Assembly: GCA_038874655.1 (NCBI GenBank) | Contig: JAVZBY010000002.1 | Location: 42,238 to 106,237, forward strand | Direction of reading: 5' to 3' | Source: Candidatus Woesearchaeota archaeon | GTDB lineage: Archaea; Nanobdellota; Nanobdellia; Woesearchaeales; GW2011-AR15 | Length of the DNA stretch: 64,000 nucleotides | In this document: piece by piece, positions 1 through 64,000 of the stretch | Layout of the letters: every line of letters begins with the position of its first letter | How positions within the stretch are numbered: position 1 is the stretch's first letter | Program-made: the position numbers and the translations under genes | The notes under the pieces: generated by a model | The model's database searches: none | The model's input: the letters and a program-made list of their open reading frames with translations, nothing else | What the model was told of the DNA's origin: nothing

Positions 1-143
1 TCACGCCATTCTTGACCAAAATCAAATAGTTTGTCATCTAATACTAAACCACAAGATTTACAAGTAACTTCTCCTTTTTCTTTGTTCCAGCTTAAATTTT
101 CATCCCCACATTCAGGGCATTTTTTATATTGCAAATTTATCAT
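1..143 (-). CDS. tfb: Transcription initiation factor IIB (TFB), N-terminal part; runs off window start
   Basis: Not in ORF track. Hand translation from ATG at 143: MINLQYKKCPECGDENLSWNKEKGEVTCKSCGLVLDDKLFDFGQEWR, i.e. TFIIB zinc ribbon plus B-reader EWR motif. GGAGG RBS upstream (cctcc at 151-155). Confidence 0.93.
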   Translation of the reverse strand, partial: MINLQYKKCPECGDENLSWNKEKGEVTCKSCGLVLDDKLFDFGQEWR

Positions 144-486
144 TTTAGTTCCTCCTAATAATTAAATTTTTTTTTGTGCATTCTTTTATCTATTTTAATA
201 CTTAGATAAACAACAACACCCCCGTTTTTTTCTAAGTGTAAAATGTAAAAAACAAGTTGTATTTAAATCTTTCGATTTTTCATTCTAAAACTTTTCAGTA
301 AATTTTAAAAAAATATCTAAAAATAATTAATAAGGAATTTTAATAATGAAATTCAAACTTTTTCAAAAAATCTTTAAAAAACTTTTTTCAAAAAATTCTT
401 ATTTATCTTAAATAGGTTAAAATATTTATAATTTATTAATTAATGTATTAATAACTTTTATATAATTACCTAAATTTCAAATTAAC

Positions 487-1578
487 ATGGATTCAAAAAC
501 AAGAAGGCATTTACTAAAATTTATTCATGATTTAGAAAAATATAGGGGCAGACATACAGAATTAGTTTCTGTTTATATTCCATCAGGTTATGATATAAAT
601 AAGATAATTCAACATTTATCACAAGAGCAAGGAACTGCTTCTAATATAAAAGATTCAACCACAAGAAAAAATGTTATTGATTCATTAGAAAGAATGATAC
701 AGCATTTAAAACTATTTAAACAAACTCCTCCAAATGGTTTAGCAGTTTTTGCAGGAAACATAGCAGAAAGAGAAGGTCAACAAGATATTGAAGTTTTTAG
801 TATTGAACCGCCAGAGCCATTAAATTTTAGATTATATAGATGTGATAAGCAATTTGTCTTAGATGCATTAAAAGAAATGGCTGAAAAAAAAGAAACATAT
901 GGTTTAGTTGTCATGGATAAAAGAGAAGGCAATGTTGCATTATTAGTTGGAAAAAAGATAATTCCTTTAACTAAAACAACTTCAATTGTGCCAGGAAAAA
1001 CAAGAGCTGGAGGTCAATCAGCTCATAGATTTGAACAACTTAGAGAAGGAGCTGCAAAAGAATTTTTTAATAAATTAGCTGAATATGTAAAAAATGATTT
1101 TTTAGGAAGAGAAGATCTTAAAGGCATTATTGTAGGCGGTCCAGGAATGACGAAATACGAATGGGCAGAAGGTAATTATTTAACTGATTTACTTAAAAGA
1201 AAAATTATTGCTATAAAAGATTTAAGTTACACAGGTGAATTTGGCTTACAAGAATTAGTTGATAAAAGTCAAGATGTTTTAGCACAAGAAGAAATAAGCA
1301 CAGAAAAAAAACTCATGCAAAGATTTTTTGAAAAATTAGCAAAAAACGCAAAAGAAGTTGCTTACGGAGAAATGCAAGTTAGAAAAGCATTAGAACAAGG
1401 TGCTGTGGAAGTTCTTTTGTTAAGTGAAGAATTAGATGATAAAACAATAGAAGAAATGGAAAAAATAGCAGAGCAATTTGGAACACAAGTTGAATTAATA
1501 AGCACTGAAACAAGAGAAGGTGTCCAATTAAGAGATATGGGTAAATTTGGCGCTATTTTAAGATATGAAGTGCATTAA
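487..1578 (+). CDS. prf1: Archaeal peptide chain release factor aRF1
   Basis: TASNIKD (NIKS-like), YRCDKQF (YxCxxxF), GGQS catalytic motif, C-terminal GAILRY. Confidence 0.97.
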   Translation: MDSKTRRHLLKFIHDLEKYRGRHTELVSVYIPSGYDINKIIQHLSQEQGTASNIKDSTTRKNVIDSLERMIQHLKLFKQTPPNGLAVFAGNIAEREGQQDIEVFSIEPPEPLNFRLYRCDKQFVLDALKEMAEKKETYGLVVMDKREGNVALLVGKKIIPLTKTTSIVPGKTRAGGQSAHRFEQLREGAAKEFFNKLAEYVKNDFLGREDLKGIIVGGPGMTKYEWAEGNYLTDLLKRKIIAIKDLSYTGEFGLQELVDKSQDVLAQEEISTEKKLMQRFFEKLAKNAKEVAYGEMQVRKALEQGAVEVLLLSEELDDKTIEEMEKIAEQFGTQVELISTETREGVQLRDMGKFGAILRYEVH

Positions 1579-1651
1579 AATTCTACTAAATTAAGATAAT
1601 ACTAACTTTTTTTGATTAAAATTTTTATATAAATTTTTATTTTAAAAAACT

Positions 1652-2404
1652 ATGCAAGTATTTGCAGTAATTCCTGCATATAATGAATCTCCAAATTACT
1701 ATCAACCTTCTTCTTTAGACTTAGTAATAGAATCTTTTGGCTATGCAAAAAACAAAGATTCCAGAATAAAATCTATTATAGTTGTCAATGATGGTAGCAC
1801 AGATTTTACAGCACAAAGATTAGCAAACTATAAACCTGAAATTGAAGTATTACATCATTCAAGAAATCTTGGAAAATTAGAAGCATTTCTTACAGCAGCA
1901 AGAAAAGTTTATAAAGAAATTTTAGAAGAACATAAAGATCCTTTAGAAACAATTATTTTAATTTCTGATGCAGATATTTACATAAAACCAGAAGATATAA
2001 AAAAAATAATTGATAAAATATCTCCACTTTCCATTGATATGGTTATATGCACTTATAAACAAGGAGAAGATATTTGTCCGCCAATTTTTTCAGGGTTAAG
2101 AGCTATCAGGTTTTCATCATTAATGCTTTGGTTGGATAAATCTCACAAAGATTATAATCTTTGGCAAACAATTTTAAAACCAAATTATTTTGATATTTCA
2201 GAAAAAAGACAAGCAACAATAGGTTATTCTTTAGAAACTTTTTTAGAAGGTTTAATTTTAATCTATGATTTAAATGTATCTATATTGGACTTAGATATAA
2301 ATTCAAGACCAAGAGGTTTAGGTCCTTGTAATTTAGATGAAATTAACTTAGGAATTGAATGGGCATCATCTTTGTTATATAATACTTTTTCTATAAGTAT
2401 TTAA
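1652..2404 (+). CDS. Glycosyltransferase family 2
   Basis: VIPAYNE, VVNDGSTD, NLGK and DAD (DxD) motifs. Confidence 0.85.
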   Translation: MQVFAVIPAYNESPNYYQPSSLDLVIESFGYAKNKDSRIKSIIVVNDGSTDFTAQRLANYKPEIEVLHHSRNLGKLEAFLTAARKVYKEILEEHKDPLETIILISDADIYIKPEDIKKIIDKISPLSIDMVICTYKQGEDICPPIFSGLRAIRFSSLMLWLDKSHKDYNLWQTILKPNYFDISEKRQATIGYSLETFLEGLILIYDLNVSILDLDINSRPRGLGPCNLDEINLGIEWASSLLYNTFSISI

Positions 2405-3292
2405 GAAGATAAATAAAATATTGTCAAAAAAAATTCCGATTACACTAGGCAAAGCAGTTTCTTTATTAAATAAAGATAATGACAAAATTATAGCATAACC
2501 TAGATTTTTATAATTTGCAAAAATAGCATAAACTAAATCTTTAGTAAAAAATAAAAAAACAAAGCTTAAAAAAAATGTTTTTATAATTAAAACATAAACT
2601 ATTTCTTTTAAATAAAAAATATTTACAATATTTTTAATGTTTAAACCAATAAAAGCATAAGTTGTTATAACAAATATTATGTTAATTATAATTTTATCAT
2701 ATTTTAGTATCATACCTTTTATAATTTTTTTATCTACCTTATCTAAAAAATTTGCTAGAACTAAAGGTAAAATAACCAATAGAAAAATAGTTTTCAAAAT
2801 AGGAATTACAGAAATTGTTTCTTTGAAAAAAAGCCATATTATTAATGGTGTCATAAACAATGAAACAAAATAATTAAAATAAAGTCCAAAGGTTGATAAT
2901 AAAACATCTTCTTTTAATAATTTTGTAAAGGTTATAACTATTATAGCACAAGGCACAGAAGCCATAATAATAAAACCATTTCTAAAATCAACATCTTTAA
3001 CAAAAAAAAATGCAGATAAAATAATAACAAAAGGCAAAAGAATATAGTTGATAAAAATTAATATGATTATTTTTTTCAGATTTCTTTTGAAATAAAAATT
3101 TTTTAAATCTTTTAATTTTATATTAACATTTTTTAAAGAAAATACCATCATAATAATTAATAAGAATGTTAAATATCTCTCTAAAAAAGAAGAATAGTAT
3201 GGAAAAGCAACACTTAAAAATAAACTTATAACTAATAAAAAAGAAGTATTTTCCATTAAATTTTTTAAATTATTTTTTAAAATACTAATCAT
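2375..3292 (-). CDS. Bile acid:sodium symporter (BASS/Acr3-like) membrane transporter
   Basis: About 9-10 hydrophobic helices; NYILLP, ASVPCA and YKNLG motifs typical of the family. Confidence 0.75.
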   Translation of the reverse strand: MISILKNNLKNLMENTSFLLVISLFLSVAFPYYSSFLERYLTFLLIIMMVFSLKNVNIKLKDLKNFYFKRNLKKIIILIFINYILLPFVIILSAFFFVKDVDFRNGFIIMASVPCAIIVITFTKLLKEDVLLSTFGLYFNYFVSLFMTPLIIWLFFKETISVIPILKTIFLLVILPLVLANFLDKVDKKIIKGMILKYDKIIINIIFVITTYAFIGLNIKNIVNIFYLKEIVYVLIIKTFFLSFVFLFFTKDLVYAIFANYKNLGYAIILSLSLFNKETALPSVIGIFFDNILFIFLNTYRKSII

Positions 3293-3350
3293 TTATAGTA
3301 GGTTTCATAAAAAGAATAACATTAAATAATTTTCTTATTTTATTATTTAT

Positions 3351-4112
3351 ATGGACTTAAAAGATTTCATAGAAACTAATTTTTCAGGATTAAAAAAAAT
3401 AGAAAACAACACAAAGCAAGATCAAACAAATCAAAACAAAAAAAATAAAGAAAAAAAAACAGATGAACTAATAAAAAAAGCTTTTCTAGATTTATATCCA
3501 AATAAAGAAATTAACTTTATAGCAACAATTACTTATTCAAGAGCTTTTAAAGGTTATAATGCAAAAGTAAAATACACAAAAAATTATATGGAATTTAGAT
3601 TAAGCTATAATTGGAAAAATATTTCAGATGAAATAAAAATAGGTTTAATTCAAACACTTTTTAATAAAATTTACAAGACAAATATAAAAACAATTAATAT
3701 TGAATTATACGAAATCTTTATAAAAAAAATCCCAAATTATTCAAAAAAAATTAAAACCGATCCAATTCTAGAAGAATCTTTTAATAGAGTTAATGAAGAA
3801 TATTTTAATGGCTTATTAGAAAAACCAAACTTAGAATTTGGAGGAAAAAACTTTCATACATTAGGCACATATGACCATGGCACAGACACAATAAGAATTT
3901 CAGAAATATTGAAAAAAGATCTAACTTTACTAGACTATGTTATGTATCATGAAATGTTACATAAAAAATTAAGATACAAAAGCACAGGTAAAAGAAATTT
4001 ACATCATTCAAAAGAATTTAAAGAGTTAGAAAAAAAATTCAAAGTCAAAGACATTGAAGAGAAACTAAAAAACTTTTTGAAAAAAGAAAAGTTAATTAAC
4101 TGGATAGGATAA
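3351..4112 (+). CDS. SprT/YgjP(DUF45)-like zinc metallopeptidase
   Basis: FNRVNEEYF, LGTY, LDYVMYHEMLH (HExxH) and HSKEF third-ligand motif. Confidence 0.8.
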   Translation: MDLKDFIETNFSGLKKIENNTKQDQTNQNKKNKEKKTDELIKKAFLDLYPNKEINFIATITYSRAFKGYNAKVKYTKNYMEFRLSYNWKNISDEIKIGLIQTLFNKIYKTNIKTINIELYEIFIKKIPNYSKKIKTDPILEESFNRVNEEYFNGLLEKPNLEFGGKNFHTLGTYDHGTDTIRISEILKKDLTLLDYVMYHEMLHKKLRYKSTGKRNLHHSKEFKELEKKFKVKDIEEKLKNFLKKEKLINWIG

Positions 4113-4165
4113 AAATTTAAATTTTAATAAATAATAATCTTATTACTAAAAGAATAAATAAAAAA

Positions 4166-4792
4166 ATGAAACTAATAAATAAGGGAGCAGAAGCAGAAAT
4201 CTATTTACAAATAGATAAAAAAACAAATGAAAAAAAAATAATTAAAAAAAGAATTCAAAAAAATTACAGAATTAAAGAAATAGATTTAACTCTAAGAAAA
4301 TTCAGAACAAAAAGAGAAGCTAAAATTTTAGAAAAATTAAAAATAAATCATCCTAAATTAATTAATCTAAAAGATAATGAAACAACAATTGAAATGGAAT
4401 TTATTGAAGGAAAAAAAATAAAAGATATTTTTGAGAAAAATAAAATTTTTACAAATGAATTATCAAAGGAAATAGGGAAATTAATTGCAGAAATGCATAA
4501 TCAAAATATAATTCATGGTGATTTAACAACATCAAACATGATATATAATGAAAAAGAAAAAAAAATCTATTTTATTGATTTTGGTTTAAGTTTTTTCTCT
4601 GAGAAAATAGAAGACAAAGCAGTTGATTTACATTTACTAAAACAGGCATTAGAAAGCAAACATTCTAAAATTTATAATCATACTTTTAAATTAATCTTAG
4701 ATGAATATAAAAAAAAAGCAAATAAAGCAAATGAAATAATTAATAGGTTTAAAAAGGTTGAAATGCGAGGAAGAAATAAGGTGAAAATATAA
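4166..4792 (+). CDS. bud32: KEOPS complex kinase/ATPase Bud32
   Basis: GAEAEIY, RTKREAKIL, HGDLTTSN, IDFGL, EDKAVDL and C-terminal RGR. Confidence 0.95.
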   Translation: MKLINKGAEAEIYLQIDKKTNEKKIIKKRIQKNYRIKEIDLTLRKFRTKREAKILEKLKINHPKLINLKDNETTIEMEFIEGKKIKDIFEKNKIFTNELSKEIGKLIAEMHNQNIIHGDLTTSNMIYNEKEKKIYFIDFGLSFFSEKIEDKAVDLHLLKQALESKHSKIYNHTFKLILDEYKKKANKANEIINRFKKVEMRGRNKVKI

Positions 4793-4855
4793 ATTAATTA
4801 TGCAAATTAGTTAGTTTCAGTATTTTTTAAGCATTTTTTCTTAAATATCTATTTC

Positions 4856-5317
4856 TTAACTATCTAACTTAGTTCTTTCTTCATGTGTCAATAAACCATT
4901 ATCAGAATATAAATGTTGTTGTAATTCTTGAAATAGTAATGCACCATTATTTAATTCTTGACGAATTTTGTTTAAATTTTCGTTTATATCTAAATTTTTG
5001 TTAATTTTTTCTTCAATTATCTTTAAATTAGAAACCAATTTTGGAAATAAATTGATCCATAGGTTTTTTATTATTTTATATATCATTTCATTTTCAAGTT
5101 TTTTATAATCTCTTAATGCAGAAACAACTTTATCAAAATTAGCCCAGAATATTGAATTAAACTCTTTAATGTAAAATGATAATTTCTTTTTATCTAAATA
5201 ATCATTATTATCAGAATAATACAACTCTACAAAAAGAAATATTTTAGTATAACTATTTTTTATATTTTTAACATAAACTTTTTCAATAAATTTTTTCAAT
5301 TCATTATTCATATTCAA
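4856..5317 (-). CDS. Hypothetical helical protein
   Basis: 153-aa ORF overlapping the upstream gene end; no recognised motif. Confidence 0.55.
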   Translation of the reverse strand: MNMNNELKKFIEKVYVKNIKNSYTKIFLFVELYYSDNNDYLDKKKLSFYIKEFNSIFWANFDKVVSALRDYKKLENEMIYKIIKNLWINLFPKLVSNLKIIEEKINKNLDINENLNKIRQELNNGALLFQELQQHLYSDNGLLTHEERTKLDS

Positions 5318-5651
5318 TATCTAACTCGCTTTGATAATCTAAAACATCGCCACCATCAACTTTAACAGCACTTTGTTTGTTTTTCTTATATTTAATTGTT
5401 TGCTTATTTTTTTCTTTTATTAAACCCATAGCTAATTCATCTGCTTGCATTGCTGTTATTTTTTTTAAATCATCAAAACATTTTATATCAAATGCTCTTA
5501 ATGCTTTTCTTAAAAGAGCATCTTCACTTTCACCAACTTCCTTAAAAACAGTATGTTTAGCAATACATTTATGACAAACATTATCTTTTCCAATAAAATA
5601 AAGAAACATAAATTCTTTTTTACATATATCACATTTCATATTTAAGCACAA
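5304..5651 (-). CDS. Hypothetical protein with N-terminal zinc finger
   Basis: CDIC-x16-CHKC motif; true start is probably the second Met (MKCDIC). Confidence 0.6.
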   Translation of the reverse strand: MCLNMKCDICKKEFMFLYFIGKDNVCHKCIAKHTVFKEVGESEDALLRKALRAFDIKCFDDLKKITAMQADELAMGLIKEKNKQTIKYKKNKQSAVKVDGGDVLDYQSELDIEYE

Positions 5652-5713
5652 TTCAGAAATTATTTAAATACTTTTTGCTAAAACTTAAAACATAAAAAAA
5701 GAAAATTTTTACA

Positions 5714-5953
5714 TTACATGTAAGATAATGCTTTTTCCATAATAGGCATAATTTTTTCAGTTTCTTCTTTTGTTAATCTGCCTAATTTTGTAAATTTCCA
5801 CTCATTATTTTCATTATTCTCTCTGGAAATTTGTAATTTAGGACTTGCATTATTATATGAGTAAACACTAACACTAATTCTAGAATTTCCTATTTCAAAA
5901 CTTTCAGAAAACAGAACTTTATCTAAACTGCTATCATAAGCCATTTTTTTCAC
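5714..5953 (-). CDS. Small PC4/YdbC-like putative ssDNA-binding protein
   Basis: Beta-strand pattern RISVSVYSYN-PKLQISR-EWKFTKLGRLTKEE resembles the PC4 fold. GGTG RBS suggests start at ATG 5944. Confidence 0.55.
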   Translation of the reverse strand: MKKMAYDSSLDKVLFSESFEIGNSRISVSVYSYNNASPKLQISRENNENNEWKFTKLGRLTKEETEKIMPIMEKALSYM

Positions 5954-6015
5954 CTTTTATTTTTCACCTTTTCTTTCTTTTTTTTATTACTTTAATTAAA
6001 TTTTACCTTAAAATT

Positions 6016-6267
6016 TTATTTGTATTTTATTTTTAAAACCCAAATCAAACCAACAATTATTCCTGAAACAAGATTTGCAAGTATCAAAGCCAAATCTTTT
6101 TTTAATATTCCATAAACAAGCCACAATAAAACACCTATAAACATCATTGTATACATCTCTAATGATAAATCTTTTGTGTGTTTAGTTTTCAAAATTTTTA
6201 ATAATTGAGGCAAACCTGCAAAAGAGGTTAAAGAAGCTGCAATCAATCCAATAATAACATTATCCAT
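6016..6267 (-). CDS. SemiSWEET sugar transporter (PQ-loop)
   Basis: 83 aa, 3 TM; LPQLLK, TKDLS, LWLVYG and ILAN motifs. Confidence 0.92.
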   Translation of the reverse strand: MDNVIIGLIAASLTSFAGLPQLLKILKTKHTKDLSLEMYTMMFIGVLLWLVYGILKKDLALILANLVSGIIVGLIWVLKIKYK

Positions 6268-6378
6268 TTTTCTTAGATTTTTTAATTGTTTTAAATATTT
6301 AACTATTTACTTTTTATTATCAAAATAACAAAAAATAAAATAAAATGTTTTAAATATAACTTTTATTTTTTTTATCAC

Positions 6379-7059
6379 ATGTCAAACATAAGTAATATAG
6401 TTAGAAGGTTAATTCAATCAAAACCTTTAATTTATGAAGGAATGATTGAAGGTGTAATAAGCCATACAGCATTAGCAGAAAATTTATTACCAGAAATTGA
6501 AAAAGAACTTGGAAAAGAAGTCCATTTGCCAGCAATAATAATGGCAATTAGAAGATATAATGAATCCTTATTTGAATCAGAAAAAATCAAAATCCCAGAT
6601 TTTAAATTCAACTCAGAAATAATAATGAAATCAGGATTAGCAGATATAACCTTGGTAAAAAGTCCAACTGCAATAGAGAAAATAAAGAAACTATATTCAT
6701 TTGTTAATTTTGATAGAGGAGACACCTTAAATATAATCCATGGGAATTATGAAATAACAATAGTTATTAGTGAAAAACACTTGCAAAAAACAAAAGAATT
6801 ACTCAAAGATGAAAAAATCTTAAACATTGAAAAAAACTTAGTTTCATTAAGCGTAAGCTTTTCTAGTGATTTTTTACATACTCCAGGAATAATTTCAAAA
6901 GTAATTAGAAAATTAGCTTGGGAAAACATAAATATCTATGAAAACATTTCAACAATGACAGAATTGATCTTTATAATTCATAGTAAAGATTCTGTTAGAG
7001 CATATAAAGCATTAGAAATTTTAATTGAAGAAAGCAATCATGAAAAAACAAAAAAATAA
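6379..7059 (+). CDS. ACT-domain regulatory protein (aspartokinase-type ACT, N-terminal helical/HTH-like region)
   Basis: TPGIISKVIRKLAWENINIYENISTMTELIFII is an ACT signature; no kinase domain. Confidence 0.8.
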   Translation: MSNISNIVRRLIQSKPLIYEGMIEGVISHTALAENLLPEIEKELGKEVHLPAIIMAIRRYNESLFESEKIKIPDFKFNSEIIMKSGLADITLVKSPTAIEKIKKLYSFVNFDRGDTLNIIHGNYEITIVISEKHLQKTKELLKDEKILNIEKNLVSLSVSFSSDFLHTPGIISKVIRKLAWENINIYENISTMTELIFIIHSKDSVRAYKALEILIEESNHEKTKK

Positions 7060-7663
7060 CTTTACTAAAATTTCTAATTTTTTTATAAATTTAAGTTGGT
7101 TAGACCTAATATTTTTAATTTTTTATTTTTCAATAATCTTCTTCTTTTTACATCTAATCTTTTCAAATTTTGAACAACCTTCTTTTAATCTATTTTTTTT
7201 ATTATATCTCTTTATCTTTTTATTATCACTAATCTTATTAACTATAATTTTTTTACCAATAATAAATTCTCTCATTGCTACAATTTTAAAAAACATCTCT
7301 TATACATTAGAAATAAAAAATAATTTTTTAATGGATAGCATAATTGATAAACTTACTGATTTTACCCTCTATCAAGAGGGAATAAAAATAAAAAAAAAAT
7401 TCTTAACTTGGAGTGAAATAAAAAGCATTAGTTTTCAAACAGGAAGACACATAGCAGATTATAATTTTTACAAAGGTTTTAAACTACCTGTTTTTCAAAG
7501 AATATACATATTGGATTATGATGCTCAGGAGTATTCAACTATTATTGATACGGATTATTTTTTGAAAAATAAACGCTCACAAAACAATTTACTAATATTA
7601 AGAAAACATCTAATTGATATGAATAAATCTAAATTAATAAGTGATTGGGCAGAAAAAAGATAA
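7025..7663 (+). CDS. Hypothetical membrane protein (2 TM + PH-like soluble domain)
   Basis: Two hydrophobic helices then EGIKIKKKFLTWSEIKSISF; likely start is ATG 7040. Confidence 0.6.
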   Translation: MKKAIMKKQKNNFTKISNFFINLSWLDLIFLIFYFSIIFFFLHLIFSNFEQPSFNLFFLLYLFIFLLSLILLTIIFLPIINSLIATILKNISYTLEIKNNFLMDSIIDKLTDFTLYQEGIKIKKKFLTWSEIKSISFQTGRHIADYNFYKGFKLPVFQRIYILDYDAQEYSTIIDTDYFLKNKRSQNNLLILRKHLIDMNKSKLISDWAEKR

Positions 7664-7677
7664 AAAAGTTTCTAAGT

Positions 7678-8058
7678 TTAAGAAACAATCAACTTTACAT
7701 ATTCAGTCTTTTTGCATGTTTCTAATTTATTTACAAATAATTTTATTTTCTCACTATCACCATTTAAAACAAAAATTTGCAAGCAATTATGGCTTTCTAA
7801 ATGATTGTGTATTTGTGTTTTTATTATATCATTGAATAAATGCCTTATTTTAGAAATTTCGTCATTATCTTCTTCTTTATTAACTACAATCAAAACACCT
7901 TCAATAAAACCTTTTAATTTTTCTTTTTGTTTTTCTTCATTTATCAATAATCTTAAACCAGCTCTTATTACTTCACTTCTTCCATTATAGCCTTGTTCTT
8001 TTGCAATTCTATCAATATCTTCTATATTTTTTTCATTTAAAGAAATACTTACTATCAT
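7678..8058 (-). CDS. nikR: NikR-family metal-responsive RHH regulator
   Basis: IVSISL...RSEVIR RHH domain; metal ligands H...HNH...C (RHLF, QIHNHL, HNCLQ). Confidence 0.88.
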   Translation of the reverse strand: MIVSISLNEKNIEDIDRIAKEQGYNGRSEVIRAGLRLLINEEKQKEKLKGFIEGVLIVVNKEEDNDEISKIRHLFNDIIKTQIHNHLESHNCLQIFVLNGDSEKIKLFVNKLETCKKTEYVKLIVS

Positions 8059-8069
8059 AAAAAAAATGA

Positions 8070-8109
8070 TTAATAATTTATTTATAAATTTTTCTATAAA
8101 AATTATTAA
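8070..8109. promoter_or_regulatory. Candidate NikR-type operator (10-bp inverted repeat, 20-bp spacer)
   Basis: TTAATAATTT (8070-8079) and AAATTATTAA (8100-8109) lie between the divergent nikR and ZIP genes. AT-rich background lowers significance. Confidence 0.35.
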
Positions 8110-8146
8110 GAAAAAATTTAAATATTAATAATTATTTCTTTTTATT

Positions 8147-8902
8147 ATGACAACTTATCAGATATGGCTTTACACTTTAACTAGTGTTTTCATAGTAAGT
8201 TTAATTGCATTTATAGGAATTTTTACATTAGCATTAAAAAATAAAGTTTTACAAAAAATTCTTTTATTATTAGTCAGTTTTGCAACAGGCGCTTTATTAG
8301 GAGATGTTTTTATTCACTTGCTACCTGAATTAATTGAAGAACAGGGATTAACCTTAAAAAATTCTCTGTTTATATTACTTGGAATTTTCTTATTTTTTAT
8401 TTTAGAAAAATTTTTATGCTGGCGTCATTGTCATATCCCAACTTCAAAAGAGCATCCACATCCTTTAGGTTTTATGAACTTAATAGGTGATGCTTTTCAT
8501 AATTTCTTGGATGGTATGATAATAGCTGGAAGTTATTTAGTAAATATACAAGTAGGGATTGCAACAACAATAGCAGTTTTATTGCATGAGATTCCACAAG
8601 AAATTAGTGAATTAGGTGTCTTATTACATGCAGGTTTATCTAAAACAAAAGCACTTCTTTATAATTTTTTATCAGCTTTAACAAGTTTTCTAGGAGCAAT
8701 TTTAGTTTTAATCCTTGGTGAAAAAATAGATTTTTTAATTAGCTTAATAGTTCCTATAACTATAGGCGGTTTCTTATATATTGCTTCATCAGATTTAATT
8801 CCAGAATTACATAAAGAAACAGAACCAAAAAAATCCTTATTGCAAATGATATTTATGATACTAGGTATAAGTATTATGCTATCACTTTTACTATTAGAAT
8901 AA
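8147..8902 (+). CDS. ZIP (ZupT) family metal transporter
   Basis: HLLPE, His-rich loop WRHCH..EHPH, HNFLDG and HEIPQE motifs. Confidence 0.95.
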   Translation: MTTYQIWLYTLTSVFIVSLIAFIGIFTLALKNKVLQKILLLLVSFATGALLGDVFIHLLPELIEEQGLTLKNSLFILLGIFLFFILEKFLCWRHCHIPTSKEHPHPLGFMNLIGDAFHNFLDGMIIAGSYLVNIQVGIATTIAVLLHEIPQEISELGVLLHAGLSKTKALLYNFLSALTSFLGAILVLILGEKIDFLISLIVPITIGGFLYIASSDLIPELHKETEPKKSLLQMIFMILGISIMLSLLLLE

Positions 8903-8933
8903 TTACTTTAAAAAATTTATATTTTTAAAAAAT

Positions 8934-9479
8934 TTATCTAATCTTTAATTTATATGCAATCTTAACCATAAAATAGTGTAATAAACCACTTAAAAAAACA
9001 ATTCCAAAAAAATAATACAAATTAAAATTAATAAAATTTGTATGAAAAACAATTAAAACAAAAAACAAACTTCCTATAACATAATCTAAATTATCAAATG
9101 GAATCCAATCTTTGCCTTCTTTAATTTTTAATCTTCGTTTAAAAAAACTTTTTATTAAATCACCAAACAAAGAACCAAAACCCATTAAAAAACCAAATAA
9201 AAAGATGTTTATTCTATCATAAAAAATAATGCTTATTGCTCTTATTAAAAAATTATTAATATACAATTTATATTGAAAATAAGCAACTAAAATTGAAAAT
9301 AAAATACCAACAAAAAAACCTCTATATGTTTTATTTTTTCCAAAAAGTTTTTCATTCAGAGGAAAATTTAAAAAATTAATTTTTCTAACAAAAACAGGAA
9401 CAATAACAGAAACATAACTAGGAACCATAAACCAAATACATTCAATTATGAATTCTAAAATGTCTCCAAATAAAATCAT
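8934..9479 (-). CDS. carS: CDP-archaeol synthase
   Basis: FGKNKTYRG, GDLIKSFFKRRL and DNLDY motifs; about 5 TM. Confidence 0.88.
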   Translation of the reverse strand: MILFGDILEFIIECIWFMVPSYVSVIVPVFVRKINFLNFPLNEKLFGKNKTYRGFFVGILFSILVAYFQYKLYINNFLIRAISIIFYDRINIFLFGFLMGFGSLFGDLIKSFFKRRLKIKEGKDWIPFDNLDYVIGSLFFVLIVFHTNFINFNLYYFFGIVFLSGLLHYFMVKIAYKLKIR

Positions 9480-9562
9480 AAAATAAAAAAAGAAAGGAAC
9501 ATTATAAATATTGTTTTTTTATCAACTTTATATCAATTAAATCTATTTTATTTACATCTATT

Positions 9563-10003
9563 TTACTTTTTCAAATCACTACCACAAAAAGCGCACTTAA
9601 CAGCTTTTATTGGAATTTGTGATAAACAATAAGGGCATTCTTTTGTTTTTGGCTCTTCTTTTTTAGTTTCCTTTTCTTGTTTTTTCTTTAATGAGTTCAT
9701 TCCTTTAACAACCATAAATATTGCAAATGCCACAATCAAAAAATCAATTACTACATTAATAAAAGCACCATATCTAATAGCTACTTCAGCTGTTGTCTCA
9801 CTTGCAGGTTTTAAAACAAAACTTAATTCCTTAAAATCAACTCCACCAACCAATAAACCAATTGGAGGCATTATAATATCATTAACTAAACTAGAAATTA
9901 TTTTTCCAAAAGCACCCCCAATAATAATACCAATTGCCATGTCAACAACATTTCCACGCATGGCAAATTCTTTAAATTCTTTTAATAAAGCTATTTTAAC
10001 CAC
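9563..10003 (-). CDS. mscL: Large-conductance mechanosensitive channel with C-terminal zinc ribbon
   Basis: [44 protein letters not shown], then CPYC..CAFC tail. Confidence 0.96.
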
Positions 10004-10098
10004 CCCCCACTTATTATAGAATCTTTTTTATTATATAAATTTTAGGAAAATTAATTGTAAAAACATTATAATTAAAAAAAACCTTAAATTTCTAATAT

Positions 10099-11583
10099 TT
10101 GATGAATTACACAATCTTAGATTGTTATACAGATGAACCTGCTGGATTAGGTGTGCCACCTTATTTAGGCACATATCCTAGATACTTATATGGATTTTTA
10201 AAAGATAAAGGTATCAATCCTAACTATATTACTATTGATGATTTAAGATTACATTATTTTTATAAAGACAACATTAAAGAGCCAAGTGAGAAAGAAAAAA
10301 CAGACATTAGAACTTATAATTTAACAATTCATACATTAAACAAAACTTTTTCAAAAATTTTAGAGGAAACAGATTTTTTAATAATTATTTTAGGTGTCCA
10401 TGTTCCAGGAAAATATTTATCAGCATTACCAGGAACTTTAAAAGAATTAACATTAATCTTAAAAAATTTAAAATTAAAAGCAAAAAAAATTTTAACTGGC
10501 CCAGCAATCTTTGGAACACAATTAGAAGGCGGAAAAACATATGAAAAAATTGATAAAACTATTTTTGATGAAATTAAACAATATGGTTTTGAATTTGGTT
10601 CCTTTGAGAATTTACAAAAATATGCCATAAAAGGAACAGAAATTATAAAACAAATTCCCGATTATAGAATAATTGAAATAGAAACAGGAAGAGGCTGCAA
10701 TATTGGAAAATGTAGTTTTTGCACAGAGCCATTAAAAAACAAATTCGTAAACAGAAAAACCCAAGACATTGTTGAAGAAGTAAAATATTTTTATGATTTA
10801 GGGTGTAGATATTTTAGATTAGGAAAACAAAGTGATTTTTACTCAATTGAGGATCCTATAAATTTATTAAAGTCAATTAGAGAGAAATGTCCAGACATTG
10901 AAGTGTTGCATATTGACAATGTAAATCCTGTTTTTGTTATAAACGAAAAAGGAATTGAAATAACAAAAGCAATTGTTAAATATTGCACAGAAGGAAATAT
11001 TGCTGCTTTTGGTGTTGAAAGTTTTGATCCTATTGTTGTTAAAGAAAACACATTAAATTGTTCTCCTTATGTTGCAATGAAAGCAATTGAAATTATAAAT
11101 AAATATGGCTCTGAAAGAGGCAATAATGGTATGCCAAAATTTCTCCCAGGAATCAATATTATTTTTGGTTTGAAAGGTGAAACAAAAAAAACACATCAAT
11201 TAAATATGGAAGCATTTAAAAAAATTTTATCTAATGGATGGCTTTTAAGAAGAATAAATATAAGACAAGTTGCTTTATTGCCAAACACTAAAATGTCAGA
11301 ATATGGCTTAAAATGGTTTAATAAAAATAAACAATATTACTGGAAATGGCGTAATCAAATAAGACAAGAGATTGATTTGCCAATGCTTAAAAAATTAGTT
11401 CCAGAAGGTTCAATTTTAAAAAATGTATATTCCGAAATTTATGAAGGGAAAACAACATTTGCAAGACAAATCGGAACTTATCCATTAGTAATAGGAATTG
11501 ATAAAAGAATACCCTTAAAGAAATTTTACAATGTTAAAATAACAAAACATATGCTTAGAAGTGTTTCTGGTGAAATAATTTAG
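10099..11583 (+). CDS. Archaeal radical SAM protein with C-terminal TRAM-like region (COG1031-like)
   Basis: DCYTDEPAGLGVPPY, ETGRGC..CSFC Fe-S motif, HIDNVNP, RRINIRQV and RQIGTYP. Confidence 0.88.
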   Translation: MMNYTILDCYTDEPAGLGVPPYLGTYPRYLYGFLKDKGINPNYITIDDLRLHYFYKDNIKEPSEKEKTDIRTYNLTIHTLNKTFSKILEETDFLIIILGVHVPGKYLSALPGTLKELTLILKNLKLKAKKILTGPAIFGTQLEGGKTYEKIDKTIFDEIKQYGFEFGSFENLQKYAIKGTEIIKQIPDYRIIEIETGRGCNIGKCSFCTEPLKNKFVNRKTQDIVEEVKYFYDLGCRYFRLGKQSDFYSIEDPINLLKSIREKCPDIEVLHIDNVNPVFVINEKGIEITKAIVKYCTEGNIAAFGVESFDPIVVKENTLNCSPYVAMKAIEIINKYGSERGNNGMPKFLPGINIIFGLKGETKKTHQLNMEAFKKILSNGWLLRRINIRQVALLPNTKMSEYGLKWFNKNKQYYWKWRNQIRQEIDLPMLKKLVPEGSILKNVYSEIYEGKTTFARQIGTYPLVIGIDKRIPLKKFYNVKITKHMLRSVSGEII

Positions 11584-11602
11584 TAAAAATATAAAAATTA
11601 GT

Positions 11603-12553
11603 TTAAGGCAGTGCTCTAAATTTAGTGTTTAATAAAAACCATTCAAAAAATAACAACAAGAAACCAATAAAAAACAAAATATTTCTTAATTCTTTTTCAA
11701 CTTTAGCTTTCTCTTTTGAAATTTCAATTTCTTTAAATGCGTTTGTTATTTCTGATGTTGATTTAACTTCAAAAAATTTACCATTAGTTGTTTCAGCAAT
11801 TTTTTTTAATGTATCTTTATCATAAACAGGAGGTAAATCAATATAACCTTTTCCTAATCCTGTGCCAATACCTATTGTATGCACAATAACATTGCTCTTT
11901 TTTAAATATTCTAATGAATTGTCTATGCTTTCTTCTATAAATGCTCCTGCTGTATCACTACCATCAGTAATTAATATAATTACTTTTGCTTTATCATTTT
12001 TTTCATTATTTGTCGATAATAAATTAATACCATTAATCAAAGCAGAACCAATATCAGTTCCCCCGCTTAATTCAACTTTTATATTTTGAATAGCATCTTT
12101 AATTTTCATTTTATCATTTGTTAAGGTTTGTTTTATAAAACTAACTCCAGAAAAAGAAATTACACCTACCTTTGCTTCATTTAAAGAGTCTACAAAATGT
12201 AATGCAGCTTGTTTTGCAACGCTTAATCTATCAGGTAATACATCATCACTTAACATACTTGCAGAACTATCTATGGCAACTACATAATCAGCTTTTTCAG
12301 TTTCTTTTTCAATAAAAATAACAGGTTGAGATAAACTAAAAATAAAAATAATTACTATACTAATTCTTAATATTAATTGCTCGTTGTTTTTTGTTATTAA
12401 AGTTGTTCCAGTTACTCTTTTCATTGCTGAAAAATTAGAAAATTTCATTGCTTTTCTTTTAATATGTTCAAAAAAATAATAATGTAGAACAATCATTAAA
12501 GGAATAATTAATAAAAATACTAAATATAATGGCTCCTTAATATTTATCTCCAT
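11603..12553 (-). CDS. BatA-like vWA domain membrane protein
   Basis: N-terminal BatA double TM; MIDAS DSSASM, GGTDIG, ILITDG; C-terminal TM. Confidence 0.9.
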   Translation of the reverse strand: MEINIKEPLYLVFLLIIPLMIVLHYYFFEHIKRKAMKFSNFSAMKRVTGTTLITKNNEQLILRISIVIIFIFSLSQPVIFIEKETEKADYVVAIDSSASMLSDDVLPDRLSVAKQAALHFVDSLNEAKVGVISFSGVSFIKQTLTNDKMKIKDAIQNIKVELSGGTDIGSALINGINLLSTNNEKNDKAKVIILITDGSDTAGAFIEESIDNSLEYLKKSNVIVHTIGIGTGLGKGYIDLPPVYDKDTLKKIAETTNGKFFEVKSTSEITNAFKEIEISKEKAKVEKELRNILFFIGFLLLFFEWFLLNTKFRALP

Positions 12554-13437
12554 CTTACACCTCTGCTTCTGAAAAATTCTATCATCTTGTTTAAATAATT
12601 ATCATTTGTTTTCAATTCTAATAAATTTGCTCTATTATTAATAAAAGCATTTTTTATTAGTCTAATATTTTTTTCATTAAATTCTTTATATATTTTTGAA
12701 TATTGTTTTGTATCAATATAAATTTTATTATTGGAATATGGATCCTCTAAAATTATTTTTCCTATATCTGGTAAATTATATTCTCTTTCATCTCTAATCA
12801 TTATACCAATAACTTCATTTTTCGTTGATAAAATCTTTAAAAACTCTAACCAAGATTCATCTGGCATGATAAAATCACTTATTATAATAAACAAAGATTT
12901 TTTATCAATGAATTTCATTGAATTTTGTATTGCTTTTCCTAAATTTTTTAATCCACCATAAATTTTTGGATTACTAATATCTTTTGTAAAATTATAAAAC
13001 TTCTTTTTTCCCATCTCTGGTTTAGACAATTTAACAATATTTTCATTAAATAGACCATATCCGACAGAGTTTCCACTTTGAATTAAACCATAAAAAAAAG
13101 TACAAGCTACTTGTGCAGCATACTCACATTTTAATAACTTTGTACTAGAAAAAAGCATGCTTTCACTAACATCAATTAAGAAAAAAACTTTAAAATTAAC
13201 TTCTAATTTGTATTCCCTTACCAATAATCTTTGTGCTCTTTTAGAAGCAATCCAATCAATTCTAGAAGCATCATCTTCAACAGTATAATCCCTATAATCT
13301 TCAAATTCAATACCTCTTCCTTTTAAAGAAGACATTATTTCGCCAGACATAGCACTACTTAAAAGATTTCTCTTTAAAAACAAATTAATCTCTTTTAATT
13401 CAGGCACTAATTTTGCCTTAAATTCTTTTAATGGCAT
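12544..13437 (-). CDS. DUF58 family protein (MoxR-associated, vWA-like)
   Basis: GIEFEDYRDY..DDASRIDW, DVSESM and IISDF motifs. Confidence 0.92.
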   Translation of the reverse strand: MPLKEFKAKLVPELKEINLFLKRNLLSSAMSGEIMSSLKGRGIEFEDYRDYTVEDDASRIDWIASKRAQRLLVREYKLEVNFKVFFLIDVSESMLFSSTKLLKCEYAAQVACTFFYGLIQSGNSVGYGLFNENIVKLSKPEMGKKKFYNFTKDISNPKIYGGLKNLGKAIQNSMKFIDKKSLFIIISDFIMPDESWLEFLKILSTKNEVIGIMIRDEREYNLPDIGKIILEDPYSNNKIYIDTKQYSKIYKEFNEKNIRLIKNAFINNRANLLELKTNDNYLNKMIEFFRSRGVRWR

Positions 13438-13513
13438 ATAACCTCTTTTTTTAATTTATTGATTTCTTAATTTATTAAAATTCTTTTAACTAATCATAGT
13501 TTAAATTATAAAT

Positions 13514-13580
13514 CTAGGCCTCAGCTAACTCTCTTTATCCTATATAGGACTACTCCTGAGTTTCTTCATTGGCTTACTAG
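13514..13580 (-). ncRNA. C/D-box small RNA (2'-O-methylation guide)
   Basis: GC-enriched intergenic island. Minus strand reads GCC-A-[AUGAAGA box C]-guide-[CCUA D']-UAU-[AGGAUAA C']-guide-[CUGA box D]-GGC, with terminal stem GCC/GGC (extendable CUAG/CUAG). Confidence 0.75.
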
Positions 13581-13618
13581 TTCTTAATTTTTTAAATTTT
13601 TTTACTTTTTAATATTTT

Positions 13619-14482
13619 TTATTTTTCATTAACAAATGCATGCTTTAAAGTTTCCTCACCAAATAATTTTACATGATGTCCTTTTGCATACATATATAAT
13701 GCAGTGTTGAATATTGTGTTAGCAGCACTAAAAACTAAAAACACAACAACTTCATAAACAACAAACAATAAGATTAAAGCAACACCTAATTGCCACACAA
13801 CACCTAATAAAAATATTCCAGGTATTAAAATTAATAAACCTAGTAAAACAAAAACAAACTCAGCCAAACCTAGCCCATAATGTCTAATTAATGATTCGCC
13901 CCATGTTTTTTTAATTGCATGAACACTATTTTTTAAAGCTTGGAATGGCCCTACATTATCAAAAACAATAGCAGGAACAACAAAAATACTTACAACCGAC
14001 CAAGCAGCTCCTAATAAACCAATAATTAAATTAAAAAACATTTTTGCTAAATCACTCTGTTTGCTTCTTCTAACAGAATCTTCTAAAATCCTTAATATTA
14101 AACCAACTGTAGCAGAAACAATAGACCATAAAAAAATCAGATGTATTCTTTTAAATGCTTCTTTTAATCCTTCCATAAAGCTAGGATCTTTGCCTTCAAA
14201 TCTTTTTTTTGCACAATAAACAACAGATACATTAAAAAAAGTAGCTATAAAACTTGTGCCTAAATAAAAAATAAAAACCAAAACATAAATTAAAAAATCT
14301 CCATATCCCTGTAATTGATCTCTTAGAATATCAGTTAATAAAAAAGGAATAGCCATAGCTAAAAAAAACAAGACAGAAAAAAAACTAGCTAATAATGGAA
14401 ATGCTAATATCTCTTTATCACTTTTAATAACACTAAAACTTTTTTTTGTAATTTCCCAACTTCTTGAAAATGTTTCAAACAT
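13619..14482 (-). CDS. Multi-pass membrane protein (DUF6159-like)
   Basis: About 6 TM; SWEITKKSFSVIKSDKEIL, FVVPAIV, KKTWGE and FNTALYMYA motifs. Confidence 0.7.
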   Translation of the reverse strand: MFETFSRSWEITKKSFSVIKSDKEILAFPLLASFFSVLFFLAMAIPFLLTDILRDQLQGYGDFLIYVLVFIFYLGTSFIATFFNVSVVYCAKKRFEGKDPSFMEGLKEAFKRIHLIFLWSIVSATVGLILRILEDSVRRSKQSDLAKMFFNLIIGLLGAAWSVVSIFVVPAIVFDNVGPFQALKNSVHAIKKTWGESLIRHYGLGLAEFVFVLLGLLILIPGIFLLGVVWQLGVALILLFVVYEVVVFLVFSAANTIFNTALYMYAKGHHVKLFGEETLKHAFVNEK

Positions 14483-14574
14483 GTTCCCACCTCATAAATA
14501 TTTTTTAAATATAATTAAGTTTTAAATATTAATAATTAAAATTAAATTTATTAAAATATTGATTTACCCTCTAT

Positions 14575-14922
14575 TTACCATCTTTTAATTTCTTCTACAA
14601 CAGCTTCATGCCATTTATTTACTATACTAAGCATTCTTTCTTTAATGGCTTCTTTATTATAAATTTTATAATGATATATATAACCTCCTTTTTCTAAATT
14701 TTCTTGTGATCTTATAACAATCTCTTTATCTGCCAATTTTTTTATTGCTTTTTGTACAGTAGTTCTATCTAAATTCATTACTTCTGCTAATTTTGATGCA
14801 GTAAAACTTTTACCAGTTTTTAATAAAAACATCATAACATTATATTCAGTCTTATTTAATTGAAAACTACATCTAAGTAAATCTTTAAAATCAATATCCT
14901 GGCATGCAAAGCTTATAATCAT
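14575..14922 (-). CDS. TrmB/MarR-like winged-HTH transcription regulator
   Basis: LNKTEYNV..LDRTTVQKAIKKL..GGYIYHY. Confidence 0.85.
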   Translation of the reverse strand: MIISFACQDIDFKDLLRCSFQLNKTEYNVMMFLLKTGKSFTASKLAEVMNLDRTTVQKAIKKLADKEIVIRSQENLEKGGYIYHYKIYNKEAIKERMLSIVNKWHEAVVEEIKRW

Positions 14923-14985
14923 AAAAGTAGATAAATAAAAGTGCTATTTAAGGTTTGTTGTTTTTTCAGGAAGATTGAAAATTAA

Positions 14986-16119
14986 CTAATTATTTAATTT
15001 TTTCAATTCCACAACAGCCTCAACATGATTTGTCTGTGGAAATAAATCAAACATTGCAACACTTTTTATTTCATATTCTTTGAATTTTGTTAAGTCTTTT
15101 TTTAATTGAACGGGATTACAAGAAACATAAATAATTACTTCTGGCTCTAATTCTTTTAATCTTATAATTGCCTTTTGCTCCATTCCACTTCTAGGTGGAT
15201 CTGTTATTACAAATAATGGTTTTTTTAAATTTGCTTTATAAATCTGTTTAGCATCTAAAACTAATGCTTTTATATTTTTCAAATTATTTAACTCAATATT
15301 CTTGTTAGCAGCATCAATGCTAGCTTTAAAACTCTCAACAATAGTAGTTTCTTTAAATAATTCTGAATTTGTGATTCCAAAAATACCAACACCTCCATAT
15401 AAATCTAATAAATAAGAATTTCTAGTCTGCTCTAAGCCGTATTCTTTTAATAAACCATTGACATATTCAACCATTTTTTCAGCCATAACAGAATTATTTT
15501 GAAAAAATCCCTGAATTGAAAACTGAAATTTTTTTCCTAAAAACTTTTCAAATAAAAATTCATTTCCCTTTACCATAAAAAAATTTTCAGAAACACTAAC
15601 TTCACTCCCAGCAGGAACATAAGTAATAGCAACTTTATCAGCCTGTGTTATTTCAGAAAATTTCTTAATTTTTTCAATTGCTTTATCCAACTTAGTTGAA
15701 TTTTCATTTAAAACAAAAGAAATGCTTGTTTCTTTTACTGATCTAATTACAACATGCTTAAAAGTTCCTGTTTTCTTTATTAAATCATAAGCATCAATAT
15801 CTAAAACATCTATAAAATAATCCCTAACTTCTTTCATTAAAGAATTAATCTTTTCATTAGCAATAACACATTGTTCAACATCAACAATAGCAAACCATTT
15901 ATCCTTTTCTCTTAAACCTAAACCCTTTTTATGAAATATAAAGTCCATTCTATTTCTATAATAGTAAGGTTTATCAAAAAAAATCTTTATTTTTTCTATA
16001 TCAAAATTAGTTACATGTTTAACCAAATTCTTTTTATTTTCTATTTGAAGATTATAATCAATATGCTGAGCAGAACAACCACCGCATTTTCTAAAATAAG
16101 GACATAATGGAATAGCCAT
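14986..16119 (-). CDS. RlmD/TrmA-family RNA m5U methyltransferase (4Fe-4S, no TRAM domain)
   Basis: CPYFRKCGGC, YRNRMDF, FFQNN, DLYGGVG, DPPRSG, YVSCNP (catalytic Cys), DLFPQTNHVE. Confidence 0.92.
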   Translation of the reverse strand: MAIPLCPYFRKCGGCSAQHIDYNLQIENKKNLVKHVTNFDIEKIKIFFDKPYYYRNRMDFIFHKKGLGLREKDKWFAIVDVEQCVIANEKINSLMKEVRDYFIDVLDIDAYDLIKKTGTFKHVVIRSVKETSISFVLNENSTKLDKAIEKIKKFSEITQADKVAITYVPAGSEVSVSENFFMVKGNEFLFEKFLGKKFQFSIQGFFQNNSVMAEKMVEYVNGLLKEYGLEQTRNSYLLDLYGGVGIFGITNSELFKETTIVESFKASIDAANKNIELNNLKNIKALVLDAKQIYKANLKKPLFVITDPPRSGMEQKAIIRLKELEPEVIIYVSCNPVQLKKDLTKFKEYEIKSVAMFDLFPQTNHVEAVVELKKLNN

Positions 16120-16186
16120 ATTGTATTGAAAAAAAAGATTTTTTATAATCTTATTGAAAAAAGATAAAAATCTCTAATTTTCATTT

Positions 16187-16272
16187 TATAATACAAATAA
16201 AATACATTTATAATACAATTATACTACATCAAAACATTTAAATACTACATTTGTAATCTTTTTATAATACAA
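16187..16272 (+). repeat. Array of 10-bp direct repeats (consensus TAWAMTACAW) with 11-bp period, overlapping a TATA box
   Basis: TATAATACAA 16187, TAAAATACAT 16198, TATAATACAA 16209, TATACTACAT 16220, AATACTACAT 16241, TATAATACAA 16263; TTTAAATA at 16237-16244. Confidence 0.7.
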
Positions 16273-16379
16273 GTATAATATATGCTGTAAAAACTAACTC
16301 AGTATACAAAAAAATACAAAAGATATTACAGAAAAATCAAATCCTAATTAAAAATGAAAATAAAAAATTTAGAGCATAA

Positions 16380-16544
16380 ATGAAACAACAATCAAAAGAA
16401 ATTTCAATTTTAAATGTTAGATTGCCTGATGAAATTATTTCTTGGATAGATGAACTTGTCAAGAATGAAATTTTTAATTCAAGATCTGAAGCTATTAGAG
16501 AATTTTCCCGAGAATATGTCTTAAAAATGAGAGGTTTGAAATAA
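16380..16544 (+). CDS. Ribbon-helix-helix (CopG-family) protein, 54 aa
   Basis: Not in ORF track. Hand translation: MKQQSKEISILNVRLPDEIISWIDELVKNEIFNSRSEAIREFSREYVLKMRGLK. Confidence 0.9.
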   Translation: MKQQSKEISILNVRLPDEIISWIDELVKNEIFNSRSEAIREFSREYVLKMRGLK

Positions 16545-16565
16545 TTAAATAATAAAAAAAACAAA

Positions 16566-16829
16566 ATGCCTGACAAAATTATTTCAGTTAGAATGCCAAA
16601 GTCATTAATAAATGAATTAAAAGAATTAGCAGATAAAAATCATTATTTAGATGTTAGTGAAGAAGTCAGAGCATTACTTAGACAAAAATACTTAGAGCAT
16701 CAAGATCCTTATTCAATTAAATTAATGGCTATAAAAGAAAGCATTTCAAAACATGCGGTTCCTGAAAAAATAAAATCCTTGAAAGAAGACCTAAAAAAAC
16801 TATTGGAGGAATTAAATGCTTTACAATAA
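16566..16829 (+). CDS. Ribbon-helix-helix protein with C-terminal helical extension
   Basis: IISVRMPKSLINELKELA...DVSEEVRALLR. Confidence 0.85.
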   Translation: MPDKIISVRMPKSLINELKELADKNHYLDVSEEVRALLRQKYLEHQDPYSIKLMAIKESISKHAVPEKIKSLKEDLKKLLEELNALQ

Positions 16830-19800
16830 TTTTATTCAAAATAAAGCGAGAATTAAAAAAATTAAAATACATAAATATTCATGGTTATTATTTTTTGTTA
16901 TAATCCTAATTAGTAGTTTAACTACAAAATACTTTATTGATGCAAATGCACAAGAAATCAACCAAACAATAATTAATCAATCTATTAATCAAACAATTTT
17001 AAATTCAACATTAATAGTTTGGCACACTAACAATACTTTTGTTAATGAAACTATAATCTTTTACGCGTTATACAAAAACCAAACAAACCAACACATAACA
17101 ATATTAGATAATGCAACATGTATTATAGAAATTGAAAATCAAAAAAATTTAATGCAATTTGATCAGTCTAATAAAACTTATTTCATAGAAAAAACCTTTT
17201 TTGAAAATAAAACTTATAATTATAATATTAATTGCAATTCAACAAAATATCAATCCAAAGAATTTACAGATATTATTTTAATAAGGTTAAACAATTTATC
17301 AAATAACTATTTACCAAATAACTCGTTATTGAATTATTCAACAAATTTTTCATCTAATACTACACTATCAAACATAACAAATAATAGTTCTCAAAATATA
17401 TCTCAAAATTTAACTAATTTAATTGATTTGGATAATGATGGCTTTAATAATTCAATAGATTGTGATGACTTAAATCCAAACATAAACCCAGGAAAAAAAG
17501 AAATTCTTTATAATAATATTGATGATGATTGTAATATTTATACAAATGATTATTTAATTTTAAATTTAAATACAGACAAATCATTATATCAGCCAAATGA
17601 GGTTGTAAAAATAACTATAAACTCCATAAATTTCTCTGACACATATCTAACAATAAACACACCAACAAATATATCTTATGTTTATATCTTTACAAATAAA
17701 ACATACCCCTTAACTCATAATTTTTCATTAACACAATCTAGCGGAAGATATACTATAGAAGCGATAAACTATCTTGAAAATTATTCTATACAAAATTCAA
17801 TTGAATTTAATGTTACCTCAAACTTTAATGTTGATATTTTTGTTAATCAGACAGAAGCATATGAAAATGAAAAAATACACTTTAAAGCAATAATCACAGG
17901 GAACATAGGAAATGTTAATATGATATGGAAAATGGATGACAATAATGAAGTTTACCAAAGTGAATTTGATTATAATTACACATATGCTAGATTATATAAT
18001 GTTGTTTTAATAGCGACAGATCAAGGTGGAAATCAAATAGTAAAAACAAAGCAAATAGCAATAAACAAAAAATACTTTTTAAGAATAAAAGTTATTGATA
18101 ATTCTACAAATGAAATTATATCTAATGCTACAATTAGACTAGATACAATAACACAAAAAGTAAATTCAACAGGTGAATTTGAATTTTTTATAACAAATAA
18201 AACCTATAATATAAAAGTATTAGCAGATAACTATTATAGTTATGAAGACGATTTAAAAATTAATAATTCTTTATTATTTACTGTAAAATTAGTTAAGAAC
18301 TTAGATTATGTTATTCCAGAAATTTATTTATTAAGCCCACAAAATAATACAGAAATAACCTCAACTAATAATCTTGAAATAAAATTCAAATTTAATGATA
18401 ACTCAAATGCAGATTGTTCATTATTAATTTCAAATGGAGATCAATGGTGGCAAGAATATCAAACATTATATAATTTATCTTCAAATTCAGAATACTTATT
18501 TAAACTAAATTTATCTGATCTTTCAGATATTAATGATAAATTAATCTATAAACTAAAATGTATTGATGATGATGAAAACATAGCATATACCCAAAATTAT
18601 TTTTTAAATATTTTAAACAATCAAAAGTTAAATCAAGAAAATAATGTAGAAATAACACAAACATCTTCCAATGATACAGAACAAGAAACAACTTATCAAG
18701 TCATAGAAAACATATATAGTGTGATTCCAGATTTTGACACTTATAGTCCAGATGACAAGAAAATAGTTGAATACTTAGACATGGAAACTTTAATTAAAGA
18801 TGCAAAAAGAAAACTTGAAATGGCTAACAGAGATCTATTTAATTTAAGATATAAACCTGACACAGAATCAATATTACAAGCAAGAGATGAAATCTATCAA
18901 AGAATAGAAAAAATAAAAGATGAAACTCCTTTATCTGTAAGCACGAAGAAAAAAGTAAACTTTGTTAAATACGTAGATGAAAACGAAATTGAAAATTACT
19001 TTGAAGAATATATAAAACTAAAAAACTTAAACATAGATAAAAATCTAAAAAAGAAATTAATAGAACAAAACAAACTTCTGCAGAAAAAATCAACTATTGA
19101 AACAACAGCATACAATGTAGAAATTAAATATATTTCTGGCAGAATACAAGATATTACTTTATTAGTAAGGAATATTGATTCAGATTTATTATCAAATCTA
19201 AATTTAGTTGAATTTGTTCCAAAAGATATAGAAGAGACAACTGACAACATGGTTTTTATAACCCAAGCACAAATATTAAATAAAGATCCTGTAATTGAAT
19301 ATGATTTATCAAAATTAAATGAGATTGTTTATTATTTTAAAGAATCTATTTCATTAGATGATTTACCTAAAATAAAACCTTTATTGATAACAACAAAATT
19401 AGATGAAACCTCAAACAAAATAACAGGATTTGCTATATTTGATAATCTTGGTTTTTCAGAAACAAACAAAAAAATATTCATAATTGAATTAATAATTATT
19501 TTTATCTTGTTAGGAATTTATTTATACTTCTATTTCACAAATAGAGAAACAATTGTTATAACAAATAATAATGATAAAAATAGTAATAAAAATCAAAACA
19601 ATGAATTCCAAGCATATACAAAAGATATGTCAAAACATTACTTAAATGTTAGACAATATGAATTTACTAATGAGAGCATATCAAAAGAAAATTCCCAAAT
19701 AAATAAATTCTCACAAGCAAAAACTTTTGTAGATAATGAAAAAGTAAATTACATTTTTTCAGTTTTATCAAAAGCAGAGCATGACATCTCTAATAAGCAA

Positions 19801-20133
19801 ATAAAAAATGCAGCTTTAAAATATCATGAACTTAAATTTTTATATGAATTATTAAACAAAAAAGACCAAAAAATCATTAAACCCTATTTGATAAACTTAA
19901 TTGACAAAATAACACTTTATCATATTAATGAATTGCATGACTTAGCTATTTATGAATTAACTATGGGCAATCTAGAAAATGCTCTAAATTATTATAATGA
20001 AATAGAACAAGAATATGAAAAACTATCAGAAAAATCAAAAGATAAAATTTTTGGAAAATGCTGCCAATTAGCAATTTTAATAAAAAATAATTCACTAAAT
20101 AATTCATTATTTATAAAAAACACTCAAAAATAA
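16816..20133 (+). CDS. Large single-pass surface glycoprotein (Ca-binding DxDxDG/MopE-like repeat, MG2-like, PKD, carboxypeptidase-regulatory-like Ig domains; TPR-like cytoplasmic tail)
   Basis: Signal peptide, dense N-x-S/T sequons, DLDNDGF..DCDD..INPG..DDDC, TDKSLYQPNE, TM at about aa 890-910, duplicated A..Y.E...YE.L tail. Confidence 0.8.
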   Translation: MLYNNFIQNKARIKKIKIHKYSWLLFFVIILISSLTTKYFIDANAQEINQTIINQSINQTILNSTLIVWHTNNTFVNETIIFYALYKNQTNQHITILDNATCIIEIENQKNLMQFDQSNKTYFIEKTFFENKTYNYNINCNSTKYQSKEFTDIILIRLNNLSNNYLPNNSLLNYSTNFSSNTTLSNITNNSSQNISQNLTNLIDLDNDGFNNSIDCDDLNPNINPGKKEILYNNIDDDCNIYTNDYLILNLNTDKSLYQPNEVVKITINSINFSDTYLTINTPTNISYVYIFTNKTYPLTHNFSLTQSSGRYTIEAINYLENYSIQNSIEFNVTSNFNVDIFVNQTEAYENEKIHFKAIITGNIGNVNMIWKMDDNNEVYQSEFDYNYTYARLYNVVLIATDQGGNQIVKTKQIAINKKYFLRIKVIDNSTNEIISNATIRLDTITQKVNSTGEFEFFITNKTYNIKVLADNYYSYEDDLKINNSLLFTVKLVKNLDYVIPEIYLLSPQNNTEITSTNNLEIKFKFNDNSNADCSLLISNGDQWWQEYQTLYNLSSNSEYLFKLNLSDLSDINDKLIYKLKCIDDDENIAYTQNYFLNILNNQKLNQENNVEITQTSSNDTEQETTYQVIENIYSVIPDFDTYSPDDKKIVEYLDMETLIKDAKRKLEMANRDLFNLRYKPDTESILQARDEIYQRIEKIKDETPLSVSTKKKVNFVKYVDENEIENYFEEYIKLKNLNIDKNLKKKLIEQNKLLQKKSTIETTAYNVEIKYISGRIQDITLLVRNIDSDLLSNLNLVEFVPKDIEETTDNMVFITQAQILNKDPVIEYDLSKLNEIVYYFKESISLDDLPKIKPLLITTKLDETSNKITGFAIFDNLGFSETNKKIFIIELIIIFILLGIYLYFYFTNRETIVITNNNDKNSNKNQNNEFQAYTKDMSKHYLNVRQYEFTNESISKENSQINKFSQAKTFVDNEKVNYIFSVLSKAEHDISNKQIKNAALKYHELKFLYELLNKKDQKIIKPYLINLIDKITLYHINELHDLAIYELTMGNLENALNYYNEIEQEYEKLSEKSKDKIFGKCCQLAILIKNNSLNNSLFIKNTQK

Positions 20134-20134
20134 A

Positions 20135-23100
20135 ATGTTTAAAAAGATAAAAAAAGAACTAAAAAAAGAGGAAAATAATAAAAATAAGGATAAAAATAGT
20201 GGCATATTTAGATTCATGTATAAATTTAAAAAAATAGATTTTGCTAAACTTAACTTAAATATAGAGATTATTCTTTCAAATTTATTAATTATTTTACTAA
20301 TTGTTATTGCTATAATTTCTTTACTAATTTTAAGAGATTTTATAGGATATGTTCCTGGCTATAATCAAGCTCAAGGTGGTAGAATTACAGAATTAAACAT
20401 ATATCAAGTTTATCCTGCAAGTATATGGAATGGTGTATATGGAATTGCATTACAAGCGCCTGTATTTAATACATCTTGGTTTATTTATGCAAATCCAGCA
20501 GGTATGTCTGAAATAAATCCTATTTATCCTTGTTTTGAGCCAGAGATTGAACATGAATTGTATGCAACCACTTTAAGCCCTTCACAAATAGTCTGGGAAA
20601 ATATTACAGCAGCAACACCACAAATGTTAGATGATTATGTGGGTATTTCTTATAATGAATCCATGTCAGCAACGAAAAATTTCATTTATACAATGACTGT
20701 TGATATTGGAACAAGAACAATTCCAAATGTTCCTACAATGTATTTAAGGCAATATGATAATCCAGGTAGCAGAGAATTTCCAGTAGGTATTTTACAATAT
20801 AATGGAAATATTATTATGGTTTCAAAAATAAACCCAAGTTATTTAACAGGCTATAGACCAGATAAAATCTTTAATTTTGAAATGATTGTTCCAGTTCCAA
20901 TTAATACAACTAATTTGAAATATAATTTATATGTTGATCCTTTTGATTACTGTCCTCAAGGAGAGGCAGGAGAGAAAAAAATTCCAAGTAATATTCAAGG
21001 TTATGTTAGAGATAATCAAACACAGCAATTATTAGAAAATGCATTGGTTGCAATAGGAACAAGAATTTATATTACTGGGCCAGATGGAATTTACAATATT
21101 ACTAACATACAACCAGGTAATTATTATATTGTAGCCATAAAAACAGGATTTAATAATTTTGTTTCTAATGTAACTATTCCAGAAAACACAACTATAGAAT
21201 ATAATATTAGTATGGAACTTTATCAAGAGCCATTAACAGGAACAGGCCCAGGAATTGGAACAGGGATTGGCCCTGGACAAGATGCACCAGGAACACAAAC
21301 AAAATCAGGTGAAGGTCCTGGAATTGGTCCAGGTATTGGTCCTGGAATTGGGCCTTTTATTGAAAAACCACAAGAATTTGGAATTGATCACTGGCTTTCT
21401 TTAGATAAATTAAAAAAGAAAATCAAGATTGGATATTTCTTTACAGATAATTTATTAATATTTAGTTTCAGAAAAGAAACAGCAAAAATACAAATAAAAA
21501 TTACAGGAAATGCATCAAAAATTTTAGAATTAAGTGATACACAAGCAACAATAGAACAAAATAAATATGCTAATATTACAATTAGAGGGTTTGGTTTAGA
21601 AAAAGGTGTTTATACTGGATTTTTAGAATTATCTGGAGATTTTAATGATACTTTGCCAATAGAAATAACAGTTACAGATGAAGAAAAATTACCTATTGAA
21701 GCAATGTTGATGCAATTAGATGTTTTAACAAAGCATCCATTAATGGGAAATAAGTTTAAATTTAGAGTGAATCTACAGAATTTATTAATAGAAGATTCTT
21801 ATAATGTAAGATTAGACTATTATATTAGAGGGGTTGAAGCAGAAACTTCTAATTATTCAATGTATGTTGGCAATGATACTTTAACATTGTTTACTTCAGA
21901 ATCAATAATAAAGGAAACATTTATTCCACCAGATTGGTCAAAAGGTGAATACTATTTAATTGTTGAAGCAAATTATTTAGATTTAAATGCAAGAACTTCT
22001 ACAATTTTTGAAGTTTATGAACCTATCTATAAATATAAAGTATTAGGTAAATTAGAATTGTGGAAATTATTATTAGCTTTATTGATTTTAGCTTTGTTAA
22101 TAATTATTATTTTATTGATTAGGCATAGAATTAATGCAACTAAAAGGTTCCATGCAAAAGTTGAATATAACCTATTGCCAAAAAAAGGTCCAAGATCTTT
22201 GTATGTAGGAAAAATTGCAGAAACAGAAATAGATACTTATTTTGATATGGATAAATTAACTGTTCATACTATTATAGCAGGTTCTACTGGAGGTGGTAAA
22301 TCTATTTCAGCACAAGTGATTGTAGAAGAATGTCTATTAAAAGGAGTTGCTGTTGTTGTTTTTGATCCTACAGCACAATGGACAGGAATGCTTAGAAAAT
22401 GTACAGATGAAAAAATGCTATCCTTTTACCCAAGATTCCATATGACTAAAAAAGATGCTCGTGCATTTAATGGAAACATCAGAGCAATAAAAAATCCTAG
22501 AGAAAAAATAGATTTAATGAAATATTGGAAACCTGGCGAAATCCAAGTATTCACTACAAGTACATTAGATCCAAAAGATATGGATATTTTTGTAGCTAAT
22601 ACAGTTAGAGAAGTATTCCATTCAAATTTACAAGAATACAGAGGATTAAGAATGTTAATGGTTTACGATGAAGTTCATAGATTATTGCCCAAATTTGGTG
22701 GCTCAGGTGAAGGTTTTGTCCAAATTGAAAGAGCATGTAGAGAATTTAGAAAATGGGGTATTGGTGTAATGCTAGTTTCACAAGTTTTAGCAGACTTCGT
22801 TGGACAAATTAAAGCTAACATTAACACAGAAATTCAAATGAAAACCAGGGATGAAGGTGATTTGCAAAGAATTGAAACAAAATACGGCAAAAGCTACATT
22901 CAAGAGTTAGTTAAAGCACCAGTAGGAAGTGGTATGGTGCAAAATTCTGATTGGAACAGAGGTAAACCCTATTATGTTACATTTAGACCAATTATGCACA
23001 GTGTAGTAAGATTAACAGATCAAGAATTAGAACAATACAATAAATATAATGAAATTGTTGATGATTTATCATATCAATTAGAACAATTAGAACAAGAAGG

Positions 23101-23794
23101 AAAAGATGTTTTTGATTTAAAATTAGAATTAAAATTAGCATTAGACAAAATAAAATCAGGAAGCTTTAACATGGTTGAAATTTATTTAGAAGGGTTAAAA
23201 CCAAGAATAGAAAAAATATGGCAAGAGCTTGGAAAAACACCTAAAAAAAGAGAAATTGAATTGGTTTCAGAAGAAGAGTTAAAATCAGCAATTGAATCAG
23301 CAAAAAAAGAAAGTGAGCAATTAAAAACAACACAAACAAATTCAGGAACCGAGGAGAAAAAAGTCCTCGGTTTAAATGACGAAGTTCCTCCAAACAAAAT
23401 ATTGAAATTAGTAAATGGCACATTAGTTGTTAAATTAAAAGCATTGTATGATGAAATAAACGCATTAAAAGATGAAGAATTTAAACAACATGTAAATGAA
23501 GACAAAAATGACTTTTCAGTGTGGATAAGAGATGCATTAAGCAATGACAAATGGGCTGATATTGCAGACACAATATTAACAAAAGAAGATTATTTAGCAT
23601 TTTTAGAAGCATTAGATCAAGGAAAAGAAAAAACCTTCAAAGTAAAAACACCAAGACCAAAACCCTTTTCAAGTAAAAAAGATACAGGGACAAATACACA
23701 ACAACAAAACACAAATCAAGAAAACACAAAACAACAAACAACAGAAAATCAATCTTCACAGAATTCGCAAACAAATCAACCAAATACAAATTAA
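20135..23794 (+). CDS. Extracellular-domain / TM / HerA-VirB4-like (DUF87) ATPase / DUF5752-like fusion protein
   Basis: N-terminal TM, ~570-aa beta-rich ectodomain and second TM. Walker A GSTGGGKS, VVVFDPT, Walker B MVYDEVH, REFRKWG Arg finger, VSQ; then HVNEDKNDF domain and Q/N/T tail. Confidence 0.9.
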   Translation: MFKKIKKELKKEENNKNKDKNSGIFRFMYKFKKIDFAKLNLNIEIILSNLLIILLIVIAIISLLILRDFIGYVPGYNQAQGGRITELNIYQVYPASIWNGVYGIALQAPVFNTSWFIYANPAGMSEINPIYPCFEPEIEHELYATTLSPSQIVWENITAATPQMLDDYVGISYNESMSATKNFIYTMTVDIGTRTIPNVPTMYLRQYDNPGSREFPVGILQYNGNIIMVSKINPSYLTGYRPDKIFNFEMIVPVPINTTNLKYNLYVDPFDYCPQGEAGEKKIPSNIQGYVRDNQTQQLLENALVAIGTRIYITGPDGIYNITNIQPGNYYIVAIKTGFNNFVSNVTIPENTTIEYNISMELYQEPLTGTGPGIGTGIGPGQDAPGTQTKSGEGPGIGPGIGPGIGPFIEKPQEFGIDHWLSLDKLKKKIKIGYFFTDNLLIFSFRKETAKIQIKITGNASKILELSDTQATIEQNKYANITIRGFGLEKGVYTGFLELSGDFNDTLPIEITVTDEEKLPIEAMLMQLDVLTKHPLMGNKFKFRVNLQNLLIEDSYNVRLDYYIRGVEAETSNYSMYVGNDTLTLFTSESIIKETFIPPDWSKGEYYLIVEANYLDLNARTSTIFEVYEPIYKYKVLGKLELWKLLLALLILALLIIIILLIRHRINATKRFHAKVEYNLLPKKGPRSLYVGKIAETEIDTYFDMDKLTVHTIIAGSTGGGKSISAQVIVEECLLKGVAVVVFDPTAQWTGMLRKCTDEKMLSFYPRFHMTKKDARAFNGNIRAIKNPREKIDLMKYWKPGEIQVFTTSTLDPKDMDIFVANTVREVFHSNLQEYRGLRMLMVYDEVHRLLPKFGGSGEGFVQIERACREFRKWGIGVMLVSQVLADFVGQIKANINTEIQMKTRDEGDLQRIETKYGKSYIQELVKAPVGSGMVQNSDWNRGKPYYVTFRPIMHSVVRLTDQELEQYNKYNEIVDDLSYQLEQLEQEGKDVFDLKLELKLALDKIKSGSFNMVEIYLEGLKPRIEKIWQELGKTPKKREIELVSEEELKSAIESAKKESEQLKTTQTNSGTEEKKVLGLNDEVPPNKILKLVNGTLVVKLKALYDEINALKDEEFKQHVNEDKNDFSVWIRDALSNDKWADIADTILTKEDYLAFLEALDQGKEKTFKVKTPRPKPFSSKKDTGTNTQQQNTNQENTKQQTTENQSSQNSQTNQPNTN
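21235..21354 (+). repeat. Gly-Pro linker repeats (GPGI)n in the ectodomain
   Basis: TGTGPGIGTGIGPG...GEGPGIGPGIGPGIGP; 12-nt degenerate DNA repeat ggtcctggaatt. Confidence 0.8.
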
Positions 23795-23850
23795 TAAATA
23801 AATACATAAAAAATTAATAAATCAATATTTAATAATATTATTAATAAAAA

Positions 23851-24747
23851 ATGGCACAAATTGAAACTAAAAGTTCAAATTACTTTTATCTAAAAGATGG
23901 AAGAATAATAAAAACAATAGAAGAACTTCCAGATATTTTAGAAAATACTAGTGATCAAGTTTTTTATGAACATGTTAATCTTTATAAAAATGATTTTGCT
24001 AAATGGGTTTATGAAGTTTTTAATGAAAATGAACTATCAAAATTATTGGGCAATATAAAATCAAAAGAAGAAACAATTAGAACATTGAGAGCATATCTTA
24101 AAATAAAAGAGCAGAAAAAATTAAAAGAAGAAAAACAAAACAAAAATGAAAACATAAACGAAAATCTTTCTATTCATCAAACAAATGAAACTTTCATAAA
24201 AAACACAGAAATAAAAATAGAAGACAAAAAAAAAGAAATAAATGAAACCTCACTAAAAAAAGAAATAAATGAAGAAAAAATAAATGAAACTCAAAACCAA
24301 TTTAATAATAATATAAAAAAAGAGATACAAAATAATAATGAAAAAATTTCTGATAAATTAGAAACTACTCTAAAAAGTCAAGAAACAATTTATAATGAAA
24401 ATAATACTGAAAACCCAGATGATTTCTTTAAGAAAAATCCAATCATAATTGATAACATCATAGAAGCAAAAAAAGAAAACATAGTTTTAGAACCATTAAC
24501 ATTTATAGATTATGATAAAAATAATCCCAAAAAAACAATAGAGATTTTCAAAGACACATATGCAAAAGCATACCAAAGAATGAGTTTTCTTAGAAAGTCA
24601 GGATTTGATACTTCTTTAGTAGAAATAATGTTATTTAGGGTTTTGCCAAAAATCAAATTATATGAATCAACAAACGAAGAAAAAGATGCCTTAACAGTAA
24701 AAAGATTAATTAATGAAGTAATAGAAGAGTTAAATAATTTAAAATAA
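23851..24747 (+). CDS. Cytoplasmic protein with N-terminal DUF5752-like domain and C-terminal helical hairpin
   Basis: FYLKDGRIIKTIEEL...FYEHVNLYKNDFAKWV, low-complexity linker, then LRKSGFDT helical domain. Confidence 0.8.
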   Translation: MAQIETKSSNYFYLKDGRIIKTIEELPDILENTSDQVFYEHVNLYKNDFAKWVYEVFNENELSKLLGNIKSKEETIRTLRAYLKIKEQKKLKEEKQNKNENINENLSIHQTNETFIKNTEIKIEDKKKEINETSLKKEINEEKINETQNQFNNNIKKEIQNNNEKISDKLETTLKSQETIYNENNTENPDDFFKKNPIIIDNIIEAKKENIVLEPLTFIDYDKNNPKKTIEIFKDTYAKAYQRMSFLRKSGFDTSLVEIMLFRVLPKIKLYESTNEEKDALTVKRLINEVIEELNNLK

Positions 24748-24927
24748 ACTATATTAAACATATATATGAAACAAACTAATAGTAATCATTTATGAATAAA
24801 AAAATAAAAAAGAAAAAATTATAAAGAAAAAAAATAAAATCTTATACATTAAAATAGCATTCAAATAAAATCAAGAATAATAAAAAAATTACAACCAAAA
24901 AATCAAATTTCACAAAAGAGGAAAAAA

Positions 24928-25983
24928 ATGTTTTTATTTAAACCGAAAGTTCCAAGAATTGAAGATCAAGAAGAAAAAAAAGAGGAACCTCAACAAGAAG
25001 AAAAATCAGAACAAGTTAATAGTTCTGCTGCTGCTTTATCAGCTGAAATTATAAAATTAAAAGCACAGTTTGATCAATTCTCAGAATTAAGAAAAGTAAT
25101 TAATGAGCAGATTGGAGAACTTAGAGGAATGATAATGGATACTAATAGATCAATGCAGGATGTTGAAATTAAAACAGTAAAAGCAGTTGATTTAGTTGAA
25201 GCAGTTCATCCAGATAAATTAATGGTAGAAGTTAGAAAACAAGATGCAAAAATAGAAGCACTAAAAGCAGGAATTGAGAGCAATGATTCAATAATGAAAT
25301 CTCTTATGGAGCAATTAAAAGATATGAGACATGAAATTTCAACATTCAGAGGTGTTGAGCAAGTAGTAAAATTAAATGAAGAAGTAAAAAAGGAATTAAT
25401 GGATATAAAAAAAATAGAAGCAACAGTTGAAAGACATTCTGATAAAATAGAAGGCATATTCATTGAAACACAAAAAAAATTCCAAGAATTTGATTCATTA
25501 AATGATAAATTCAAAGAATTGCAAAAACAAGTTTCAAGTTTATTAGAAAATTCTGATCAAGTTAAAGTTAAATTAGCAACAACAGCATCTAAAAAAGAAG
25601 TAGAAGACTTAGTAAATAAGTTTAATGACTTTGAAAAACATGTTGGTAATATTATTGATTTATTAACCAAAAGAACAGATGATACATTAAAAGAAATAGA
25701 TGAAAGATTCAAAAAATTAGAAAATAGCATGAATGATGCATTTGAAAAAAGATTAAAAAGAGCTGAATTAATGAACTCATTAATAGAAAAAATAGAAAAA
25801 GATGCACCAAGAATAGCAAAGGAATTACAAATAAGTGAAAAACTAAAAGAAGTTGAAATAAAAAAGATTGAAAGCCAACCAAGTCAAGAAATTAAAGAAA
25901 ATGTCCAAAATGTAGAATCAGAGAAAAAGGGATTTTTCGCAAAACTATTTGGTAAAAAAGAAGAAAAAAAAGATACTAAATAA
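24928..25983 (+). CDS. Long coiled-coil protein with C-terminal amphipathic membrane-targeting helix
   Basis: About 280 aa of heptads; ends KKGFFAKLFG (MinD-MTS-like); GAGG RBS. Confidence 0.75.
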   Translation: MFLFKPKVPRIEDQEEKKEEPQQEEKSEQVNSSAAALSAEIIKLKAQFDQFSELRKVINEQIGELRGMIMDTNRSMQDVEIKTVKAVDLVEAVHPDKLMVEVRKQDAKIEALKAGIESNDSIMKSLMEQLKDMRHEISTFRGVEQVVKLNEEVKKELMDIKKIEATVERHSDKIEGIFIETQKKFQEFDSLNDKFKELQKQVSSLLENSDQVKVKLATTASKKEVEDLVNKFNDFEKHVGNIIDLLTKRTDDTLKEIDERFKKLENSMNDAFEKRLKRAELMNSLIEKIEKDAPRIAKELQISEKLKEVEIKKIESQPSQEIKENVQNVESEKKGFFAKLFGKKEEKKDTK

Positions 25984-26049
25984 CTAAAAAATTAAAACTA
26001 AAAAACTTTAGAAAACTATTCCAAATAATAAAATAAAAGAGGTGTTCAA

Positions 26050-26589
26050 ATGGAATTTTTAATTTATATAATTTTAACTTTAAATTTTTCAATAACACTT
26101 ATGAGTTTATTTATTTGTTTTTATCTTTTATATCATTATTTTAAAGATAAGCATAAAAATTATACAATTCATTCATTAATCAAAGGGATTTATATTTTAA
26201 CATTTTTTCTTTTTATAGATACGTTATATAATACTTTTTTGAGTTTATCTCAATACGGATATATTAATCAAAAAATTTATTTTTTATTATCTTCATTTAA
26301 TTTGCAATTATTTCCTAAAATTGGCTTATTTTTTTCAACAACATATTTAGTATATTTTATTATGGAAAAAAGAATTGATGAAATTAAATCAAAAGAAGAC
26401 ACATTAAAAGAATTAAAGGAATTAAATCAGCAGTTAGAAAAAAAATTAATAGAAACAGAAAAAGCACAAGAGTTATTAGAAAAAAAGACACAGGAATTAG
26501 AAAAATATAATGAAATAGCAAAACAAAGAGAGCAAAAAATGTTGGAATTAATGAAAAAAATTGAAAAAATAGAGAAAAAAGTAAAATAA
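26050..26589 (+). CDS. 3-TM membrane sensor with C-terminal RELKM-type coiled coil
   Basis: Three TM helices then ELEKYNEIAKQREQKMLELMKKI; GAGGTG RBS. Confidence 0.75.
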   Translation: MEFLIYIILTLNFSITLMSLFICFYLLYHYFKDKHKNYTIHSLIKGIYILTFFLFIDTLYNTFLSLSQYGYINQKIYFLLSSFNLQLFPKIGLFFSTTYLVYFIMEKRIDEIKSKEDTLKELKELNQQLEKKLIETEKAQELLEKKTQELEKYNEIAKQREQKMLELMKKIEKIEKKVK

Positions 26590-26595
26590 TTATTT

Positions 26596-26793
26596 TTATT
26601 CTATCTTATTATCATTATTAGAAGGTGATTCACCTTTCCCTTTTTCTCTATAAAGCAATCTTACAGCATACTTTATTACATCTGTTCTTGATGTAAAATC
26701 TCCATTACTTTCTTTAACTAACTCGTCTATCTTTTTTGTTAGTCCTTCTGGAATTTTAATTGTATCATATTTAGTTCCTGTTTTTTTTCTCAT
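26596..26793 (-). CDS. Ribbon-helix-helix protein
   Basis: YDTIKIPEGLTKKIDELV...FTSRTDVIKYAVR; GGTGAG RBS. Confidence 0.88.
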   Translation of the reverse strand: MRKKTGTKYDTIKIPEGLTKKIDELVKESNGDFTSRTDVIKYAVRLLYREKGKGESPSNNDNKIE

Positions 26794-26992
26794 TTTCTCA
26801 CCATTACTATTTTTTAATTTTTAGATTTTAAAAAATAAAATCAAAATACTTAAAGATTTATATTAGATTTATATAAATTATATTTATTAAAAAATTAATT
26901 ATCTTAATAAATTTTTCCTAAAATAATACATATTTTCAATAAAAAATTAGTATTTTTAATTTTAATTAAAAAAATTTAAAATAATAAAAATA

Positions 26993-27142
26993 TTAAAACT
27001 TTAATGTTCTATTATAATTTATAATACAATGGGTAATATATTCACTTTCATTTTCAAATAAATCTCTATTCATTTCTACAATTCTTCTAACTTTCTCAAC
27101 TGTGTTTTTAGGCAATTTAACACTAACAAATTCAAGAGACAT
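26993..27142 (-). CDS. Ribbon-helix-helix protein, 49 aa
   Basis: Not in ORF track. Hand translation: MSLEFVSVKLPKNTVEKVRRIVEMNRDLFENESEYITHCIINYNRTLKF; GAGGTGA RBS at 27147-27153. Confidence 0.85.
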   Translation of the reverse strand: MSLEFVSVKLPKNTVEKVRRIVEMNRDLFENESEYITHCIINYNRTLKF

Positions 27143-27416
27143 TATATCACCTCTTTTCTGCTAAACATTTAATAAAAGTTTAATTTATTATTAAAAAATT
27201 ATTAATATTTATATTTTTCTTTTTTTAATTTTCTTCCATTGAATTTTTTTATATTTATTCTTGTTAAATTTATCAATTTTATTGATAAAAATATATAAAA
27301 ATTTATTTTTTTATAAAAAAATATTTAAATATCAAAAATATTGTAAAAAATTGATATTTTAATTAAATAGTTAGCTAATTGAAATTAGGAATTAGTAATT
27401 TTATTGAGTTGATCAT

Positions 27417-27644
27417 ATGGAAAAACCAAAACCAAAAAAAGAGAGAATTTGGCTTTATATAGATAAAGAAATATTAGATTGGGTTTATCAAAAGATGAAA
27501 GAAAAAGTCTATGCAGATGAATCCCATTGCTTTGAAAAACTAGTTATGGATGAAATTAACAGAGAAAAACAATTGAAAGATCAAAAAGAACTTTTAAATC
27601 AGAGCAATAAAAATCAAAACTCTAAGAATCTTAAAAAAGATTAA
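27417..27644 (+). CDS. RHH-like small DNA-binding protein
   Basis: KERIWLYIDKEILDWV...YADESHCFEKLV strand-helix-helix pattern. Confidence 0.7.
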   Translation: MEKPKPKKERIWLYIDKEILDWVYQKMKEKVYADESHCFEKLVMDEINREKQLKDQKELLNQSNKNQNSKNLKKD

Positions 27645-27670
27645 ATTAAAAATAAAAAAGAGGTTTAAAA

Positions 27671-28507
27671 ATGAATCAAAATTCAAACAATATTCAAATT
27701 AATGAATTAAAACAGGGTAATGAAAAATTAATTCCAGAAAAATCAAATGAAAAAAATAAAGAAATTTATTTTCTAACTGGAATTCAAGGTTTTGATGATT
27801 TAGTAGGAAAAGGATTTCCAAAAGGTTCACAAATTTTAGTTTCTGGCGGCCCTGGAACAATGAAAACAACATTTTGTTTACAAATTCTTACAAACCTATC
27901 AAAAAAAGGACACAAATGTTTATATCTAACCTTTGAAGAGCCAGAAGAAAATCTGATAAGAAATGTTTCTTCATACGGATGGAACATTCAAGATCTTATA
28001 AAGAACAAAAAACTAATGATAAAAAGTTTAGACCCATTTAAAATGTCTAGAAATGTTGAAACATTATTAGCACAAGCTCGTGGTGAATTACTAATTGAGA
28101 TAAATGAAGCAAAAAATTTATTGCCAAATGACTTTGATCCAGAATTTGTAGTTATTGATTCATTGTCAGCAATTTCAGCAGGTTTTTTCGGAAAAAAAGA
28201 AGGTTATAGGGCATATATGTCACAAATTTTTGACACTTTTAGAAAAATGAAAATTAACACTTTCTTAATCACAGAGATTGAGCATAGCACAACAAGATAT
28301 AGTCAAAGTGGTGTTGAAGAGTTCTTAGCAGATGGAGTGATTGCATTATACAATTTTAGACAAGGGAATCAAAGAATAAATGCAATTGAAATAATAAAAT
28401 TAAGAGGAGTAGAGCATAAAAAAAGAATCGTTCCTTTTAAAGCAATTGCAAATCAAGGAATTATAGTTTATCCATTAGAAGAATTATTTATACAAGATTC
28501 ACAATAA
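27671..28507 (+). CDS. KaiC/RAD55-family single-domain RecA-like ATPase
   Basis: TGIQGFDDL, Walker A GGPGTMKT, YLTFEE, VVIDSLS, EEFLADGVI and KLRG motifs. Confidence 0.92.
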   Translation: MNQNSNNIQINELKQGNEKLIPEKSNEKNKEIYFLTGIQGFDDLVGKGFPKGSQILVSGGPGTMKTTFCLQILTNLSKKGHKCLYLTFEEPEENLIRNVSSYGWNIQDLIKNKKLMIKSLDPFKMSRNVETLLAQARGELLIEINEAKNLLPNDFDPEFVVIDSLSAISAGFFGKKEGYRAYMSQIFDTFRKMKINTFLITEIEHSTTRYSQSGVEEFLADGVIALYNFRQGNQRINAIEIIKLRGVEHKKRIVPFKAIANQGIIVYPLEELFIQDSQ

Positions 28508-28517
28508 AAAAATAAAA

Positions 28518-31500
28518 ATGAAAAAATACTTTAATCAAAATTATAGAAGATTTATCTTTTTATTATTATTTTTTATATTGATAAATATAGTCTCTTCTTT
28601 ACCAGGAAACTTATGTTTTGAAAGTCCATGTATTTGTGGTTCAGCATGTAATTATGGATATGAAATAAATAATGGTTTTAATACAATAGATTCTTGTCAA
28701 GATGGACCAGAATACACATATGAGTATGTTCATGATATTAATATATCAAATCTAAACTTTTCTTATTTTAGAGGAGGAGATATTATAAAAATAGATGCTT
28801 ATGTTGATTGTGATCCAGATGGAGATGAAATAACATTTGTTTATCATAATGGAAGTTCTTGGGTTCCTTTTTATAATGCAAATTGTAATGTTAATGGTAA
28901 AACACATATCATAACAACAAAAACTCTTGATAATTTTGAAGGTACTCACACAATTAGGATAACTTTGGCATACAATGGTATTTCAAATATGATATGTGCT
29001 TATAATCATGATTCCTTATACTCAGATACAGATGATATTTCTTTTTATGTTTATGATAAAAATAAAGATTTAGAAAAACCGAAAGTAAATATAATCTCTC
29101 CTGAAAATAGTATTACCTATTTCTATGAAAATAATTTAATAATCAACATAAGTGTTAATATTTCAGATAACATTAAAGTACAAAATGCTTCAGCATTAAT
29201 TACATGGGGCTCTAAAAACATGACATTAGATTTAATTAATAGTTCAGGAATATTTAAAGCAAATTTTACAAATACAAGTGATTTTGCTAAATATAATTTA
29301 ACAATAATTGCTTATGACAATTCTTCAAATGTTAATAATACAGAATCTATTATCTTTTTTATTAATAAAACAAAAGATATAAAAATTATAACTCCTACTG
29401 AAAATAAATTATACCCTTATAAAGACTTTAACATAGAATATATTATAGATAACAATGAAACAAATATTTATTATTCTTGGGTAGAATTAAATTCTGGTTT
29501 AGCAAGCTTTGATGGGAACAATAAAAAAATTTCAGTGGAAGAGCAATCAGATGACTCTGTTAATTGTTATGAGATAAATAATATTTCACAATCTTTTCAA
29601 TTAGAAAAAGATACTTATTTATCACAGCTAGAAATAATGCTTAAAAAATCTGGAAACCCTGATAATGCAAAACTAGACATAAAATCAGATCTCAATAATG
29701 AAGTTTTAGCAACAGGGATAATTGATTTAAATTCAGTTAATCAAGAATTTAATTGGGTTGTTATAGATTTAAACGAAAAAATAAAATTAAATAAAAGTAC
29801 AAAATATTGGCTTTTTTTAAATACTACAGAATCAAATATAGATAGTGAAAATTACTATGAATGGATGCTTACATCTAATATTTATCAAAATGGTTCCTAT
29901 ATAAATAATGTTTCAAAAGATTTACTCTTTATAATATATGATTATTATAGCTTTAACTTGACAGCATCACCATTATCATCAGTAATGGATTTAATTGTAT
30001 ATGCCGAAACAGACCAAGGTCAATTAAGCTCAAACCTTATAACATTTTATCTTGATGATAATTCTCCAGTAATAAATGAATATAATTTTACACCGAATAA
30101 CTATAAAGATATTGATCCAGGAACCACAATAAATTTTACTGTTAATGCAACTGATAATTTAGAAATTTCTAATGTTTATCTTATTTATAGATTGAATGAT
30201 TTTAATTGGATAGAAAAGATAATGGATTATTCTAATGGTATTTATAAAACAAATTTGACATTAAATCAAACAAATTTAACATTCTTTTTTAGAGCTTTTG
30301 ATACAAGTAATAATTTAGTTGAAACTTCTGACACAAAAATAGAGTGTGATTATGAAAATAATTGGTACATTGAACCTTCTAAAATTAATACAACCTCAGG
30401 TTTAATAGGAAAAAATAAATCCTTAGGTATGATAAATATTTACTTAGATTCAGATTATGATCTTGATATTAATGTTTCTTATATTTCTAATTTATCAATT
30501 CTTTTAAATGGAAGTGATTCTCTCTTATTAAAAATACCTTCTAATAAAAATTCTTCTTTTGAACTAGTTATCTTAAGTTCAAACAAAACATCAAGAGATA
30601 ATGTAATCTTAAATTTTAACTCTTTAAATGATTCAAATCCTAAAAACAATCAGTTAAATTTTACATATGTTTCTTTACTTTCAGGACCATATCTTTTTTT
30701 AGAGATAATAGATTATTATCCAGTAGTTTATCAAGGTGAATATCTAGCAAATCTAAAAGCAAAGTTAATAAATCTAGGAAATGAAACAGCTTACAATATA
30801 ACTATTAATTGGCTTTTACCTGAGGGAATTATTCCAAAAAGAAATTCAACACAAAAATTTTCAGAACTACAGCCAGGCGGAATTTCTTATATCGTATCTC
30901 AAATTTCAGCTCAAGTTTCTGAAACAGCATCATTAGGTGTTAAAGAATTGAAAGTTATTGCAAATGCTTCTGATTCATTTGGAAATTATTCAGATGAGAC
31001 AATAAAATACATAGAAATAAAATCAAATCAACAACCCATCATTAGTTATTCATCAGGACAAGGTTCAAAATCCGCAGACACTTATATTCCAACAATAATT
31101 AAAAATGAAGACAATCTAAATATAAATTTAAATAAATTAGAAATTAAAAAATTAATCCCTTATACAACAAATATAACTTTCATAAATAATATCTCAAACA
31201 AAGACTATATTGTAGAAATTGAAATAGAGGGATTGTTTAAGGCATATTATAACCTATCGGATTATTTATTTTATATTCCAAAAAATAAAGAAAAAAAAAT
31301 AAATCTAACAATTAATCTACCTTCATACTATGAATTAGGCATAAAAAAATATAAACTAATAGTTAATCTTTATGACATAAATTCTCTTTATGATATAAAT
31401 TATTCATATGATTTAATTAATACTAATGAAACTGATGAAATAAAAAACAAATTAAAAACATTTGACAAAAATAAATTTAGTTTATTAAAACAGATAAAAA

Positions 31501-32960
31501 AAGAATTCGACATAATTGTTTTAGATAACGATGAAAAGATATATTGTTTAAACAATGCATCTGAAAAAATAAATCTTTTAGATATAGATAAAACAGATAT
31601 TAATCAAAAATATCATCAAGCAGAAATAAATTTTAAAAATCAAGAATATGATTTAGTCTTAGAATTTTGTGATTATCTAAACAATTTTATTGACAAATAT
31701 GAAAAAACTAGAAATTCATTAGACTATTTAAAAAATGAGATTAGTCAATTAAAAAAAGAAGGATATAAAACAGAAGAAATTGAAAATTACTATTTATTAA
31801 TAAACGAAACTATCTATAAAGGTAATCTAGAAAAAGCAAATGAACTTTTAGAAAAAACAAATCTACTTAAATCTAATTTGGAACAACCTGCACAAATAAA
31901 AATAACCAATTTTATTATTAAAAATAAAAATTCTTTGATAATAACAGCTATCTTTTTACCTATATTTATTTTATCACTAAGCAGATTAATTTATCTAACA
32001 AAAACAGAAACTAAACTAAAAAACTTAGAAAAAGAAAAACAAAAATTATTAGAGTTATTAAAAAAAATGCAAGATTATTATTATGATAAACATTTTTTAA
32101 GTTCAGATTTATATAAAATATCAATCCATAAAATAAGATTTAGATTAGGTCAAATAGAAATTTCTTTGCTAAAATTAAGAAATAAATTAAAAAATACTAA
32201 TTTAACTAAAAATGATATTGAAAACTTGATAAAAGAGATTCAAGAAGACTACTATATCAAAAAAATTATCTCAGAGCAAACATATGAAGATTTAATAAAA
32301 TATTATTATAAACAATTAAATGATTTAGAACAAAAAAATAAGTTAGAACAAAAAAATAACTTAATAAATAAAACAATAGAAAAAATAGATAATAAAAAGA
32401 TTAGACTAAAATTAACTTCTACAAATAATTCTATTTTATATTCAAAAAAATCAAATAAATATGATAATAAAGAACAAATTAAAACAATACATCCAAGTAA
32501 ATATGAAAAAAAAGAAGCATCCTTAAATAATAATACAAAAAAAAATGAAATAAACGAAAAAGAAGAAAAGAATCATTTTTTAAATAATACTTTATATAAT
32601 ATCAATGAAACAACAAAGCAAAACTCAAAAAATAATAAATCAGAATTAAACTTAGATAATATAAAAGATAATATAGAAGTTAACATAGACTTTTATAAAA
32701 GATGCGAAAAAAATAAAGCTTTTATTTTAAATAATGGATTAAAATTATATTCAATTTTTGATTTATATGAAAAATTAGTTTTTAATTTAATTGATAATCA
32801 AACTTTTGAATATCATGTAAATCAGTATAAAAATGATTTTTCAACTTGGATATCAGATGTGTATAACTATAATAAACTGGCTAAAGAAGTAAAAAAAATT
32901 AATTCAAAAGAACAATTAATAGACTTTTTTAAAAAAATAATCGAATATAATAAAAAATAA
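28518..32960 (+). CDS. Large single-pass surface glycoprotein with cytoplasmic helical repeats and C-terminal DUF5752-like domain
   Basis: Signal peptide, Cys-rich N-terminus, Ig-like domains with many sequons, TM at about aa 1140-1160, two Q.DYY...S..Y repeats, FEYHVNQYKNDFSTWI. Confidence 0.8.
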   Translation: MKKYFNQNYRRFIFLLLFFILINIVSSLPGNLCFESPCICGSACNYGYEINNGFNTIDSCQDGPEYTYEYVHDINISNLNFSYFRGGDIIKIDAYVDCDPDGDEITFVYHNGSSWVPFYNANCNVNGKTHIITTKTLDNFEGTHTIRITLAYNGISNMICAYNHDSLYSDTDDISFYVYDKNKDLEKPKVNIISPENSITYFYENNLIINISVNISDNIKVQNASALITWGSKNMTLDLINSSGIFKANFTNTSDFAKYNLTIIAYDNSSNVNNTESIIFFINKTKDIKIITPTENKLYPYKDFNIEYIIDNNETNIYYSWVELNSGLASFDGNNKKISVEEQSDDSVNCYEINNISQSFQLEKDTYLSQLEIMLKKSGNPDNAKLDIKSDLNNEVLATGIIDLNSVNQEFNWVVIDLNEKIKLNKSTKYWLFLNTTESNIDSENYYEWMLTSNIYQNGSYINNVSKDLLFIIYDYYSFNLTASPLSSVMDLIVYAETDQGQLSSNLITFYLDDNSPVINEYNFTPNNYKDIDPGTTINFTVNATDNLEISNVYLIYRLNDFNWIEKIMDYSNGIYKTNLTLNQTNLTFFFRAFDTSNNLVETSDTKIECDYENNWYIEPSKINTTSGLIGKNKSLGMINIYLDSDYDLDINVSYISNLSILLNGSDSLLLKIPSNKNSSFELVILSSNKTSRDNVILNFNSLNDSNPKNNQLNFTYVSLLSGPYLFLEIIDYYPVVYQGEYLANLKAKLINLGNETAYNITINWLLPEGIIPKRNSTQKFSELQPGGISYIVSQISAQVSETASLGVKELKVIANASDSFGNYSDETIKYIEIKSNQQPIISYSSGQGSKSADTYIPTIIKNEDNLNINLNKLEIKKLIPYTTNITFINNISNKDYIVEIEIEGLFKAYYNLSDYLFYIPKNKEKKINLTINLPSYYELGIKKYKLIVNLYDINSLYDINYSYDLINTNETDEIKNKLKTFDKNKFSLLKQIKKEFDIIVLDNDEKIYCLNNASEKINLLDIDKTDINQKYHQAEINFKNQEYDLVLEFCDYLNNFIDKYEKTRNSLDYLKNEISQLKKEGYKTEEIENYYLLINETIYKGNLEKANELLEKTNLLKSNLEQPAQIKITNFIIKNKNSLIITAIFLPIFILSLSRLIYLTKTETKLKNLEKEKQKLLELLKKMQDYYYDKHFLSSDLYKISIHKIRFRLGQIEISLLKLRNKLKNTNLTKNDIENLIKEIQEDYYIKKIISEQTYEDLIKYYYKQLNDLEQKNKLEQKNNLINKTIEKIDNKKIRLKLTSTNNSILYSKKSNKYDNKEQIKTIHPSKYEKKEASLNNNTKKNEINEKEEKNHFLNNTLYNINETTKQNSKNNKSELNLDNIKDNIEVNIDFYKRCEKNKAFILNNGLKLYSIFDLYEKLVFNLIDNQTFEYHVNQYKNDFSTWISDVYNYNKLAKEVKKINSKEQLIDFFKKIIEYNKK

Positions 32961-32993
32961 AAAAATCAAATTATAAAATAGTGAAAATTAAAA

Positions 32994-34667
32994 ATGAAAA
33001 AAAGAGGTAATTTAATTAATAATTTAATTAATTTTGTTTTAAATATTATTACTTTATTAAATATAAATTTATTTTTTAATCAATCTTTTTTTTATTCATT
33101 AATAAAAAAAATCTTTAAATTAAATAGATTATTTATTTTTTTAACATTCATAATTTTACATTCTTTTTTAATAAATGCATTTTTGAATCAAAGTACTATT
33201 TTTAATAATCAAAGTAAAGATATAATCAAAGATTCATTGGAAAATTATATAACTAAAACTAGTTTATTAATTTCTATTAATAATACTATTCAAAAAATTA
33301 GAAATCTTGGTTATAATGCATATATCTTTAATGATCTTTATAATGAATTATTTTTAATTGATGACTCTGATACTAGTTCTATAAATAATTTATATTTAAT
33401 TTATAAAGAAACAGAAACAAATTATAATTATTCAATCAATTTATTAAACATACATAAAAATAATTTAAAATATCTTAAATCAATTCAAAATAATGAAAAT
33501 AATCCGTTTTGTGATATAACCCTTTTAAAAAATATTCAAGAATATGAAAATACTATTTATATAGCAGAAAACAAAATAAAAAATTCATTATATTATGATG
33601 CAATCAACATATTAACCACTTTAAATAATGAATTAAATCCTTTTATTGAAAATTATTTAAATAATCTAACTTCTATATTAAACAAAAACAATATTAAGGA
33701 TAATTATGAGGTATTAGAGTTTATAAATGAGTATTATACTTCAGATAAAGAAAAAAATTTCGTTAAAAATTTAATTTTAAAATTAGATAATACAAATTCA
33801 AATTTTAAAACAAAATATTTTATTTCAGATGAATCTATAGTTATTTTTAATTATATCTTCGGTGAAGAAAAAAATAAAATTCAAAGAATAAAAAATAATG
33901 ATATCTTAAAATACAACATAAAAGAGATTTCAGAAGTTTGTAATGAAATTTCTTATATAAATTATGTTTTATCGAAATATATAGAAATATCTATTTATAA
34001 CGATTATTTATTTAAAAATAATATTTCTAATAATTTATTAAATGATTTAAAAAATGAAATCATATATTATTTACAAAAAAATAGATTAGACAGAATTGAA
34101 ACTCTTTTACAAGACACTAATAAAATTATAGAAAAAATAAAATCTTTTGAGATAAGATATAATAATCTTAAAATTGAAATTAATGAATTAAAATCAAAAA
34201 ATATAACCGATTTTGATTCGAATAAAGAAATAATTCAACAAACACAAATTTTTTCACAAGAATTAGAAAATATTTATGAAGAATACAAAAAATTTGAATT
34301 AGATAAAGCTAATAATAAATTAATAGAGTTAGAAAATCAACTTATCTCTTATAAATCAAGATTAATTGAAACAAAGATTAGACAAAAAAATTTTTTAAAA
34401 ATAAACTTTAAAATTTTATTTTTAATATTTATCTTATCTATAACTTTGTTTATCATTTCATATCCCACTTTAAAAACTTATTACAAAAAAAAGAGAATTA
34501 CTTATCTTGAATCTAGAAAAAAAGCAATAATAGAGCAAATTAAACAACTTCAAAGAGACTATTTTATAGATAAAAAACTCTCAAGGAAAAGATACAAACA
34601 ACTTTTAAAAATAAATCAAACAAAACTTATTGAGATAATTAGAAATTTAGAGATTTTAAATAAATAA
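32994..34667 (+). CDS. Membrane-anchored alpha-helical protein
   Basis: N-terminal hydrophobic segments, helical ectodomain, C-terminal TM, tail IKQLQRDYFIDKKLSRKRY. Confidence 0.7.
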   Translation: MKKRGNLINNLINFVLNIITLLNINLFFNQSFFYSLIKKIFKLNRLFIFLTFIILHSFLINAFLNQSTIFNNQSKDIIKDSLENYITKTSLLISINNTIQKIRNLGYNAYIFNDLYNELFLIDDSDTSSINNLYLIYKETETNYNYSINLLNIHKNNLKYLKSIQNNENNPFCDITLLKNIQEYENTIYIAENKIKNSLYYDAINILTTLNNELNPFIENYLNNLTSILNKNNIKDNYEVLEFINEYYTSDKEKNFVKNLILKLDNTNSNFKTKYFISDESIVIFNYIFGEEKNKIQRIKNNDILKYNIKEISEVCNEISYINYVLSKYIEISIYNDYLFKNNISNNLLNDLKNEIIYYLQKNRLDRIETLLQDTNKIIEKIKSFEIRYNNLKIEINELKSKNITDFDSNKEIIQQTQIFSQELENIYEEYKKFELDKANNKLIELENQLISYKSRLIETKIRQKNFLKINFKILFLIFILSITLFIISYPTLKTYYKKKRITYLESRKKAIIEQIKQLQRDYFIDKKLSRKRYKQLLKINQTKLIEIIRNLEILNK

Positions 34668-34743
34668 TCCAGAACATTATTTTTTGTAAAATTCCAAAAT
34701 ATAATTAGTTAATATAAATAATAATATAAATTAGTATTTAAAA

Positions 34744-36561
34744 ATGAATAAAGCAAACACATTGAATAAAGAAAAAAAAATAATATTAGATACTTATTTT
34801 TCATTGCTAGATAATTTTCCAAATCCAATTTGGCTTTCAGATAAAAATGCAAAATTTATTTTTTACAATAAATCTTGGCTTTCTTTTATAGGTGATTCAG
34901 GTAATAAAAATAAGTTCAAATCTTGGTTTAATCATATACACAATAAAGACAAAAAAAAGTTTTTAAAAATTTTCAGATCCAGTTTTAGTAAAAAAAATTC
35001 ATTTATGATAGATCTTAAATTAAGAAACAAAGATAAAACATATCACTTAGTAAGAACTTATGGTTCCCCGATTTATATTGACAATAAATTTTTAGGATAT
35101 ATTGGTTATTGTTTTGACATTGATAAATTGAATAAAAACGAAAAAAGACTTATAGAGACAGAAACTAAATTTGAAACCATATTCAAAGAAATAAATGAAG
35201 CTATTTTATTATTGAATGAAAATAAAATCATTGATTGTAATGATAAAGCATTAGAATTATTTAGAGTTTCAAAAAATAGTTTCTTAAAAAAAGATATTCT
35301 GAAATTTACACCATATAAACAACCAGACAATGCAATCTCTAAACTTAAATTTAAAAAATTGTTAAATCAAAAAATCTTTGAATGGCAATTTAAAAGAAAA
35401 GATTGGACACTATTTTTAGCTGAAGTTAAACTAACAAAAATAAAAATTATTGAAAATAATGGCTTAAAAGAATATTTTTTAATGATAATAAATGATATCA
35501 CAGAAAAAAGGAGAATTCAAGAAGAACTAATAAAAAAAGATCAATTCTTAATAAAACAAAATGAACTATTAAAACAATTAAGTCAATCCTATTCCAAAGA
35601 TAGGATAATACAATTTTATAAAAAATCTTTAAAGAGAGTATTAAACTTTCTAAACATAGATAGAATTAGTTTATGGTTAATTAAAGACAAATATATAAAC
35701 CTGATTTTGCAATATGATAAAATTAAAAATAAGTATTCTAGTGATAAAAAAATTGAAATAAAAAAATATCCTAAATACTTTAAATCTTTGTTTAAATCTC
35801 AATTTATAGATGCTTCAGACGCAAGAAATGATAAAAGAACTAAAGAGTTTTTAAATTCTTATTTTAAAAAATACAAAATTTTCTCTACTTTAGATATACC
35901 TATAAGAATAAAAAATACAGTCATAGGTGTTTTGTGTTTAGAAAAAATAAATTACAAAAAAAATTGGACTCATTTAGAAAAAAACTTTGCAGTTATATTA
36001 AGTGAATTTTTTTCAAATATAATAGAAGAACAAATATTGGAAAAAGAAGAAACTTTATTAAGCATACAAGAAAAAAAATATAAACTTATAGTAGAAAATT
36101 TATTTGATGCTTTATTTATTCATGATAATAAGGGAAATATTTTAGATGTCAATAAAATGGCTTCTAATATTTCTGGCTACACCTATAAAGAATTATTAAG
36201 AAAAAACCTATTTGATCTTATTGTTGATAATAATAAGTTAAAAAAAAATTATCTCTATCTAGGGAATAATAAAAAAATTTCATATGAAACAAGATTAATA
36301 AAAAAAAATAAAGAATCTATTTATGTAAATATTAGTTCAGTAATTATATCCAGAGATAAAAAAATTTCAATTCAGACTATTATAAGGGATATAAATGATA
36401 ATAAACTAAAAGAATTAAAATTAGAAGAAATTAATGCAAAATTAAAAGAAAAAATTGAGGAATTAGAAAAATTTGAAAAAATTGCCATAAATAGAGAATT
36501 AAAAATGATAGAATTAAAGAATAAATTAGCAGAGTATGAACAAAATAATCAAAATAATTAA
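34744..36561 (+). CDS. PAS-PAS-GAF-PAS sensor without kinase domain
   Basis: PAS motifs (PIWLSD..FYNKSW; FETIF..INEAI..DCN; LFDALFIHD..DVN), GAF (STLDIPI..GVLCLE..W), ends RELKMIELK. Confidence 0.88.
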   Translation: MNKANTLNKEKKIILDTYFSLLDNFPNPIWLSDKNAKFIFYNKSWLSFIGDSGNKNKFKSWFNHIHNKDKKKFLKIFRSSFSKKNSFMIDLKLRNKDKTYHLVRTYGSPIYIDNKFLGYIGYCFDIDKLNKNEKRLIETETKFETIFKEINEAILLLNENKIIDCNDKALELFRVSKNSFLKKDILKFTPYKQPDNAISKLKFKKLLNQKIFEWQFKRKDWTLFLAEVKLTKIKIIENNGLKEYFLMIINDITEKRRIQEELIKKDQFLIKQNELLKQLSQSYSKDRIIQFYKKSLKRVLNFLNIDRISLWLIKDKYINLILQYDKIKNKYSSDKKIEIKKYPKYFKSLFKSQFIDASDARNDKRTKEFLNSYFKKYKIFSTLDIPIRIKNTVIGVLCLEKINYKKNWTHLEKNFAVILSEFFSNIIEEQILEKEETLLSIQEKKYKLIVENLFDALFIHDNKGNILDVNKMASNISGYTYKELLRKNLFDLIVDNNKLKKNYLYLGNNKKISYETRLIKKNKESIYVNISSVIISRDKKISIQTIIRDINDNKLKELKLEEINAKLKEKIEELEKFEKIAINRELKMIELKNKLAEYEQNNQNN

Positions 36562-36589
36562 AATAAAATAGATACATCAGATATTTAAA

Positions 36590-37444
36590 ATGAAAAAAAT
36601 AAAAAATCTAAATAAATATAGAATTAGATTTAATCATTTTATTAAATCTAGTCAAGTTATTAAATCATATAAAATAAGAGATATAATTAAAATAATAAAT
36701 ATACTAATAGTTTTATTTCTTATTATATCCTGTACACAATTTTATTCAGAAAAATCAAAAATAAATGAAATAAAAAAAAGAGGAAAATTAATTATAGGAA
36801 CAAGTCCACCTTATGGAATAATGGAATTTTATAAAAATAATGAGATAGTTGGTTTAGATATTGATATAGCAAAAGAAATAGCAAAATCCTTAAATGTGGA
36901 ATTAGAAATAAAAATAATAGATTTTGATAAATTCTCTGAAGCTTTAAATAATGATGAAATTGATTTAATGATAGCTTCAATAACAATCACTTCAGATAGA
37001 CTCGATGAGATGGAACTTTCAATTCCTTACTTTAATACAGGTCAAGTTATTGTTTCAAAATATAATATAAATAGATATGAAGAATTAGAAAACAAAACTA
37101 TCTTAATAGAAGAAGATGGTTCAGATACGAAAAATCAGATTTTTAAGATTATAAAAAATTTTACACCAATTTACTATTCAGAAAGCCAAGGATTACCCTA
37201 TGTTGAAAAAGCAATATTTGAATTAAATCAAAATAAGGTAGATGCATTTGTTATAGATTACATAGCAGCAATAGATATAGTAAAATATCATAAAGACTTT
37301 CATATACTTGGTCCATTTACTAATGAATTTTATGGAATTGCATCAAAAAAAGGAAACAAAGATTTAATAAATCATGTTAATCAAATCATAAGAAATTTAA
37401 AATACACTGGTGAATTAGATAAGATTAAAGAAAAATGGATTTAG
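36590..37444 (+). CDS. Polar amino-acid-type solute-binding protein (family 3), membrane anchored
   Basis: RGKLIIGTSPPY, GLDIDIAKEIA, ITSDR, SIPYF, GELDKIKEKW; hydrophobic helix followed by Cys (IISC). Confidence 0.9.
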   Translation: MKKIKNLNKYRIRFNHFIKSSQVIKSYKIRDIIKIINILIVLFLIISCTQFYSEKSKINEIKKRGKLIIGTSPPYGIMEFYKNNEIVGLDIDIAKEIAKSLNVELEIKIIDFDKFSEALNNDEIDLMIASITITSDRLDEMELSIPYFNTGQVIVSKYNINRYEELENKTILIEEDGSDTKNQIFKIIKNFTPIYYSESQGLPYVEKAIFELNQNKVDAFVIDYIAAIDIVKYHKDFHILGPFTNEFYGIASKKGNKDLINHVNQIIRNLKYTGELDKIKEKWI

Positions 37445-37448
37445 AAAA

Positions 37449-38288
37449 ATGCTATCAATAAAAACAAAAATTTTTGCTGCAATTTTTGTAATTATTATAT
37501 TATTTAGTTCTATACTTTTTTATTTAGATTTTTATATTGATAAAAAAAATATGCAAGATTTTTTTTTAGAAAAAGTTAAATCAATTTCAAATAGTTTTAA
37601 TGCTAATTTAGATAATAATATCTTATCAAATGAAGATGAATTATTAAATTTAAAAAATAGTTTTATTTATCATCATCCAGAAATAGTAGATTTAAATTTA
37701 ATTATGGATATACAAAATTTACCTTCCACCTTAAATAAAGGTTATACTTATAACATACTTGAAATCAACAAAAAGAAATATCTCAACTATACTTCCTTAA
37801 TAATCATTTCAGGTCAAGAGAAGGCAGCTTTAAATATATTATTTGATTTAGATGATATTAGTTCTAGAATATTTAATGAATTAAAGATAGTTATATCTCT
37901 ATATATCACTTTTTTGATATTAACTTTTTTTATTCTAAATTATATATATGATCTTATTTTACTTCAACCAATAAATAAATTATTAATTAATATTAATGAA
38001 TTTAGTCAAGGAAAAAGCATTAATCAATATGAATCTACGAATGATGAACTTGGTATTTTAACAAAAAAATTTTTTGAACTATATAAAATAATAATTGAGT
38101 CAAGAAAAAAAATTGAGCAACATGAAAAAGAACTTGAAAAAAAAGTTGAAGAAAAAACTAAAGAACTTCAAACAAAAATAAAAGAATTAGAAAAATTTCA
38201 AAAAATAATCATAAATAGAGAATTAAAAATGATAGAATTGAAAAAACAAATAGAAGAGTTAAAAAAAAATGAAAAAGAACAAAAATAA
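37449..38288 (+). CDS. 2-TM + HAMP sensor without kinase domain
   Basis: TM-ectodomain-TM, HAMP (PINKL...DELGILTKKF), S-helix LEKKVEEKTKEL, ends RELKMIELK. Confidence 0.85.
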   Translation: MLSIKTKIFAAIFVIIILFSSILFYLDFYIDKKNMQDFFLEKVKSISNSFNANLDNNILSNEDELLNLKNSFIYHHPEIVDLNLIMDIQNLPSTLNKGYTYNILEINKKKYLNYTSLIIISGQEKAALNILFDLDDISSRIFNELKIVISLYITFLILTFFILNYIYDLILLQPINKLLININEFSQGKSINQYESTNDELGILTKKFFELYKIIIESRKKIEQHEKELEKKVEEKTKELQTKIKELEKFQKIIINRELKMIELKKQIEELKKNEKEQK

Positions 38289-41200
38289 AATATTTTTTAA
38301 AATCTATTCGATAAAGAAAAAATCTATTATTAAAAAAAGATTAATCTTTTTGATATTAATATTTATAACTTTTTTTTTATTATCAGTGAGCATAAAATCA
38401 CAGAATACTATAAATGAGAGAATAAATAAACTTAGTGTTGAATACTTAGCAAAAAAAGTAGCATTAGAAATAGAAAATTATCATATTGAAGAAAAGACAA
38501 TATTTGAATTACAGAATAATAGCTTATTTAGGAATATTGCTATTCAAACAGATAATCAAGGAATGTATACCGCAGTAATGGATGCAGAAACAGGATATTT
38601 TTATTTTCATCCTCAAAAAAAATTAGAAAACACAGATAGCCATTTATTAAAAGAAAAATTACCTGAATGGTGGAAAATTTTTGAAAATATTATTGGTTCT
38701 TGTAATGATTCAGAGGGTTATTATACATGGTTGGAAGAAGATGGTGCTATAACAAAAAAATATATGTATCTTACATGTGTTAAATCAAAGACAAAAGATA
38801 ATAAAAAATTGTTTGTTGCTGCTACAGCATATGAAAATGAGACAATAGCTTCAGATTATCTATTTAAATATTTTCATAGAAAATTAAACTTAGTTGCGCC
38901 AGAGTATCCCCCCTACACAAGTCAGTACTTAAAGAACAATGGTTTTTTTACTGAATTAACTGTTGAGGCATTTAAAACACAGGGTTATGATGTTGATGTT
39001 AAAATATTATCATGGACTGATGCCTATAATGGAGCAAAAGAAGGAAAATATGATGGTATTATTCATGTTTGGTATACAAAAGAAAGAGAACAATTTTTTG
39101 CTTATTCTGATGAAATGCCACCTACAGAATTTGTATTTTGTACATTACCTAATAAAAATATTAAAGAATTCAAAGATTTTGATAGTTTAAAAAATTATAA
39201 AATAGGCACTGTCAAAGATTATGGGTATCCTGATGAATTTAGAAACTCTAATTTAACAAAAATTGAATCTACTTATGATTATGAAAATATAAATAAATTA
39301 ATTAATAATGAAGTTGATTTAATAATAATTGATAGAGCACAATTTGAATACTACAAAAATAATTTTTATTCTAATACAACAATATTTTGTTTATCGCCAT
39401 TTAAATCAATACCTGCACATATTATTATATCAAAAAAAGTTCCTAATTATGTAAAAATAATCTATGATTTTAATGAAGGTCTAAAAAAAATAAAATATGA
39501 TGGTACTTTTGATAATATATTAAAAAAGCACAACTTGAGCTTTTACATAAAATTAGAAAAAAAAATAAAATCCGCTTCAGAAAAAAATTATCCACCTTTA
39601 GCTATTTTTTATAATCAAAGTAATCAATTAATTGCTGATGGTTTTTCTGTTGAATTATTAAAAGAAGTTTTGAATTCACAAGGTTATGAAGTTGATTTTT
39701 ATGTTGATGATTGGTATAAAATAAAAAATGATCTAATAGATCATAGAATTGATGTCCTTTCTTTAGTTGCTATAACACCAGAAAAAGAACCTTATTTTGA
39801 TTTTTCAGTGCCATATTTAACATTAAAAGGTGCTGTTTTCACAAAAGATTTTAGTAATATAAATTCATTTGAAAAATTAAAAAATAAAAAAATAATTGTA
39901 ATGAAAGGGGATATTGCAGAGGAATACATTCTTAGAAATAAAATAACTGATAAATTAATTACAACAAATACTTATGAAGAAGCATTTTTACTATTAAGTA
40001 AAGGAAATTATGATGCTGTTATTCTTCAAGAAATTATAGGCAATTCTATATTAAATAAATTAAATTTAAATAATATAAAAAAGGCATTTGTTTTAGATGA
40101 TTTTAAACAGGATTTTGCATTTGCAGTTAAAAAAGGAAATAAAGAATTATTATCAGTTTTAAATGAAGGTTTATCAAAAAAAATTGCAGATGGAACTTAT
40201 GAAAAATTATATGATAAATGGCTAAAAAAAGATCTTTTCTATAATAAAATAAATTTATCTTTTTACATAAAAATTTTGTTAATTGTTGTTGTTTTAGTTA
40301 TAATAATATATCTTTTTAAACCTAATTTTTTCTTTTATCTAACACTTATTTTTGCTTTAATTGTAATTGTTGCCCTTATCTATAACACATATGAACAAAC
40401 TAAAAAAATAGAAGAAAATGCTCTTAAATTTTCTTATAATGAACTTAAAACTATTTCAGAAATAGAGAAAACTTATATAGAAAATATAGTAAAAGATTAT
40501 CATATTTTACTTAAATCCTTATCAACACAAGATTCTTTAACTGATGAAGAATTAGAATTGATAAAAAATACAGATAATAATATTAATTCAATTTTTATAA
40601 CTAATATTTCTAATTATAATAAAACAATAGAAATAGATAAAAATAGTTATATAGTAATAACAGAGAAGTATAAAAATAATACATTAGTTCTTTTTTTAAA
40701 TCCAAAAAAATTTAACCAAATAATTGAATTAACTAATAAAGTGTCTTTTTATATTAAAAGAAACATTATTTTTTATAATAATGGCAAAATTTTTACAACA
40801 AATTACATTTCAGATTTAAATATCATAAATGATTTATTGTACGAAAGTAATAATAACTTTGATACTTTTGATATAATTTCTAATGAAGATGAAAATAATC
40901 TACTAATATTAACTTTTGTTAAAGAATTAGATTTAATTTTATATCACAAAATAGAAAAAAAAGAAATAATTAACAATATAAGACCCATTATAACTAAACT
41001 TTGGATAAATACATTTCTTATAATCTTCTTTATAATTCTAATGTTATTAATTATGAATGTTTTAAATACGAAAAAATTAAGATATATAATACAAGAAAAA
41101 ACTAAAGAACTAATATTGTTGAATCAAGAGTTAGAAAAAAAAGTTAAAGTAAGAACAAAAGAATTACATAAATTAAACCAAAACCTAGAAGATGAGGTAA

Positions 41201-42084
41201 AAAAAAGAACTAGAGAATTAGAAGAAAAAGTTAATGAATTGGAAAATACAAAAAAAGCAATATTAAATATCTTAGAAGATATTGATGAAAACAATAAGCA
41301 GTTAGAAGAAGCAAAACAAAAATTAAATGAAACAATAGAAAAATTAAAAGAAATAGATAAGAAAAAAGATGAATTTTTATCAATAACAGCACATGAATTA
41401 AAAACACCTTTAACAAGCATAAAAGGATTTGTTGAATTACTGAAAAATCCAAAAGTTCAAGAAAACAAACAATTAAGAGAACAATATTTTAACATTATAA
41501 TCCAAGATACAGAAAGATTAGGAAAATTAATTACTGATATCTTGGATTTATCTAGATTAGATCAAGGAACAATGAAATTTTATTATGAAAAAACAACAGC
41601 AGAAGAAATTTTAAATCAAATAAAAAATCTTTGTGATTTACAAATTAAATCAAAAGGTTTAAAATCTTACTATATAATTAAAAATAAAATTCCAGAGTTC
41701 TATACAGATAAATCAAGATTAATTCAAGTAATCTCTAATTTAGTTAATAATTCAATAAAATATACTGAAAAAGGTTTCATAAAAGTAGAAGCATATATAG
41801 ATAATAAAAATGAATTTATACATTTTAAAGTTATTGATACTGGTGTTGGAATTCCAAAAAATGAGCATAAAAACTTATTTCAAAGATTTTATCAAGTTGA
41901 TTCTTCTTATACTAGGAAAGTCGGAGGTAGTGGTCTAGGGTTATCTATATGTAAGGGAATAGTTGAAGCATTACATGGGGAAATTTGGTTTTCAAGTCAA
42001 GTTGGTAAAGGTTCGACATTTGAATTTAAGATCAAATTTTTAAATAAACAACCAGAAAATTTAGAACAAAACAAAAAAATATAA
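38269..42084 (+). CDS. Sensor histidine kinase (Cache-like + 2x solute-binding domains + TMs + HisKA + HATPase_c)
   Basis: H-box FLSITAHELKTPL, N-box NLVNNSIKYT, DTGVGI, FQRFYQV, GGSGLGL; two YPP..GF PBP domains. Confidence 0.95.
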   Translation: MKKNKNKIFFKIYSIKKKSIIKKRLIFLILIFITFFLLSVSIKSQNTINERINKLSVEYLAKKVALEIENYHIEEKTIFELQNNSLFRNIAIQTDNQGMYTAVMDAETGYFYFHPQKKLENTDSHLLKEKLPEWWKIFENIIGSCNDSEGYYTWLEEDGAITKKYMYLTCVKSKTKDNKKLFVAATAYENETIASDYLFKYFHRKLNLVAPEYPPYTSQYLKNNGFFTELTVEAFKTQGYDVDVKILSWTDAYNGAKEGKYDGIIHVWYTKEREQFFAYSDEMPPTEFVFCTLPNKNIKEFKDFDSLKNYKIGTVKDYGYPDEFRNSNLTKIESTYDYENINKLINNEVDLIIIDRAQFEYYKNNFYSNTTIFCLSPFKSIPAHIIISKKVPNYVKIIYDFNEGLKKIKYDGTFDNILKKHNLSFYIKLEKKIKSASEKNYPPLAIFYNQSNQLIADGFSVELLKEVLNSQGYEVDFYVDDWYKIKNDLIDHRIDVLSLVAITPEKEPYFDFSVPYLTLKGAVFTKDFSNINSFEKLKNKKIIVMKGDIAEEYILRNKITDKLITTNTYEEAFLLLSKGNYDAVILQEIIGNSILNKLNLNNIKKAFVLDDFKQDFAFAVKKGNKELLSVLNEGLSKKIADGTYEKLYDKWLKKDLFYNKINLSFYIKILLIVVVLVIIIYLFKPNFFFYLTLIFALIVIVALIYNTYEQTKKIEENALKFSYNELKTISEIEKTYIENIVKDYHILLKSLSTQDSLTDEELELIKNTDNNINSIFITNISNYNKTIEIDKNSYIVITEKYKNNTLVLFLNPKKFNQIIELTNKVSFYIKRNIIFYNNGKIFTTNYISDLNIINDLLYESNNNFDTFDIISNEDENNLLILTFVKELDLILYHKIEKKEIINNIRPIITKLWINTFLIIFFIILMLLIMNVLNTKKLRYIIQEKTKELILLNQELEKKVKVRTKELHKLNQNLEDEVKKRTRELEEKVNELENTKKAILNILEDIDENNKQLEEAKQKLNETIEKLKEIDKKKDEFLSITAHELKTPLTSIKGFVELLKNPKVQENKQLREQYFNIIIQDTERLGKLITDILDLSRLDQGTMKFYYEKTTAEEILNQIKNLCDLQIKSKGLKSYYIIKNKIPEFYTDKSRLIQVISNLVNNSIKYTEKGFIKVEAYIDNKNEFIHFKVIDTGVGIPKNEHKNLFQRFYQVDSSYTRKVGGSGLGLSICKGIVEALHGEIWFSSQVGKGSTFEFKIKFLNKQPENLEQNKKI

Positions 42085-42210
42085 AAAAAGAAAAAACTTT
42101 GGAATGTATTTAGGTATATATCAGAGATATAACAAAATTTTATAGATATGCTTAAAATAATTATTATAATCTTATATTATTAGTTTTTTAATACTATAGA
42201 ATTTTAAGAT

Positions 42211-42621
42211 GTGGTAAAAATGATAAAAAAAGACTCTAAAAAATCAGAAAAAAAAATAATCCTCGTAGTTGATGATGAGCCTAATATTTTAGAATTAGAA
42301 AAAGCAATATTAGAGGTAGAAAATTATAATGTAATTACAGCACAATCAGGGCAAGAAGCATTAGATCTATTAAAAAAAATAAAACCAGATTTAATTTTAT
42401 TAGATATGATGATGCCAAACATGTCTGGTAGAGAAGTTTGTGAAAGAATAAGAAAAGATCCAAAAACAAAAAAACTAAAAGTAATTTTTGTAACAGTAGC
42501 AAGGTTTTCAGAATTAGGTAAAGATCAATTAAAGGGGATGAATGTTTCTGATTATATAACAAAACCCTTTGAAAACTCTGATTTTATTAATAGAATAAAA
42601 AAAGTACTAGATGAAAAATAG
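42211..42621 (+). CDS. Stand-alone response regulator receiver (CheY-like)
   Basis: ILVVDDE, LLDMMMP (phospho-Asp), VIFVT, ITKPF; no output domain. Confidence 0.95.
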   Translation: MVKMIKKDSKKSEKKIILVVDDEPNILELEKAILEVENYNVITAQSGQEALDLLKKIKPDLILLDMMMPNMSGREVCERIRKDPKTKKLKVIFVTVARFSELGKDQLKGMNVSDYITKPFENSDFINRIKKVLDEK

Positions 42622-42756
42622 ATATAATATAAAAAATTATATGCATAAGGATATACATAATATACATATAGATAATATAAATCAGATGGAAATAAAAATC
42701 AAATTATCTAATAAATAACCTAAAACTTTTAAATTTGTGAGAAAAAGGAAGATAAA

Positions 42757-43287
42757 ATGGTTGTAAATCTTAAAGAAGAGATAAAAAATTCAGATATTAA
42801 TCTTATTATAGGTTCAAAATCTAATTATATAGAAAATATTAATTTTATATTAAAAGAAATTAATTTTATTTCAAATAAGATAGGTTATATAACTTTAAAC
42901 AAACCATATACAAAAATACTTTCAGATATACAAAAACTAAACTTAGATAAGAATAAATTTTTCTTTGTGGATGCAATCACAGCAACAGTTTCCTCACCCC
43001 CTATTGTAGATAATTGTGTTTTTGTTAGCTCACCTAGTGCATTAACAGAAATAAGCGTTAGTTTTTCAACATTAGTTCAAGAGAAAAATGCTGATTTGAT
43101 TTTTTTTGATACAATATCTACTTTAATTATTTATCAAGATATAGGGCAAGTTATAAAATTTGCACATAATATAATTACAAAAGCAAGAGTTTTAGGAAAA
43201 AAAGCAATATTCCTAACATTAAAAGAAGATTCAGAAACCTTAATTAAAGATTTAAATATGTTTGTAGATAAAATTATTGAACTTTAA
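42757..43287 (+). CDS. Inactivated KaiC/RecA-fold protein (DUF835/DUF7504-like)
   Basis: YITLNKPY, FFFVDAIT, SPSALTEIS, IFFDTISTLIIY; no Walker A. Confidence 0.75.
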   Translation: MVVNLKEEIKNSDINLIIGSKSNYIENINFILKEINFISNKIGYITLNKPYTKILSDIQKLNLDKNKFFFVDAITATVSSPPIVDNCVFVSSPSALTEISVSFSTLVQEKNADLIFFDTISTLIIYQDIGQVIKFAHNIITKARVLGKKAIFLTLKEDSETLIKDLNMFVDKIIEL

Positions 43288-43342
43288 ATTATTTTTAAAT
43301 TTATAAAAAAATAAAAACCTTGAAAAAAATTTTAAAAAACTT

Positions 43343-44128
43343 TTACTTTTTTACATCAGATTTTTTCAAATTCTTTTTTAAAAATTCTATAGATTCTTTT
43401 GCAGTTTTTCTTAAACAATATAAACCCAAAGCAAAAAATAAATAAGCATAATACCATGTTAAATCAACTATAGATCCTTTAGTATAGGTATTATAATTTA
43501 TAGCATATAAACTATCACCAATAATAAACAAACATACACCAATTAAAATAAATATCCAGCTTTGTTTATATTTTCCACTCCAAACACTTAATATTAGAGC
43601 AATACAAGGTATTAATATAAATAAATCTGCAAAAACATAGCCAATAGTAACTAAATTTTCTAAAAGTGAAAATCCTTTACTCCAATTTACAGGGATAATA
43701 CTAAAATATAAATAACTTATTAAACCTATACTTAATAATAAAATAACTAGATTCTTTTTACTTTTAAAAAAATCAGAATTAACTAAATTTAATCCTAAAA
43801 ATAAGGCAATTGTCATAAAAAAATAACCACTCATATAAAAAAAATCTGCAATTGAAACAACAGCATTTTCATTTATTTGCCAAATTATTTCACCAATAAA
43901 CCATGTAATTATGCTCGCAGTTATAAAAAAACTAACCTTTCCTTGATGAGTATTAATTTTAAAATAATTAAAAGCCCTTATTCCAAAAAATATTGCAATA
44001 ATATGTGTTGAAAAATTTATTATGTTTAAAATTATAGGAAAAAAACTTCCACCTATCTTTAAATCGACAACTAGAAATAAGAATATTGCAAAAATAAAAA
44101 ACAACATAAATACATATTTTTTTTCCAT
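43343..44128 (-). CDS. Stand-alone multi-TM sensor-like membrane protein
   Basis: 7-8 TM with internal repeat WFIGEIIW..SIADFFY..GY / FIIGDSLY..SIVDLTW..AY, resembling membrane sensor domains of kinases and cyclases. Confidence 0.7.
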   Translation of the reverse strand: MEKKYVFMLFFIFAIFLFLVVDLKIGGSFFPIILNIINFSTHIIAIFFGIRAFNYFKINTHQGKVSFFITASIITWFIGEIIWQINENAVVSIADFFYMSGYFFMTIALFLGLNLVNSDFFKSKKNLVILLLSIGLISYLYFSIIPVNWSKGFSLLENLVTIGYVFADLFILIPCIALILSVWSGKYKQSWIFILIGVCLFIIGDSLYAINYNTYTKGSIVDLTWYYAYLFFALGLYCLRKTAKESIEFLKKNLKKSDVKK

Positions 44129-44206
44129 TTCAATAACCTTTTTTTATTTATGAAACTTTACATATACTAAAATCAGTATTAATATATTTTTAATTAATTT
44201 AAATTT

Positions 44207-44437
44207 TTAGTTTAACTTTTTTAAGTCCTTTTCACTAATAATATTTTCTTTCAACAATAAGTTAATAGCATTTTCTTTACCCATATAGCCTACTAGCATA
44301 TGATAAGCTAATTCAATTAACTCTTTTTCATCATTATAATTTTCATCTACAATTTTTTTTACACTATCACCAAATATAGATTGTAAAATTTTCACAATTT
44401 TATCTTTAAGTGTTATAGAAACATATTTAACAATCAT
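44207..44437 (-). CDS. Small helical hypothetical protein
   Basis: 76 aa; two helix-G-helix units (LQSIFGDSV, LVGYMGKENA). Confidence 0.65.
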   Translation of the reverse strand: MIVKYVSITLKDKIVKILQSIFGDSVKKIVDENYNDEKELIELAYHMLVGYMGKENAINLLLKENIISEKDLKKLN

Positions 44438-44942
44438 TTATATATAGAATATTTATTTATTTTTATACTTTTTTTGTAACTTTTTAGTTATTAAATATTT
44501 TTTATACAAATTCAAAAAATATTTAAACAAATAAAATCTCACAAATTTGGGGGTGTTAGTTTGTATTTTACTAGTGTTTATTTTAAATTAATTTTTATAA
44601 TTTTTTATAACCTTAGTAAAATTAATATAAACAATTATAGTTATTTTGTTAAAAGATTATTTCACATTTTTTCTTCATATTCTTTTTTTTCTTTATTTAT
44701 TGCTTTTATTTATATTATAAATTATATATAATAAAATTTAAATTATACTATTTTTAATATAATTTTATATTTTTTTAAATATATAATAATACTTTTTTAA
44801 GTTTAATAAAATTTTTTTTATAGAGAAAAATATTTAAATATATTATATTTTATATAGTATAAAATTTGAGTTTAATTATTTTAATACACTAACTACTCTT
44901 AAACACTCTCAATATTCGTTATCAATATAATAAGGCAAAAAA

Positions 44943-45527
44943 TTGGTAGGAAGTAAATTAGAGAAAGAAATAATATCTATTTTTAATAGAGATATCTCTA
45001 CACTTCTTAGCATAAATCAGATTTCAAAAAAACTTAAAAAATCCTATCCAAATATTAACAATAAAGTCAATTCTTTAATCAAGGAGGGAATTCTGACAAA
45101 ATTAGAAACAGGAAGAAGTTATTTATGCACTATAAATCTAGAAAATGAAAAAGCAATAGCACTTCTTACAATAAATGAAGCAGATAAGAAAAAACAATAT
45201 GAAAAAAAAATTAATTTAATAAAAGAAGAAATAAATGATATAAAAAATAAATTCAAAGTTTATACTATTTTGCTTCATAATACAACATTAATTTTTGTTT
45301 TAGATTACTTGAATGATAAAGAAGCAATAAAAAATCTTTATGAAAATATAAAAAAATTTGATTTAATCTTTTTTGATAAAACTTCTTTTCAACAATATCT
45401 AATTAAAAATCCAAACCTCTTAAATGAATTTATAATTATTTATTCGTATGAGAAGTATTATGAACTAGTTAATGAAATAAAAAACAATCTTATCTTGAAT
45501 AATAAAAAAGTAAAAAACAAGGATTAA
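44943..45527 (+). CDS. Winged-HTH protein with degenerate nucleotidyltransferase-like C-domain
   Basis: SINQISKKLKKSYPNINNKVNSLIKEGIL..GRSYLC; C-domain lacks the GS..DxD motif. Confidence 0.7.
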   Translation: MVGSKLEKEIISIFNRDISTLLSINQISKKLKKSYPNINNKVNSLIKEGILTKLETGRSYLCTINLENEKAIALLTINEADKKKQYEKKINLIKEEINDIKNKFKVYTILLHNTTLIFVLDYLNDKEAIKNLYENIKKFDLIFFDKTSFQQYLIKNPNLLNEFIIIYSYEKYYELVNEIKNNLILNNKKVKNKD

Positions 45528-45566
45528 AAAATAAAACAAATAACTAAAAAAATAAAAAACTAAAAA

Positions 45567-48500
45567 ATGAATTCAGAAAAAAATTATCCGAAATTTGTAT
45601 CATTGTTTTTAATTATATTAATTATAGTAATAAGTATAGTAATAATCAATGCACAAAATCTTTTAGAAAACAATTATATAAAAATTAATAAAAAAGAATT
45701 CTTCTTAGGTGAAACAGTTGAAATAGAGCTTTTAATAAATGACCTAAATAATATTAACATTGATTTATATACACCAAACGCAATATATAAATATCCTTTT
45801 CCTTCAAAAATTATAAAATATAAACCAATATTAGAGGGTAATTATAGATTAGTGGTTTTAAAAAATAAAGAAATATTAACAACAACAACTTTTTTTGTTA
45901 AAAAAAATGAATATAATTTGATTGAAGAAATATTAAATCAGTCAACTATTAAAAATAACGAAGAAACTGAAAACCTCTTAGATATTAATAAACCTAATTT
46001 AATTACAGATAAAGAAACATATCTTCTCAATCAAGAGGTTATAATTAGCATTAATAACCTATCCATAGATGATTTATCTAACTATAATTTAATTATAAAT
46101 AGTTCTAATACTATTATTAATTATATAGATTTAAAATCAAACACAATAAAATTTTTTCCAAAAAAACAAGGTATTTATACATTAATATTAATAAGCAAAA
46201 AATCAAATGAAGAGATAGCAAAAAAAGAAATTTCAGTTAATTCATTTAATCAACAGTTTAATAATGAAATCTCTTTAAACTATGATAATAAAACTAATTC
46301 TATTAATAATAACATAGACAATCAAAAAGAAATTATGATAAATCAATCAATAGAATATTCAGATAATTTATTTAATAATTCAAAAAATATTGAACAGCTT
46401 AACAGACAATATAATAATTTACCTTTTAAAATTAAGAATAGTAAAAATTATTTCTTAATAGCAAACATCACAATATCAAATAAAAGATTAAAAAACCTCT
46501 CATTAGACACATTTTCATTTATTAACTTATCAGATGACCTTTATGATATAGAAATTCAACCAAATATTAGACAAATAAGAAAAATAAAATTACATAATGT
46601 ATCATTTAAAGGCAATTTTGATTTAGGTCTGGAAGAAATTGATTCTCAAGCAACAAAATTTAAAGATATTAAAAAAGCAATTGCTATTGATCCAAGCAAA
46701 ATTAATTTCACAAATGGTTTTATTGAAATAAATGCTACTTCAGATGTATTGTTAAAATGTAAAGATTGGAACTTTACAGAGCAGAAATGCTTTGGAAAAT
46801 TTGAATTAATAAAAACATTAAATAAGGGACAAACCTATTTTATTGATATAAATAGCACAGATCCTGCATACTATGAGTTGGGGTTAGCATCTATAAATAC
46901 AAATAAATCCTTATACAAAGAAAATGAAACAGCACAAATATGGATTGTTGCACTAGATTATACAGGACATTTAATATCTAATGCAAATATAACTTTACAA
47001 ATAATTTCACCCAATAATGAGATTTTTATATTTTCTACAGATTCAAATATTTCCCAAATAGAATTAGGAATTTATGAATTAAATTTCACAACAAAAGAAC
47101 AAGGTAATTACACTATATTTGCAAATGTTTATAGTAATTTAATTAATACAACTTTATTTAGTTTTTTCTCTGTAGTTGATTATTATGAATTTGAAATAAT
47201 AAGAAAAAGTCCATTAACCACAGATCCTTGGCGTGATACTTTTACAACAAAATTAAAAATAATTTCAAACAACCATAATGGCTTATTTAATTTAACAGAA
47301 AAAATACCAATCGGCTTTGAGATTATTGAAACAGATGCTATTATAACAAATGATTCAAATTATTATTATCTAACTTGGAATAATTTACAAAACAATTCAG
47401 AAGTTAATTACACAGCATTAGCTCCTTTTATTACTCCTGCAGTATACGAATTTAAATCCTTTGTTTCTTATGAAATGAATAATCAATCTTTAATATTTAA
47501 CGAAGCAAAACCATGGTTCTTAGCAGTAGATCCTATTATGTACACACAAGTTTGTCAAGCACAAATTAACTCAGTAGGTCAAAATACATTTGGAAGTGCA
47601 TGTGATGGTGTTTATCCAAGCTCATGTAGCGCTACTGGAGATTTATTAACTTGTAATGATAATTTTTTTGAAACCCATACAGGCACCAACACAAACAGAT
47701 GGGCAGGTGTTAGAATTTCAGCATATGATTCAACAATAAGAGATTGTGTTTCAATAACTAGAGTTGAATTATGTTATGAATGGTGGCGTGATATAGGATT
47801 TAGCAATGCAAGAATTGCAGTTGATAGAAATAATTGGGCTTCACCAACAACAGTAACAACAACATTACCTGGAACAACTGCAAACCCAGGAGTTACTTGT
47901 GCAGATGTTACTTCTTTAGAAGCATGGACATGTGATAATTTTGACGGAACAGGACAAGCAGCACAGGCAGTAGCACAAGCACAAAGAGATAATTCTGGCT
48001 CAACAAGAACTCTTTACATTGATGTTTTGTTTTTTAATGTGACTTATTTAAGAGATTACCCTCCAAACATAACACAAAATAGACCACCTTCATATTATTA
48101 TAACGATACTTTCAGCCCAATAAATATTACATTTAATTGCTCTGCTGTTGATGATATCAGAGTTAGTAATATCTCATTATATATAACAAATCTAAATAAT
48201 AATTCATTTGCATTAAATCAAAGCTGTAATATCTTAGCAACATCTGGAAGTTGTCAATGGACTTTATTATTGCCAAGTGGAAATTACACATGGAATTGTT
48301 TAGCTTATGACAATAGAACACAAGGAACATGGGGCACAAATAGAACAATAATTATTAATTACACTATGCCACCAACACCAAAGATTAATTCTTATAGTTG
48401 TGAAATAAATACACTAAATAATTGGCAGCCATGTAATACAATAGCATATGGCAATACTATATTAAGGGTTAGAGCAAATTGTACAACAGACTCAGGATTA

Positions 48501-51500
48501 ATAACAAACACAACCTTCTTGTTATATAATCTTCCTGATAACATTTATTTATTAAATGGCACATCTACAACACAAACATCAGGATATTATATTTATGATA
48601 ATCCTGATTTACAAATAACTGACTCAGGATACTTTAATTTAAGTGTCCAATGTTTCAATTCATTTAATAAAAACCAAACAAATACTACAGCATGGAATTT
48701 AGCTTGGGGTACTTTAAGTTCTCAATTAATTTATCCATTTGAGCCTATATCTGTTCCTCAAAATTCAACTTTTAATTTTACTTCAAGATTAACTTGTTTA
48801 GGTGGTGAATGTGGTGATGTAAATGCAACATTGGATCCGATTTATATTGTTTTATTTAATCATACCTTTGAAACAGGATTAGAAGATTTTATTTGGTTAG
48901 ATGACATTTATGGCACAAATCAACCAACACAATCAGAGGGTTATGTTACAAACAGAATTTTTTGTCCTAATGGTTTTTGTTTATTTGGTGATTTGCATAC
49001 TGTAAATAATAGCAATACAGGTCCTTGGAGTGGTGGCTTTAACAAAACATTTAATTTAACATCTTATACCTATGGATTAAAAGCAAACATTACAGTTAAT
49101 ATAACTTTTGATTATAACTTAATAATAGATCAGACAACAGAAGCAGGAGAATATGTTTATCTTTATTATAGAAATATCACCTCAAAAACATCTGTACAAG
49201 GTCCTAACATACAAGGTTCAGGAGCAGGCGGAACTGATGAGGTATTTGAAAATGTCTCAGGTAGAATTTCTTTAATATTTTATAATGTCTCTGATGTTTT
49301 TTCATTTGATGTTGGTTGTTATATGACTGACACAAATGCCAATGACGAAGACGGTGGTTGTTTTATTGATAATATTTTAATTCAAGCAACTGTTGAATTA
49401 AATAAAGGAAAAATTTCTAATATCCCCGGAACAAAACCCTTCTGGACATTGTCACCTAATCCTTATACAGAAGCGAATTTAGCATGTTTAAGAAATATGA
49501 TAGCTGGCCAAAGTTGTAACACTACTTGGGTTGTTAATGCAACAGGTCCTTTATACACGACATGGGACTTTTTTGTTTTATATGAGCCTACAGAATATTC
49601 AAGTTATCTTTCATTTAATAAATCTAAATCAGTTAATATAACAATAACCGATATGGTTAGACCTGTTATTACTTTTGTACAATGTCAAAGAAATTCAACT
49701 TCTTGGGTTTCATGTGATTCTATAAAATACAATGAATACATCTCAGGTGTTAGAGGCACTTGCACATATACAGAAGGCATTATAACAAGTATGAGTTTTA
49801 ATTTAAAAAACCAATTTTACAATAGGACTTATTTTGATGTTTCAACCACAGACAATTCAACTAACTATTGGACATCAACCTTTAGTCCAATTAGAGTTAA
49901 TAACTCAGGTAATTTTGCTTTGTATTCAAGGTGTTATGCAAACTCTCTATTTGGTGATTATTCATTAAATTGGTCTTTACCTTATGGAACAATCTATATT
50001 TCATGGATAAATTTATCTAGTGAAGTAAATGTAACGCAAAATAAATTTTCTAATTTTTCTGTTTTATTAACATGTCAAGGAGGAGAATGTATAAACATAA
50101 GTGCATTTATTGATCCAGAAATAGGCCAACAATTTGCATTAATGACCTTTGATGGTTCAACTAATTTTCCATTAAGGGATGGTCTATGTAACACAGCAAC
50201 AGATACATGCGCATTAAGTAATCCTTGGGATGATTTTGACAATTGTATTGCAGGAAATGGTCAATATGGAATATGTGCATCAAGATATGCTGGCTCTGGT
50301 GGAACAGAAAGAGGTTTATTATGCCAAGGATGTGATAGAAATAATGCAGGAAACACAGGCGGCTTATATATTTCATTAAACTCAACACCATGTGGTGGCT
50401 ATCCTTGTCAATATATTTTTATTTCATATTATCAAGCAGTACAAAGCATGGATGCAGCAAATGAAGGCAGTGTTGTTTTAGTTAGGGATAATGATGGTAT
50501 TTGGCGAGAAGTTTCAAGATGTATTGATAATGACTTATGCGATTGTGATAGAATAGCAGGATGTACTTTAGCCACAATCGGACAATATGCACAATATGTA
50601 AATGTAAATTTATGTGATATCCCAGGAATTGATTGTACTCAACCATTAGATATATTTTTCACTTCTTACGCAACTAATGTAAATCAAGGAACTGGAGATT
50701 ACTTTATGTGGGATCAAATTAATATAACAGGCTATTTACCAAAAGGGATTATATCTTATGGAAGTGGCTCTCCTTTTTATACTACCTATGCTAATCCTGT
50801 TTATAGACAAAATAATTCATGTTTAGCTTATTTAGATGTAGGCCAATCTTGTATAATTACCTGGCCAGTAAATGCAACAGGAAACTTAAATTCTCTACAC
50901 GAATTTTATGTAAATGCCACAACCTTTAATAATCAAACAACTCAAAGTTCAATAATTGATGTAAGAATAACAGATAATAAACTGCCTTATGTTTCTTTTA
51001 TAACTTTGAATCCAATTAATCCAACTTCTTATGATAATTTAAATTGCTCATTTATAATAAATGATGCTAATTATTTTGATAAATTATATGCAAACATAAC
51101 ATGGTATAGAAATGATATTGTTTATTCAAATCAAATGATATCCATTAATAATAATCAATTAACTTCAGTAATTTTATCAAGCTCCAATACAAATAACGGA
51201 GAAGTTTGGCATTGTGGTATAACACCTTATGACGAAACTGTTTATGGAAATCAATTAAATTCAACAAAAGTCAATATCCTAATTAGTCAGCCACCAATAA
51301 TCTCTAATGTACAATGCCAAAGAAACTCAACTTCCTGGGTATCATGTTCAGATATTAAGTTTAATGATATTTTAACAATGGTTAGAGCACAATGCATAGA
51401 TTTAGATGGTTATGTAATGAATGTTACTTTTAATTTAACAAATTTTGAAGACAAATATTTATTTTTTAAAAATACAACCTATATGCCAGAATCAGGATAT

Positions 51501-54500
51501 TACTACTTTAATAATACAGATATCCTAATAAGAGATTCTGGTAATTTTAATTTATCTGTTTCTTGTATTGATGATACTAATGTAGAAACAGTTTATTATT
51601 TAACTTGGCTTGTTCCATTTGGAAAATTAAAAGGGCAATGGTTAAATCCCCCAAATATTAATGTAAATGTTACTAGGTATAAATTATCTAACTTCTCAGT
51701 TAGAATTATATGCGAGGGTGGTGAATGCGGAAATATTACTGCGGTTTTAGATCCCTTAATATTATATCCACAAGCGAACATGGATTTTGAATCTCCAACT
51801 AATTTTCCATTAGCCACTGGACAATGTGGCACTGGCGCAGGTTGGCAATGTGCAGATTCTTCTCCTTGGGATGATTTTGACAATTGTATAGGCGGAAATG
51901 GTGTTTATGGTATTTGTGCATCAACAGAAGCAAACTCAGGAGAAACAGGCATTAGAGGTTTAGAATGTAGGGGTTGTGATAGAGCAGATGCATTAAACCA
52001 AGGTGGATTATACATAAACATTCCAGCAAGATCTTGCAATGACTATGTTTGTGAGCAAATCAATATTTCTTTTTACCAAATTGTTCAAAGTATGGATAAT
52101 GCAAATGAAGGAAGCGCTGTCTTAGTAAGAGATGAAGATGGAATTTGGCGTAATTTAACAACTTGTATGGATAATCAACCAAGATGTGATTGTGATGTCA
52201 TTCCTGGCTGTACTAGAGCAGAAATGGGTGCTTATGCTCAATTTTTCAAAAAAGATTTATGTCAAGTTCCAGGAATAAATTGCAGTCAAAATATAAGTAT
52301 TTTATTTACTTCTTATAATCTAATAAATCATGGAACAGACGATTATTTCGCATGGGATAAAATTTTAGTTGAGAAATATGGACAAAAAGGCATTATTCCA
52401 GTTGGTAGTGGTTTTCCATTTTATGTAATTGAAAACAATCCTAGAACATGGAATGATTTTTCATGTTTATATAATATGACCTCTGGAGACTCATGTGAAA
52501 TTACATGGCAAGTAAATGCAACTGGAAACTATAATAAAACACATGAGTTTTTTGCTTATTTTAATTCAACATATTCAGCTATCGAATTAAATGAAACAAA
52601 ACATATTTATGTAACAATTACAGATAACTTTCCACCGAGAGTTACTTATGTCGAAATTGGTCCAGAAGTTGCGCTTAATGATACAGATATCTATTGTAGC
52701 TTTATTATAACAGATCCAAATTACTTTGATAGTTTATGGGCTAATATAACATGGTATAGAAATAAAACTTTCTACTTTAATCAACAAGTTCCTATATCCA
52801 TAAATACACTAACACAAGTTTATTTATTGGCAAATAATACAGAGCCAGGTGAATATTGGCACTGTGGTGTAACACCTTTTGATGGTTCTATTTATGGAAA
52901 TCAAGTTAATTCAACAAATTTAACAATTTATTTATATCCACCCCCAAGCATAAATTCAATACAATGTAATGTGAATGGATTATGGAAAGATTGTAAAAAT
53001 ATTTTGTATTTTACTAATTTTTCAGCAATAAGAACTAATTGTTCCTCAAATGAAGGAATGGTTAATGCAACATTTAACTTCACAAATATTCCTGATAATA
53101 AAGTATTCTTTAACAATTTAACAACAACCTACTCAAATGGCTATTTTATTTTTGATTTTGAAGACATAAACATTACAGATTCAGGTGAAATGGAAATTTA
53201 TGCAAAATGTATAGATAATGTTAATCAAGTTGTTTATGGAAAAGTAAATTGGACAATTCTTTGGGGAACACTAACAGCATCCTTAGTTTATCCAGACTCA
53301 GATACAAGTGTTCAAAGAAATAACTTCTTTACTTTCCAAGCAAGAGTAACTTGCTCGGGGGGTGAATGTGGAAACATAAATGCAACATTAGATCCTTATA
53401 CAAATTCAACTATTTATGATTTTAAGCAAGGATATAATATTGATAAATTCGCTTGGGTCATAGATAGTAATAATAATCCACCAGAGTCATTGCCAAATTC
53501 AAGAACAGCATTAACTTTAGCACAAGTTGCACTGATAAATGTTTCAGATAATAATAGATATACAATGCCAGATCCAGGAGCGGGTGATTGGATTTCATTG
53601 GATATGATAATGAATATAAAAGAAAAAAGAGAAGACATAACAAAAATGCAATTTTATTTTGAGGGTTATCCTAATATAGCATCAACATTACAAATATATG
53701 CATGGAATTTTAATACAAATACATGGAACTCATTAGGAACACAGTCTTTTTCAACAGGTTCTGACCAAATAATGACAGTAAATATAACATCAAATATATT
53801 AAATTACATAAATGCTTCAAACAATAATATAAGATGGCTTTTATTAAATACATTAACTAGTGAATACATATTAGTTGATTATGTTTATGTAAATATAACT
53901 TATAATGCGTATAAAGGAATTATCCCAAGACAAGAAGGTGCAATTCCTTTTTATACAAGAGACTATAACCCAAAAGATTATACAAATCAATCCTGTTTGG
54001 GCAATATGATATCCGGCCAATCATGTATTGCATCATGGTTAGTTAATGCCACAGGACCTTTAGGTTCAACACATGAATTTTTTGTTTATTTCAATGCAAC
54101 AAATTATTCACAATATATTATGCCTAAAGAAACAACCCATATCTTTATTACAATAACAGATTCAACATTAGTACCGCCAATTGTTATTTTAAATGATCCT
54201 CAAGATAATTTATACACAAATAATCAAAATATTATATTTAATTGTTCAGTTACAGATAATTTTAATTTAAAAAATATTAGTTTAGTAGCTGATTTCAACG
54301 GAATTTTTGATATAAATGAAACTTATCAAATAACTGGAACATCAAACACATCTTTATTTTACAAATATTTAGATGATGGAAAATACATATGGAATTGTTT
54401 GGCTTATGATTCAGATAATAATTTAGATTGGGGAAATTCAAATAGAACTTTAACAATTGATACAAAAGAGCCAACAATAATCTTAAATAATCCTTTAAAT

Positions 54501-57500
54501 GAGTCCTCTTTTACTACAACAAACCTTGCTTTAAACTTTACAGTAATTGATGCATTAGATAAAATACTAAATTGTGATTTATACTTAAATGGATTTTTAT
54601 ATCAGCAAAATATTAATGCAAACAATAATTCTAATACAATAATTAATTTAATAAATTTAACACCTAATACTTACAAATGGTTTATTACTTGTATAGATGA
54701 TGCAACAAATATGAATGTTAGTGAAGAATATATATTTTATATATCAGATTTACCTCCAAGTGTCAGCTTATTAACACCTAACAATATTTATTTTAGAACA
54801 CCAAACATTTCATTATTTTATTTTGCTACAGATAATTTAAATATTAATCTATCAACTTTGATATTAAATGGTTATCCTTTTGCATATCAATATAATTTAG
54901 GAACATCAGTAATATCAAGTTTTAATTTAACTTATATGCCAGAGGGATTATATAATTGGACTGTTAATGTTTCTGATTCTAGTAATTTAACAGATCAAGC
55001 CCCATATAGATATTTCACGATAGATTATACAGAACCAATAATTTACATTTATGCTCCAGATAATAATTTGACAATTAATGAAACACAAACAAGAATCAAC
55101 TTTACAGTTGTAGATAATTTAGATTTCATGATAATGTGTAATCTCACTATAAATAATCAAATTGCTCAAACAAACATACCAGCAATTAATAATTCTTTTG
55201 TTTCATATTTAATTACAAATTTCTATGATGGTTTAAATTATTGGAATTTAACATGTTTTGATGATGCAGGTAATTATATCACTTCTGAAACGAGGATACT
55301 AAATGTTAGTGCTCCTCCAAATGTTGTTTTAAATTATCCCTTTAATAATCATTTCCAAAACCAACAAAATATAACTTTATATTATACACCACAAGATAAT
55401 GTTAATTTATCTGTCTGTGAATTATTTATTAATGGTCAATATAATCAATCAAACATTGAAATAACAAATGGAGTACAAAATACATTTGAATTAACATCCT
55501 TAAGTGAAAACATATACTCTTGGTCTGTAAGATGTAATGATACTTCTAATCTTTCAACAATGTCAGAAACAAGAATATTTACAATAGATTTGACAAAGCC
55601 AACAATTTATTTATTATATCCAAATAATGGTGATACTATTTATGGAAAATGGACCAATTTTAATTTTAGTGTTATTGATAACTTTGATATAAACTTATCT
55701 TGTAATATTACAGTTGACGGATTAATAAGAAAATCTAATTTACCTGTTTTGAATAACACACCAACTAATTTTACAATAAATGTAAGTGATGAAGGTCCTC
55801 ACACATGGTATATAACCTGTATAGATGATGCAACTAATTTTAATGTCAGTGAAACAAGAAATTATTTCACAACAAATCCGCCAGAAGTGCAATTAGTTTT
55901 CCCTAATAATGGAGCAATTATTAATTATAACTTAATTAATTTCACTTATATACCGATTGATGATAATTTAGCAAGTGCAACCTTAATTTTAAATGGACTA
56001 AGAAATGAAACAAATACTACTTTATACAATGAACTAGAGAATTATTTCAGAATTTATTTAACAGATGGAATTTATAATTGGACTGTCAATGTAACAGACG
56101 CAACAAATCTTTATACAATGCCTGATGTATTAACTTTTACAATAGATTCAACACCTCCATTAATAACAATACATCATCCTGCTGGTTTTGAAATATTAGA
56201 TTGGAATAATATCACCTTCAACTTTACTGTGAGTGATAATTTATTTCAACCAATTTATTGTAATATAAGTATTAATTCAGTTCCACAATTTACTAATATT
56301 CCAGTAAATAATAATTCCAATGTAATTAGATATTATTCTCTAAATGATGGTACTCATTCATGGCAAGTTAGATGTATTGATTTAACAAATAATACTGCAA
56401 TACAAACACAGAATTTCATAGTAGAAGCACCACCAAGAGTAAATCTAATAAATCCAGTAAATCAAACAAGAACAACACAACAATCTTTTAATTTCCAATA
56501 TTTACCCTATGATGTCTTTGGTCTTTATAATTGTACTTTAATATTAGATAATAAATTAAATGAATCTAGTTCCTCTATATTGAATAACCAAATTAACACT
56601 TTATTTGTTTCATATATACCAGAAGGTTTACATAATTGGACAGTAAGATGTATTGATAATCCTCCAGATTATAATTCATATCAGCCAGAACCTTGGCAAT
56701 TTAGAATTGACTTAACAGGACCAACAATAATTCTAAAATATCCTATGCAAGACCAAACATTTAATTTAAACAATATTACTTTTAATTACACGGCAATTGA
56801 TTCTGATAATATTATAATTGATTGTAATATATCTGTGTCAGACCCATATGGAAATAGATTAAATGCAACTTCAATGCCTGCAGGATATGATCATATAATA
56901 ACTATAACAAATCTTGCAGATGGAGATCATTATTGGAATGTTACTTGTGTAGATGATCTAGGAAATGTTAATACAAGTGAAACAAGAAGATTTATTATTA
57001 ATCAACCAGATTTATTTACAAATAATAATCTTGTTTTCCTAAACAACATAAATCCAGATTTATATGAAAACATTACAATTTCCATAAATGTATCAAATAT
57101 AGGTGGACAACCAGCAAACAATGTTTTAGTAAACTTCTATGATGGAAATCCGAATTTAGGTGGCTTATTTATAGGTAATGATACTAACTCAGTTGCAATA
57201 AACCAAACTATTGCATTTACAACATCATGGCTAATAACACCAGGTTATCATACAATTTACATTAGTGTAGATCCATATAATCAGATTTCTGAATTAGATG
57301 AAACTAATAATAATGCAACAATTAATATAAGTGTATTATGGGCTAACATTACAAATCCAAAAAATCAATCCTGGTTTAATACATTAATAGTTCCAATAAA
57401 CTTTACTGCATATGATTACACAGGAAATTCAATTACTTATATTGTTTTAATTGATAATACTCCTAATGGTCAAAATGGTTATGTAATTGATAGCATAAAT

Positions 57501-59957
57501 AATGAATTAAATGTTTCATTTACACAAGGCATACATACAATAAAAATTAGAGTTAATGACACTTATTATTACTTAGGAAACACATTACAAAGAATAAAAG
57601 ATTCATTGCCCATAATTTTATACATTGATACAACTCCACCAACAATTACATTTAATACATTTAATTTAACATGGTTTAATTCAGAGCCAATAATAAACTT
57701 CACTATAACAGATAATTTAGATAATTTAATTAATTATATAATTTATATAAATAATAATCCAGTTACATCTGGATCAGCAAATTCAAGCCCACAAAACATA
57801 ACAATATATAATTTACAAAATGGAACTTATGAAATCTATATAGAAGCATTTGACGAAGCACTTAATTATAGAAATTCCTCTGTATTAACAATTTATCTAG
57901 ATACTGTAAAGCCAACAATCTACTTATTGGCACCTCAAAATGGAATCTCTTTATTAGCTAATTATACAACCTTTAATTTTTCAGTAATTGATAATTTAGA
58001 CACATTATTACAATGTAATTTAACAATTGATGCTAAAGTGAATGTTTCAAACATATATGCTTATAATAATTCTATAAATAGCACAGCTGTTTATAATTTA
58101 AGAGAAGGCACTCATTATTGGAATGTTAGTTGTTGGGATGGCAACTTAATAACACCTGTAAGTTTAATAAACACTTCAGAAACATATTACTTCAATGTAT
58201 ATAATCCACCTATAATAAAGCTAATACAACCAGAAAACAACAATTGGACAAATAACCCAGAAGTTATTTTCTTCTTTAATGTTAGTGAGGAAACAGGATT
58301 GCAAAACTGCTCTATTTTATTAAATGGAATTATTCAAAATACAAAACAAGGTAATTTACTTAATAAAAATGGTTTAAATAATATAACTTTAACAAACTTA
58401 AATGGCACATATTCTTGGCAAATTGAGTGTTATGATAATACAACAATTTATAATTATGCAATCTCAGAATCAAGAACTTTAAATGTTGATTTAGATGCAC
58501 CGATTCCTTATATAGAAACATTAAATAATACTTGGTTTAATTATAATAATCCCTTAATCTATTTTAATATATCTGATAACATGGCTTCAATAATTAATTA
58601 TACTTTTTATGTGAATTCAACACAAAACAGACAAGGCAGTGTAAATAATGCAACATCCACATCTATTAATTTAAATCCAATTCAAGATGGTTATTATTTA
58701 TTAACATTAGAGGCATTTGACTATGCTTACAATAGAAGAAATAGTTCCTCTATAACAATTTTTGTTGATACAACTAAACCAACAATAAGTTTATTATCTC
58801 CAATTAATGGATTCAGCACATCAGATACAAATATATTGTTTAACTTTACATCATTAGATAATTTAGCAAAAACAATGATATGTAATTTAACAGTTGACAA
58901 TCAAATTATTAAATCATTCAACACGACATCAGGGTTATCTAATTACACTTATTTAAATATGGCAGCAGGTATTCATTATTGGAATGTATCCTGTTCAGAT
59001 TTAGTTGGTAATTTCAATACAAGTGAAACATATTACTTTATAATCCCATTGCCTGATTTATATGTATCAGCAGATTATATCCTCTTTAATACAACAGCAC
59101 CAGAAGAAAATACAAATATAACTATAAATGCAACAATCTTTAATATAGGAAACACAACTGCATACAATGTTACAATACAATTCTGGGATGGTCACTATTT
59201 AAATGGAACACAAATTAATGGAAATTTTACATATAATATTTCAGCAGGCCAAAACATAACTATTAATTTATCATGGAAAGTAAGTTCTGTAGGAGACCAC
59301 TTTATCTATGTTATAGCTGATCCACCCTTACAAACAAATGGAACGATTAAAGAATCTAATGAAACAAATAATTATGCATATAAACTTATAATTGTTGGTA
59401 GTTATACATATATTTATGGTAATTTCTCAGGATTCCTAAATTTAAAGGACTTAAACAATATAACTGTCTATCAATGGGATATTAATGATTTAAACGGTTC
59501 AAAAATATTTGCTGTTGATTATGATAGTATTATAGATTGGCAGAAATTACAAGCAATCTCTAGAGATATTTATAATAACTATGTGTCTAATGACTTTTAT
59601 GAAATAGATTTAGCATTAAGAATGGAAAATAACTCTGATTCTATAAATAAAACATGGATCTATAATAATAATCCTTATTACACAAAAAATTATAATGTTT
59701 TCCTCAATAATATACAAAATATTCCTTTTATTAACTCAACAAATACTACAAATTTCCAAACAGGTATTTTATGGGATTACTCTGATGGAAACACGCAATA
59801 TAATGGGACACAGGATTTAGTATTTTTTACAATTGTTAATATAAATCAAACAGGAATACATGGAAAATATGACTACGAATTAAGAGTTCCAGCAAACTTA
59901 AGATATTATAAACAACCAAATATAGCTACAATTGCATTATATACAGAATTAAAATAA
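45567..59957 (+). CDS. Giant (4796 aa) secreted adhesin-like surface glycoprotein
   Basis: Signal peptide; MG2-like domains; four CxGGEC..DP scaffold modules with inserts; about 16 Ig-like P.I.L..P...W...C.D repeats; two CARDB domains; no C-terminal TM. Confidence 0.9.
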   Translation: MNSEKNYPKFVSLFLIILIIVISIVIINAQNLLENNYIKINKKEFFLGETVEIELLINDLNNINIDLYTPNAIYKYPFPSKIIKYKPILEGNYRLVVLKNKEILTTTTFFVKKNEYNLIEEILNQSTIKNNEETENLLDINKPNLITDKETYLLNQEVIISINNLSIDDLSNYNLIINSSNTIINYIDLKSNTIKFFPKKQGIYTLILISKKSNEEIAKKEISVNSFNQQFNNEISLNYDNKTNSINNNIDNQKEIMINQSIEYSDNLFNNSKNIEQLNRQYNNLPFKIKNSKNYFLIANITISNKRLKNLSLDTFSFINLSDDLYDIEIQPNIRQIRKIKLHNVSFKGNFDLGLEEIDSQATKFKDIKKAIAIDPSKINFTNGFIEINATSDVLLKCKDWNFTEQKCFGKFELIKTLNKGQTYFIDINSTDPAYYELGLASINTNKSLYKENETAQIWIVALDYTGHLISNANITLQIISPNNEIFIFSTDSNISQIELGIYELNFTTKEQGNYTIFANVYSNLINTTLFSFFSVVDYYEFEIIRKSPLTTDPWRDTFTTKLKIISNNHNGLFNLTEKIPIGFEIIETDAIITNDSNYYYLTWNNLQNNSEVNYTALAPFITPAVYEFKSFVSYEMNNQSLIFNEAKPWFLAVDPIMYTQVCQAQINSVGQNTFGSACDGVYPSSCSATGDLLTCNDNFFETHTGTNTNRWAGVRISAYDSTIRDCVSITRVELCYEWWRDIGFSNARIAVDRNNWASPTTVTTTLPGTTANPGVTCADVTSLEAWTCDNFDGTGQAAQAVAQAQRDNSGSTRTLYIDVLFFNVTYLRDYPPNITQNRPPSYYYNDTFSPINITFNCSAVDDIRVSNISLYITNLNNNSFALNQSCNILATSGSCQWTLLLPSGNYTWNCLAYDNRTQGTWGTNRTIIINYTMPPTPKINSYSCEINTLNNWQPCNTIAYGNTILRVRANCTTDSGLITNTTFLLYNLPDNIYLLNGTSTTQTSGYYIYDNPDLQITDSGYFNLSVQCFNSFNKNQTNTTAWNLAWGTLSSQLIYPFEPISVPQNSTFNFTSRLTCLGGECGDVNATLDPIYIVLFNHTFETGLEDFIWLDDIYGTNQPTQSEGYVTNRIFCPNGFCLFGDLHTVNNSNTGPWSGGFNKTFNLTSYTYGLKANITVNITFDYNLIIDQTTEAGEYVYLYYRNITSKTSVQGPNIQGSGAGGTDEVFENVSGRISLIFYNVSDVFSFDVGCYMTDTNANDEDGGCFIDNILIQATVELNKGKISNIPGTKPFWTLSPNPYTEANLACLRNMIAGQSCNTTWVVNATGPLYTTWDFFVLYEPTEYSSYLSFNKSKSVNITITDMVRPVITFVQCQRNSTSWVSCDSIKYNEYISGVRGTCTYTEGIITSMSFNLKNQFYNRTYFDVSTTDNSTNYWTSTFSPIRVNNSGNFALYSRCYANSLFGDYSLNWSLPYGTIYISWINLSSEVNVTQNKFSNFSVLLTCQGGECINISAFIDPEIGQQFALMTFDGSTNFPLRDGLCNTATDTCALSNPWDDFDNCIAGNGQYGICASRYAGSGGTERGLLCQGCDRNNAGNTGGLYISLNSTPCGGYPCQYIFISYYQAVQSMDAANEGSVVLVRDNDGIWREVSRCIDNDLCDCDRIAGCTLATIGQYAQYVNVNLCDIPGIDCTQPLDIFFTSYATNVNQGTGDYFMWDQINITGYLPKGIISYGSGSPFYTTYANPVYRQNNSCLAYLDVGQSCIITWPVNATGNLNSLHEFYVNATTFNNQTTQSSIIDVRITDNKLPYVSFITLNPINPTSYDNLNCSFIINDANYFDKLYANITWYRNDIVYSNQMISINNNQLTSVILSSSNTNNGEVWHCGITPYDETVYGNQLNSTKVNILISQPPIISNVQCQRNSTSWVSCSDIKFNDILTMVRAQCIDLDGYVMNVTFNLTNFEDKYLFFKNTTYMPESGYYYFNNTDILIRDSGNFNLSVSCIDDTNVETVYYLTWLVPFGKLKGQWLNPPNINVNVTRYKLSNFSVRIICEGGECGNITAVLDPLILYPQANMDFESPTNFPLATGQCGTGAGWQCADSSPWDDFDNCIGGNGVYGICASTEANSGETGIRGLECRGCDRADALNQGGLYINIPARSCNDYVCEQINISFYQIVQSMDNANEGSAVLVRDEDGIWRNLTTCMDNQPRCDCDVIPGCTRAEMGAYAQFFKKDLCQVPGINCSQNISILFTSYNLINHGTDDYFAWDKILVEKYGQKGIIPVGSGFPFYVIENNPRTWNDFSCLYNMTSGDSCEITWQVNATGNYNKTHEFFAYFNSTYSAIELNETKHIYVTITDNFPPRVTYVEIGPEVALNDTDIYCSFIITDPNYFDSLWANITWYRNKTFYFNQQVPISINTLTQVYLLANNTEPGEYWHCGVTPFDGSIYGNQVNSTNLTIYLYPPPSINSIQCNVNGLWKDCKNILYFTNFSAIRTNCSSNEGMVNATFNFTNIPDNKVFFNNLTTTYSNGYFIFDFEDINITDSGEMEIYAKCIDNVNQVVYGKVNWTILWGTLTASLVYPDSDTSVQRNNFFTFQARVTCSGGECGNINATLDPYTNSTIYDFKQGYNIDKFAWVIDSNNNPPESLPNSRTALTLAQVALINVSDNNRYTMPDPGAGDWISLDMIMNIKEKREDITKMQFYFEGYPNIASTLQIYAWNFNTNTWNSLGTQSFSTGSDQIMTVNITSNILNYINASNNNIRWLLLNTLTSEYILVDYVYVNITYNAYKGIIPRQEGAIPFYTRDYNPKDYTNQSCLGNMISGQSCIASWLVNATGPLGSTHEFFVYFNATNYSQYIMPKETTHIFITITDSTLVPPIVILNDPQDNLYTNNQNIIFNCSVTDNFNLKNISLVADFNGIFDINETYQITGTSNTSLFYKYLDDGKYIWNCLAYDSDNNLDWGNSNRTLTIDTKEPTIILNNPLNESSFTTTNLALNFTVIDALDKILNCDLYLNGFLYQQNINANNNSNTIINLINLTPNTYKWFITCIDDATNMNVSEEYIFYISDLPPSVSLLTPNNIYFRTPNISLFYFATDNLNINLSTLILNGYPFAYQYNLGTSVISSFNLTYMPEGLYNWTVNVSDSSNLTDQAPYRYFTIDYTEPIIYIYAPDNNLTINETQTRINFTVVDNLDFMIMCNLTINNQIAQTNIPAINNSFVSYLITNFYDGLNYWNLTCFDDAGNYITSETRILNVSAPPNVVLNYPFNNHFQNQQNITLYYTPQDNVNLSVCELFINGQYNQSNIEITNGVQNTFELTSLSENIYSWSVRCNDTSNLSTMSETRIFTIDLTKPTIYLLYPNNGDTIYGKWTNFNFSVIDNFDINLSCNITVDGLIRKSNLPVLNNTPTNFTINVSDEGPHTWYITCIDDATNFNVSETRNYFTTNPPEVQLVFPNNGAIINYNLINFTYIPIDDNLASATLILNGLRNETNTTLYNELENYFRIYLTDGIYNWTVNVTDATNLYTMPDVLTFTIDSTPPLITIHHPAGFEILDWNNITFNFTVSDNLFQPIYCNISINSVPQFTNIPVNNNSNVIRYYSLNDGTHSWQVRCIDLTNNTAIQTQNFIVEAPPRVNLINPVNQTRTTQQSFNFQYLPYDVFGLYNCTLILDNKLNESSSSILNNQINTLFVSYIPEGLHNWTVRCIDNPPDYNSYQPEPWQFRIDLTGPTIILKYPMQDQTFNLNNITFNYTAIDSDNIIIDCNISVSDPYGNRLNATSMPAGYDHIITITNLADGDHYWNVTCVDDLGNVNTSETRRFIINQPDLFTNNNLVFLNNINPDLYENITISINVSNIGGQPANNVLVNFYDGNPNLGGLFIGNDTNSVAINQTIAFTTSWLITPGYHTIYISVDPYNQISELDETNNNATINISVLWANITNPKNQSWFNTLIVPINFTAYDYTGNSITYIVLIDNTPNGQNGYVIDSINNELNVSFTQGIHTIKIRVNDTYYYLGNTLQRIKDSLPIILYIDTTPPTITFNTFNLTWFNSEPIINFTITDNLDNLINYIIYINNNPVTSGSANSSPQNITIYNLQNGTYEIYIEAFDEALNYRNSSVLTIYLDTVKPTIYLLAPQNGISLLANYTTFNFSVIDNLDTLLQCNLTIDAKVNVSNIYAYNNSINSTAVYNLREGTHYWNVSCWDGNLITPVSLINTSETYYFNVYNPPIIKLIQPENNNWTNNPEVIFFFNVSEETGLQNCSILLNGIIQNTKQGNLLNKNGLNNITLTNLNGTYSWQIECYDNTTIYNYAISESRTLNVDLDAPIPYIETLNNTWFNYNNPLIYFNISDNMASIINYTFYVNSTQNRQGSVNNATSTSINLNPIQDGYYLLTLEAFDYAYNRRNSSSITIFVDTTKPTISLLSPINGFSTSDTNILFNFTSLDNLAKTMICNLTVDNQIIKSFNTTSGLSNYTYLNMAAGIHYWNVSCSDLVGNFNTSETYYFIIPLPDLYVSADYILFNTTAPEENTNITINATIFNIGNTTAYNVTIQFWDGHYLNGTQINGNFTYNISAGQNITINLSWKVSSVGDHFIYVIADPPLQTNGTIKESNETNNYAYKLIIVGSYTYIYGNFSGFLNLKDLNNITVYQWDINDLNGSKIFAVDYDSIIDWQKLQAISRDIYNNYVSNDFYEIDLALRMENNSDSINKTWIYNNNPYYTKNYNVFLNNIQNIPFINSTNTTNFQTGILWDYSDGNTQYNGTQDLVFFTIVNINQTGIHGKYDYELRVPANLRYYKQPNIATIALYTELK

Positions 59958-59978
59958 AAATTTAAAATAAAAACTAAA

Positions 59979-61841
59979 ATGAAAAATAAAAACATAATAA
60001 GAATTACTTTATTTTTATTTGTTTTAATATTATTTAGTTTTATTATTGTTATTTATATTGCAAAAGCACAATGTCAATTAAAAGAAATTCCGTTTTTTGA
60101 ATTAAATGAAGGGGACATTTTTAATTATACTTTAAATTTTGTAAATCAAAACATTTCTGAAAAAGGATTATCAGAAATTAAAATTTCACTTATAAAGATA
60201 AATTCTTCAATAAATCCTGTGATTAAAAATAATCTAATTAATTTTAAAGCAGATCAAAACTCAGGAAACAAAAATTCGTTTTTAATTGTTTCAACAATGG
60301 AAAATGGGTGCTATGATGTTAAGAAATTTGATTTTTTTGTTTATTTAAAACCTAAAATTATGGAAAAAAACCCAATAGAGGATTATTTAGAAATTTATGA
60401 GACACAATCAATAAAATTTTATGCTTCAGCATATTCTTTTTATGATACTGATGTAAAAACAGAGTGGTATTTAAATGGAATTAAACAAAAAGAGAGTTCT
60501 AATTCTTATATCTTTTTCACAAATTATAGTTCAAAAGGATTATTCACATTAGAATATGTTGCAAAAGATAAAAGGCAAAACACAACAATAAAATGGTTAA
60601 TAAATGTAAAAGATAAAAATAGAAAACCTATTTTAAGATTTAATATTCCTGACTTTGTTTTAACAAATTATACAAGAGGAAGATTATTGAATTTAAATGA
60701 TTACTTTCAAGATCCAGATTTAGACAAATTAAAATTTGAATTAGTTTATTTTGATAAAATTAATAATTCTATTAAAGAAAAGTCCTATGAAATTTTTAAT
60801 TTTAGTATTAAAGATAATGGTGATTTTGAAGTTTATCCAATTAAAAACATTTATTTAACAGAATATCTTAAAGTAATTGCTTATGATTTTCAAGGAGAAA
60901 AAGCAGAAAGCAATATTTTCTTTATGAAATTAGTTAATTCAGATAATATAAGTTATATCTTTCTAAATACTTCAAAAAAAGAACAATGTAAACCAAATAT
61001 ACAATGTACAGAATGGAGTCCATGTTTGATTACAAACATTAGAACAAGAGAATGTTTTGATGTAAATAATTGTAATTCAGAGAACACTACAATTACAGAA
61101 ACAATGCATTGTGATTATAATGCTACTTGTAATGATGGAATTTTGAATCAAGGTGAAGAAAAAGTTGATTGTGGTGGCCCATGTGAACCCTGTCCAACTT
61201 GTGATGATGGTATTTTAAATCAAGGTGAAGAAAAGGTTGATTGCGGCGGTCCTTGTCAAGCTTGCGAAAATTGTTATGATGGTATAAAAAATCAAAATGA
61301 AATATTTACCGATTGCGGTGGTCTATGTAAAAGTTGTTTATTATTAGATATTATTAACTTCATAAAAAGTTATTATTATTTAGCATTTATATTTATATTT
61401 TTATTAATTATAAAAATCTATTCAAAAAACATTAGTAGTTCTGATAAAATAAAAAATTATATCTTTTATTCAAAACTATTTAATTTTTTACCTAAAAAAA
61501 TTCCAGAAAATTATAAAGAGATTTTTACTCAAACAATTTCAGATTTAACAAGCATAAAAAATGATATTTTAAATCTTGAAGATAAAGAAAAAATAAAAGA
61601 GAAATTTTATAATATTATAGATAACTTTTACAAAAATTTTTTAGAATTAGATCTTGTAAATAATATTACTGTAAAAAATTCTTCAAAAAAAATAATAAAT
61701 CCCTTTTTAAGAGAATTAATCTTGTTATTGTATTATGATACAAGAGATATTTCAGTTGAATCACCTTTTTATAGAATTGAGTTAAATGAAAAAATAGATC
61801 AAACAATTGCAATATTAAATAAGATTAGGGATTTATTATGA
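59979..61841 (+). CDS. Single-pass surface protein with Ig-like domains and Cys-rich repeats
   Basis: Signal peptide, LNDYFQDPD.DKL cadherin-like motif, CTEWSPC..RTREC, three C.DGI.NQ.E...DCGG.C repeats, TM, cytoplasmic tail. Confidence 0.82.
   Translation: MKNKNIIRITLFLFVLILFSFIIVIYIAKAQCQLKEIPFFELNEGDIFNYTLNFVNQNISEKGLSEIKISLIKINSSINPVIKNNLINFKADQNSGNKNSFLIVSTMENGCYDVKKFDFFVYLKPKIMEKNPIEDYLEIYETQSIKFYASAYSFYDTDVKTEWYLNGIKQKESSNSYIFFTNYSSKGLFTLEYVAKDKRQNTTIKWLINVKDKNRKPILRFNIPDFVLTNYTRGRLLNLNDYFQDPDLDKLKFELVYFDKINNSIKEKSYEIFNFSIKDNGDFEVYPIKNIYLTEYLKVIAYDFQGEKAESNIFFMKLVNSDNISYIFLNTSKKEQCKPNIQCTEWSPCLITNIRTRECFDVNNCNSENTTITETMHCDYNATCNDGILNQGEEKVDCGGPCEPCPTCDDGILNQGEEKVDCGGPCQACENCYDGIKNQNEIFTDCGGLCKSCLLLDIINFIKSYYYLAFIFIFLLIIKIYSKNISSSDKIKNYIFYSKLFNFLPKKIPENYKEIFTQTISDLTSIKNDILNLEDKEKIKEKFYNIIDNFYKNFLELDLVNNITVKNSSKKIINPFLRELILLLYYDTRDISVESPFYRIELNEKIDQTIAILNKIRDLL
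61128..61337 (+). repeat. Three 72-nt coding tandem repeats (CxDGIxNQxExxxDCGGxCxxC)
   Basis: Units start at 61128, 61200 and 61272; the first two are near-identical in protein with mostly synonymous DNA differences. Confidence 0.9.
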
Positions 61842-64000
61842 AAAAATATAATGACATTACTAATAAAATTAAAATAAAAATATTAAAAAAAATATTGCAA
61901 TTAATTTTTAGGTTATACTTTAGATTATACTTATTTATTTCATGTTTTATATTATTTATATTATTTTTTAATCCTGTCTTTTCACAAGAATTAAATTTTT
62001 CACTAGAATTAAATAAAGTCAATTTTTTTCTTAATGAACCTGTAATTATAAATTTAGAAGAGGATTATTATAAATTAAATAACACAAATTCATTTGATAA
62101 TTTAACATTAAAAATAATATCCCCAAACCATTATTATAATTATTTAGGAGGTCTAGATAAAAGATTAATTTTTCAACCAAATGAAATTGGTAAGCATTAT
62201 ATAGAATTATATTTTAATAATGAGCTGGTAAAAAAATTAGAATTTATTGTTTTTGAAACCAATTCTCAAGTTTCTGAGAATTCTTCTGTTTTAAATAACT
62301 TAAATATATCGCGAAACAATATATATAATAATGTTTCTGAAAATCAAACAGAAATTATGATTATTCAAAATTCAAATTTTTCAACAAAACAATCGAATAT
62401 AAAATTATTAGATATCATAAAAATTAATGTAAAACAAAATTATTCTTTAGATGAAAATGTTTTTATCACACTAACAAAAAATGAACAAACTCTTTATGCA
62501 ATAAATCCAAGAGAAGACATCAATTTTTCAAAATTAATAATACATTCAAATAAAGATTATGTTTATGAAAATCCAAAAAATAAAATAATTTTTAAACCTT
62601 CTGAACTTGGTAAACATGAAATTATTTTATATGATACTTTTGATAATGAAGTAGCAAGAGCATCATTTAATGTTATAGAAAATAAAAAATTTATTATTAA
62701 AGATAGTAAGGGGAAAAAAATAGATGCAACATTTCAATACAAAGATAAAATAAAAAAAAATATTTCTGAATTAATTTCTGAAATTAAAAATGAAAAAAAT
62801 CAAAAAATAGAATTAACAGTTTTACCTAATCTAAAAAATATAAAAAAAATTACTTTTAAAGATATAAACCTAGAAAATAGTTTTGATTTTTATCTAGAAG
62901 ATCTTGATACATTTAATTTAGAAAGAAGTTTCATAAAAGCATATGCAATTAATCCTGAAAATTTAGATTTCTCAGAAGCAATTTTAACAAGCATAAGTCA
63001 AGGAAAAACACTTTATAAGTGTGCAGAATGGAATTTTCAAGAACAAAAATGTTATGGTATTTGGAAAAAAATAATGTCTTTAGTTCCTGGACAAGAATAT
63101 AATGTTATTATAACAAAAAATGACCCTGCATATGCAGAAAGTAATGAACTTATTGAACCTAAACCTGTAAGTGGTTTTGTTTTTATGTCAGATAATACAA
63201 GAGCAAATAATGGTATTCCAGTAAGAATTTTTAATAAAGCAAATGGTGAAAGTGTTTTAACACAGGTTTATGCACCACCAATTCCAATATATAAAGGAGC
63301 TTATTCTGCTAATATTTATGGAATAACTGGAGATTCTATTGTTGTAAGAGCATGGAATTCTACACATTATGGCGAAACAAATGCAACTTTATTAGCAACA
63401 ACAACTTATGTTAATATAACAATTCAATATTTTAAAGGAAGTGAACCCAATGTTTCAATAATTTATCCATTAAATAATTCAATTTTTTATTTAGGTCAAA
63501 ATTTTAATATAACTGCAAAAGTTCAAATATTAAATAACAATGCAGAAAAGTGTTATGCTTCTTTTATTAGCACATTAGCTGAACCAATAACAGGGCAAAG
63601 TAATACAATTTTTTTAGGAGACATAATGCAAAATAATGAAATTACTTTTATGTTTAATTTAACTGCAATAAAAGGCGGCTATGAAAAATTAATTGTTAAT
63701 GTTTCTTGTTCAACAGATACAATTCTAGATGGCTTAAATATAGCAAGAGTAAATTTAACTTTTATTGATAATGTTAAACCAGAGATAACAATATTTAAAC
63801 CTCTAAATAATGAAGAATCATTAAATCCTATTAAGTTTATATTTAATGTTTCAGATCATACGGGCATAAAAAACTGCTCATTAATTTTTAATGGTAATTT
63901 AAATCAGACAATTTTTAATCCACAAATGTATATTTTACATTCTTTTAATTTAACCTTGCAAGCAGGAACATATAATTATAACATTGATTGTTATGATAAT
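61838..64000 (+). CDS. Second large surface protein, paralogous N-terminus to the giant adhesin; runs off window end
   Basis: Not in ORF track. ATG at 61838 overlaps the previous TGA (ATGA) and the frame appears open to 64000. Signal peptide; contains KAYAINPENLDF...LYKCAEWNFQEQKCYG...NDPAYAE. Confidence 0.88.
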   Translation, partial: MKKYNDITNKIKIKILKKILQLIFRLYFRLYLFISCFILFILFFNPVFSQELNFSLELNKVNFFLNEPVIINLEEDYYKLNNTNSFDNLTLKIISPNHYYNYLGGLDKRLIFQPNEIGKHYIELYFNNELVKKLEFIVFETNSQVSENSSVLNNLNISRNNIYNNVSENQTEIMIIQNSNFSTKQSNIKLLDIIKINVKQNYSLDENVFITLTKNEQTLYAINPREDINFSKLIIHSNKDYVYENPKNKIIFKPSELGKHEIILYDTFDNEVARASFNVIENKKFIIKDSKGKKIDATFQYKDKIKKNISELISEIKNEKNQKIELTVLPNLKNIKKITFKDINLENSFDFYLEDLDTFNLERSFIKAYAINPENLDFSEAILTSISQGKTLYKCAEWNFQEQKCYGIWKKIMSLVPGQEYNVIITKNDPAYAESNELIEPKPVSGFVFMSDNTRANNGIPVRIFNKANGESVLTQVYAPPIPIYKGAYSANIYGITGDSIVVRAWNSTHYGETNATLLATTTYVNITIQYFKGSEPNVSIIYPLNNSIFYLGQNFNITAKVQILNNNAEKCYASFISTLAEPITGQSNTIFLGDIMQNNEITFMFNLTAIKGGYEKLIVNVSCSTDTILDGLNIARVNLTFIDNVKPEITIFKPLNNEESLNPIKFIFNVSDHTGIKNCSLIFNGNLNQTIFNPQMYILHSFNLTLQAGTYNYNIDCYDN

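What the first reader, a model, noticed from the sequence alone, without database searches (positions are those of the whole stretch)
16187..64000. ~48-kb envelope locus: candidate undescribed ATP-driven host-attachment/translocation apparatus with its own signalling hub
Seen: almost all genes lie on the + strand, tightly spaced. They encode a trans-membrane HerA/VirB4-like ATPase, at least six large secreted or single-pass proteins (including a 4796-aa adhesin and a second large paralogue), a membrane-targeted coiled coil, KaiC-like proteins, a two-component set and five RHH proteins. The proteins share modules with one another (DUF5752-like x3, Q.DY..S..Y x3, RELKM x3, a shared ecto-domain), which suggests one interacting machine. 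I saw no type IV pilus, archaellum or T4SS core genes. Known: DPANN archaea are host-associated, and HerA/VirB4/FtsK ATPases are ring translocases. Inference: this locus builds and regulates a contact organelle.
Basis: partly seen in the sequence, partly recalled or inferred. Interest (0 to 1): 0.85.

Follow-up and report, generated by a model that had tools for sequence, protein, structure and literature searches.

The report
Split SPEARE-type surface ATPase locus
A tiny, probably host-dependent archaeon carries a conserved operon for a membrane-anchored motor ATPase with a surface-exposed part and a fixed coiled-coil partner; it is a split relative of the giant "SPEARE" proteins already proposed to mediate host contact, and the rest of the 48 kb is a looser set of surface-protein and signalling genes.

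Summary
The 48 kb is not one fixed machine, and its core is not undescribed.

**The core.** It is a tight 10-kb operon (16380-26589) encoding:
- two RHH proteins;
- a 1105-aa type-I surface protein;
- a 1219-aa protein with an ecto-domain, a TM helix, a HerA-clade ATPase and a DUF5752-like unit;
- a small DUF5752-like protein;
- a coiled-coil protein.

**Relation to known proteins.** The ATPase module is homologous to the cytoplasmic end of giant DPANN surface proteins: 38% identity over 550 aa, E 5e-112, to a 3306-aa Nanosalina protein. This is the SPEARE type of Hamm 2019 and Reva 2023. In this genome the giant adhesin is a separate gene.

**New here.**
- The coiled-coil gene co-occurs with the ATPase in 28 of the 30 relatives (60 searched) with a strong ATPase match, and in none of the 30 without. 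It lies within 3 kb in 23 of those 28.
- A ~78-aa DUF5752-like unit sits on the ATPase, on tails of surface proteins and, in relatives, on KaiC-like ATPases.
- No T4SS core families were found in this genome.

**The other modules.** KaiC plus the 1480-aa protein, the two-component genes, and wHTH plus the 4796-aa adhesin recur nearby but vary.

**Limits.** The function is inferred.

The parts
16380..16544 (+). RHH protein, 54 aa, first gene of the core operon
   Evidence: Pfam RHH_1 at 3.3e-6. It lies collinear upstream of the ATPase in 10 of 10 family relatives and in G057 of another family.
16566..16829 (+). RHH protein, 87 aa; overlaps the next gene by 14 nt
   Evidence: Pfam RHH_1 at 2.5e-4. 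Found in 10 of 10 relatives and in G057.
16816..20133 (+). Type-I surface protein, 1105 aa: signal/anchor, ~860-aa ecto-part, TM helix at residues 887-905, ~200-aa cytoplasmic tail
   Evidence: Hydropathy. Pfam MopE motif above cut-off, with weak PKD and Ig-like hits. A homologue lies directly upstream of the ATPase in 14 of 25 loci compared.
20135..23794 (+). Bitopic HerA-clade ATPase, 1219 aa. TM1 is residues 45-63. The ecto-part is residues 64-643, with CarboxypepD_reg at 287-361, a Gly/Pro linker and a membrane-proximal domain at 410-640. TM2 is residues 644-662. The ATPase is ~680-1025, followed by a helical stretch and a DUF5752-like unit at 1083-1159.
   Evidence: Walker A (AGSTGGGKS) and the Walker B region (VYDEVHR) contain invariant residues in the alignment of 24 sequences. 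A profile search against solved structures puts HerA first (3e-10 to 5e-7), with IcmO at 2e-3 and TrwB and FtsK at 0.07. Full-length orthologues occur in 17 of 19 family genomes.
21362..23332 (+). The conserved SPEARE-type module inside the ATPase gene: membrane-proximal ecto-domain + TM helix + ATPase (residues 410-1066)
   Evidence: 393 cluster representatives match at E<=1e-30, with the module near the C-terminus of proteins of up to 6253 aa. It aligns at 38% identity over 550 aa, E 5e-112, to the C-terminal end of a 3306-aa Nanosalina protein.
23851..24747 (+). 298-aa cytoplasmic protein with an N-terminal DUF5752-like unit (residues 5-82)
   Evidence: The Atlas model of residues 1-93 resembles DUF5752 clusters (TM by row 0.75 and 0.67). 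A homologue lies downstream of the ATPase in 9 of 10 relatives.
24928..25983 (+). Coiled-coil partner protein, 351 aa, with a C-terminal amphipathic stretch
   Evidence: It matches no Pfam family above cut-off and no solved structure (best E 0.034). Its family carries no consistent Pfam annotation or informative name; named hits come from Woesearchaeota, Nanoarchaeota or unclassified archaea. It co-occurs with the ATPase and lies next to it.
26050..26589 (+). 179-aa membrane protein with a C-terminal coil; last gene of the core array
   Evidence: It was found in only 4 of 10 relatives. Its coil resembles that of the 279-aa sensor-like protein (E 2e-4).
26596..26793 (-). RHH protein, 65 aa
   Evidence: Pfam RHH_1 at 3.9e-3, below cut-off. 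Found in 2 of 10 relatives.
26993..27142 (-).
   Evidence: No family hit. Found in 1 of 10 relatives.
27417..27644 (+).
   Evidence: No family hit. It is kept ahead of the KaiC gene in G010, G013 and G006.
27671..28507 (+). Single-domain KaiC-like ATPase, 278 aa
   Evidence: Pfam KaiC at 1.1e-49. In NCBIfam every KaiC or ArlH model scores below its cut-off. Orthologues of 64-68% identity occur in 3 of 10 relatives. The pair with the next gene occurs twice in G042.
28518..32960 (+). Type-I surface protein, 1480 aa, with a TM helix at residues 1140-1158 and a 320-aa tail ending in a DUF5752-like unit (residues 1394-1473)
   Evidence: Full-length homologues lie beside KaiC genes in G010, G013, G006 and G042.
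32994..34667 (+). 557-aa single-pass protein with no family hit
   Evidence: Not found in any of the 10 relatives' stretches.
34744..36561 (+). Cytoplasmic PAS/GAF protein, 605 aa, ending in the RELKM coil
36590..37444 (+). Anchored solute-binding protein (SBP_bac_3), 284 aa
37449..38288 (+). 279-aa two-helix membrane protein ending in the RELKM coil
38269..42084 (+). Sensor histidine kinase, 1271 aa: two SBP_bac_3 ecto-domains, HisKA, HATPase_c
   Evidence: The kinase core was found in 5 of 10 relatives' stretches.
42211..42621 (+). Stand-alone response-regulator receiver, 136 aa
   Evidence: Found in 4 of 10 relatives.
42757..43287 (+). 176-aa degenerate KaiC/RecA-like protein with no Walker A motif
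   Evidence: Weak hits to KaiC, DUF835 and DUF7504, all below cut-off. Found in 3 of 10 relatives, and also in G042 and G057.
43343..44128 (-). 261-aa polytopic membrane protein with no family hit
   Evidence: Found in 1 of 10 relatives.
44207..44437 (-). 76-aa ORF with no family hit
   Evidence: Found in 1 of 10 relatives.
44943..45527 (+). 194-aa putative winged-helix regulator directly ahead of the giant adhesin gene
   Evidence: Weak HTH_24 and HVO_A0114 hits. The pair with a giant gene is kept in G002, G010, G004, G009, G013, G006 and G024. Found in 15 of 19 family genomes.
45567..59957 (+). Giant secreted adhesin-like protein, 4796 aa, with an N-terminal anchor only and neither a C-terminal TM helix nor an ATPase
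   Evidence: CARDB at 1.2e-22 and Big_13 at 1.5e-14. Hydropathy. Long alignments to relatives.
59979..61841 (+). 620-aa single-pass surface protein
   Evidence: Found in 1 of 10 relatives.
61838..64000 (+). Surface protein, paralogue of parts of the giant. The window end cuts it; it is 917 aa in the contig.
   Evidence: Big_7. It shares two regions with the giant, and their C-terminal ~180 aa are 43% identical.

Best explanation
**What it is.** The left 10 kb (16380-26589) is one conserved operon. It encodes the split, Woesearchaeal form of the SPEARE-type system of DPANN archaea.

**Shown.**
- The 1219-aa protein has a surface part, one TM helix before a cytoplasmic HerA-clade P-loop ATPase with intact Walker motifs, and a terminal DUF5752-like unit.
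- The same module (membrane-proximal domain + TM helix + ATPase) forms the C-terminal end of giant surface proteins in other DPANN lineages.
- A coiled-coil protein accompanies the ATPase wherever it occurs.
- The DUF5752-like unit recurs on the ATPase, on small cytoplasmic proteins, on the tails of large single-pass surface proteins and, in relatives, on KaiC-like ATPases.

**Inferred.**
- Six ATPase chains form a ring under the membrane.
- The coiled-coil protein is a fixed subunit that holds the ring at the membrane.
- The DUF5752-like units dock the ring to the tails of separately encoded surface proteins. Docking would do what covalent fusion does in the giant proteins.
- The ring uses ATP to move a polymer across the archaeon's own membrane, at the place where its surface proteins hold another cell. 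I favour DNA (about 0.25) over protein export (about 0.15 to 0.2). A non-transport role has similar odds (about 0.2).

**The other 38 kb.** It holds three neighbouring modules: KaiC + the 1480-aa protein, a two-component sensor set, and wHTH + the 4796-aa adhesin with its paralogues. They recur beside the core but are optional.
For: **Synteny.**
- The core is collinear in 9 to 10 of 10 family relatives. The gene upstream of it is kept in only 1 of 10.
- In 14 loci from other families, the coiled-coil gene hit beside the ATPase in 9 (tblastn).
- An unbiased clustering of 396 ORFs from 25 loci gave only three widely shared families: the ATPase (23 loci, plus 2 giants excluded by the length rule), the coiled coil (20) and the 1105-aa type (14).

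**Co-occurrence of the ATPase and the coiled coil.**
- Among 60 relatives, 30 have a strong ATPase match. 28 have the coiled coil, and all 28 are among those 30.
- Two same-family genomes, 96-97% complete, lack both.
- The coiled-coil gene is within 3 kb on the same contig in 23 of the 28.
- In a sample of 150 genomes of the phylum, 28 have both, 4 only the ATPase profile, 2 only the coiled coil and 116 neither.

**Link to the cell surface.**
- The module sits at the C-terminus of proteins of up to 6253 aa. It lies inside open frames of 3903 to 15811 aa; the four I inspected were 3903 to 9862 aa, and a fifth is cut by its contig end.
- Giants occur in records labelled Woese-, Pace-, Micr- and Aenigmatarchaeota, Nanohaloarchaea and Hadarchaeales.
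- The window protein aligns at 38% identity over 550 aa, E 5e-112, to a 3306-aa Nanosalina protein.

**Clade.** HerA is the best match in Pfam, NCBIfam, PADLOC and solved structures.

**Docking unit.**
- The own genome holds 9 copies.
- The unit is fused to KaiC in G010 and G017.
- It is present on 101 of 212 non-giant ATPase proteins and on 0 of 130 giants.

**Literature.** It gives the same architecture and a host-contact role for SPEARE proteins. The extracellular part was detected by proteomics (PMC6642349, passages; PMC10266531, section 11).
Against: - No conserved polytopic membrane protein accompanies the ATPase. A ring would offer only 6 to 12 TM helices as a channel.
- No substrate is evident.
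- The two RHH proteins may simply regulate the operon, and they were seen only with the split form.
- The system is patchy. It was found in 32 of 150 sampled genomes of the phylum, and it is missing from two near-complete genomes of the same family. It is therefore not essential to the lineage's way of life.
- Homologues labelled Hadarchaeales show that it is not confined to DPANN.
- In G008 the coiled-coil and wHTH genes lie on a different contig from the ATPase.
- The contrast between non-giants and giants in carrying the DUF5752-like unit may reflect ancestry. Most non-giants in the set are close relatives, and many database proteins are partial.
- No fusion of the ATPase with the coiled coil was found among 342 ATPase-bearing proteins.
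- Ring formation, ATP hydrolysis, docking and any transport are all untested.
- I did not compare the named SPEARE proteins themselves. I compared only nanohaloarchaeal giants returned by the searches.
Confidence: 0.55

Rival explanations
1. The system is a type IV secretion system. The ATPase is VirB4/TraG-like, and the surface protein is a 'straw' through which effectors are injected into the host (the reading of Reva et al. 2023 for nanohaloarchaeal giants).
For: - The ATPase belongs to the FtsK-HerA superfamily, which also holds VirB4 and VirD4.
- Weak P-loop matches exist to TraD, TraC and CedD models and to IcmO and TrwB.
- The topology (TM helices, then a cytoplasmic ATPase) resembles coupling proteins. 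This comparison is recalled, not tested.
- PMC10266531 section 11 reports a second ATPase gene with a VirB4 N-terminal domain next to the nanohaloarchaeal giants.
- Tandem ATPase genes were also seen here in G049, G052 and G060.
Against: - In this genome the VirB4 N-domain (PF03135) and TrbL/VirB6 (PF04610) give no match, and T4SS-DNA_transf (PF02534) gives none above cut-off. The same searches did find these families in control genomes.
- The profile matches HerA structures at 3e-10 to 5e-7, against 2e-3 to 0.07 for IcmO, TrwB and FtsK. The single-sequence match to VirB4 has E 0.96.
- No pilin-like or polytopic channel gene is conserved next to the ATPase.
- The window has no second ATPase gene beside it.
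Confidence: 0.15
2. The system moves nothing across the membrane. The ATPase ring and the coiled-coil protein form a cytoplasmic hub that clusters, assembles, tensions or releases surface adhesins through their tails. This would be inside-out control of adhesion, with KaiC-like ATPases as further regulators.
For: - The DUF5752-like unit is shared by the ATPase, KaiC-like ATPases and the tails of surface proteins.
- There is no channel partner.
- The unit is present on non-giant ATPase proteins only.
- KaiC + 1480-aa pairs lie beside the ATPase in two families.
- HerA rings serve as scaffolds in some defence systems (recalled, not tested).
Against: - The well-characterised members of the FtsK-HerA superfamily move DNA or protein through the ring (established knowledge).
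- The ATPase domain is very strongly conserved: 62-88% identity among the 120 proteins listed, while the ecto-parts vary freely. That fits a catalytic motor with a fixed substrate.
- No binding has been tested.
Confidence: 0.2
3. The whole 48 kb is one co-regulated contact organelle with a dedicated signalling hub.
For: - Nearly all modules stand in the same order in G010, G013 and G006.
- The DUF5752-like unit links the core to the 1480-aa protein.
- The coil shared by the 179-aa core protein and the sensor-like proteins hints at contact between the core and the sensors.
- The wHTH + giant pair follows the core directly in G002 and G024.
Against: - The same-genus genome G002 lacks the KaiC/1480-aa/two-component block between the core and the giant.
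- The two-component genes were found next to the core only within the family, where shared ancestry explains the synteny.
- The 557-aa and SBP genes were found in 0 of 10 relatives' stretches.
- The wHTH gene occurs in 6 genomes without a strong ATPase match.
- Surface-protein genes continue for about 40 kb beyond the window. The boundary at 64000 is therefore arbitrary.
Confidence: 0.12
4. The ATPase has a cytoplasmic DNA-repair or anti-virus role, as other HerA proteins do, and its neighbours are unrelated surface genes.
For: HerA models of repair and defence systems are the best named matches. RHH proteins are common in defence and toxin-antitoxin loci (recalled).
Against: - The protein is bitopic, with a 580-aa ecto-part.
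- Its module is fused to giant extracellular proteins in many lineages.
- No nuclease, Sir2 or other effector lies in the conserved neighbourhood.
- NurA was not found above cut-off anywhere in the genome, and the only weak match lies on another contig.
- Other soluble DUF87 proteins exist elsewhere in the genome for such roles.
Confidence: 0.05

Closest known systems
SPEARE proteins / giant membrane-anchored extracellular proteins of Nanohaloarchaeota (Hamm et al. 2019, PMC6642349; Reva et al. 2023, PMC10266531)
   Same: - The order of parts is the same: extracellular part, membrane-proximal domain, one TM helix, then a conserved cytoplasmic P-loop ATPase with a helical end.
- Direct homology to nanohaloarchaeal giants was shown.
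- Pfam ResIII is listed among the precomputed families of many of the giants, and weak ResIII hits were seen directly on P0296 and on the soluble paralogue. That would explain the original 'restriction enzyme' reading.
- Short versions exist (655 and 717 aa in the paper; ~700-850 aa here).
- Hamm et al. already noted similar sequences in Woesearchaeota.
   Different: - Here the ATPase protein has only a 580-aa ecto-part. The giant adhesin (4796 aa) is a separate gene 21 kb away, with no TM anchor at its C-terminus.
- The window protein ends in a DUF5752-like unit, which was absent from all 130 giants examined.
- No serine protease domain and no adjacent second ATPase gene are present in the window.
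- The papers I read do not mention a separate coiled-coil gene, the 1105-aa partner, the RHH pair or the DUF5752-like unit. Their supplements could not be seen.
HerA (archaeal HerA-NurA repair helicase; HerA of anti-phage systems), FtsK-HerA superfamily
   Same: HerA is the best sequence match for the ATPase domain: DUF87 at 47 bits, solved HerA structures at 3e-10 to 5e-7, and the PADLOC HerA model at 8e-15. The Walker A and B motifs are intact.
   Different: - The protein is membrane-anchored with an ecto-domain.
- No NurA or effector partner is present.
- All equivalog models score far below their cut-offs (34 bits against 800).
- The N-terminal barrel of HerA was not detected.
Membrane-tethered ring ATPases of transport systems: T4SS coupling proteins (VirD4/TrwB), VirB4, archaeal Ced DNA-import ATPase, T7SS EssC/EccC. 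The comparison is recalled except where calls are cited.
   Same: These share the superfamily. The ATPase is cytoplasmic and tethered by one or two TM helices, and in some systems it is associated with large surface proteins. Weak P-loop matches exist.
   Different: No defining partner families were found. Similarity is limited to the P-loop region. The ecto-domain is hundreds to thousands of residues long instead of a short loop.
Single-domain KaiC-like ATPases of archaea (ArlH type)
   Same: The 278-aa protein matches the Pfam KaiC family at 1.1e-49.
   Different: It has a single domain. It scores below the cut-off of every NCBIfam KaiC or ArlH model. It is paired with a 1480-aa surface protein instead of archaellum genes.

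Membership tests
SPEARE-type giant membrane-anchored ATPase proteins | A conserved cytoplasmic ATPase region homologous to that of nanohaloarchaeal giants | tested here: met
   The window protein aligns at 38% identity over 550 aa, E 5e-112, to the 3306-aa protein named Ca. Nanosalina sp. VS9-1. It is 46-57% identical over the ATPase to three giants labelled Nanohaloarchaea or Nanosalina. The named type proteins of the papers were not compared.
SPEARE-type giant membrane-anchored ATPase proteins | Topology: extracellular bulk, a TM helix towards the C-terminus, a cytoplasmic C-terminal region | tested here: met
   By hydropathy, the TM helices are at residues 45-63 and 644-662, and the ATPase lies after the second. 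No topology predictor or experiment was used.
SPEARE-type giant membrane-anchored ATPase proteins | Giant size with many adhesion domains in the same polypeptide | tested here: not met
   The protein is 1219 aa with a 580-aa ecto-part. The 4796-aa adhesin is a separate gene without an ATPase. Hamm et al. do count versions of 655-717 aa as SPEARE.
SPEARE-type giant membrane-anchored ATPase proteins | A serine protease domain (from the original name) | tested here: not met
   No peptidase family was hit in any window protein. One giant homologue, P0296, has Peptidase_S8. Reva et al. dispute that this feature is general.
SPEARE-type giant membrane-anchored ATPase proteins | A second ATPase gene immediately downstream (Reva et al. 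2023) | tested here: not met
   None lies in the window. Tandem ATPase genes were seen in G049, G052 and G060. A soluble paralogue lies on another contig of this genome.
HerA clade of the FtsK-HerA superfamily | A DUF87/HerA central P-loop domain above the curated cut-off, with Walker A and B motifs | tested here: met
   DUF87 scores 47 bits against 23.2, and HerA_C 26.2 against 22. The motif regions hold invariant residues in 24 sequences.
HerA clade of the FtsK-HerA superfamily | Equivalog-level match to HerA, and a NurA partner | tested here: not met
   NCBIfam HerA models score 34 and 27 bits against cut-offs of 800-970. NurA has no match above cut-off in the genome, and its only weak match lies on another contig.
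HerA clade of the FtsK-HerA superfamily | Hexameric ring with a central pore | not testable with these tools
Type IV secretion system | VirB4 with its N-terminal domain (PF03135) | tested here: not met
   No match in the whole genome. The control genome Caulobacter was found by the same search.
Type IV secretion system | A VirB6/TrbL channel protein and a VirD4/TraG coupling protein | tested here: not met
   PF04610 gave no match. PF02534 gave only a 16.8-bit match below cut-off, in a different protein. Divergent archaeal forms could escape these profiles.
Type IV secretion system | VirB2-like pilin | not tested
   Short pilins are poorly found by profiles, and no search was made.
KaiC family (the 278-aa protein) | A KaiC/RecA-type ATPase domain above cut-off | tested here: met
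   PF06745 scores 169 bits against 26.6. The protein has a single domain, and no NCBIfam equivalog cut-off is reached.
Two-component system | HisKA + HATPase_c kinase and a receiver protein | tested here: met
   HisKA 1.4e-19, HATPase_c 3e-30, Response_reg 8.6e-28.
DUF5752 (PF19027) | A match above the curated cut-off | tested here: inconclusive
   - The 298-aa protein scores 18 bits against a cut-off of 23.
- Two other copies in the genome pass the cut-off, at 27.2 and 26.8 bits.
- Each copy covers about half of the 208-position model, so the unit looks like one of two repeats.
- Many orthologues of the ATPase carry a precomputed PF19027 hit.
- The Atlas model of residues 1-93 resembles DUF5752 clusters.

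The most novel reading that the evidence does not exclude
The SPEARE-type ATPase, its obligatory coiled-coil partner and the DUF5752-like unit define a distinct archaeal trans-envelope machine. It is neither a T4SS, a type IV filament system nor a T7SS. A small homotypic docking domain recruits two kinds of RecA-fold ring ATPases (HerA-clade and KaiC-like) to the cytoplasmic tails of interchangeable giant surface proteins. The ring pulls host DNA, or another polymer, into the symbiont at the contact site.
Probability: 0.2. Interest if true: 0.85.

Novelty: new variant of a known kind. Interest (0 to 1): 0.55.

Why it matters
How DPANN archaea attach to their hosts and draw on them is an open question. 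The giant SPEARE proteins are the main candidates, but at 3000-12000 aa they are too large for easy study.

This locus shows the same motor in a small, split form with separate partner genes. It offers three handles for experiments:
- a 1219-aa ATPase whose cytoplasmic half could be expressed alone;
- a 351-aa coiled-coil protein that tracks the ATPase across the genome samples searched (all within one phylum);
- a 78-aa unit that may be the plug joining ATPases to the tails of surface proteins.

Each idea can be tested by binding assays, structure prediction or microscopy in cultivated relatives.

The result also corrects two published labels for this genome's version. It is not a restriction enzyme, and no T4SS parts accompany it. 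The domain is nearest to HerA.

Tried and rejected
- As a result no model, no fold search and no test of any protein pair could be made.

**Coiled-coil protein.**
- The profile search against solved structures gave nothing meaningful: the best E was 0.034, to unrelated helical proteins.
- The Atlas returned only its own unnamed archaeal clusters. No named cluster reached 0.9, and no structural match reached TM 0.5.
- NCBIfam gave only generic SMC- or Rad50-like coiled-coil noise.

**Links I looked for and did not find.**
- The 176-aa KaiC-like protein shows no similarity to the DUF835 end of the giant P0296 (best E 1.6). I dropped that fusion argument.
- The ATPase's membrane-proximal ecto-domain was not detectable in the 1105-aa protein or in any other window protein.
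- No fusion of the ATPase with the coiled coil exists among 342 ATPase-bearing proteins.

**Defence reading.** PADLOC gave only generic HerA and mad8 matches, with no effector.

**Mobile-element reading.** There is no tRNA in the window. No integrase or transposase family was hit in the genes scanned, which were those from 16380 onward.

**Promoter and terminator scan.** It found 81 sites against 96.7 expected. It uses bacterial consensus sequences, so it is uninformative for an archaeon.

**Expression.** No RNA holder was listed for the core.

**Tree of 151 ATPase domains (FastTree).** I drew 150 rows at random from 273 that covered the domain, out of 342, and added the window protein.
- The 'giant' label needs 16 changes, of which at least 12 are forced by starred branches.
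- The ecto-part has therefore been gained or lost many times.
- Partial database proteins blur the size classes, so I draw no direction from the tree.

**Literature.**
- The searches 'woesearchaeota'+'duf87' and 'duf5752' found 0 papers.
- 'dpann'+'hera'+'surface protein', the VirB4/FtsK search and the giant/ATPase search found nothing on this system beyond the SPEARE papers.
- Supplements are closed. SI Fig. S17 and Table S3 of Hamm et al., which list the Woesearchaeota matches, may already name relatives of this protein.

**Papers, and what I saw of each.**
- PMC6642349: passages.
- PMC10266531: passages and the whole of section 11.
- 10.1101/2023.02.24.529834, PMC9765267, PMC9563170 and PMC8470020: one passage each.
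- PMC11001535: passages.
- All others: search listing only.

Full report
**What is there.**
- The window is very AT-rich: 15-31% G+C in 2-kb steps. It lies in a 1.26-Mb genome of 17 contigs, rated 97% complete.
- Close homologues of its proteins are labelled Woesearchaeota, Nanoarchaeota or Pacearchaeota by their sources.
- From 16380 to the window end I count 25 genes, 21 of them on the + strand. They form three tight co-directional arrays, 16380-26589, 27417-43287 and 44943 onward, separated by four short genes on the - strand.
- Pfam, NCBIfam and hydropathy confirm the described content.

**The core is a conserved operon.**
- I fetched 14-40 kb around the ATPase orthologue in 10 same-family genomes and searched them with all 25 window proteins.
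  - RHH54, RHH87, the 1105-aa protein and the ATPase were collinear in 10 of 10.
  - The 298-aa and coiled-coil genes followed in 9 of 10. G008 is the exception: there the coiled-coil gene lies on another contig.
- The gene just upstream of the block, a 377-aa ORF on the - strand, was kept in only 1 of 10. The block is therefore preserved while its surroundings are not.
- In the window the six genes from RHH54 to the coiled coil are separated by 21, -14, 1, 56 and 180 nt.

**The ATPase and the coiled-coil protein travel together.**
- Among 60 relatives from 42 families, 30 have a strong match to the ATPase (best E<=1e-100). The other 30 have at best 1.7e-17, to generic parts.
- A profile of the coiled-coil family found it in 28 of the 60, all among the 30 ATPase carriers.
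  - The two carriers missed were G052 and G060. Both have a weaker coiled-coil-like ORF beside the ATPase.
  - Two same-family genomes lack both genes: G014 (97% complete) and G016 (96%, one contig).
  - In 23 of the 28 the two matches lie within 3 kb on one contig. In four they lie on different contigs. In G053 the coiled-coil gene sits near the other end of a 5222-aa fused gene.
- A second sample of 150 high-quality genomes of the phylum overlaps the first. It gave both in 28, only the ATPase profile in 4, only the coiled coil in 2, and neither in 116. The two genes were adjacent in 21 of the 28.
- Related genomes are not independent, so I give no statistic. The carriers are, however, spread over some twenty family codes.
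- An unbiased clustering of 396 ORFs from 25 loci found only three broadly shared families: the ATPase, the coiled coil (20 loci) and the 1105-aa type (14 loci). No conserved polytopic membrane protein appeared.

**The ATPase module belongs to giant surface proteins.**
- In other families the match lies inside open frames of 3903 to 15811 aa. Inspection of the loci showed frames of 3903, 5222, 8155 and 9862 aa ending in the module, and 5479-aa and 6457-aa frames cut by their contig ends.
- An exhaustive search with residues 410-1066 found 393 cluster representatives at E<=1e-30. The match was always near the C-terminus, in proteins from ~500 aa (many partial) to 6253 aa.
- Among proteins of 2135-5000 aa, 259 matched at E<=0.001, and the 120 best listed are 45-60% identical over the ATPase. 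Source labels include Woese-, Pace-, Micr- and Aenigmatarchaeota, Nanohaloarchaea or Nanosalina, and Hadarchaeales.
- The window protein aligns from residue 491 to 1026 with the last 540 residues of a 3306-aa Nanosalina protein, at 38% identity and E 5e-112. The alignment covers the membrane-proximal ecto-domain, the TM helix and the ATPase.
- This is the architecture published for SPEARE proteins.
  - Hamm et al. 2019 describe a mostly extracellular protein with a TM helix towards the C-terminus and a conserved cytoplasmic part, which they read as a type III restriction enzyme. They note similar sequences in Woesearchaeota, Aenigmarchaeota, Micrarchaeota and Altiarchaeales.
  - Reva et al. 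2023 re-read that part as a VirB4/TraG-like ATPase followed by a coiled coil. They noted a second ATPase gene downstream and proposed a T4SS-like 'straw'.
- Pfam ResIII appears among the precomputed families of many of the giants, and I saw weak ResIII hits on P0296 and on the soluble paralogue. That explains the first annotation.

**Which clade, and is it a T4SS?**
- The profile of 24 family members matches solved HerA structures best, at 3e-10 to 5e-7. IcmO (2e-3), TrwB and FtsK (0.07) are far weaker. The single sequence matches VirB4 at E 0.96.
- In this genome the VirB4 N-domain and TrbL/VirB6 give no match, and the TraG/VirD4 family gives none above cut-off. Control genomes were found by the same searches.
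- Type IV filament ATPases exist, but outside the window.
- I therefore file the domain in the HerA clade and do not file the system as a T4SS. Divergent archaeal parts could still escape these profiles.

**A shared docking unit.**
- The C-terminus of the ATPase, the N-terminus of the 298-aa protein and the C-terminus of the 1480-aa protein's cytoplasmic tail share a ~78-aa unit with the motif HVN..KNDF[SA].W.
- The genome holds nine copies. One is on a 1061-aa type-I surface protein beside a second giant gene of 3840 aa, 20 kb beyond the window. Another is on a 357-aa protein 2 kb beyond the window.
- In the relatives' loci the unit sits, once or twice, on the ATPase, on small proteins next to it and on 1300-1740-aa surface proteins. 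In G010 and G017 it is at the N-terminus of KaiC-like ATPases.
- Of 342 ATPase-bearing proteins in hand, the unit is on 101 of 212 non-giants and 0 of 130 giants.
- My reading is that the unit plugs ring ATPases into the tails of separately encoded surface proteins, and that it is not needed when the surface protein is fused. This is inference. The contrast may be phylogenetic, and no binding was tested.

**The other modules.**
- *KaiC + 1480-aa pair.* It recurs beside the ATPase in G010, G013 and G006, and twice in G042, which belongs to another family.
- *wHTH + giant pair.* It follows the core directly in G002 and G024. The wHTH gene is in 15 of 19 family genomes, but also in 6 genomes without a strong ATPase match.
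- *Two-component genes.* They are syntenic only within the family. The 557-aa and SBP genes were found in none of the 10 stretches. Two of those stretches end early at contig ends.
- *Same-genus genome G002.* It lacks the whole middle block.
- The region is thus a surface-protein island built around a fixed core, and it continues past the window end.

**How it most likely works.**
- *Shown.* The architecture, the conservation, the co-occurrence and the fusions.
- *Inferred from the superfamily.* A hexameric ring under the membrane that moves a polymer through its centre.
- *Inferred from the gene pattern.* The coiled-coil protein is a subunit of that complex. Its C-terminal amphipathic stretch suggests that it lies on the membrane.
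- *Substrate.* I favour DNA slightly. HerA-clade enzymes act on DNA, and two DNA-binding-type RHH proteins head the operon.
- *Weak points.* No channel partner is conserved, and the RHH proteins may only regulate. A non-transport role in organising adhesins is nearly as likely.
No RNA data set was listed.

**Verdict.**
- It is a new variant of a known kind, the split form of the SPEARE type. It has newly recognised fixed partners and a candidate docking domain.
- The claim of one 48-kb machine with its own signalling hub is not supported.

Noticed in passing
L068:8423-9472 (+), own genome contig C5: A soluble 349-aa paralogue holds the ATPase domain alone, at 42% identity to residues 662-1022. 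It has no TM helix or ecto-part. It sits among transporter genes (ArsP permease, MFS, P-type ATPase).
   Followed up: partly
L066 and L067 (own contig C2, from 2 kb before the window end to about 40 kb beyond it): The island of surface-protein genes continues. The last window gene is 917 aa in full. Further on lie many signal-bearing ORFs, a 1061-aa type-I protein with a DUF5752-like tail unit, a second giant of 3840 aa (MG2, Big_7) and a 738-aa He_PIG protein.
   Followed up: partly
window 59397-59954, L066:2290-2826 and L066:18379-19137 (-): A C-terminal domain of ~180 aa is shared by the 4796-aa giant (residues 4612-4795), the 917-aa protein (43% identity) and a 253-aa protein (27%). It may be a common sorting or anchoring end for proteins that lack a C-terminal TM helix.
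   Followed up: no
window about 21230-21360: The ATPase's ecto-part contains a Gly/Pro-rich linker with repeated GPGIGP units. It lies between the CarboxypepD_reg domain and the conserved membrane-proximal domain.
   Followed up: no
window 26527-26589, 36493-36561, 38217-38288 and about 41130-41320: A ~35-aa coil (INRELKMIELK...) ends the PAS/GAF protein and the 279-aa membrane protein. A variant ends the 179-aa core protein. It resembles the stretch just ahead of HisKA in the 1271-aa kinase. It might let these proteins pair with the kinase's signalling helix.
   Followed up: no
window 32070-32290 and 34551-34600: A cytoplasmic motif, Q(x)DY...S...Y, lies 30-100 residues after the TM helix, twice in the 1480-aa protein and once in the 557-aa protein. 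That is 3 occurrences against 0.2 expected from shuffles.
   Followed up: partly
Relatives G049 (L050/L051), G052 (L052/L053), G060 (L060/L061): Giant ATPase-fused genes (8155, 9862 and at least 6457 aa) are followed by a second, short gene of the same family (670-731 aa). In G052 a 712-aa ORF lies between the two. This matches the tandem ATPase genes reported for nanohaloarchaea.
   Followed up: partly
Protein P0296 (4192 aa, from a public metagenome): One giant homologue combines an N-terminal subtilase (Peptidase_S8, 1.1e-31), the ATPase and a C-terminal DUF835 domain. Some members therefore do carry the serine protease of the original SPEARE name.
   Followed up: partly
Own genome contigs C1 and C3: Three further DUF87 proteins (697, 524 and 452 aa) lie elsewhere in the genome. 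Matches to the same P-loop stretch within ~655-700-aa open frames recur in many relatives. These could be its orthologues, but they were not examined.
   Followed up: no

Follow-up and report, generated by a model that had tools for sequence, protein, structure and literature searches.

SPEARE proteins are giant surface proteins of Nanohaloarchaeota (Hamm 2019, PMC6642349), which were subsequently re-annotated (Reva 2023, PMC10266531). In the available text of both papers, their parts follow one another as a signal, an adhesion-type ectodomain, a transmembrane (TM) helix, a conserved cytoplasmic ATPase, and a coiled coil. The accessible portion of Hamm 2019 (PMC6642349) ascribes at least one laminin-G domain to all SPEARE proteins, together with several adhesion domains in the ectodomain, counts versions of 655 aa and 717 aa among them, and already reports similar sequences in Woesearchaeota, while the serine protease and toxin-like regions of the giants are disputed in the corresponding portion of Reva 2023 (PMC10266531). 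As far as these accounts are available, the ectodomain-TM-ATPase architecture is already known from SPEARE and is not new.

The gene described here lies in the window, the whole stretch of 64,000 nucleotides analysed from a Candidatus Woesearchaeota archaeon (contig JAVZBY010000002.1, positions 42,238 to 106,237), and in all likelihood encodes a mid-sized SPEARE family member of DPANN surface proteins, an assignment that rests on published descriptions and nanohaloarchaeal relatives rather than on named SPEARE sequences. Its coordinates agree exactly with those of the preliminary description. The protein runs from an N-terminal signal anchor through a glycosylation-rich ectodomain of ~575 aa, a second TM helix (TM2), a HerA-clade P-loop ATPase, and a helical region to a DUF5752-like tail:

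20135..23794, + strand: focal ORF, SPEARE-type ectodomain-TM-ATPase protein, 1219 aa, open (ORF list and translation)
20267..20335, + strand: N-terminal hydrophobic signal anchor, aa 45-67 (KD 3.14 at aa 45-63), after a K/R-rich 44-aa N-terminus
20336..20989, + strand: distal ectodomain domain of unassigned fold, aa 68-285, with invariant C133 and C273 (alignment A2)
20990..21229, + strand: CarboxypepD_reg, a prealbumin-like beta-sandwich, aa 286-365 (PF13620, E 9.5e-9 at aa 287-361)
21230..21367, + strand: Gly-Pro-rich (GPGI/V)n linker, aa 366-411, read from the sequence and conserved
21368..22042, + strand: juxtamembrane two-domain module ("collar"), aa 412-636, defined by profile and conserved family-wide
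22064..22120, + strand: TM helix joining ectodomain to ATPase, aa 644-662 (KD 3.41)
22205..23149, + strand: HerA-clade P-loop ATPase, aa 691-1005 (Pfam, PDB profile search, motifs)
22280..22303, + strand: Walker A, GSTGGGKS, aa 716-723 (sequence)
22661..22678, + strand: Walker B, VYDEVH, aa 843-848 (sequence)
22739..22759, + strand: REFRKWG, aa 869-875 (sequence)
aa 880-884, + strand: LVSQV, the SQ motif (sequence)
23150..23359, + strand: conserved helical region following the ATPase, coiled-coil-like, aa 1006-1075 (alignment A1, 61.5% mean identity)
23390..23629, + strand: DUF5752-like module of ~80 aa in the cytoplasmic tail, aa 1086-1165 (BLASTP and profile matches)

As in SPEARE, an extracytoplasmic bulk (~575 of 1219 aa) is followed by a TM helix toward the C-terminal part and a cytoplasmic C-terminal region, and the ResIII Pfam match behind the "restriction endonuclease" label is present in 26/32 members of the focal family. 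The ATPase is 60% identical to that of P0167 (Nanohaloarchaea), 51% to P0241 (Nanosalina), and 47% to P0325 (Nanosalina VS9-1), over 97-99% of the ATPase query, and the collar is matched in two of the three Nanohaloarchaea/Nanosalina giants checked. The nanohaloarchaeal giants carry Laminin_G_3 (found in P0167), NEW3, and ResIII-type matches, as described for SPEARE. The focal protein differs from SPEARE proteins in size, with 1219 aa against 3,000-9,400 aa, and in an uncleaved-looking N-terminal anchor where they have a signal peptide. It also has none of their laminin-G, protease, or toxin-like regions: in Pfam scans of the focal protein and its 15 orthologues, neither Laminin_G families nor serine protease or toxin-like regions appeared, only CarboxypepD_reg/PEGA-type domains. 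Its head, comprising the distal domain and CarboxypepD_reg, belongs to the mid-length class and differs from that of the SPEARE giants. The earlier statement that membrane-bound relatives lack large ectodomains does not hold, since SPEARE is described in the available text with the same layout and giant relatives of the focal ATPase are abundant. The same text makes no mention of an ATPase that best matches HerA/DUF87 rather than VirB4/TraG, of a two-domain juxtamembrane module, TM helix, and ~57-aa spacing as a conserved core, of a 351-aa coiled-coil protein co-occurring with the ATPase, or of aliphatic TM helices and soluble or ectodomain-less relatives arguing against a conduit. The small size of the focal protein makes this family easier to study.

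In the membrane, the focal protein forms a hairpin whose two ends are cytoplasmic, as indicated by the positive-inside rule, sequon bias, and two invariant ectodomain cysteines. The preliminary description had a single TM helix couple ectodomain to ATPase; that helix is present, and an additional hydrophobic stretch (aa 45-63) makes the ectodomain a loop between the N-terminal signal anchor and the helix entering the ATPase. This anchor, preceded by 44 residues with 14 K/R versus 6 D/E, is also seen in long-form relatives. Six K+R fall in the 20 aa after TM2, and the family medians are 6 after the TM helix versus 2 before it. At aa 68-638 there are 14 sequons where composition predicts 5.0, and the cytoplasmic part has 3 where it predicts 3.5. 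The ATPase side is thus the cytoplasm, and the placement of ectodomain and ATPase on opposite sides of the membrane stands, as does the sequon-bearing character of the ectodomain. Furthermore, the same layout recurs in hundreds of database proteins and in 18 loci that were assembled independently, which excludes chance and a misassembly at the junction.

The ectodomain had been called Ig-rich, with carboxypeptidase-regulatory-like and (GPGI)n segments. Both segments were recovered, and CarboxypepD_reg directly supports one domain of this type, while the remainder is without direct support. PF13620 was matched in 12/16 orthologues and PF13715 in 14/16. The distal domain gave no Pfam family in the Pfam scan and no usable Atlas match; its profile matches 96/109 mid-length, 3/74 short, and 5/138 giant relatives, in keeping with a head specific to the mid-length class. 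The linker averages 73% identity to the 15 orthologues, and the flanking domains are lower. The 225 aa adjoining the membrane have no Pfam match in the focal protein, and the collar profile built there matches 279/321 relatives, including 64/74 short, 107/109 mid-length, and 98/138 giant ones, stopping a median of 8 aa before the TM helix. In P0325, it aligns to residues 2698-2889, overlapping both NPCBM_assoc/NEW3 at 2809-2885 and Glyco_hydro_123_N_2 at 2672-2775 (the latter at E 1.1e-4, 22.5 bits, below the cut-off of 27 bits).

More than 1,500 relatives of the focal protein were found. At E<=1e-3, 876/3437 candidates match it, the best 120 of these 876 being 67-93% identical in the ATPase with the same layout; 1211 representatives also match at E<=1e-3, with the ATPase near the C-terminus in 150/150 among the matches listed. 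The family is patchy, occurring in 52/301 sampled genomes of the phylum. The N-terminal parts of 312 measured relatives range from 47 to 5,614 aa, and across its 315 rows the ATPase tree requires no fewer than 58 switches between length classes: the focal clade (66 rows) comprises 35 mid-length, 30 short, and 1 giant member, while giants make up 106/131 of the Nanosalina clade. The distal ectodomain is freely exchanged across the family; ectodomains are hypervariable, and tandem copies occur. Soluble paralogues of the focal ATPase exist, one of them beside an MFS transporter.

The family shares a conserved core made up of the juxtamembrane module, the TM helix, and a fixed distance of ~57 aa between helix and Walker A: the helix lies 20-130 aa ahead of Walker A in 312/321 relatives (median 57 aa). 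These features bear on the proposal that the hexamer of one polypeptide forms a continuous conduit of ATPase pore, TM ring, and ectodomain channel. A ring is expected from HerA/FtsK-type homology, and the fixed spacing with the conserved collar suggests a ring geometry carried across the membrane. However, the focal TM core is plainly aliphatic, with no D/E/K/R/H/N/Q except its first K, and strongly polar residues are absent in 160/321 relatives and number one in 115/321, so that the helix cannot line an aqueous pore. Short relatives, whose signal peptide looks cleavable and is followed by one TM helix in each chain, would give only six helices, and the existence of TM-only (ectodomain-less) and soluble ATPase relatives argues further against a self-sufficient conduit, as does the repeated swapping of distal ectodomains. 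A self-contained conduit is accordingly very improbable; the protein may instead be a receptor-ATPase or motor.

The catalytic motifs singled out in the preliminary description were all located intact after the TM helix. They are invariant in alignment A1, and the arginine of REFRKWG is a putative Arg finger. The focal protein matches the DUF87/HerA central domain in Pfam at E 4.6e-12, DUF87 and HerA_C are matched in 32/32 aligned family members, and the best Pfam, NCBIfam, and PDB matches are all HerA. In the PDB profile search, HerA (4d2i) reached E 5.8e-15, followed by FtsK (3e-4, over 29 positions), IcmO (7e-4), and VirB4 (0.03); PF01580 (FtsK_SpoIIIE) matched the focal protein at E 0.0068-0.031, in the P-loop region only. 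These comparisons support the earlier placement of the ATPase, which is an intact representative of the HerA branch within the FtsK-HerA superfamily.

The focal ATPase shares HerA's RecA-like core, in which the motifs follow the same order: Walker A, DPxxxW/Y, Walker B, R-K-x-G, and SQ. HerA has an N-terminal HAS barrel, whereas in the focal protein the TM helix occupies the barrel's place, ~50 aa ahead of Walker A. The genome encodes a separate canonical HerA on another contig, and its alignment with the focal ATPase does not start until HerA residue 103; the barrel region is therefore missing from the focal protein, as are ~110 aa of HerA's insertion. HerA works with NurA, whereas the focal protein is membrane-anchored, bears an ectodomain, and lacks NurA, as had been noted before: in the 97%-complete genome, the best PF09376 match is on another contig and reaches 14.9 bits, below the 21-bit cut-off, and none lies in the cassette. 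A canonical HerA repair helicase is ruled out by the missing barrel and insertion, the lack of NurA at cut-off, and the separate HerA, although the best sequence matches are HerA; together with an assembly or gene-fusion artefact, against which the 18 loci and hundreds of proteins with this fusion speak, that explanation has a negligible chance of being right.

FtsK/coupling-type architectures place an N-terminal membrane anchor ahead of a ring ATPase, and in coupling proteins two TM helices flank an outside loop. Both groups, the type IV coupling proteins (TrwB/VirD4/TraD) and FtsK/SpoIIIE, share the superfamily of the focal ATPase and give it weak Pfam/PDB matches, much weaker than those of HerA; the focal outside loop is ~575 aa against a few tens in coupling proteins, and no relaxosome, T4SS, or FtsK gamma-domain context was found at the focal locus or in the conserved cassette. 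In type VIIb secretion, EssC, a membrane-anchored FtsK/HerA-superfamily ATPase, stands beside EsaA, a membrane protein whose ectodomain is very large. The focal system has no FHA domains, a single ATPase domain, and no WXG100-like genes, and EssC/EsaA gave no sequence match in any scan.

For the giant nanohaloarchaeal relatives, the available text of Reva et al. 2023 (PMC10266531) proposes a type IV secretion-like "straw", in which effectors would be driven into the host by a VirB4/TraG-like ATPase, passing through the ectodomain or along it. The order of two TM helices and then an ATPase, which resembles coupling proteins, agrees with this proposal, as do weak matches of AAA_10 (26/32 members), TrwB_AAD_bind (20/32), and T4SS-DNA_transf (20/32). 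HerA-type models are nevertheless far ahead, both among family members (best E 1.4e-15 for DUF87 versus 1.8e-7 for AAA_10) and in PDB, and PF03135, the VirB4 N-terminal family, is absent from all scans. Within the focal genome, only a soluble paralogue passes the AAA_10 cut-off, with neighbouring stretches summed; no other T4SS-like gene belongs to the conserved cassette, and the ectodomain strings together beta-sandwich-type and unassigned domains, no part of which points to a tube. Secretion of this kind is unlikely.

The reading that we favour, and hold only tentatively, is an ATP-driven membrane ring that moves or remodels a polymer where the head binds another cell. The focal ATPase would form a ring under the membrane, like its HerA, FtsK, and coupling-protein relatives, and 12 plain TM helices would hold it, with collars and heads displayed outside. 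Each chain runs from a variable head (distal domain and CarboxypepD_reg) through the Gly-Pro-rich linker, the collar, and the membrane to the ATPase, the helical region, and a DUF5752-like docking module. ATP would be spent on moving or remodelling the polymer, somewhat more likely nucleic acid than protein, and passage through the membrane would be supplied by other components rather than by the protein's own aliphatic helices. Homology by itself does not imply translocation, since in defence systems HerA-type rings serve as platforms and not as translocases. A surface immune or virus-sensing receptor, whose hypervariable ectodomain senses virus or competitor above a HerA-type ring acting as activation platform, would suit the patchy spread, the hypervariable ectodomains, and the tandem copies, and PADLOC returned its HerA model at E 3.3e-15 and its mad8 model at E 4.7e-14. 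These are generic HerA-domain matches, however, no nuclease, Sir2, or protease effector is fused or conserved alongside, and the conserved neighbouring genes encode surface and coiled-coil proteins, which leaves such a receptor quite unlikely.

The neighbours of the focal gene in the window are as follows:

16816..20133, + strand: upstream partner, 1105 aa, with a signal/TM segment, a 42-sequon ectodomain, a TM helix at aa 887-905, and a 200-aa cytoplasmic tail
23851..24747, + strand: 298-aa cytoplasmic protein with an N-terminal DUF5752-like module (PF19027) and a conserved C-terminal domain
24928..25983, + strand: 351-aa coiled-coil protein with conserved ends MFxFKKK and GFFxKLFGxKKK (alignment A3)
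26050..26589, + strand: 179-aa membrane and coiled-coil protein with one hydrophobic segment above threshold, found in 5/18 loci
28518..32960, + strand: 1480-aa surface glycoprotein with 57 sequons and a TM helix at aa 1140-1158, its tail ending in a DUF5752-like module

In the conserved cassette, the focal gene is accompanied by genes for another large surface glycoprotein, for a DUF5752-like protein, and for a coiled-coil protein; across the 18 loci and the focal neighbourhood, no nuclease, pilus, or channel genes form part of it. The partner gene stops 1 nt ahead of the focal ATG, and its homologue lies directly 5' in 16/18 loci (three cut at contig ends), as well as in L057 and L058. The 298-aa protein (PF19027 at aa 1-100, 24.4 bits versus a 23-bit cut-off) is a separate downstream ORF in 13/18 loci, again with L057 and L058. 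The focal tail module has BLASTP matches in two neighbours, at E 1e-11 in the tail of the 1480-aa glycoprotein and at E 1e-9 at the N-terminus of the 298-aa protein. PF19027 passes its cut-off in the 298-aa protein and in two orthologues, P0010 and P0050, falls below it in the 1480-aa glycoprotein (E 5.2e-4), and has no match on the focal tail itself. The preceding region, aa 1006-1075, is a putative coiled coil, judged from its sequence pattern and from the account of relatives in the available text of Reva 2023 (PMC10266531). The 351-aa protein has no Pfam or PDB family, and its Atlas neighbours are solely archaeal hypothetical proteins. It is present in 16/18 loci and in 8/13 distant or giant loci. 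Across the phylum, 48 genomes have both this protein and the ATPase, 4 the ATPase only, 8 the 351-aa protein only, and 241 neither; in the eight genomes with the 351-aa protein alone, no ATPase match lies in up to 15 kb around it. Its matches sit 0-5 kb downstream of the ATPase on the same strand in 38/59 cases.

This arrangement lends itself to another possible, though doubtful, explanation, in which the protein is an adhesin organiser or mechanical switch: the ring would cluster six adhesin ectodomains without transmembrane translocation, and a sub-membrane scaffold of ATPase ring, coiled-coil protein, and DUF5752-like modules on several glycoprotein tails would control host attachment. It draws on the same ~80-aa module on the focal tail, the 1480-aa glycoprotein tail, and the soluble 298-aa protein, on the tight linkage of the 351-aa protein to the ATPase, and on that protein's hydrophobic-basic ends, which look like possible membrane-binding peptides. 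A TM helix that is a plain anchor, a conserved Gly-Pro-rich linker, and a cassette without a conserved channel-forming partner are also consistent with it. On the other hand, the mean identity of 85.5% between the ATPase domain and its 15 orthologues, with all catalytic motifs retained, fits a processive motor at least equally well, and the soluble paralogues indicate that the ATPase can work without any adhesin. The 179-aa protein is a weakly conserved member of the cassette.

All of the motifs that the preliminary description had claimed for the gene at 20135-23794 (+) were confirmed in an open reading frame of 1219 codons, at the following positions of the encoded protein:

Walker A, aa 716-723
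Walker B, aa 843-848
REFRKWG, aa 869-875
SQ, aa 882-883

Pfam profiles identified the DUF87/HerA central domain (E 4.6e-12) together with HerA_C, as well as a CarboxypepD_reg domain in the ectodomain (aa 287-361, E 9.5e-9). Strong hydrophobicity marks two segments of the protein, aa 45-63 and aa 644-662, and the N-terminal anchor was absent from the earlier account. Lysine or arginine occupies 14 of the 44 N-terminal residues and 6 positions within the 20 residues after the second helix, N-x-S/T sequons number 14 between the helices vs 5.0 expected and 3 in the cytoplasmic part vs 3.5 expected, and two cysteines are invariant across 16 orthologues. Together, these features argue for a predicted hairpin with its N-terminus inside, ~575 aa outside, and its C-terminus inside. 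Short relatives begin with a cleavable-looking signal peptide instead of this anchor. A misassembly at the TM-ATPase junction was ruled out because the layout recurs in independent assemblies. The source genome measures 1.26 Mb and is 97% complete, the close relatives of the window's genes bear Woesearchaeota, Nanoarchaeota or Pacearchaeota labels, and the DNA sequencing runs containing the focal sequence are labelled hot-springs metagenomes. No RNA run was among those listed, which bears on expression in neither direction. G+C content ranges from ~15 to 31% (2-kb windows), and Rfam and tRNA scans across the whole stretch returned nothing.

The ATPase was classified by comparison with profiles and structures. 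DUF87 and HerA_C match all 32 aligned family members (best E 1.4e-15), and ResIII matches 26 of them, which accounts for the restriction-like annotation of 2019. Much weaker than DUF87 and HerA_C are AAA_10 (26/32), FtsK_SpoIIIE (24/32), TrwB_AAD_bind (20/32), and T4SS-DNA_transf (20/32). A PDB profile search placed HerA first (4d2i, 5.8e-15), followed by seven more HerA-type entries and, lower down, by FtsK (3e-4), IcmO/DotL (7e-4), and VirB4 (0.03). We conclude from this E-value ranking, rather than from a phylogeny, that the domain probably belongs to the HerA branch and not to VirB4/TraG. T4SS-like secretion of effectors, in favour of which the weak AAA_10, TrwB_AAD_bind, and T4SS-DNA_transf matches would count, appears improbable beside the higher rank of HerA. 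The alignment to the genome's own canonical HerA (E 2e-11) passes over ~110 aa of HerA's insertion and begins at HerA residue 103, which indicates that the N-terminal barrel is missing from the focal ATPase. Of the genome's five DUF87-type genes, one is the focal gene, one encodes canonical HerA, and one encodes a soluble 349-aa paralogue, with two others making up the set; no NurA was found in the genome above the cut-off. PHROGs and PADLOC returned generic HerA, terminase or P-loop matches and assigned no system. The soluble paralogue (locus L002:321-2565, contig C5) is 42% identical to the ATPase and has neither a TM helix nor an ectodomain. Its gene begins 8 nt ahead of the stop codon of a gene for a 400-aa MFS_1 transporter (Pfam E 5.8e-44), an overlap suggesting that members of the ATPase family can also be partnered by polytopic membrane proteins.

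The distribution of the architecture was explored with a word-indexed search using the ATPase region, which matched 876 of 3437 candidate proteins of 670-2134 aa; the best 120 of those 876 matches are 67-93% identical. The same search matched 258 of 1104 candidates of 2135-5000 aa and, at E<=1e-20, 464 of 2116 shorter proteins, many of which are contig fragments. Among short proteins on long contigs, both TM-only and soluble forms exist. When 50%-identity representatives were searched exhaustively with HMMER, 1211 matched at E<=1e-3 and 366 did so at E<=1e-30, and the ATPase lies near the C-terminus of the matched proteins, whose sizes reach 6253 aa. Family statistics were based on 341 proteins from these searches, a sample that is not unbiased because it is length-stratified and includes partial proteins; 16 proteins without a Walker A pattern match and four in which less than 110 aa precede Walker A were dropped.

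Of the 321 judgeable relatives, 312 carry a hydrophobic 19-mer at a distance of 20-130 aa ahead of Walker A, and the remaining nine score just under the threshold. The end of the TM helix is separated from Walker A by a median of 57 aa (5th-95th percentile 53-64), and the region N-terminal of the helix ranges from 47 to 5614 aa across the family sample. A profile of the collar, the two-domain juxtamembrane module (225 aa, aa 412-636), was built solely from 16 long-form orthologues and matches 279 of the 321 relatives, comprising 64/74 short, 107/109 mid-length, and 98/138 giant forms, with the match stopping a median of 8 aa before the TM helix. In P0325, a Nanosalina family protein, it aligns to residues 2698-2889, which overlap a below-cut-off Glyco_hydro_123_N_2 match and an NPCBM_assoc/NEW3 match. 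The invariant parts of the family appear to be the juxtamembrane collar and the fixed spacing from membrane to motor.

The head, composed of a distal domain (aa 68-285) and CarboxypepD_reg, is confined to the mid-length class (96/109 and 99/109, respectively). An Atlas search with ectodomain residues 68-285 gave no usable match and no model. Mean identity to 15 orthologues is 85.5% for the ATPase, 50-60% for the ectodomain domains, and 73% for the Gly-Pro-rich linker. This (GPGI/V)n linker (window 21230-21367, +) is better conserved than the folded domains on either side, and we take its repeat pattern to be reminiscent of elastic GPGxx repeats. After rows without a near-complete ATPase match were dropped, 315 ATPase domains were kept for a FastTree tree, on which the N-terminal length class changes at least 58 times. 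With clades judged by FastTree support only and a midpoint root, the focal protein falls in a supported clade of 66 rows (35 mid, 30 short, and 1 giant) and Nanosalina in one of 131 rows, 106 of them giants. The topology, the intact HerA-type catalytic core, and the fixed membrane-motor geometry can be regarded as established, as can the conserved outer collar, the exchangeable head, and the linked coiled-coil protein.

The novelty first proposed for this architecture was not borne out. Literature searches on HerA, DUF87 or FtsK-HerA in DPANN, archaea or Woesearchaeota turned up no account of it apart from the SPEARE papers, a 'HerA' match in PMC9938205 being a person's name. According to Reva et al. 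(2023, PMC10266531), giant nanohaloarchaeal proteins combine a signal peptide, Ig-like repeats, a TM helix, a cytoplasmic 'VirB4/TraG-like' ATPase, and a coiled coil, and the same domain is argued to be present in SPEARE as described by Hamm et al. (2019). Hamm et al. (2019, PMC6642349) describe SPEARE versions of 655 to 8553 aa, lying mainly outside with the TM helix toward the C-terminus, whose intracellular part, then labelled type III restriction-like, is the most conserved; a SPEARE protein was seen by proteomics, and 'similar sequences' were noted in Woesearchaeota, Aenigmarchaeota, Micrarchaeota, and Altiarchaeales. The Woesearchaeota matches of that study (Fig. S17, Table S3) may already include close relatives of the focal protein. 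Genes called 'small SPEARE-like' and a version of 12,127 aa are reported in other papers. The ATPase identity to family proteins amounts to 60% for P0167 (Nanohaloarchaea), 51% for P0241 (Nanosalina), and 47% for P0325, and further family labels include Micrarchaeota, Aenigmatarchaeota, Altiarchaeota, and Hadarchaeales. As in the published SPEARE proteins, P0325 carries ResIII (E 1.5e-8) and NEW3, and P0167 carries Laminin_G_3. The focal protein is therefore a further member of the SPEARE-type family, new and small, and not a new kind of system; the probable link runs through labelled nanohaloarchaeal relatives and the published architecture rather than named SPEARE sequences.

The gene resides in a cassette with the following neighbours:

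16816-20133 (+), 1105-aa glycoprotein
23851-24747 (+), 298-aa protein
24928-25983 (+), 351-aa coiled-coil protein
26050-26589 (+), 179-aa protein

In 16 of 18 loci, all from other assemblies, the gene immediately preceding the ATPase gene encodes a homologue of the glycoprotein (three are cut by contig ends). Thirteen of the 18 have the 298-aa protein as a downstream ORF of its own. The coiled-coil protein occurs in 16, with contigs of 5.6 and 3.7 kb accounting for the two that lack it, and the 179-aa protein occurs in 5; genes farther out show no conservation across these loci. A second set of 13 loci was picked to cover distant, giant, and tandem forms. Here the coiled-coil gene directly adjoins the ATPase gene in eight, one locus has a weak opposite-strand match, and four have none (one being a short contig). 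Short (~800 aa) and mid-length (~1200-1500 aa) forms often stand in tandem within one cassette (locus/genome L057/G045 and L058/G024; also genomes G214 and G070), and the window's genome has the mid-length form only. In two genomes the cassette runs from the upstream glycoprotein through the short and then the mid form to the 298-aa protein and, last, the coiled-coil protein. A DUF5752-like module of ~80 aa, a family for which no literature description was found, occurs in the 298-aa protein and on the tails of both the focal protein and a 1480-aa glycoprotein (28518-32960). The gene directly before that of the 1480-aa glycoprotein encodes a KaiC-like ATPase of 278 aa (Pfam E 1.1e-49; pair at window 27671-32960, +), and this pair recurs at 55-68% identity in 2 of the 18 loci (L009, L013).

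Co-occurrence was assessed across 301 genomes of the phylum at E<=1e-40 for the ATPase and E<=1e-8 for the coiled-coil protein. The former was found in 52 genomes and the latter in 56, with 48 carrying both, 4 the ATPase only, 8 the coiled-coil protein only, and 241 neither; no weight is placed on the Fisher p-value because relatives are not independent. Thirty-eight of 59 coiled-coil matches lie 0-5 kb downstream of the ATPase on the same strand. Copies in the four ATPase-only genomes are divergent or truncated. No ATPase was found within up to 15 kb of the coiled-coil gene in the eight other genomes, so the pairing is frequent and an obligate one was rejected. A motor for adhesin organisation or remodelling that uses the coiled-coil protein as its scaffold, a role that the frequent linkage would suit, is possible but less than probable. 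In one of the eight genomes (L060, of loci L060-L067), a small DUF5752-like-module protein adjoins the coiled-coil gene. Together with the ATPase-less copies, this neighbour raises the possibility that the coiled-coil protein and the module form a system of wider use, to which the ATPase is added. Both are likely cytoplasmic partners of the motor.

The coiled-coil protein has conserved ends, MFxFKKK and GFFxKLFGxKKK, which might act as membrane-binding peptides. Its PDB matches were dismissed as coiled-coil noise, the best of them (Syntaxin-12, 3.5e-5) not being taken as homology. No consistent Pfam family emerged among 24 aligned relatives, the commonest being Baculo_PEP_C (8/24), and a PspA_IM30 match (7e-4) in one relative was not relied on. 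An Atlas search returned archaeal hypothetical clusters only. The window copy is shorter by exactly seven residues, one heptad, which 15 close orthologues retain as 'INERFTR' (alignment A3).

The TM helix is aliphatic; among 321 relatives, strongly polar residues are missing from it altogether in 160 and number just one in 115. Since soluble and head-less relatives also exist, a pore formed by the helices is unlikely, and the self-sufficient conduit suggested earlier gives way to a passage that would need other components. By homology, the focal ATPase would assemble as a ring, the head may mediate adhesion, judging from its domain types and the SPEARE literature, and the motor may move or remodel a polymer. 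A translocase at contact sites is our tentative preference, although it falls short of probable; readings other than this one, the scaffold-associated motor, and effector secretion are less likely still. It is also conceivable, if doubtful, that the collar, single TM helix, and HerA-clade ATPase core with its fixed spacing, plus the linked coiled-coil protein and the DUF5752-like tails common to several surface glycoproteins, represent a distinct and so far undefined DPANN trans-membrane machine, separate from T4SS, T7SS, FtsK, and Ced, that couples cytoplasmic ATP hydrolysis to host-contact events, with giant SPEARE as elaborations and short and mid forms as minimal tractable versions.

The means by which DPANN archaea attach to their hosts and exploit them still await an explanation, and SPEARE proteins are the most conspicuous candidates for this role. 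Their size (up to >9,000 aa) has kept biochemistry away, and their cytoplasmic domain has so far been annotated in three different ways. The 1219-aa focal protein and the ~800-aa forms retain the entire conserved core at sizes that fit expression and cryo-EM, and would be a useful tractable model even as merely further family members. The HerA-like motor, the collar with its fixed spacing, and the likely cytoplasmic partners provide new testable details.

Elsewhere in the window, a row of BatA/VWA, DUF58, and DUF6159 membrane protein genes (11603-14482, -) forms a Bat-like cluster unrelated to the focal gene. A sensor cluster (34744-42084, +) encodes a PAS/GAF protein of 605 aa, an SBP_bac_3 solute-binding protein of 284 aa, and a coiled-coil-like protein of 279 aa, along with a histidine kinase of 1271 aa that contains two SBP_bac_3 domains. 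A 4796-aa ORF (45567-59957, +) without an ATPase domain contains at least 12 tandem copies of a ~95-aa domain, a single copy of which is present in the 1105-aa upstream glycoprotein (profile positions 392-487). Two large ORFs come after it, one at 59979-61841 and one that starts at 61838, runs past 64000, and contains a Big_7 domain.

Follow-up and report, generated by a model that had tools for sequence, protein, structure and literature searches.

The adhesins FimH and PapG combine an N-terminal binding part with a C-terminal pilin domain that lacks its own donor strand, and so can occupy only the tip position. Their pilins miss the C-terminal strand of the Ig fold and are complemented by the N-terminal extension of a neighbouring subunit. 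Chaperone-usher and sortase pilus loci typically carry arrays of small-subunit genes beside tip-like giant proteins, and fibres of TasA have an anchor, TapA, an anchor or nucleator that is related to the subunit. According to two reports (PMC12518558; bioRxiv 10.64898/2026.01.04.697558), the TasA superfamily of fibres includes TasA, the archaeal bundling pili AbpA/AbpX, Sulfolobus threads and cannulae; the subunits are 100-350 aa long, Sec-secreted, and polymerise outside the cell without a chaperone by means of an N-terminal donor strand. The Pam pilus of CPR bacteria, as its report describes it for an ultrasmall single-membrane episymbiont, is encoded by a locus with several pilins that are assembled by donor-strand exchange (PMC13278184). 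There, the tip pilin PamT has no donor/linker strand and is proposed to be the first acceptor, while PamR is a membrane-tethered terminator whose N-terminus inserts into the last pilin (PMC13278184).

We analysed a 64,000-nucleotide stretch of a Candidatus Woesearchaeota archaeon (contig JAVZBY010000002.1, positions 42,238 to 106,237; hereafter the window), in which a giant surface protein ends in a domain that resembles the extracellular head of a membrane ATPase. The leading strand of that head is called beta1 below. The features of the giant and of a second, similar protein are as follows:

45567..59957, + strand: giant secreted protein of 4796 aa with a signal-like hydrophobic N-terminal stretch
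59052..59393, + strand: CARDB domain of the giant (Pfam PF07705; junction alignment)
59394..59957, + strand: C-terminal domain of the giant, aa 4610-4796 plus stop (the 187 aa are 59394..59954), an adhesin-type family member without beta1
61838..64000, + strand: second adhesin, a 920-aa frame continuing past the window end

The coordinates given in the preliminary description are correct; the C-terminal domain begins at window position 59394, which is aa 4610 of the giant. Also correct is its statement that the adhesin has no C-terminal TM anchor: by hydropathy, the giant has a single hydrophobic stretch, aa 6-35, with no further TM-like segment, and the 920-aa protein is hydrophobic only at aa 22-50. 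PF07705 matches the giant at E 1.2e-13 (P0002) and E 1.2e-22 (entire protein), and in the junction alignment the final CARDB strand passes straight into the C-terminal domain. The corresponding beta1-less domain of the 920-aa protein lies just outside the window (G000:C2:106283-106825) and is 45% identical to that of the giant (E 7.7e-38). Adhesin-type copies hold the final position in proteins that are 513 to 9107 aa long and have no anchor.

The ATPase and its neighbours are encoded upstream of the giant:

16816..20133, + strand: surface protein of 1105 aa, its gene directly preceding that of the ATPase
20135..23794, + strand: membrane HerA/DUF87-type ATPase of 1219 aa, whose two TM helices flank a large extracellular loop
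20264..20332, + strand: signal anchor of the ATPase, its first TM helix by hydropathy, at a position kept in 11 orthologs
20333..20989, + strand: ATPase aa 67-285, the N-terminal domain outside the membrane, an anchor-type family member
20369..20401, + strand: leading strand beta1, AQGGRITELNI (ATPase aa 79-89)
20993..21217, + strand: CarboxypepD_reg-like beta-sandwich in the extracellular loop (PF13620, aa 287-361)
22055..22126, + strand: second TM helix, immediately ahead of the cytoplasmic ATPase part
22196..22894, + strand: HerA/FtsK-like P-loop ATPase core
24928..25983, + strand: 351-aa protein, a conserved neighbour of the ATPase

The ATPase matches PF01935 (E 4.6e-12) and PF13620 (E 9.5e-9), has TM-like stretches at aa 38-75 and 636-669 and a Walker A motif, GSTGGGKS, at aa 716, and matches PDB chains of HerA at 2e-6 to 6e-3; NCBIfam matches to HerA, TraD and CedD are weak and far below cut-offs. 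Its N-terminal domain has beta1, which in anchor-type copies begins about 12 aa past the first membrane helix, and two invariant Cys. Relatives of the 1105-aa protein, which itself shows weak PKD and MopE matches, adjoin the ATPase in genome G087 (985 aa, BLASTP E 1.8e-30) and lie close to it in G085 (654 aa, E 1.1e-12). The 351-aa protein gives no Pfam match above the Pfam cut-off, and is 41-43% identical to ATPase neighbours in G085 (E 5e-58) and G087 (E 4e-66).

The preliminary description had aligned the giant's tail with the ATPase head by eye and proposed that the two are homologous. Pairwise BLASTP of the two stretches alone is weak (E 0.013, 41/183 identical, 28% gaps), and a first direct comparison with small profiles was not significant (Prob 0.9%). 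With a window G+C of about 17-30%, these values would fit a resemblance by chance, both being Asn-rich beta proteins of low complexity from a genome rich in A+T. Against this, direct hhalign of larger alignments (12 ATPase-N sequences, A4; 41 adhesin-type sequences, A3) gave Prob 97.2% and E 3.1e-11 over 140 columns, pairing ATPase columns 29-188 with adhesin columns 2-169. Compared with the 157-sequence alignment of a third family, described below, the ATPase-N profile reached 99.7% (E 1.5e-26) and the adhesin type 99.1% (E 4.2e-19), while all five control runs, with reversed profiles and with the CARDB domain from the same adhesins, stayed at Prob 0.1-0.5% and E 0.12-0.54. Six of the eight blocks matched by eye recur in the direct profile alignment, and the first and last are backed through each protein's alignment to the third family.

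Searches of single genomes lead to the same result. Among 3167 six-frame ORFs of the present genome, the HMMER profile of the third family matches exactly ten proteins: seven of its own members (1e-63 to 9e-79), the giant (6e-8, profile columns 52-215), the ATPase (4e-6) and the 920-aa protein (7e-5), with noise beginning at 0.74. Conversely, the A4 profile matches all seven of those members (5.5e-15 to 1.2e-7), and the third-family profile matches the G085 and G087 ATPases at 1.1e-16 and 2.8e-17. Plain BLASTP bridges the groups as well, through G129 and G233 proteins whose matches include the ATPase N-domain (1e-6, 3e-7) as well as stand-alone subunits (1.6e-7, 1.6e-8). Chance similarity, to which we assign a negligible probability, was rejected on these profile comparisons, controls and bridges. 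By sequence comparison, the giant's tail and the ATPase head are both assigned to one large, undescribed family of pilin-like secreted proteins.

The domain family has three forms: complete subunits, adhesin-type and anchor-type. The third, or "complete", family has a domain of about 210 aa and 1345 cluster representatives at E<=1e-3; in 28/28 long members it extends to within 0-1 residues of the C-terminus. Complete subunits, some of which have an N-terminal passenger, are about 240 aa long. Their Sec-type signal peptide is followed by a short N-terminal extension with the conserved pattern x-P-x-G-[PA]-x-[ILV], then by a linker rich in Ser and Thr, by beta1 (consensus G-[NT]-[IV]-T-x-[LIV]-x-[IL]) and by the core. 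The free subunits that had been predicted to be encoded elsewhere are present as six stand-alone secreted paralogs, on the same contig as the window together with one fused complete copy, and the predicted leading motif, run as a regular expression, matches only six of the seven complete members plus the ATPase among the 3167 ORFs. In Pfam the family has no entry of its own, and no entry recurs in more than 2 of 123 members; PF12389 matches 0/123. A PDB sequence search with the family gave no match below E 0.1, and no known donor-strand family showed a link to it by sequence. An Atlas search with a model of one subunit (sa3) placed the subunit's own family alone above TM 0.5, with everything else at or below 0.27 and no named structural neighbour. 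From its profile matches, the giant's 187-aa tail is classed as a truncated member of an undescribed C-terminal domain family in Woesearchaeota-like DPANN archaea.

What the truncation removes is the same throughout the adhesin type. The segment noted as missing from the giant's copy is missing generally, as profile columns 1-46 are blank in 54/54 aligned adhesin-type rows, which lack N-terminal extension, linker and beta1; the ATPase copy lacks the extension and linker and, like the complete type, has beta1. In the adhesins a CARDB or Ig domain comes before the tail, and its final strand leads directly into the W-strand, within 1-3 residues, in 16/16 and 39/39 sequences (the latter from 40 loci, leaving out L033, whose longest ORF had no match). 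In a mean-field covariation analysis of 345 sequences (Meff 318; ranks out of 22578 pairs), a small set in which intramolecular and intermolecular contacts are indistinguishable, the conserved Cys pair 97-144 was recovered (z 4.0). Beta1 couples to beta2 (35-45, rank 31; 34-50, rank 33; 35-53, rank 60) as an antiparallel ladder (z 6.1), to the C-terminal strand (35-215, rank 24; 29-208, rank 12) as a parallel ladder (z 3.5), and to the DF[QE] strand (37-190, rank 28; 35-193, rank 66). Couplings of the N-terminal extension are weak (9-213, rank 141; 9-215, rank 148), and it forms no ladder above z 3.0. We infer from these couplings that beta1 is a core strand that packs on beta2 and the C-terminal strands, and since covariation places it there, its loss plausibly opens a groove.

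Alternatively, the truncated domain could be complete in cis or tolerant of the loss, with the strand dispensable or its place covered by the CARDB/Ig neighbour, and the tail would be an autonomous module, such as a binding or stabilising end-cap, that takes no strand from another protein. We consider this unlikely, if not markedly so. The W-strand follows the preceding beta-strand so closely that the two domains must pack tightly, and the adhesin type has conserved traits of its own: it carries, for example, an insertion near LQA[IL][SG]RD and has lost the Cys pair. Such traits suggest a remodelled fold. However, three core elements have beta1 columns among their strongest covariation partners, and the partner columns G184, Y190, E193 and L215 remain strongly conserved in the type that has lost beta1. 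Moreover, no spare sequence between the preceding domain and the W-strand could fold back, that domain is not always CARDB, and strand-less copies nearly always occur in genomes with complete copies (38/39), usually adjoining them.

The three forms are grouped in conserved gene clusters of other genera (G085, G087, G129, G233). The G085 cluster encodes the ATPase, proteins of 274 and 385 aa, two adhesins, a 164-aa protein and two subunits; that of G087 has the same set with five subunits. Those of G129 and G233 encode an adhesin, subunits, a TM protein (554/574 aa) and an anchor-type protein (509/545 aa); as the latter carries the anchor-type domain with no ATPase nearby, the module does not require the ATPase. 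Among 121 genomes of the order (adhesin-type threshold E<=6e-22; counts read from tables), the anchor-type query was positive in 29, the complete family in 50 and the adhesin type in 39. The complete family occurred in 29/29 anchor-positive and 38/39 adhesin-positive genomes and the adhesin type in 26/29 anchor-positive ones, in counts that are not independent, as the genomes are related, and for which the A1 profile may catch some adhesin-type copies.

Genomes hold 1 to 11 family copies, frequently in tandem arrays. So many paralogs, all secreted, Asn/Thr-rich and apparently at the cell surface, would also suit a two-dimensional S-layer-like lattice or sheath rather than a fibre, into which adhesins and ATPase would be inserted by side-by-side contacts of the homologous domain. 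A membrane protein with the same domain near the bilayer would serve well as lattice anchor, and we recognised neither an assembly chaperone nor a dedicated peptidase in the clusters. Yet a lattice leaves unexplained why an N-terminal core strand is consistently lost in adhesins and kept in the membrane copy, and tandem arrays of subunits about 200 aa long beside tip-like giants are more typical of pilus loci; we regard the lattice as distinctly improbable.

The reading that we favour, tentatively and just short of calling it probable, is that the adhesin tails dock through a borrowed strand on a fibre or stalk rooted by the anchor-type copy. As beta1 would be a core strand and is absent from adhesin copies, these would have a vacant slot, filled in trans by a strand of a complete subunit or of the anchor. 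A short fibre or stalk of small subunits, itself rooted in the membrane through the anchor-type copy, would then hold the adhesins. Such donor-strand logic would make the tip an acceptor only (compare FimH, PapG and PamT) and the base a membrane-bound homolog (compare TapA and PamR). The donated strand would be either beta1 or the N-terminal extension.

These two candidates have different consequences. The preliminary description took the ATPase's AQGGRITELNI to be the donor. This strand is part of a domain that is complete in the ATPase and would be left open by the donation; with beta1 as donor, the anchor copy would remain incomplete. The N-terminal extension of complete subunits, x-P-x-G-[PA]-x-[ILV], could instead be the real donor. 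Adhesin and anchor types would then both be acceptors only in a linear fibre, which would have no tip-to-base polarity.

Among known systems, TasA-type fibres, as far as their reports describe them, share with the archaeal family Sec-secreted subunits, the presence of several paralogs in a genome, and an anchor or nucleator akin to the subunit. PF12389 was not found in the present genome and gave three weak matches in 301 genomes of the phylum, the Atlas search with the sa3 model returned no TasA-like cluster, and we noticed no signal peptidase gene beside the archaeal subunits. Neither a strand-less giant adhesin nor an ATPase-fused base is known from TasA-type systems. HerA/FtsK/VirD4-like membrane ATPases (DUF87; conjugative coupling proteins; CedD) likewise have one or more TM segments ahead of a cytoplasmic P-loop ATPase that belongs to the HerA/FtsK clade, but the archaeal ATPase has about 570 extracellular residues between its helices, starting with a homolog of a secreted subunit; our literature search found no description of such a fusion. 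As in FimH and PapG, a strand-less domain stands at the C-terminal end of the adhesin, whereas in the archaeal adhesins the missing strand is N-terminal, the domain of about 210 aa is unrelated, usher and outer membrane are lacking, and no chaperone was recognised. Pam, as far as its report describes it, is bacterial, with Ig-like pilins, FimC/PapD-like membrane chaperones and cryo-EM support, whereas the archaeal system is known from genes alone, with no detectable link to Ig pilins, no chaperone recognised and tips of 513 to 9107 aa. Within the same limits, the Pam arrangement of a tip that is an acceptor only and a base that is a membrane-bound donor matches the logic proposed here, with the difference that the archaeal base is a subunit homolog fused to a HerA ATPase.

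The window, whose G+C content is 17-30% and whose protein relatives carry the source labels Woesearchaeota, Pacearchaeota or Nanoarchaeota, encodes a membrane ATPase and a giant adhesin, each with a copy of the domain under study:

20135..23794, + strand, ATPase ORF of 1219 aa, with two transmembrane (TM) helices flanking an extracellular loop
45567..59957, + strand, giant ORF of 4796 aa, whose last 187 residues are the family domain and whose sequence ends ...ALYTELK

Pairwise BLASTP of the giant tail against the ATPase stretch gave an E value of 0.013 with 28% gaps, which by itself proves nothing. We gathered orthologs of each group (ATPases, 9 then 11; adhesin tails, 14 then 39; further complete members, 150 then 119) and compared the resulting profiles. 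With hhalign, the ATPase N-domain matched the complete family at 99.7% probability (E 1.5e-26), the adhesin type matched it at 99.1% (E 4.2e-19), and the ATPase N-domain matched the adhesin type directly at 97.2% (E 3.1e-11), while controls with reversed profiles or with the adhesins' own CARDB domain stayed at or below 0.5% (E 0.12-0.54) in all five runs. HMMER agreed: the complete-family profile matched ten of the 3167 six-frame ORFs of the genome before falling to noise, with the giant tail at 6e-8 and the ATPase N-domain at 4e-6, and ATPases in other genomes matched it at about 1e-16. Conversely, the ATPase-N profile recovered 7/7 complete members in the genome (5.5e-15 to 1.2e-7), and anchor-type proteins of two other genomes, G129 and G233, link both groups by plain BLASTP. 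The preliminary description had proposed, from eight blocks aligned by eye, that the giant tail is homologous to the extracellular N-domain of the ATPase; the significant profile comparison and negative controls bear this out, and the eight blocks are consistent with the family alignments. By profile comparison, the giant tail and the ATPase N-domain are members of one domain family.

Free subunits, which had been predicted, exist in the same genome as six stand-alone secreted paralogs. A search of the genome with the adhesin tail returned four ORFs of 246-268 aa, and their profile added three members, giving seven complete-domain proteins: six stand-alone with signal peptides and one of 615 aa with the domain at its end. 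The same search returned the tail of the next-but-one gene after the giant, a 920-aa frame that leaves the window, at 45% identity to the giant tail (E 8e-38). Beyond this genome, searching 1.84 billion representatives with the profile gave 1345 proteins at E<=1e-3, of them 449 at E<=1e-30; the 1345 are clusters at 50% identity. Among the best 150 matches, 28 exceed 300 aa, the longest having 2359 aa, and the domain stops 0-1 residues short of the C-terminus in 28/28; it likewise forms the C-terminal end of both the giant and the 920-aa protein. In long complete members with N-terminal passengers (P0040, P0057-P0060, P0071, P0105 and others), a junction motif, ...[ST]DYASI..., is conserved about 10-15 residues ahead of the P-x-G-A motif. 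Because this junction and the passenger precede P-x-G-A, the N-terminal extension is internal in these proteins.

Family members are named "hypothetical protein" in their sources in every case, and the domain is unmatched in Pfam, NCBIfam and PADLOC, with no Pfam family recurring in more than 2 of 123 members. Sequence searches with two complete-family alignments gave no PDB chain below E 0.1, and the Atlas model of one subunit (sa3; pTM 0.74) recovered no neighbour above TM 0.5 outside its own family, everything else staying at or below 0.27. We rejected two possible identities: a type IV prepilin, since the N-termini by eye look like standard Sec signal peptides with P-x-G-[PA] after them, and a C-terminal sorting signal, since the stand-alone proteins consist of little beyond the domain. 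Literature searches on DPANN archaea with TasA, HerA/pili or donor strand, and on Woesearchaeota adhesins, returned no description of the family or of the ATPase fusion, and both appear undescribed in the literature searched.

The three forms of the domain differ at their N-terminal edge. Complete stand-alone members (n=123) have a mature start x-P-x-G-[PA]-x-[ILV]-x-[YFV], some 15 residues rich in Ser and Thr, the leading strand beta1 (G28-[NT]-[IV]-T-x-[LIV]-x-[IL]), a short turn and an invariant W44-x-[GA]-[YF]-x-G49-N. In the ATPase and 11 diverse orthologs, the domain opens with beta1 about 12 residues past the TM helix, with neither extension nor linker. The adhesin type opens at the W-strand, with profile columns 1-46 empty in 54/54 rows, and the residues before it belong to the last strand of CARDB (E-x-NE-x-NN...) or of another Ig-like domain (16/16 and 39/39; one fetched locus, L033, gave no match and was omitted from this set). 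In the direct hhalign comparison, adhesin column 2 aligns with ATPase column 29, and the adhesin copy therefore lacks the beta1 segment AQGGRITELNI, as had been claimed for this one pair; the absence is general across more than 30 genera. With HMMs of the leading part (profile columns 1-58, 28-58 and 3-14), no protein bearing that part only was recovered, the best match beyond the seven complete members being the ATPase (E 0.095).

Covariation gave too much noise on 232 sequences and, on 345 (Meff 318), is suggestive only: beta1 columns couple with three strands, the one that follows (ladder z 6.1), DF[QE] and the C-terminal one, the beta1/C-terminal pairs 35-215 and 29-208 ranking 24 and 12 of 22578. 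A Cys pair used as positive control reached z 4.0. G184, Y190, E193 and L215 are conserved in the type without beta1, an observation of little weight as only three beta1-coupled columns pass the occupancy filter. From these couplings we infer that beta1 is probably a core element, touching beta2 and the C-terminal strands.

The giant itself has a single hydrophobic stretch, at its N-terminus (aa 6-35), in agreement with the earlier claim that the adhesin carries no C-terminal TM anchor. Its Pfam content is two CARDB stretches and one Big_13 match; CARDB (PF07705) directly precedes the tail with 51.6 bits against a cut-off of 22.7 (aa 85-193 of P0002, a stretch of the giant) and reaches 80.4 bits when the whole protein is used. 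A 620-aa secreted protein (59979..61841) separates the two adhesins; it has no Pfam match, and BLAST detected no homolog of it in the clusters of two other genomes, G085 and G087.

The ATPase runs from a basic N-terminus through a TM helix, about 570 extracellular residues and a second TM helix to a HerA/DUF87 ATPase, which matches PF01935 with 47 bits against a cut-off of 23.2, has a Walker A motif GSTGGGKS at aa 716 and is matched by HerA chains in the PDB at 2e-6. Its extracellular part comprises the family domain (aa 67-285), a CarboxypepD_reg domain, an elastin-like GPGIGPG-rich linker (21230..21364) and more beta-rich sequence. As the family domain here is N-terminal, with other domains after it, rather than at the C-terminal end, we treat the ATPase/anchor type as a separate architectural class. 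G085 has, immediately upstream of its full ATPase, another HerA-like ORF of 660 aa (L020, C1:754800-756779); it shares 45% identity with aa 541-1174 of the ATPase in the window, and the N-terminal domain is missing from it. Several cluster proteins with no other relationship carry, at an end, the same module of about 75 aa (G000 is the genome of the window and C2 its contig):

23390..23605, in the ATPase (aa 1086-1157)
23851..24747, a 298-aa protein (module at aa 8-82)
28518..32960, a 1480-aa protein (module at aa 1378-1468)
G000:C2:108395-109465, a 357-aa protein (module at the C-terminus)

Small proteins in the clusters of G085 and G087 have it as well (BLASTP E 1e-5 to 3e-14), and the module may be a shared cytoplasmic interaction domain.

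In G000, all parts of the gene module lie on one contig, in this order:

first, a 1105-aa surface protein, the ATPase, the 298-aa protein and a 351-aa protein
second, about 20 kb with KaiC-like, PAS/GAF and histidine-kinase genes
third, the giant, the 620-aa protein and the 920-aa adhesin
fourth, about 3 kb beyond, two subunits and a conserved 307-aa protein
fifth, further on, additional subunits as well as a 605-aa protein that has a signal peptide and, at its C-terminal end, a TM helix

The signalling genes between ATPase and giant (27671..28507, 34744..36561, 36590..37444, 38269..42084 and 42757..43287) encode a KaiC-like ATPase, a PAS/GAF sensor, an SBP_bac_3 protein, an SBP-fused histidine kinase and a second, weak KaiC-like protein, and are absent from the compact G085, G087 and G129 clusters examined. 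The 307-aa protein after the subunit pair (G000:C2:111708-112628) has no Pfam match and is 40% identical to a 306-aa protein of G087; the 605-aa protein (G000:C2:115789-117627) is a conserved member of the module. In or beside the subunit arrays there is also a protein of 190-199 aa (G000:C2:152493-153146; L022, G087:C33:2556-3152), with N-termini alike by eye, which we would guess to be a local regulator.

Related clusters in other genomes were as follows:

G085:C1:757312-780402, ATPase, 274-aa and 385-aa proteins, two adhesins (2346 and 2612 aa), a 164-aa protein and two subunits
G087:C33, the same set as G085, with five subunits and the 306-aa homolog of the G000 307-aa protein
G129 and G233, an 8-kb cluster with a strand-less adhesin, subunits, a 554/574-aa protein and a 509/545-aa protein

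The G129 cluster has two subunits, and one was found in G233 by ORF scan. The 554/574-aa proteins are homologous to the 605-aa protein of G000 (31-33% identical; E 1e-74 and 3e-96), and the 509/545-aa protein has a signal or anchor sequence with the anchor-type domain immediately after it. No ATPase was found within the 16-18 kb fetched around these two clusters, so the module can exist without one. Among 121 genomes of the order, 29 were positive with the anchor-type query, 50 for the complete family and 39 for the adhesin type; the complete family occurred in 29/29 and the adhesin type in 26/29 of the anchor-positive genomes, and the complete family in 38/39 of the adhesin-positive ones, counts that are descriptive only because the genomes are related. 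The ATPase-N profile matches 83/301 genomes of the phylum (the unpublished G306 counted), 82/83 of them in the same order. Collectively, the profile comparisons and gene orders show one domain family in three architectures, held together in a conserved module.

How might a secreted adhesin of this size be held at the cell? The strand-less tail could act as an acceptor, its missing strand being supplied by a complete subunit or by the anchor. Because the tail has lost what is probably a core strand, ends a giant without a membrane anchor and is encoded beside complete copies, its simplest explanation would be that it accepts a strand in trans, a reading to which we give slightly less than an even chance. 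As in a tip protein, which has no donor element, the adhesin copies are without N-terminal extension, beta1 and membrane anchor, and we infer that the adhesins would sit at the tip. Two donors can be envisaged. One is the N-terminal extension with its linker, which resembles a classical donor; both adhesin and anchor would in that case be acceptors. The other is a swap of beta1 itself, with which the polarity would fit, the tip being without beta1 and the membrane-proximal base having it, but the base copy would be left open. On the most far-reaching reading, Woesearchaeota-like DPANN archaea would make a surface fibre of a kind not seen before, with subunits of undescribed fold, tips of up to 9107 aa joined to it by their strand-less domain copy, and a base whose copy of the domain is fused across the membrane to a hexameric HerA/FtsK-type motor, coupling the filament mechanically or energetically to a cytoplasmic ATPase. 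We regard this larger picture as improbable; in it, the coupling might be used to assemble or retract the filament, or to move DNA or other cargo between symbiont and host.

DPANN archaea live attached to other cells, and to our knowledge the mechanisms of their attachment and material exchange are largely unknown. Here a large family, all hypothetical proteins, is placed in a conserved module alongside a membrane ATPase and the biggest proteins that these small genomes encode. Strand docking, if true, would explain how giant adhesins lacking a membrane anchor are fixed to the cell, and would give the donor-strand pili lately discovered in CPR bacteria a motor-linked counterpart in archaea. 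Should docking prove wrong, the family in its three forms, with its synteny, still gives structure prediction, cryo-ET and metaproteomics something definite to aim at. The tip adhesins of chaperone-usher pili are one analogue of the strand-less tail. By sequence, the family did not fall within the Pam, chaperone-usher or TasA families, and PF12389 (Peptidase_M73) matched 0/6 and 0/123 family members, a control genome but nothing in the G000 genome, and three weak partial stretches across 301 phylum genomes. The TasA superfamily, bacterial and archaeal, is a further analogue (PMC12518558; bioRxiv 10.64898/2026.01.04.697558). Closest in logic to the proposed archaeal module is the Pam pilus of CPR bacteria, in which the tip pilin has no donor strand and the terminator, tethered to the membrane, donates its N-terminus (PMC13278184).
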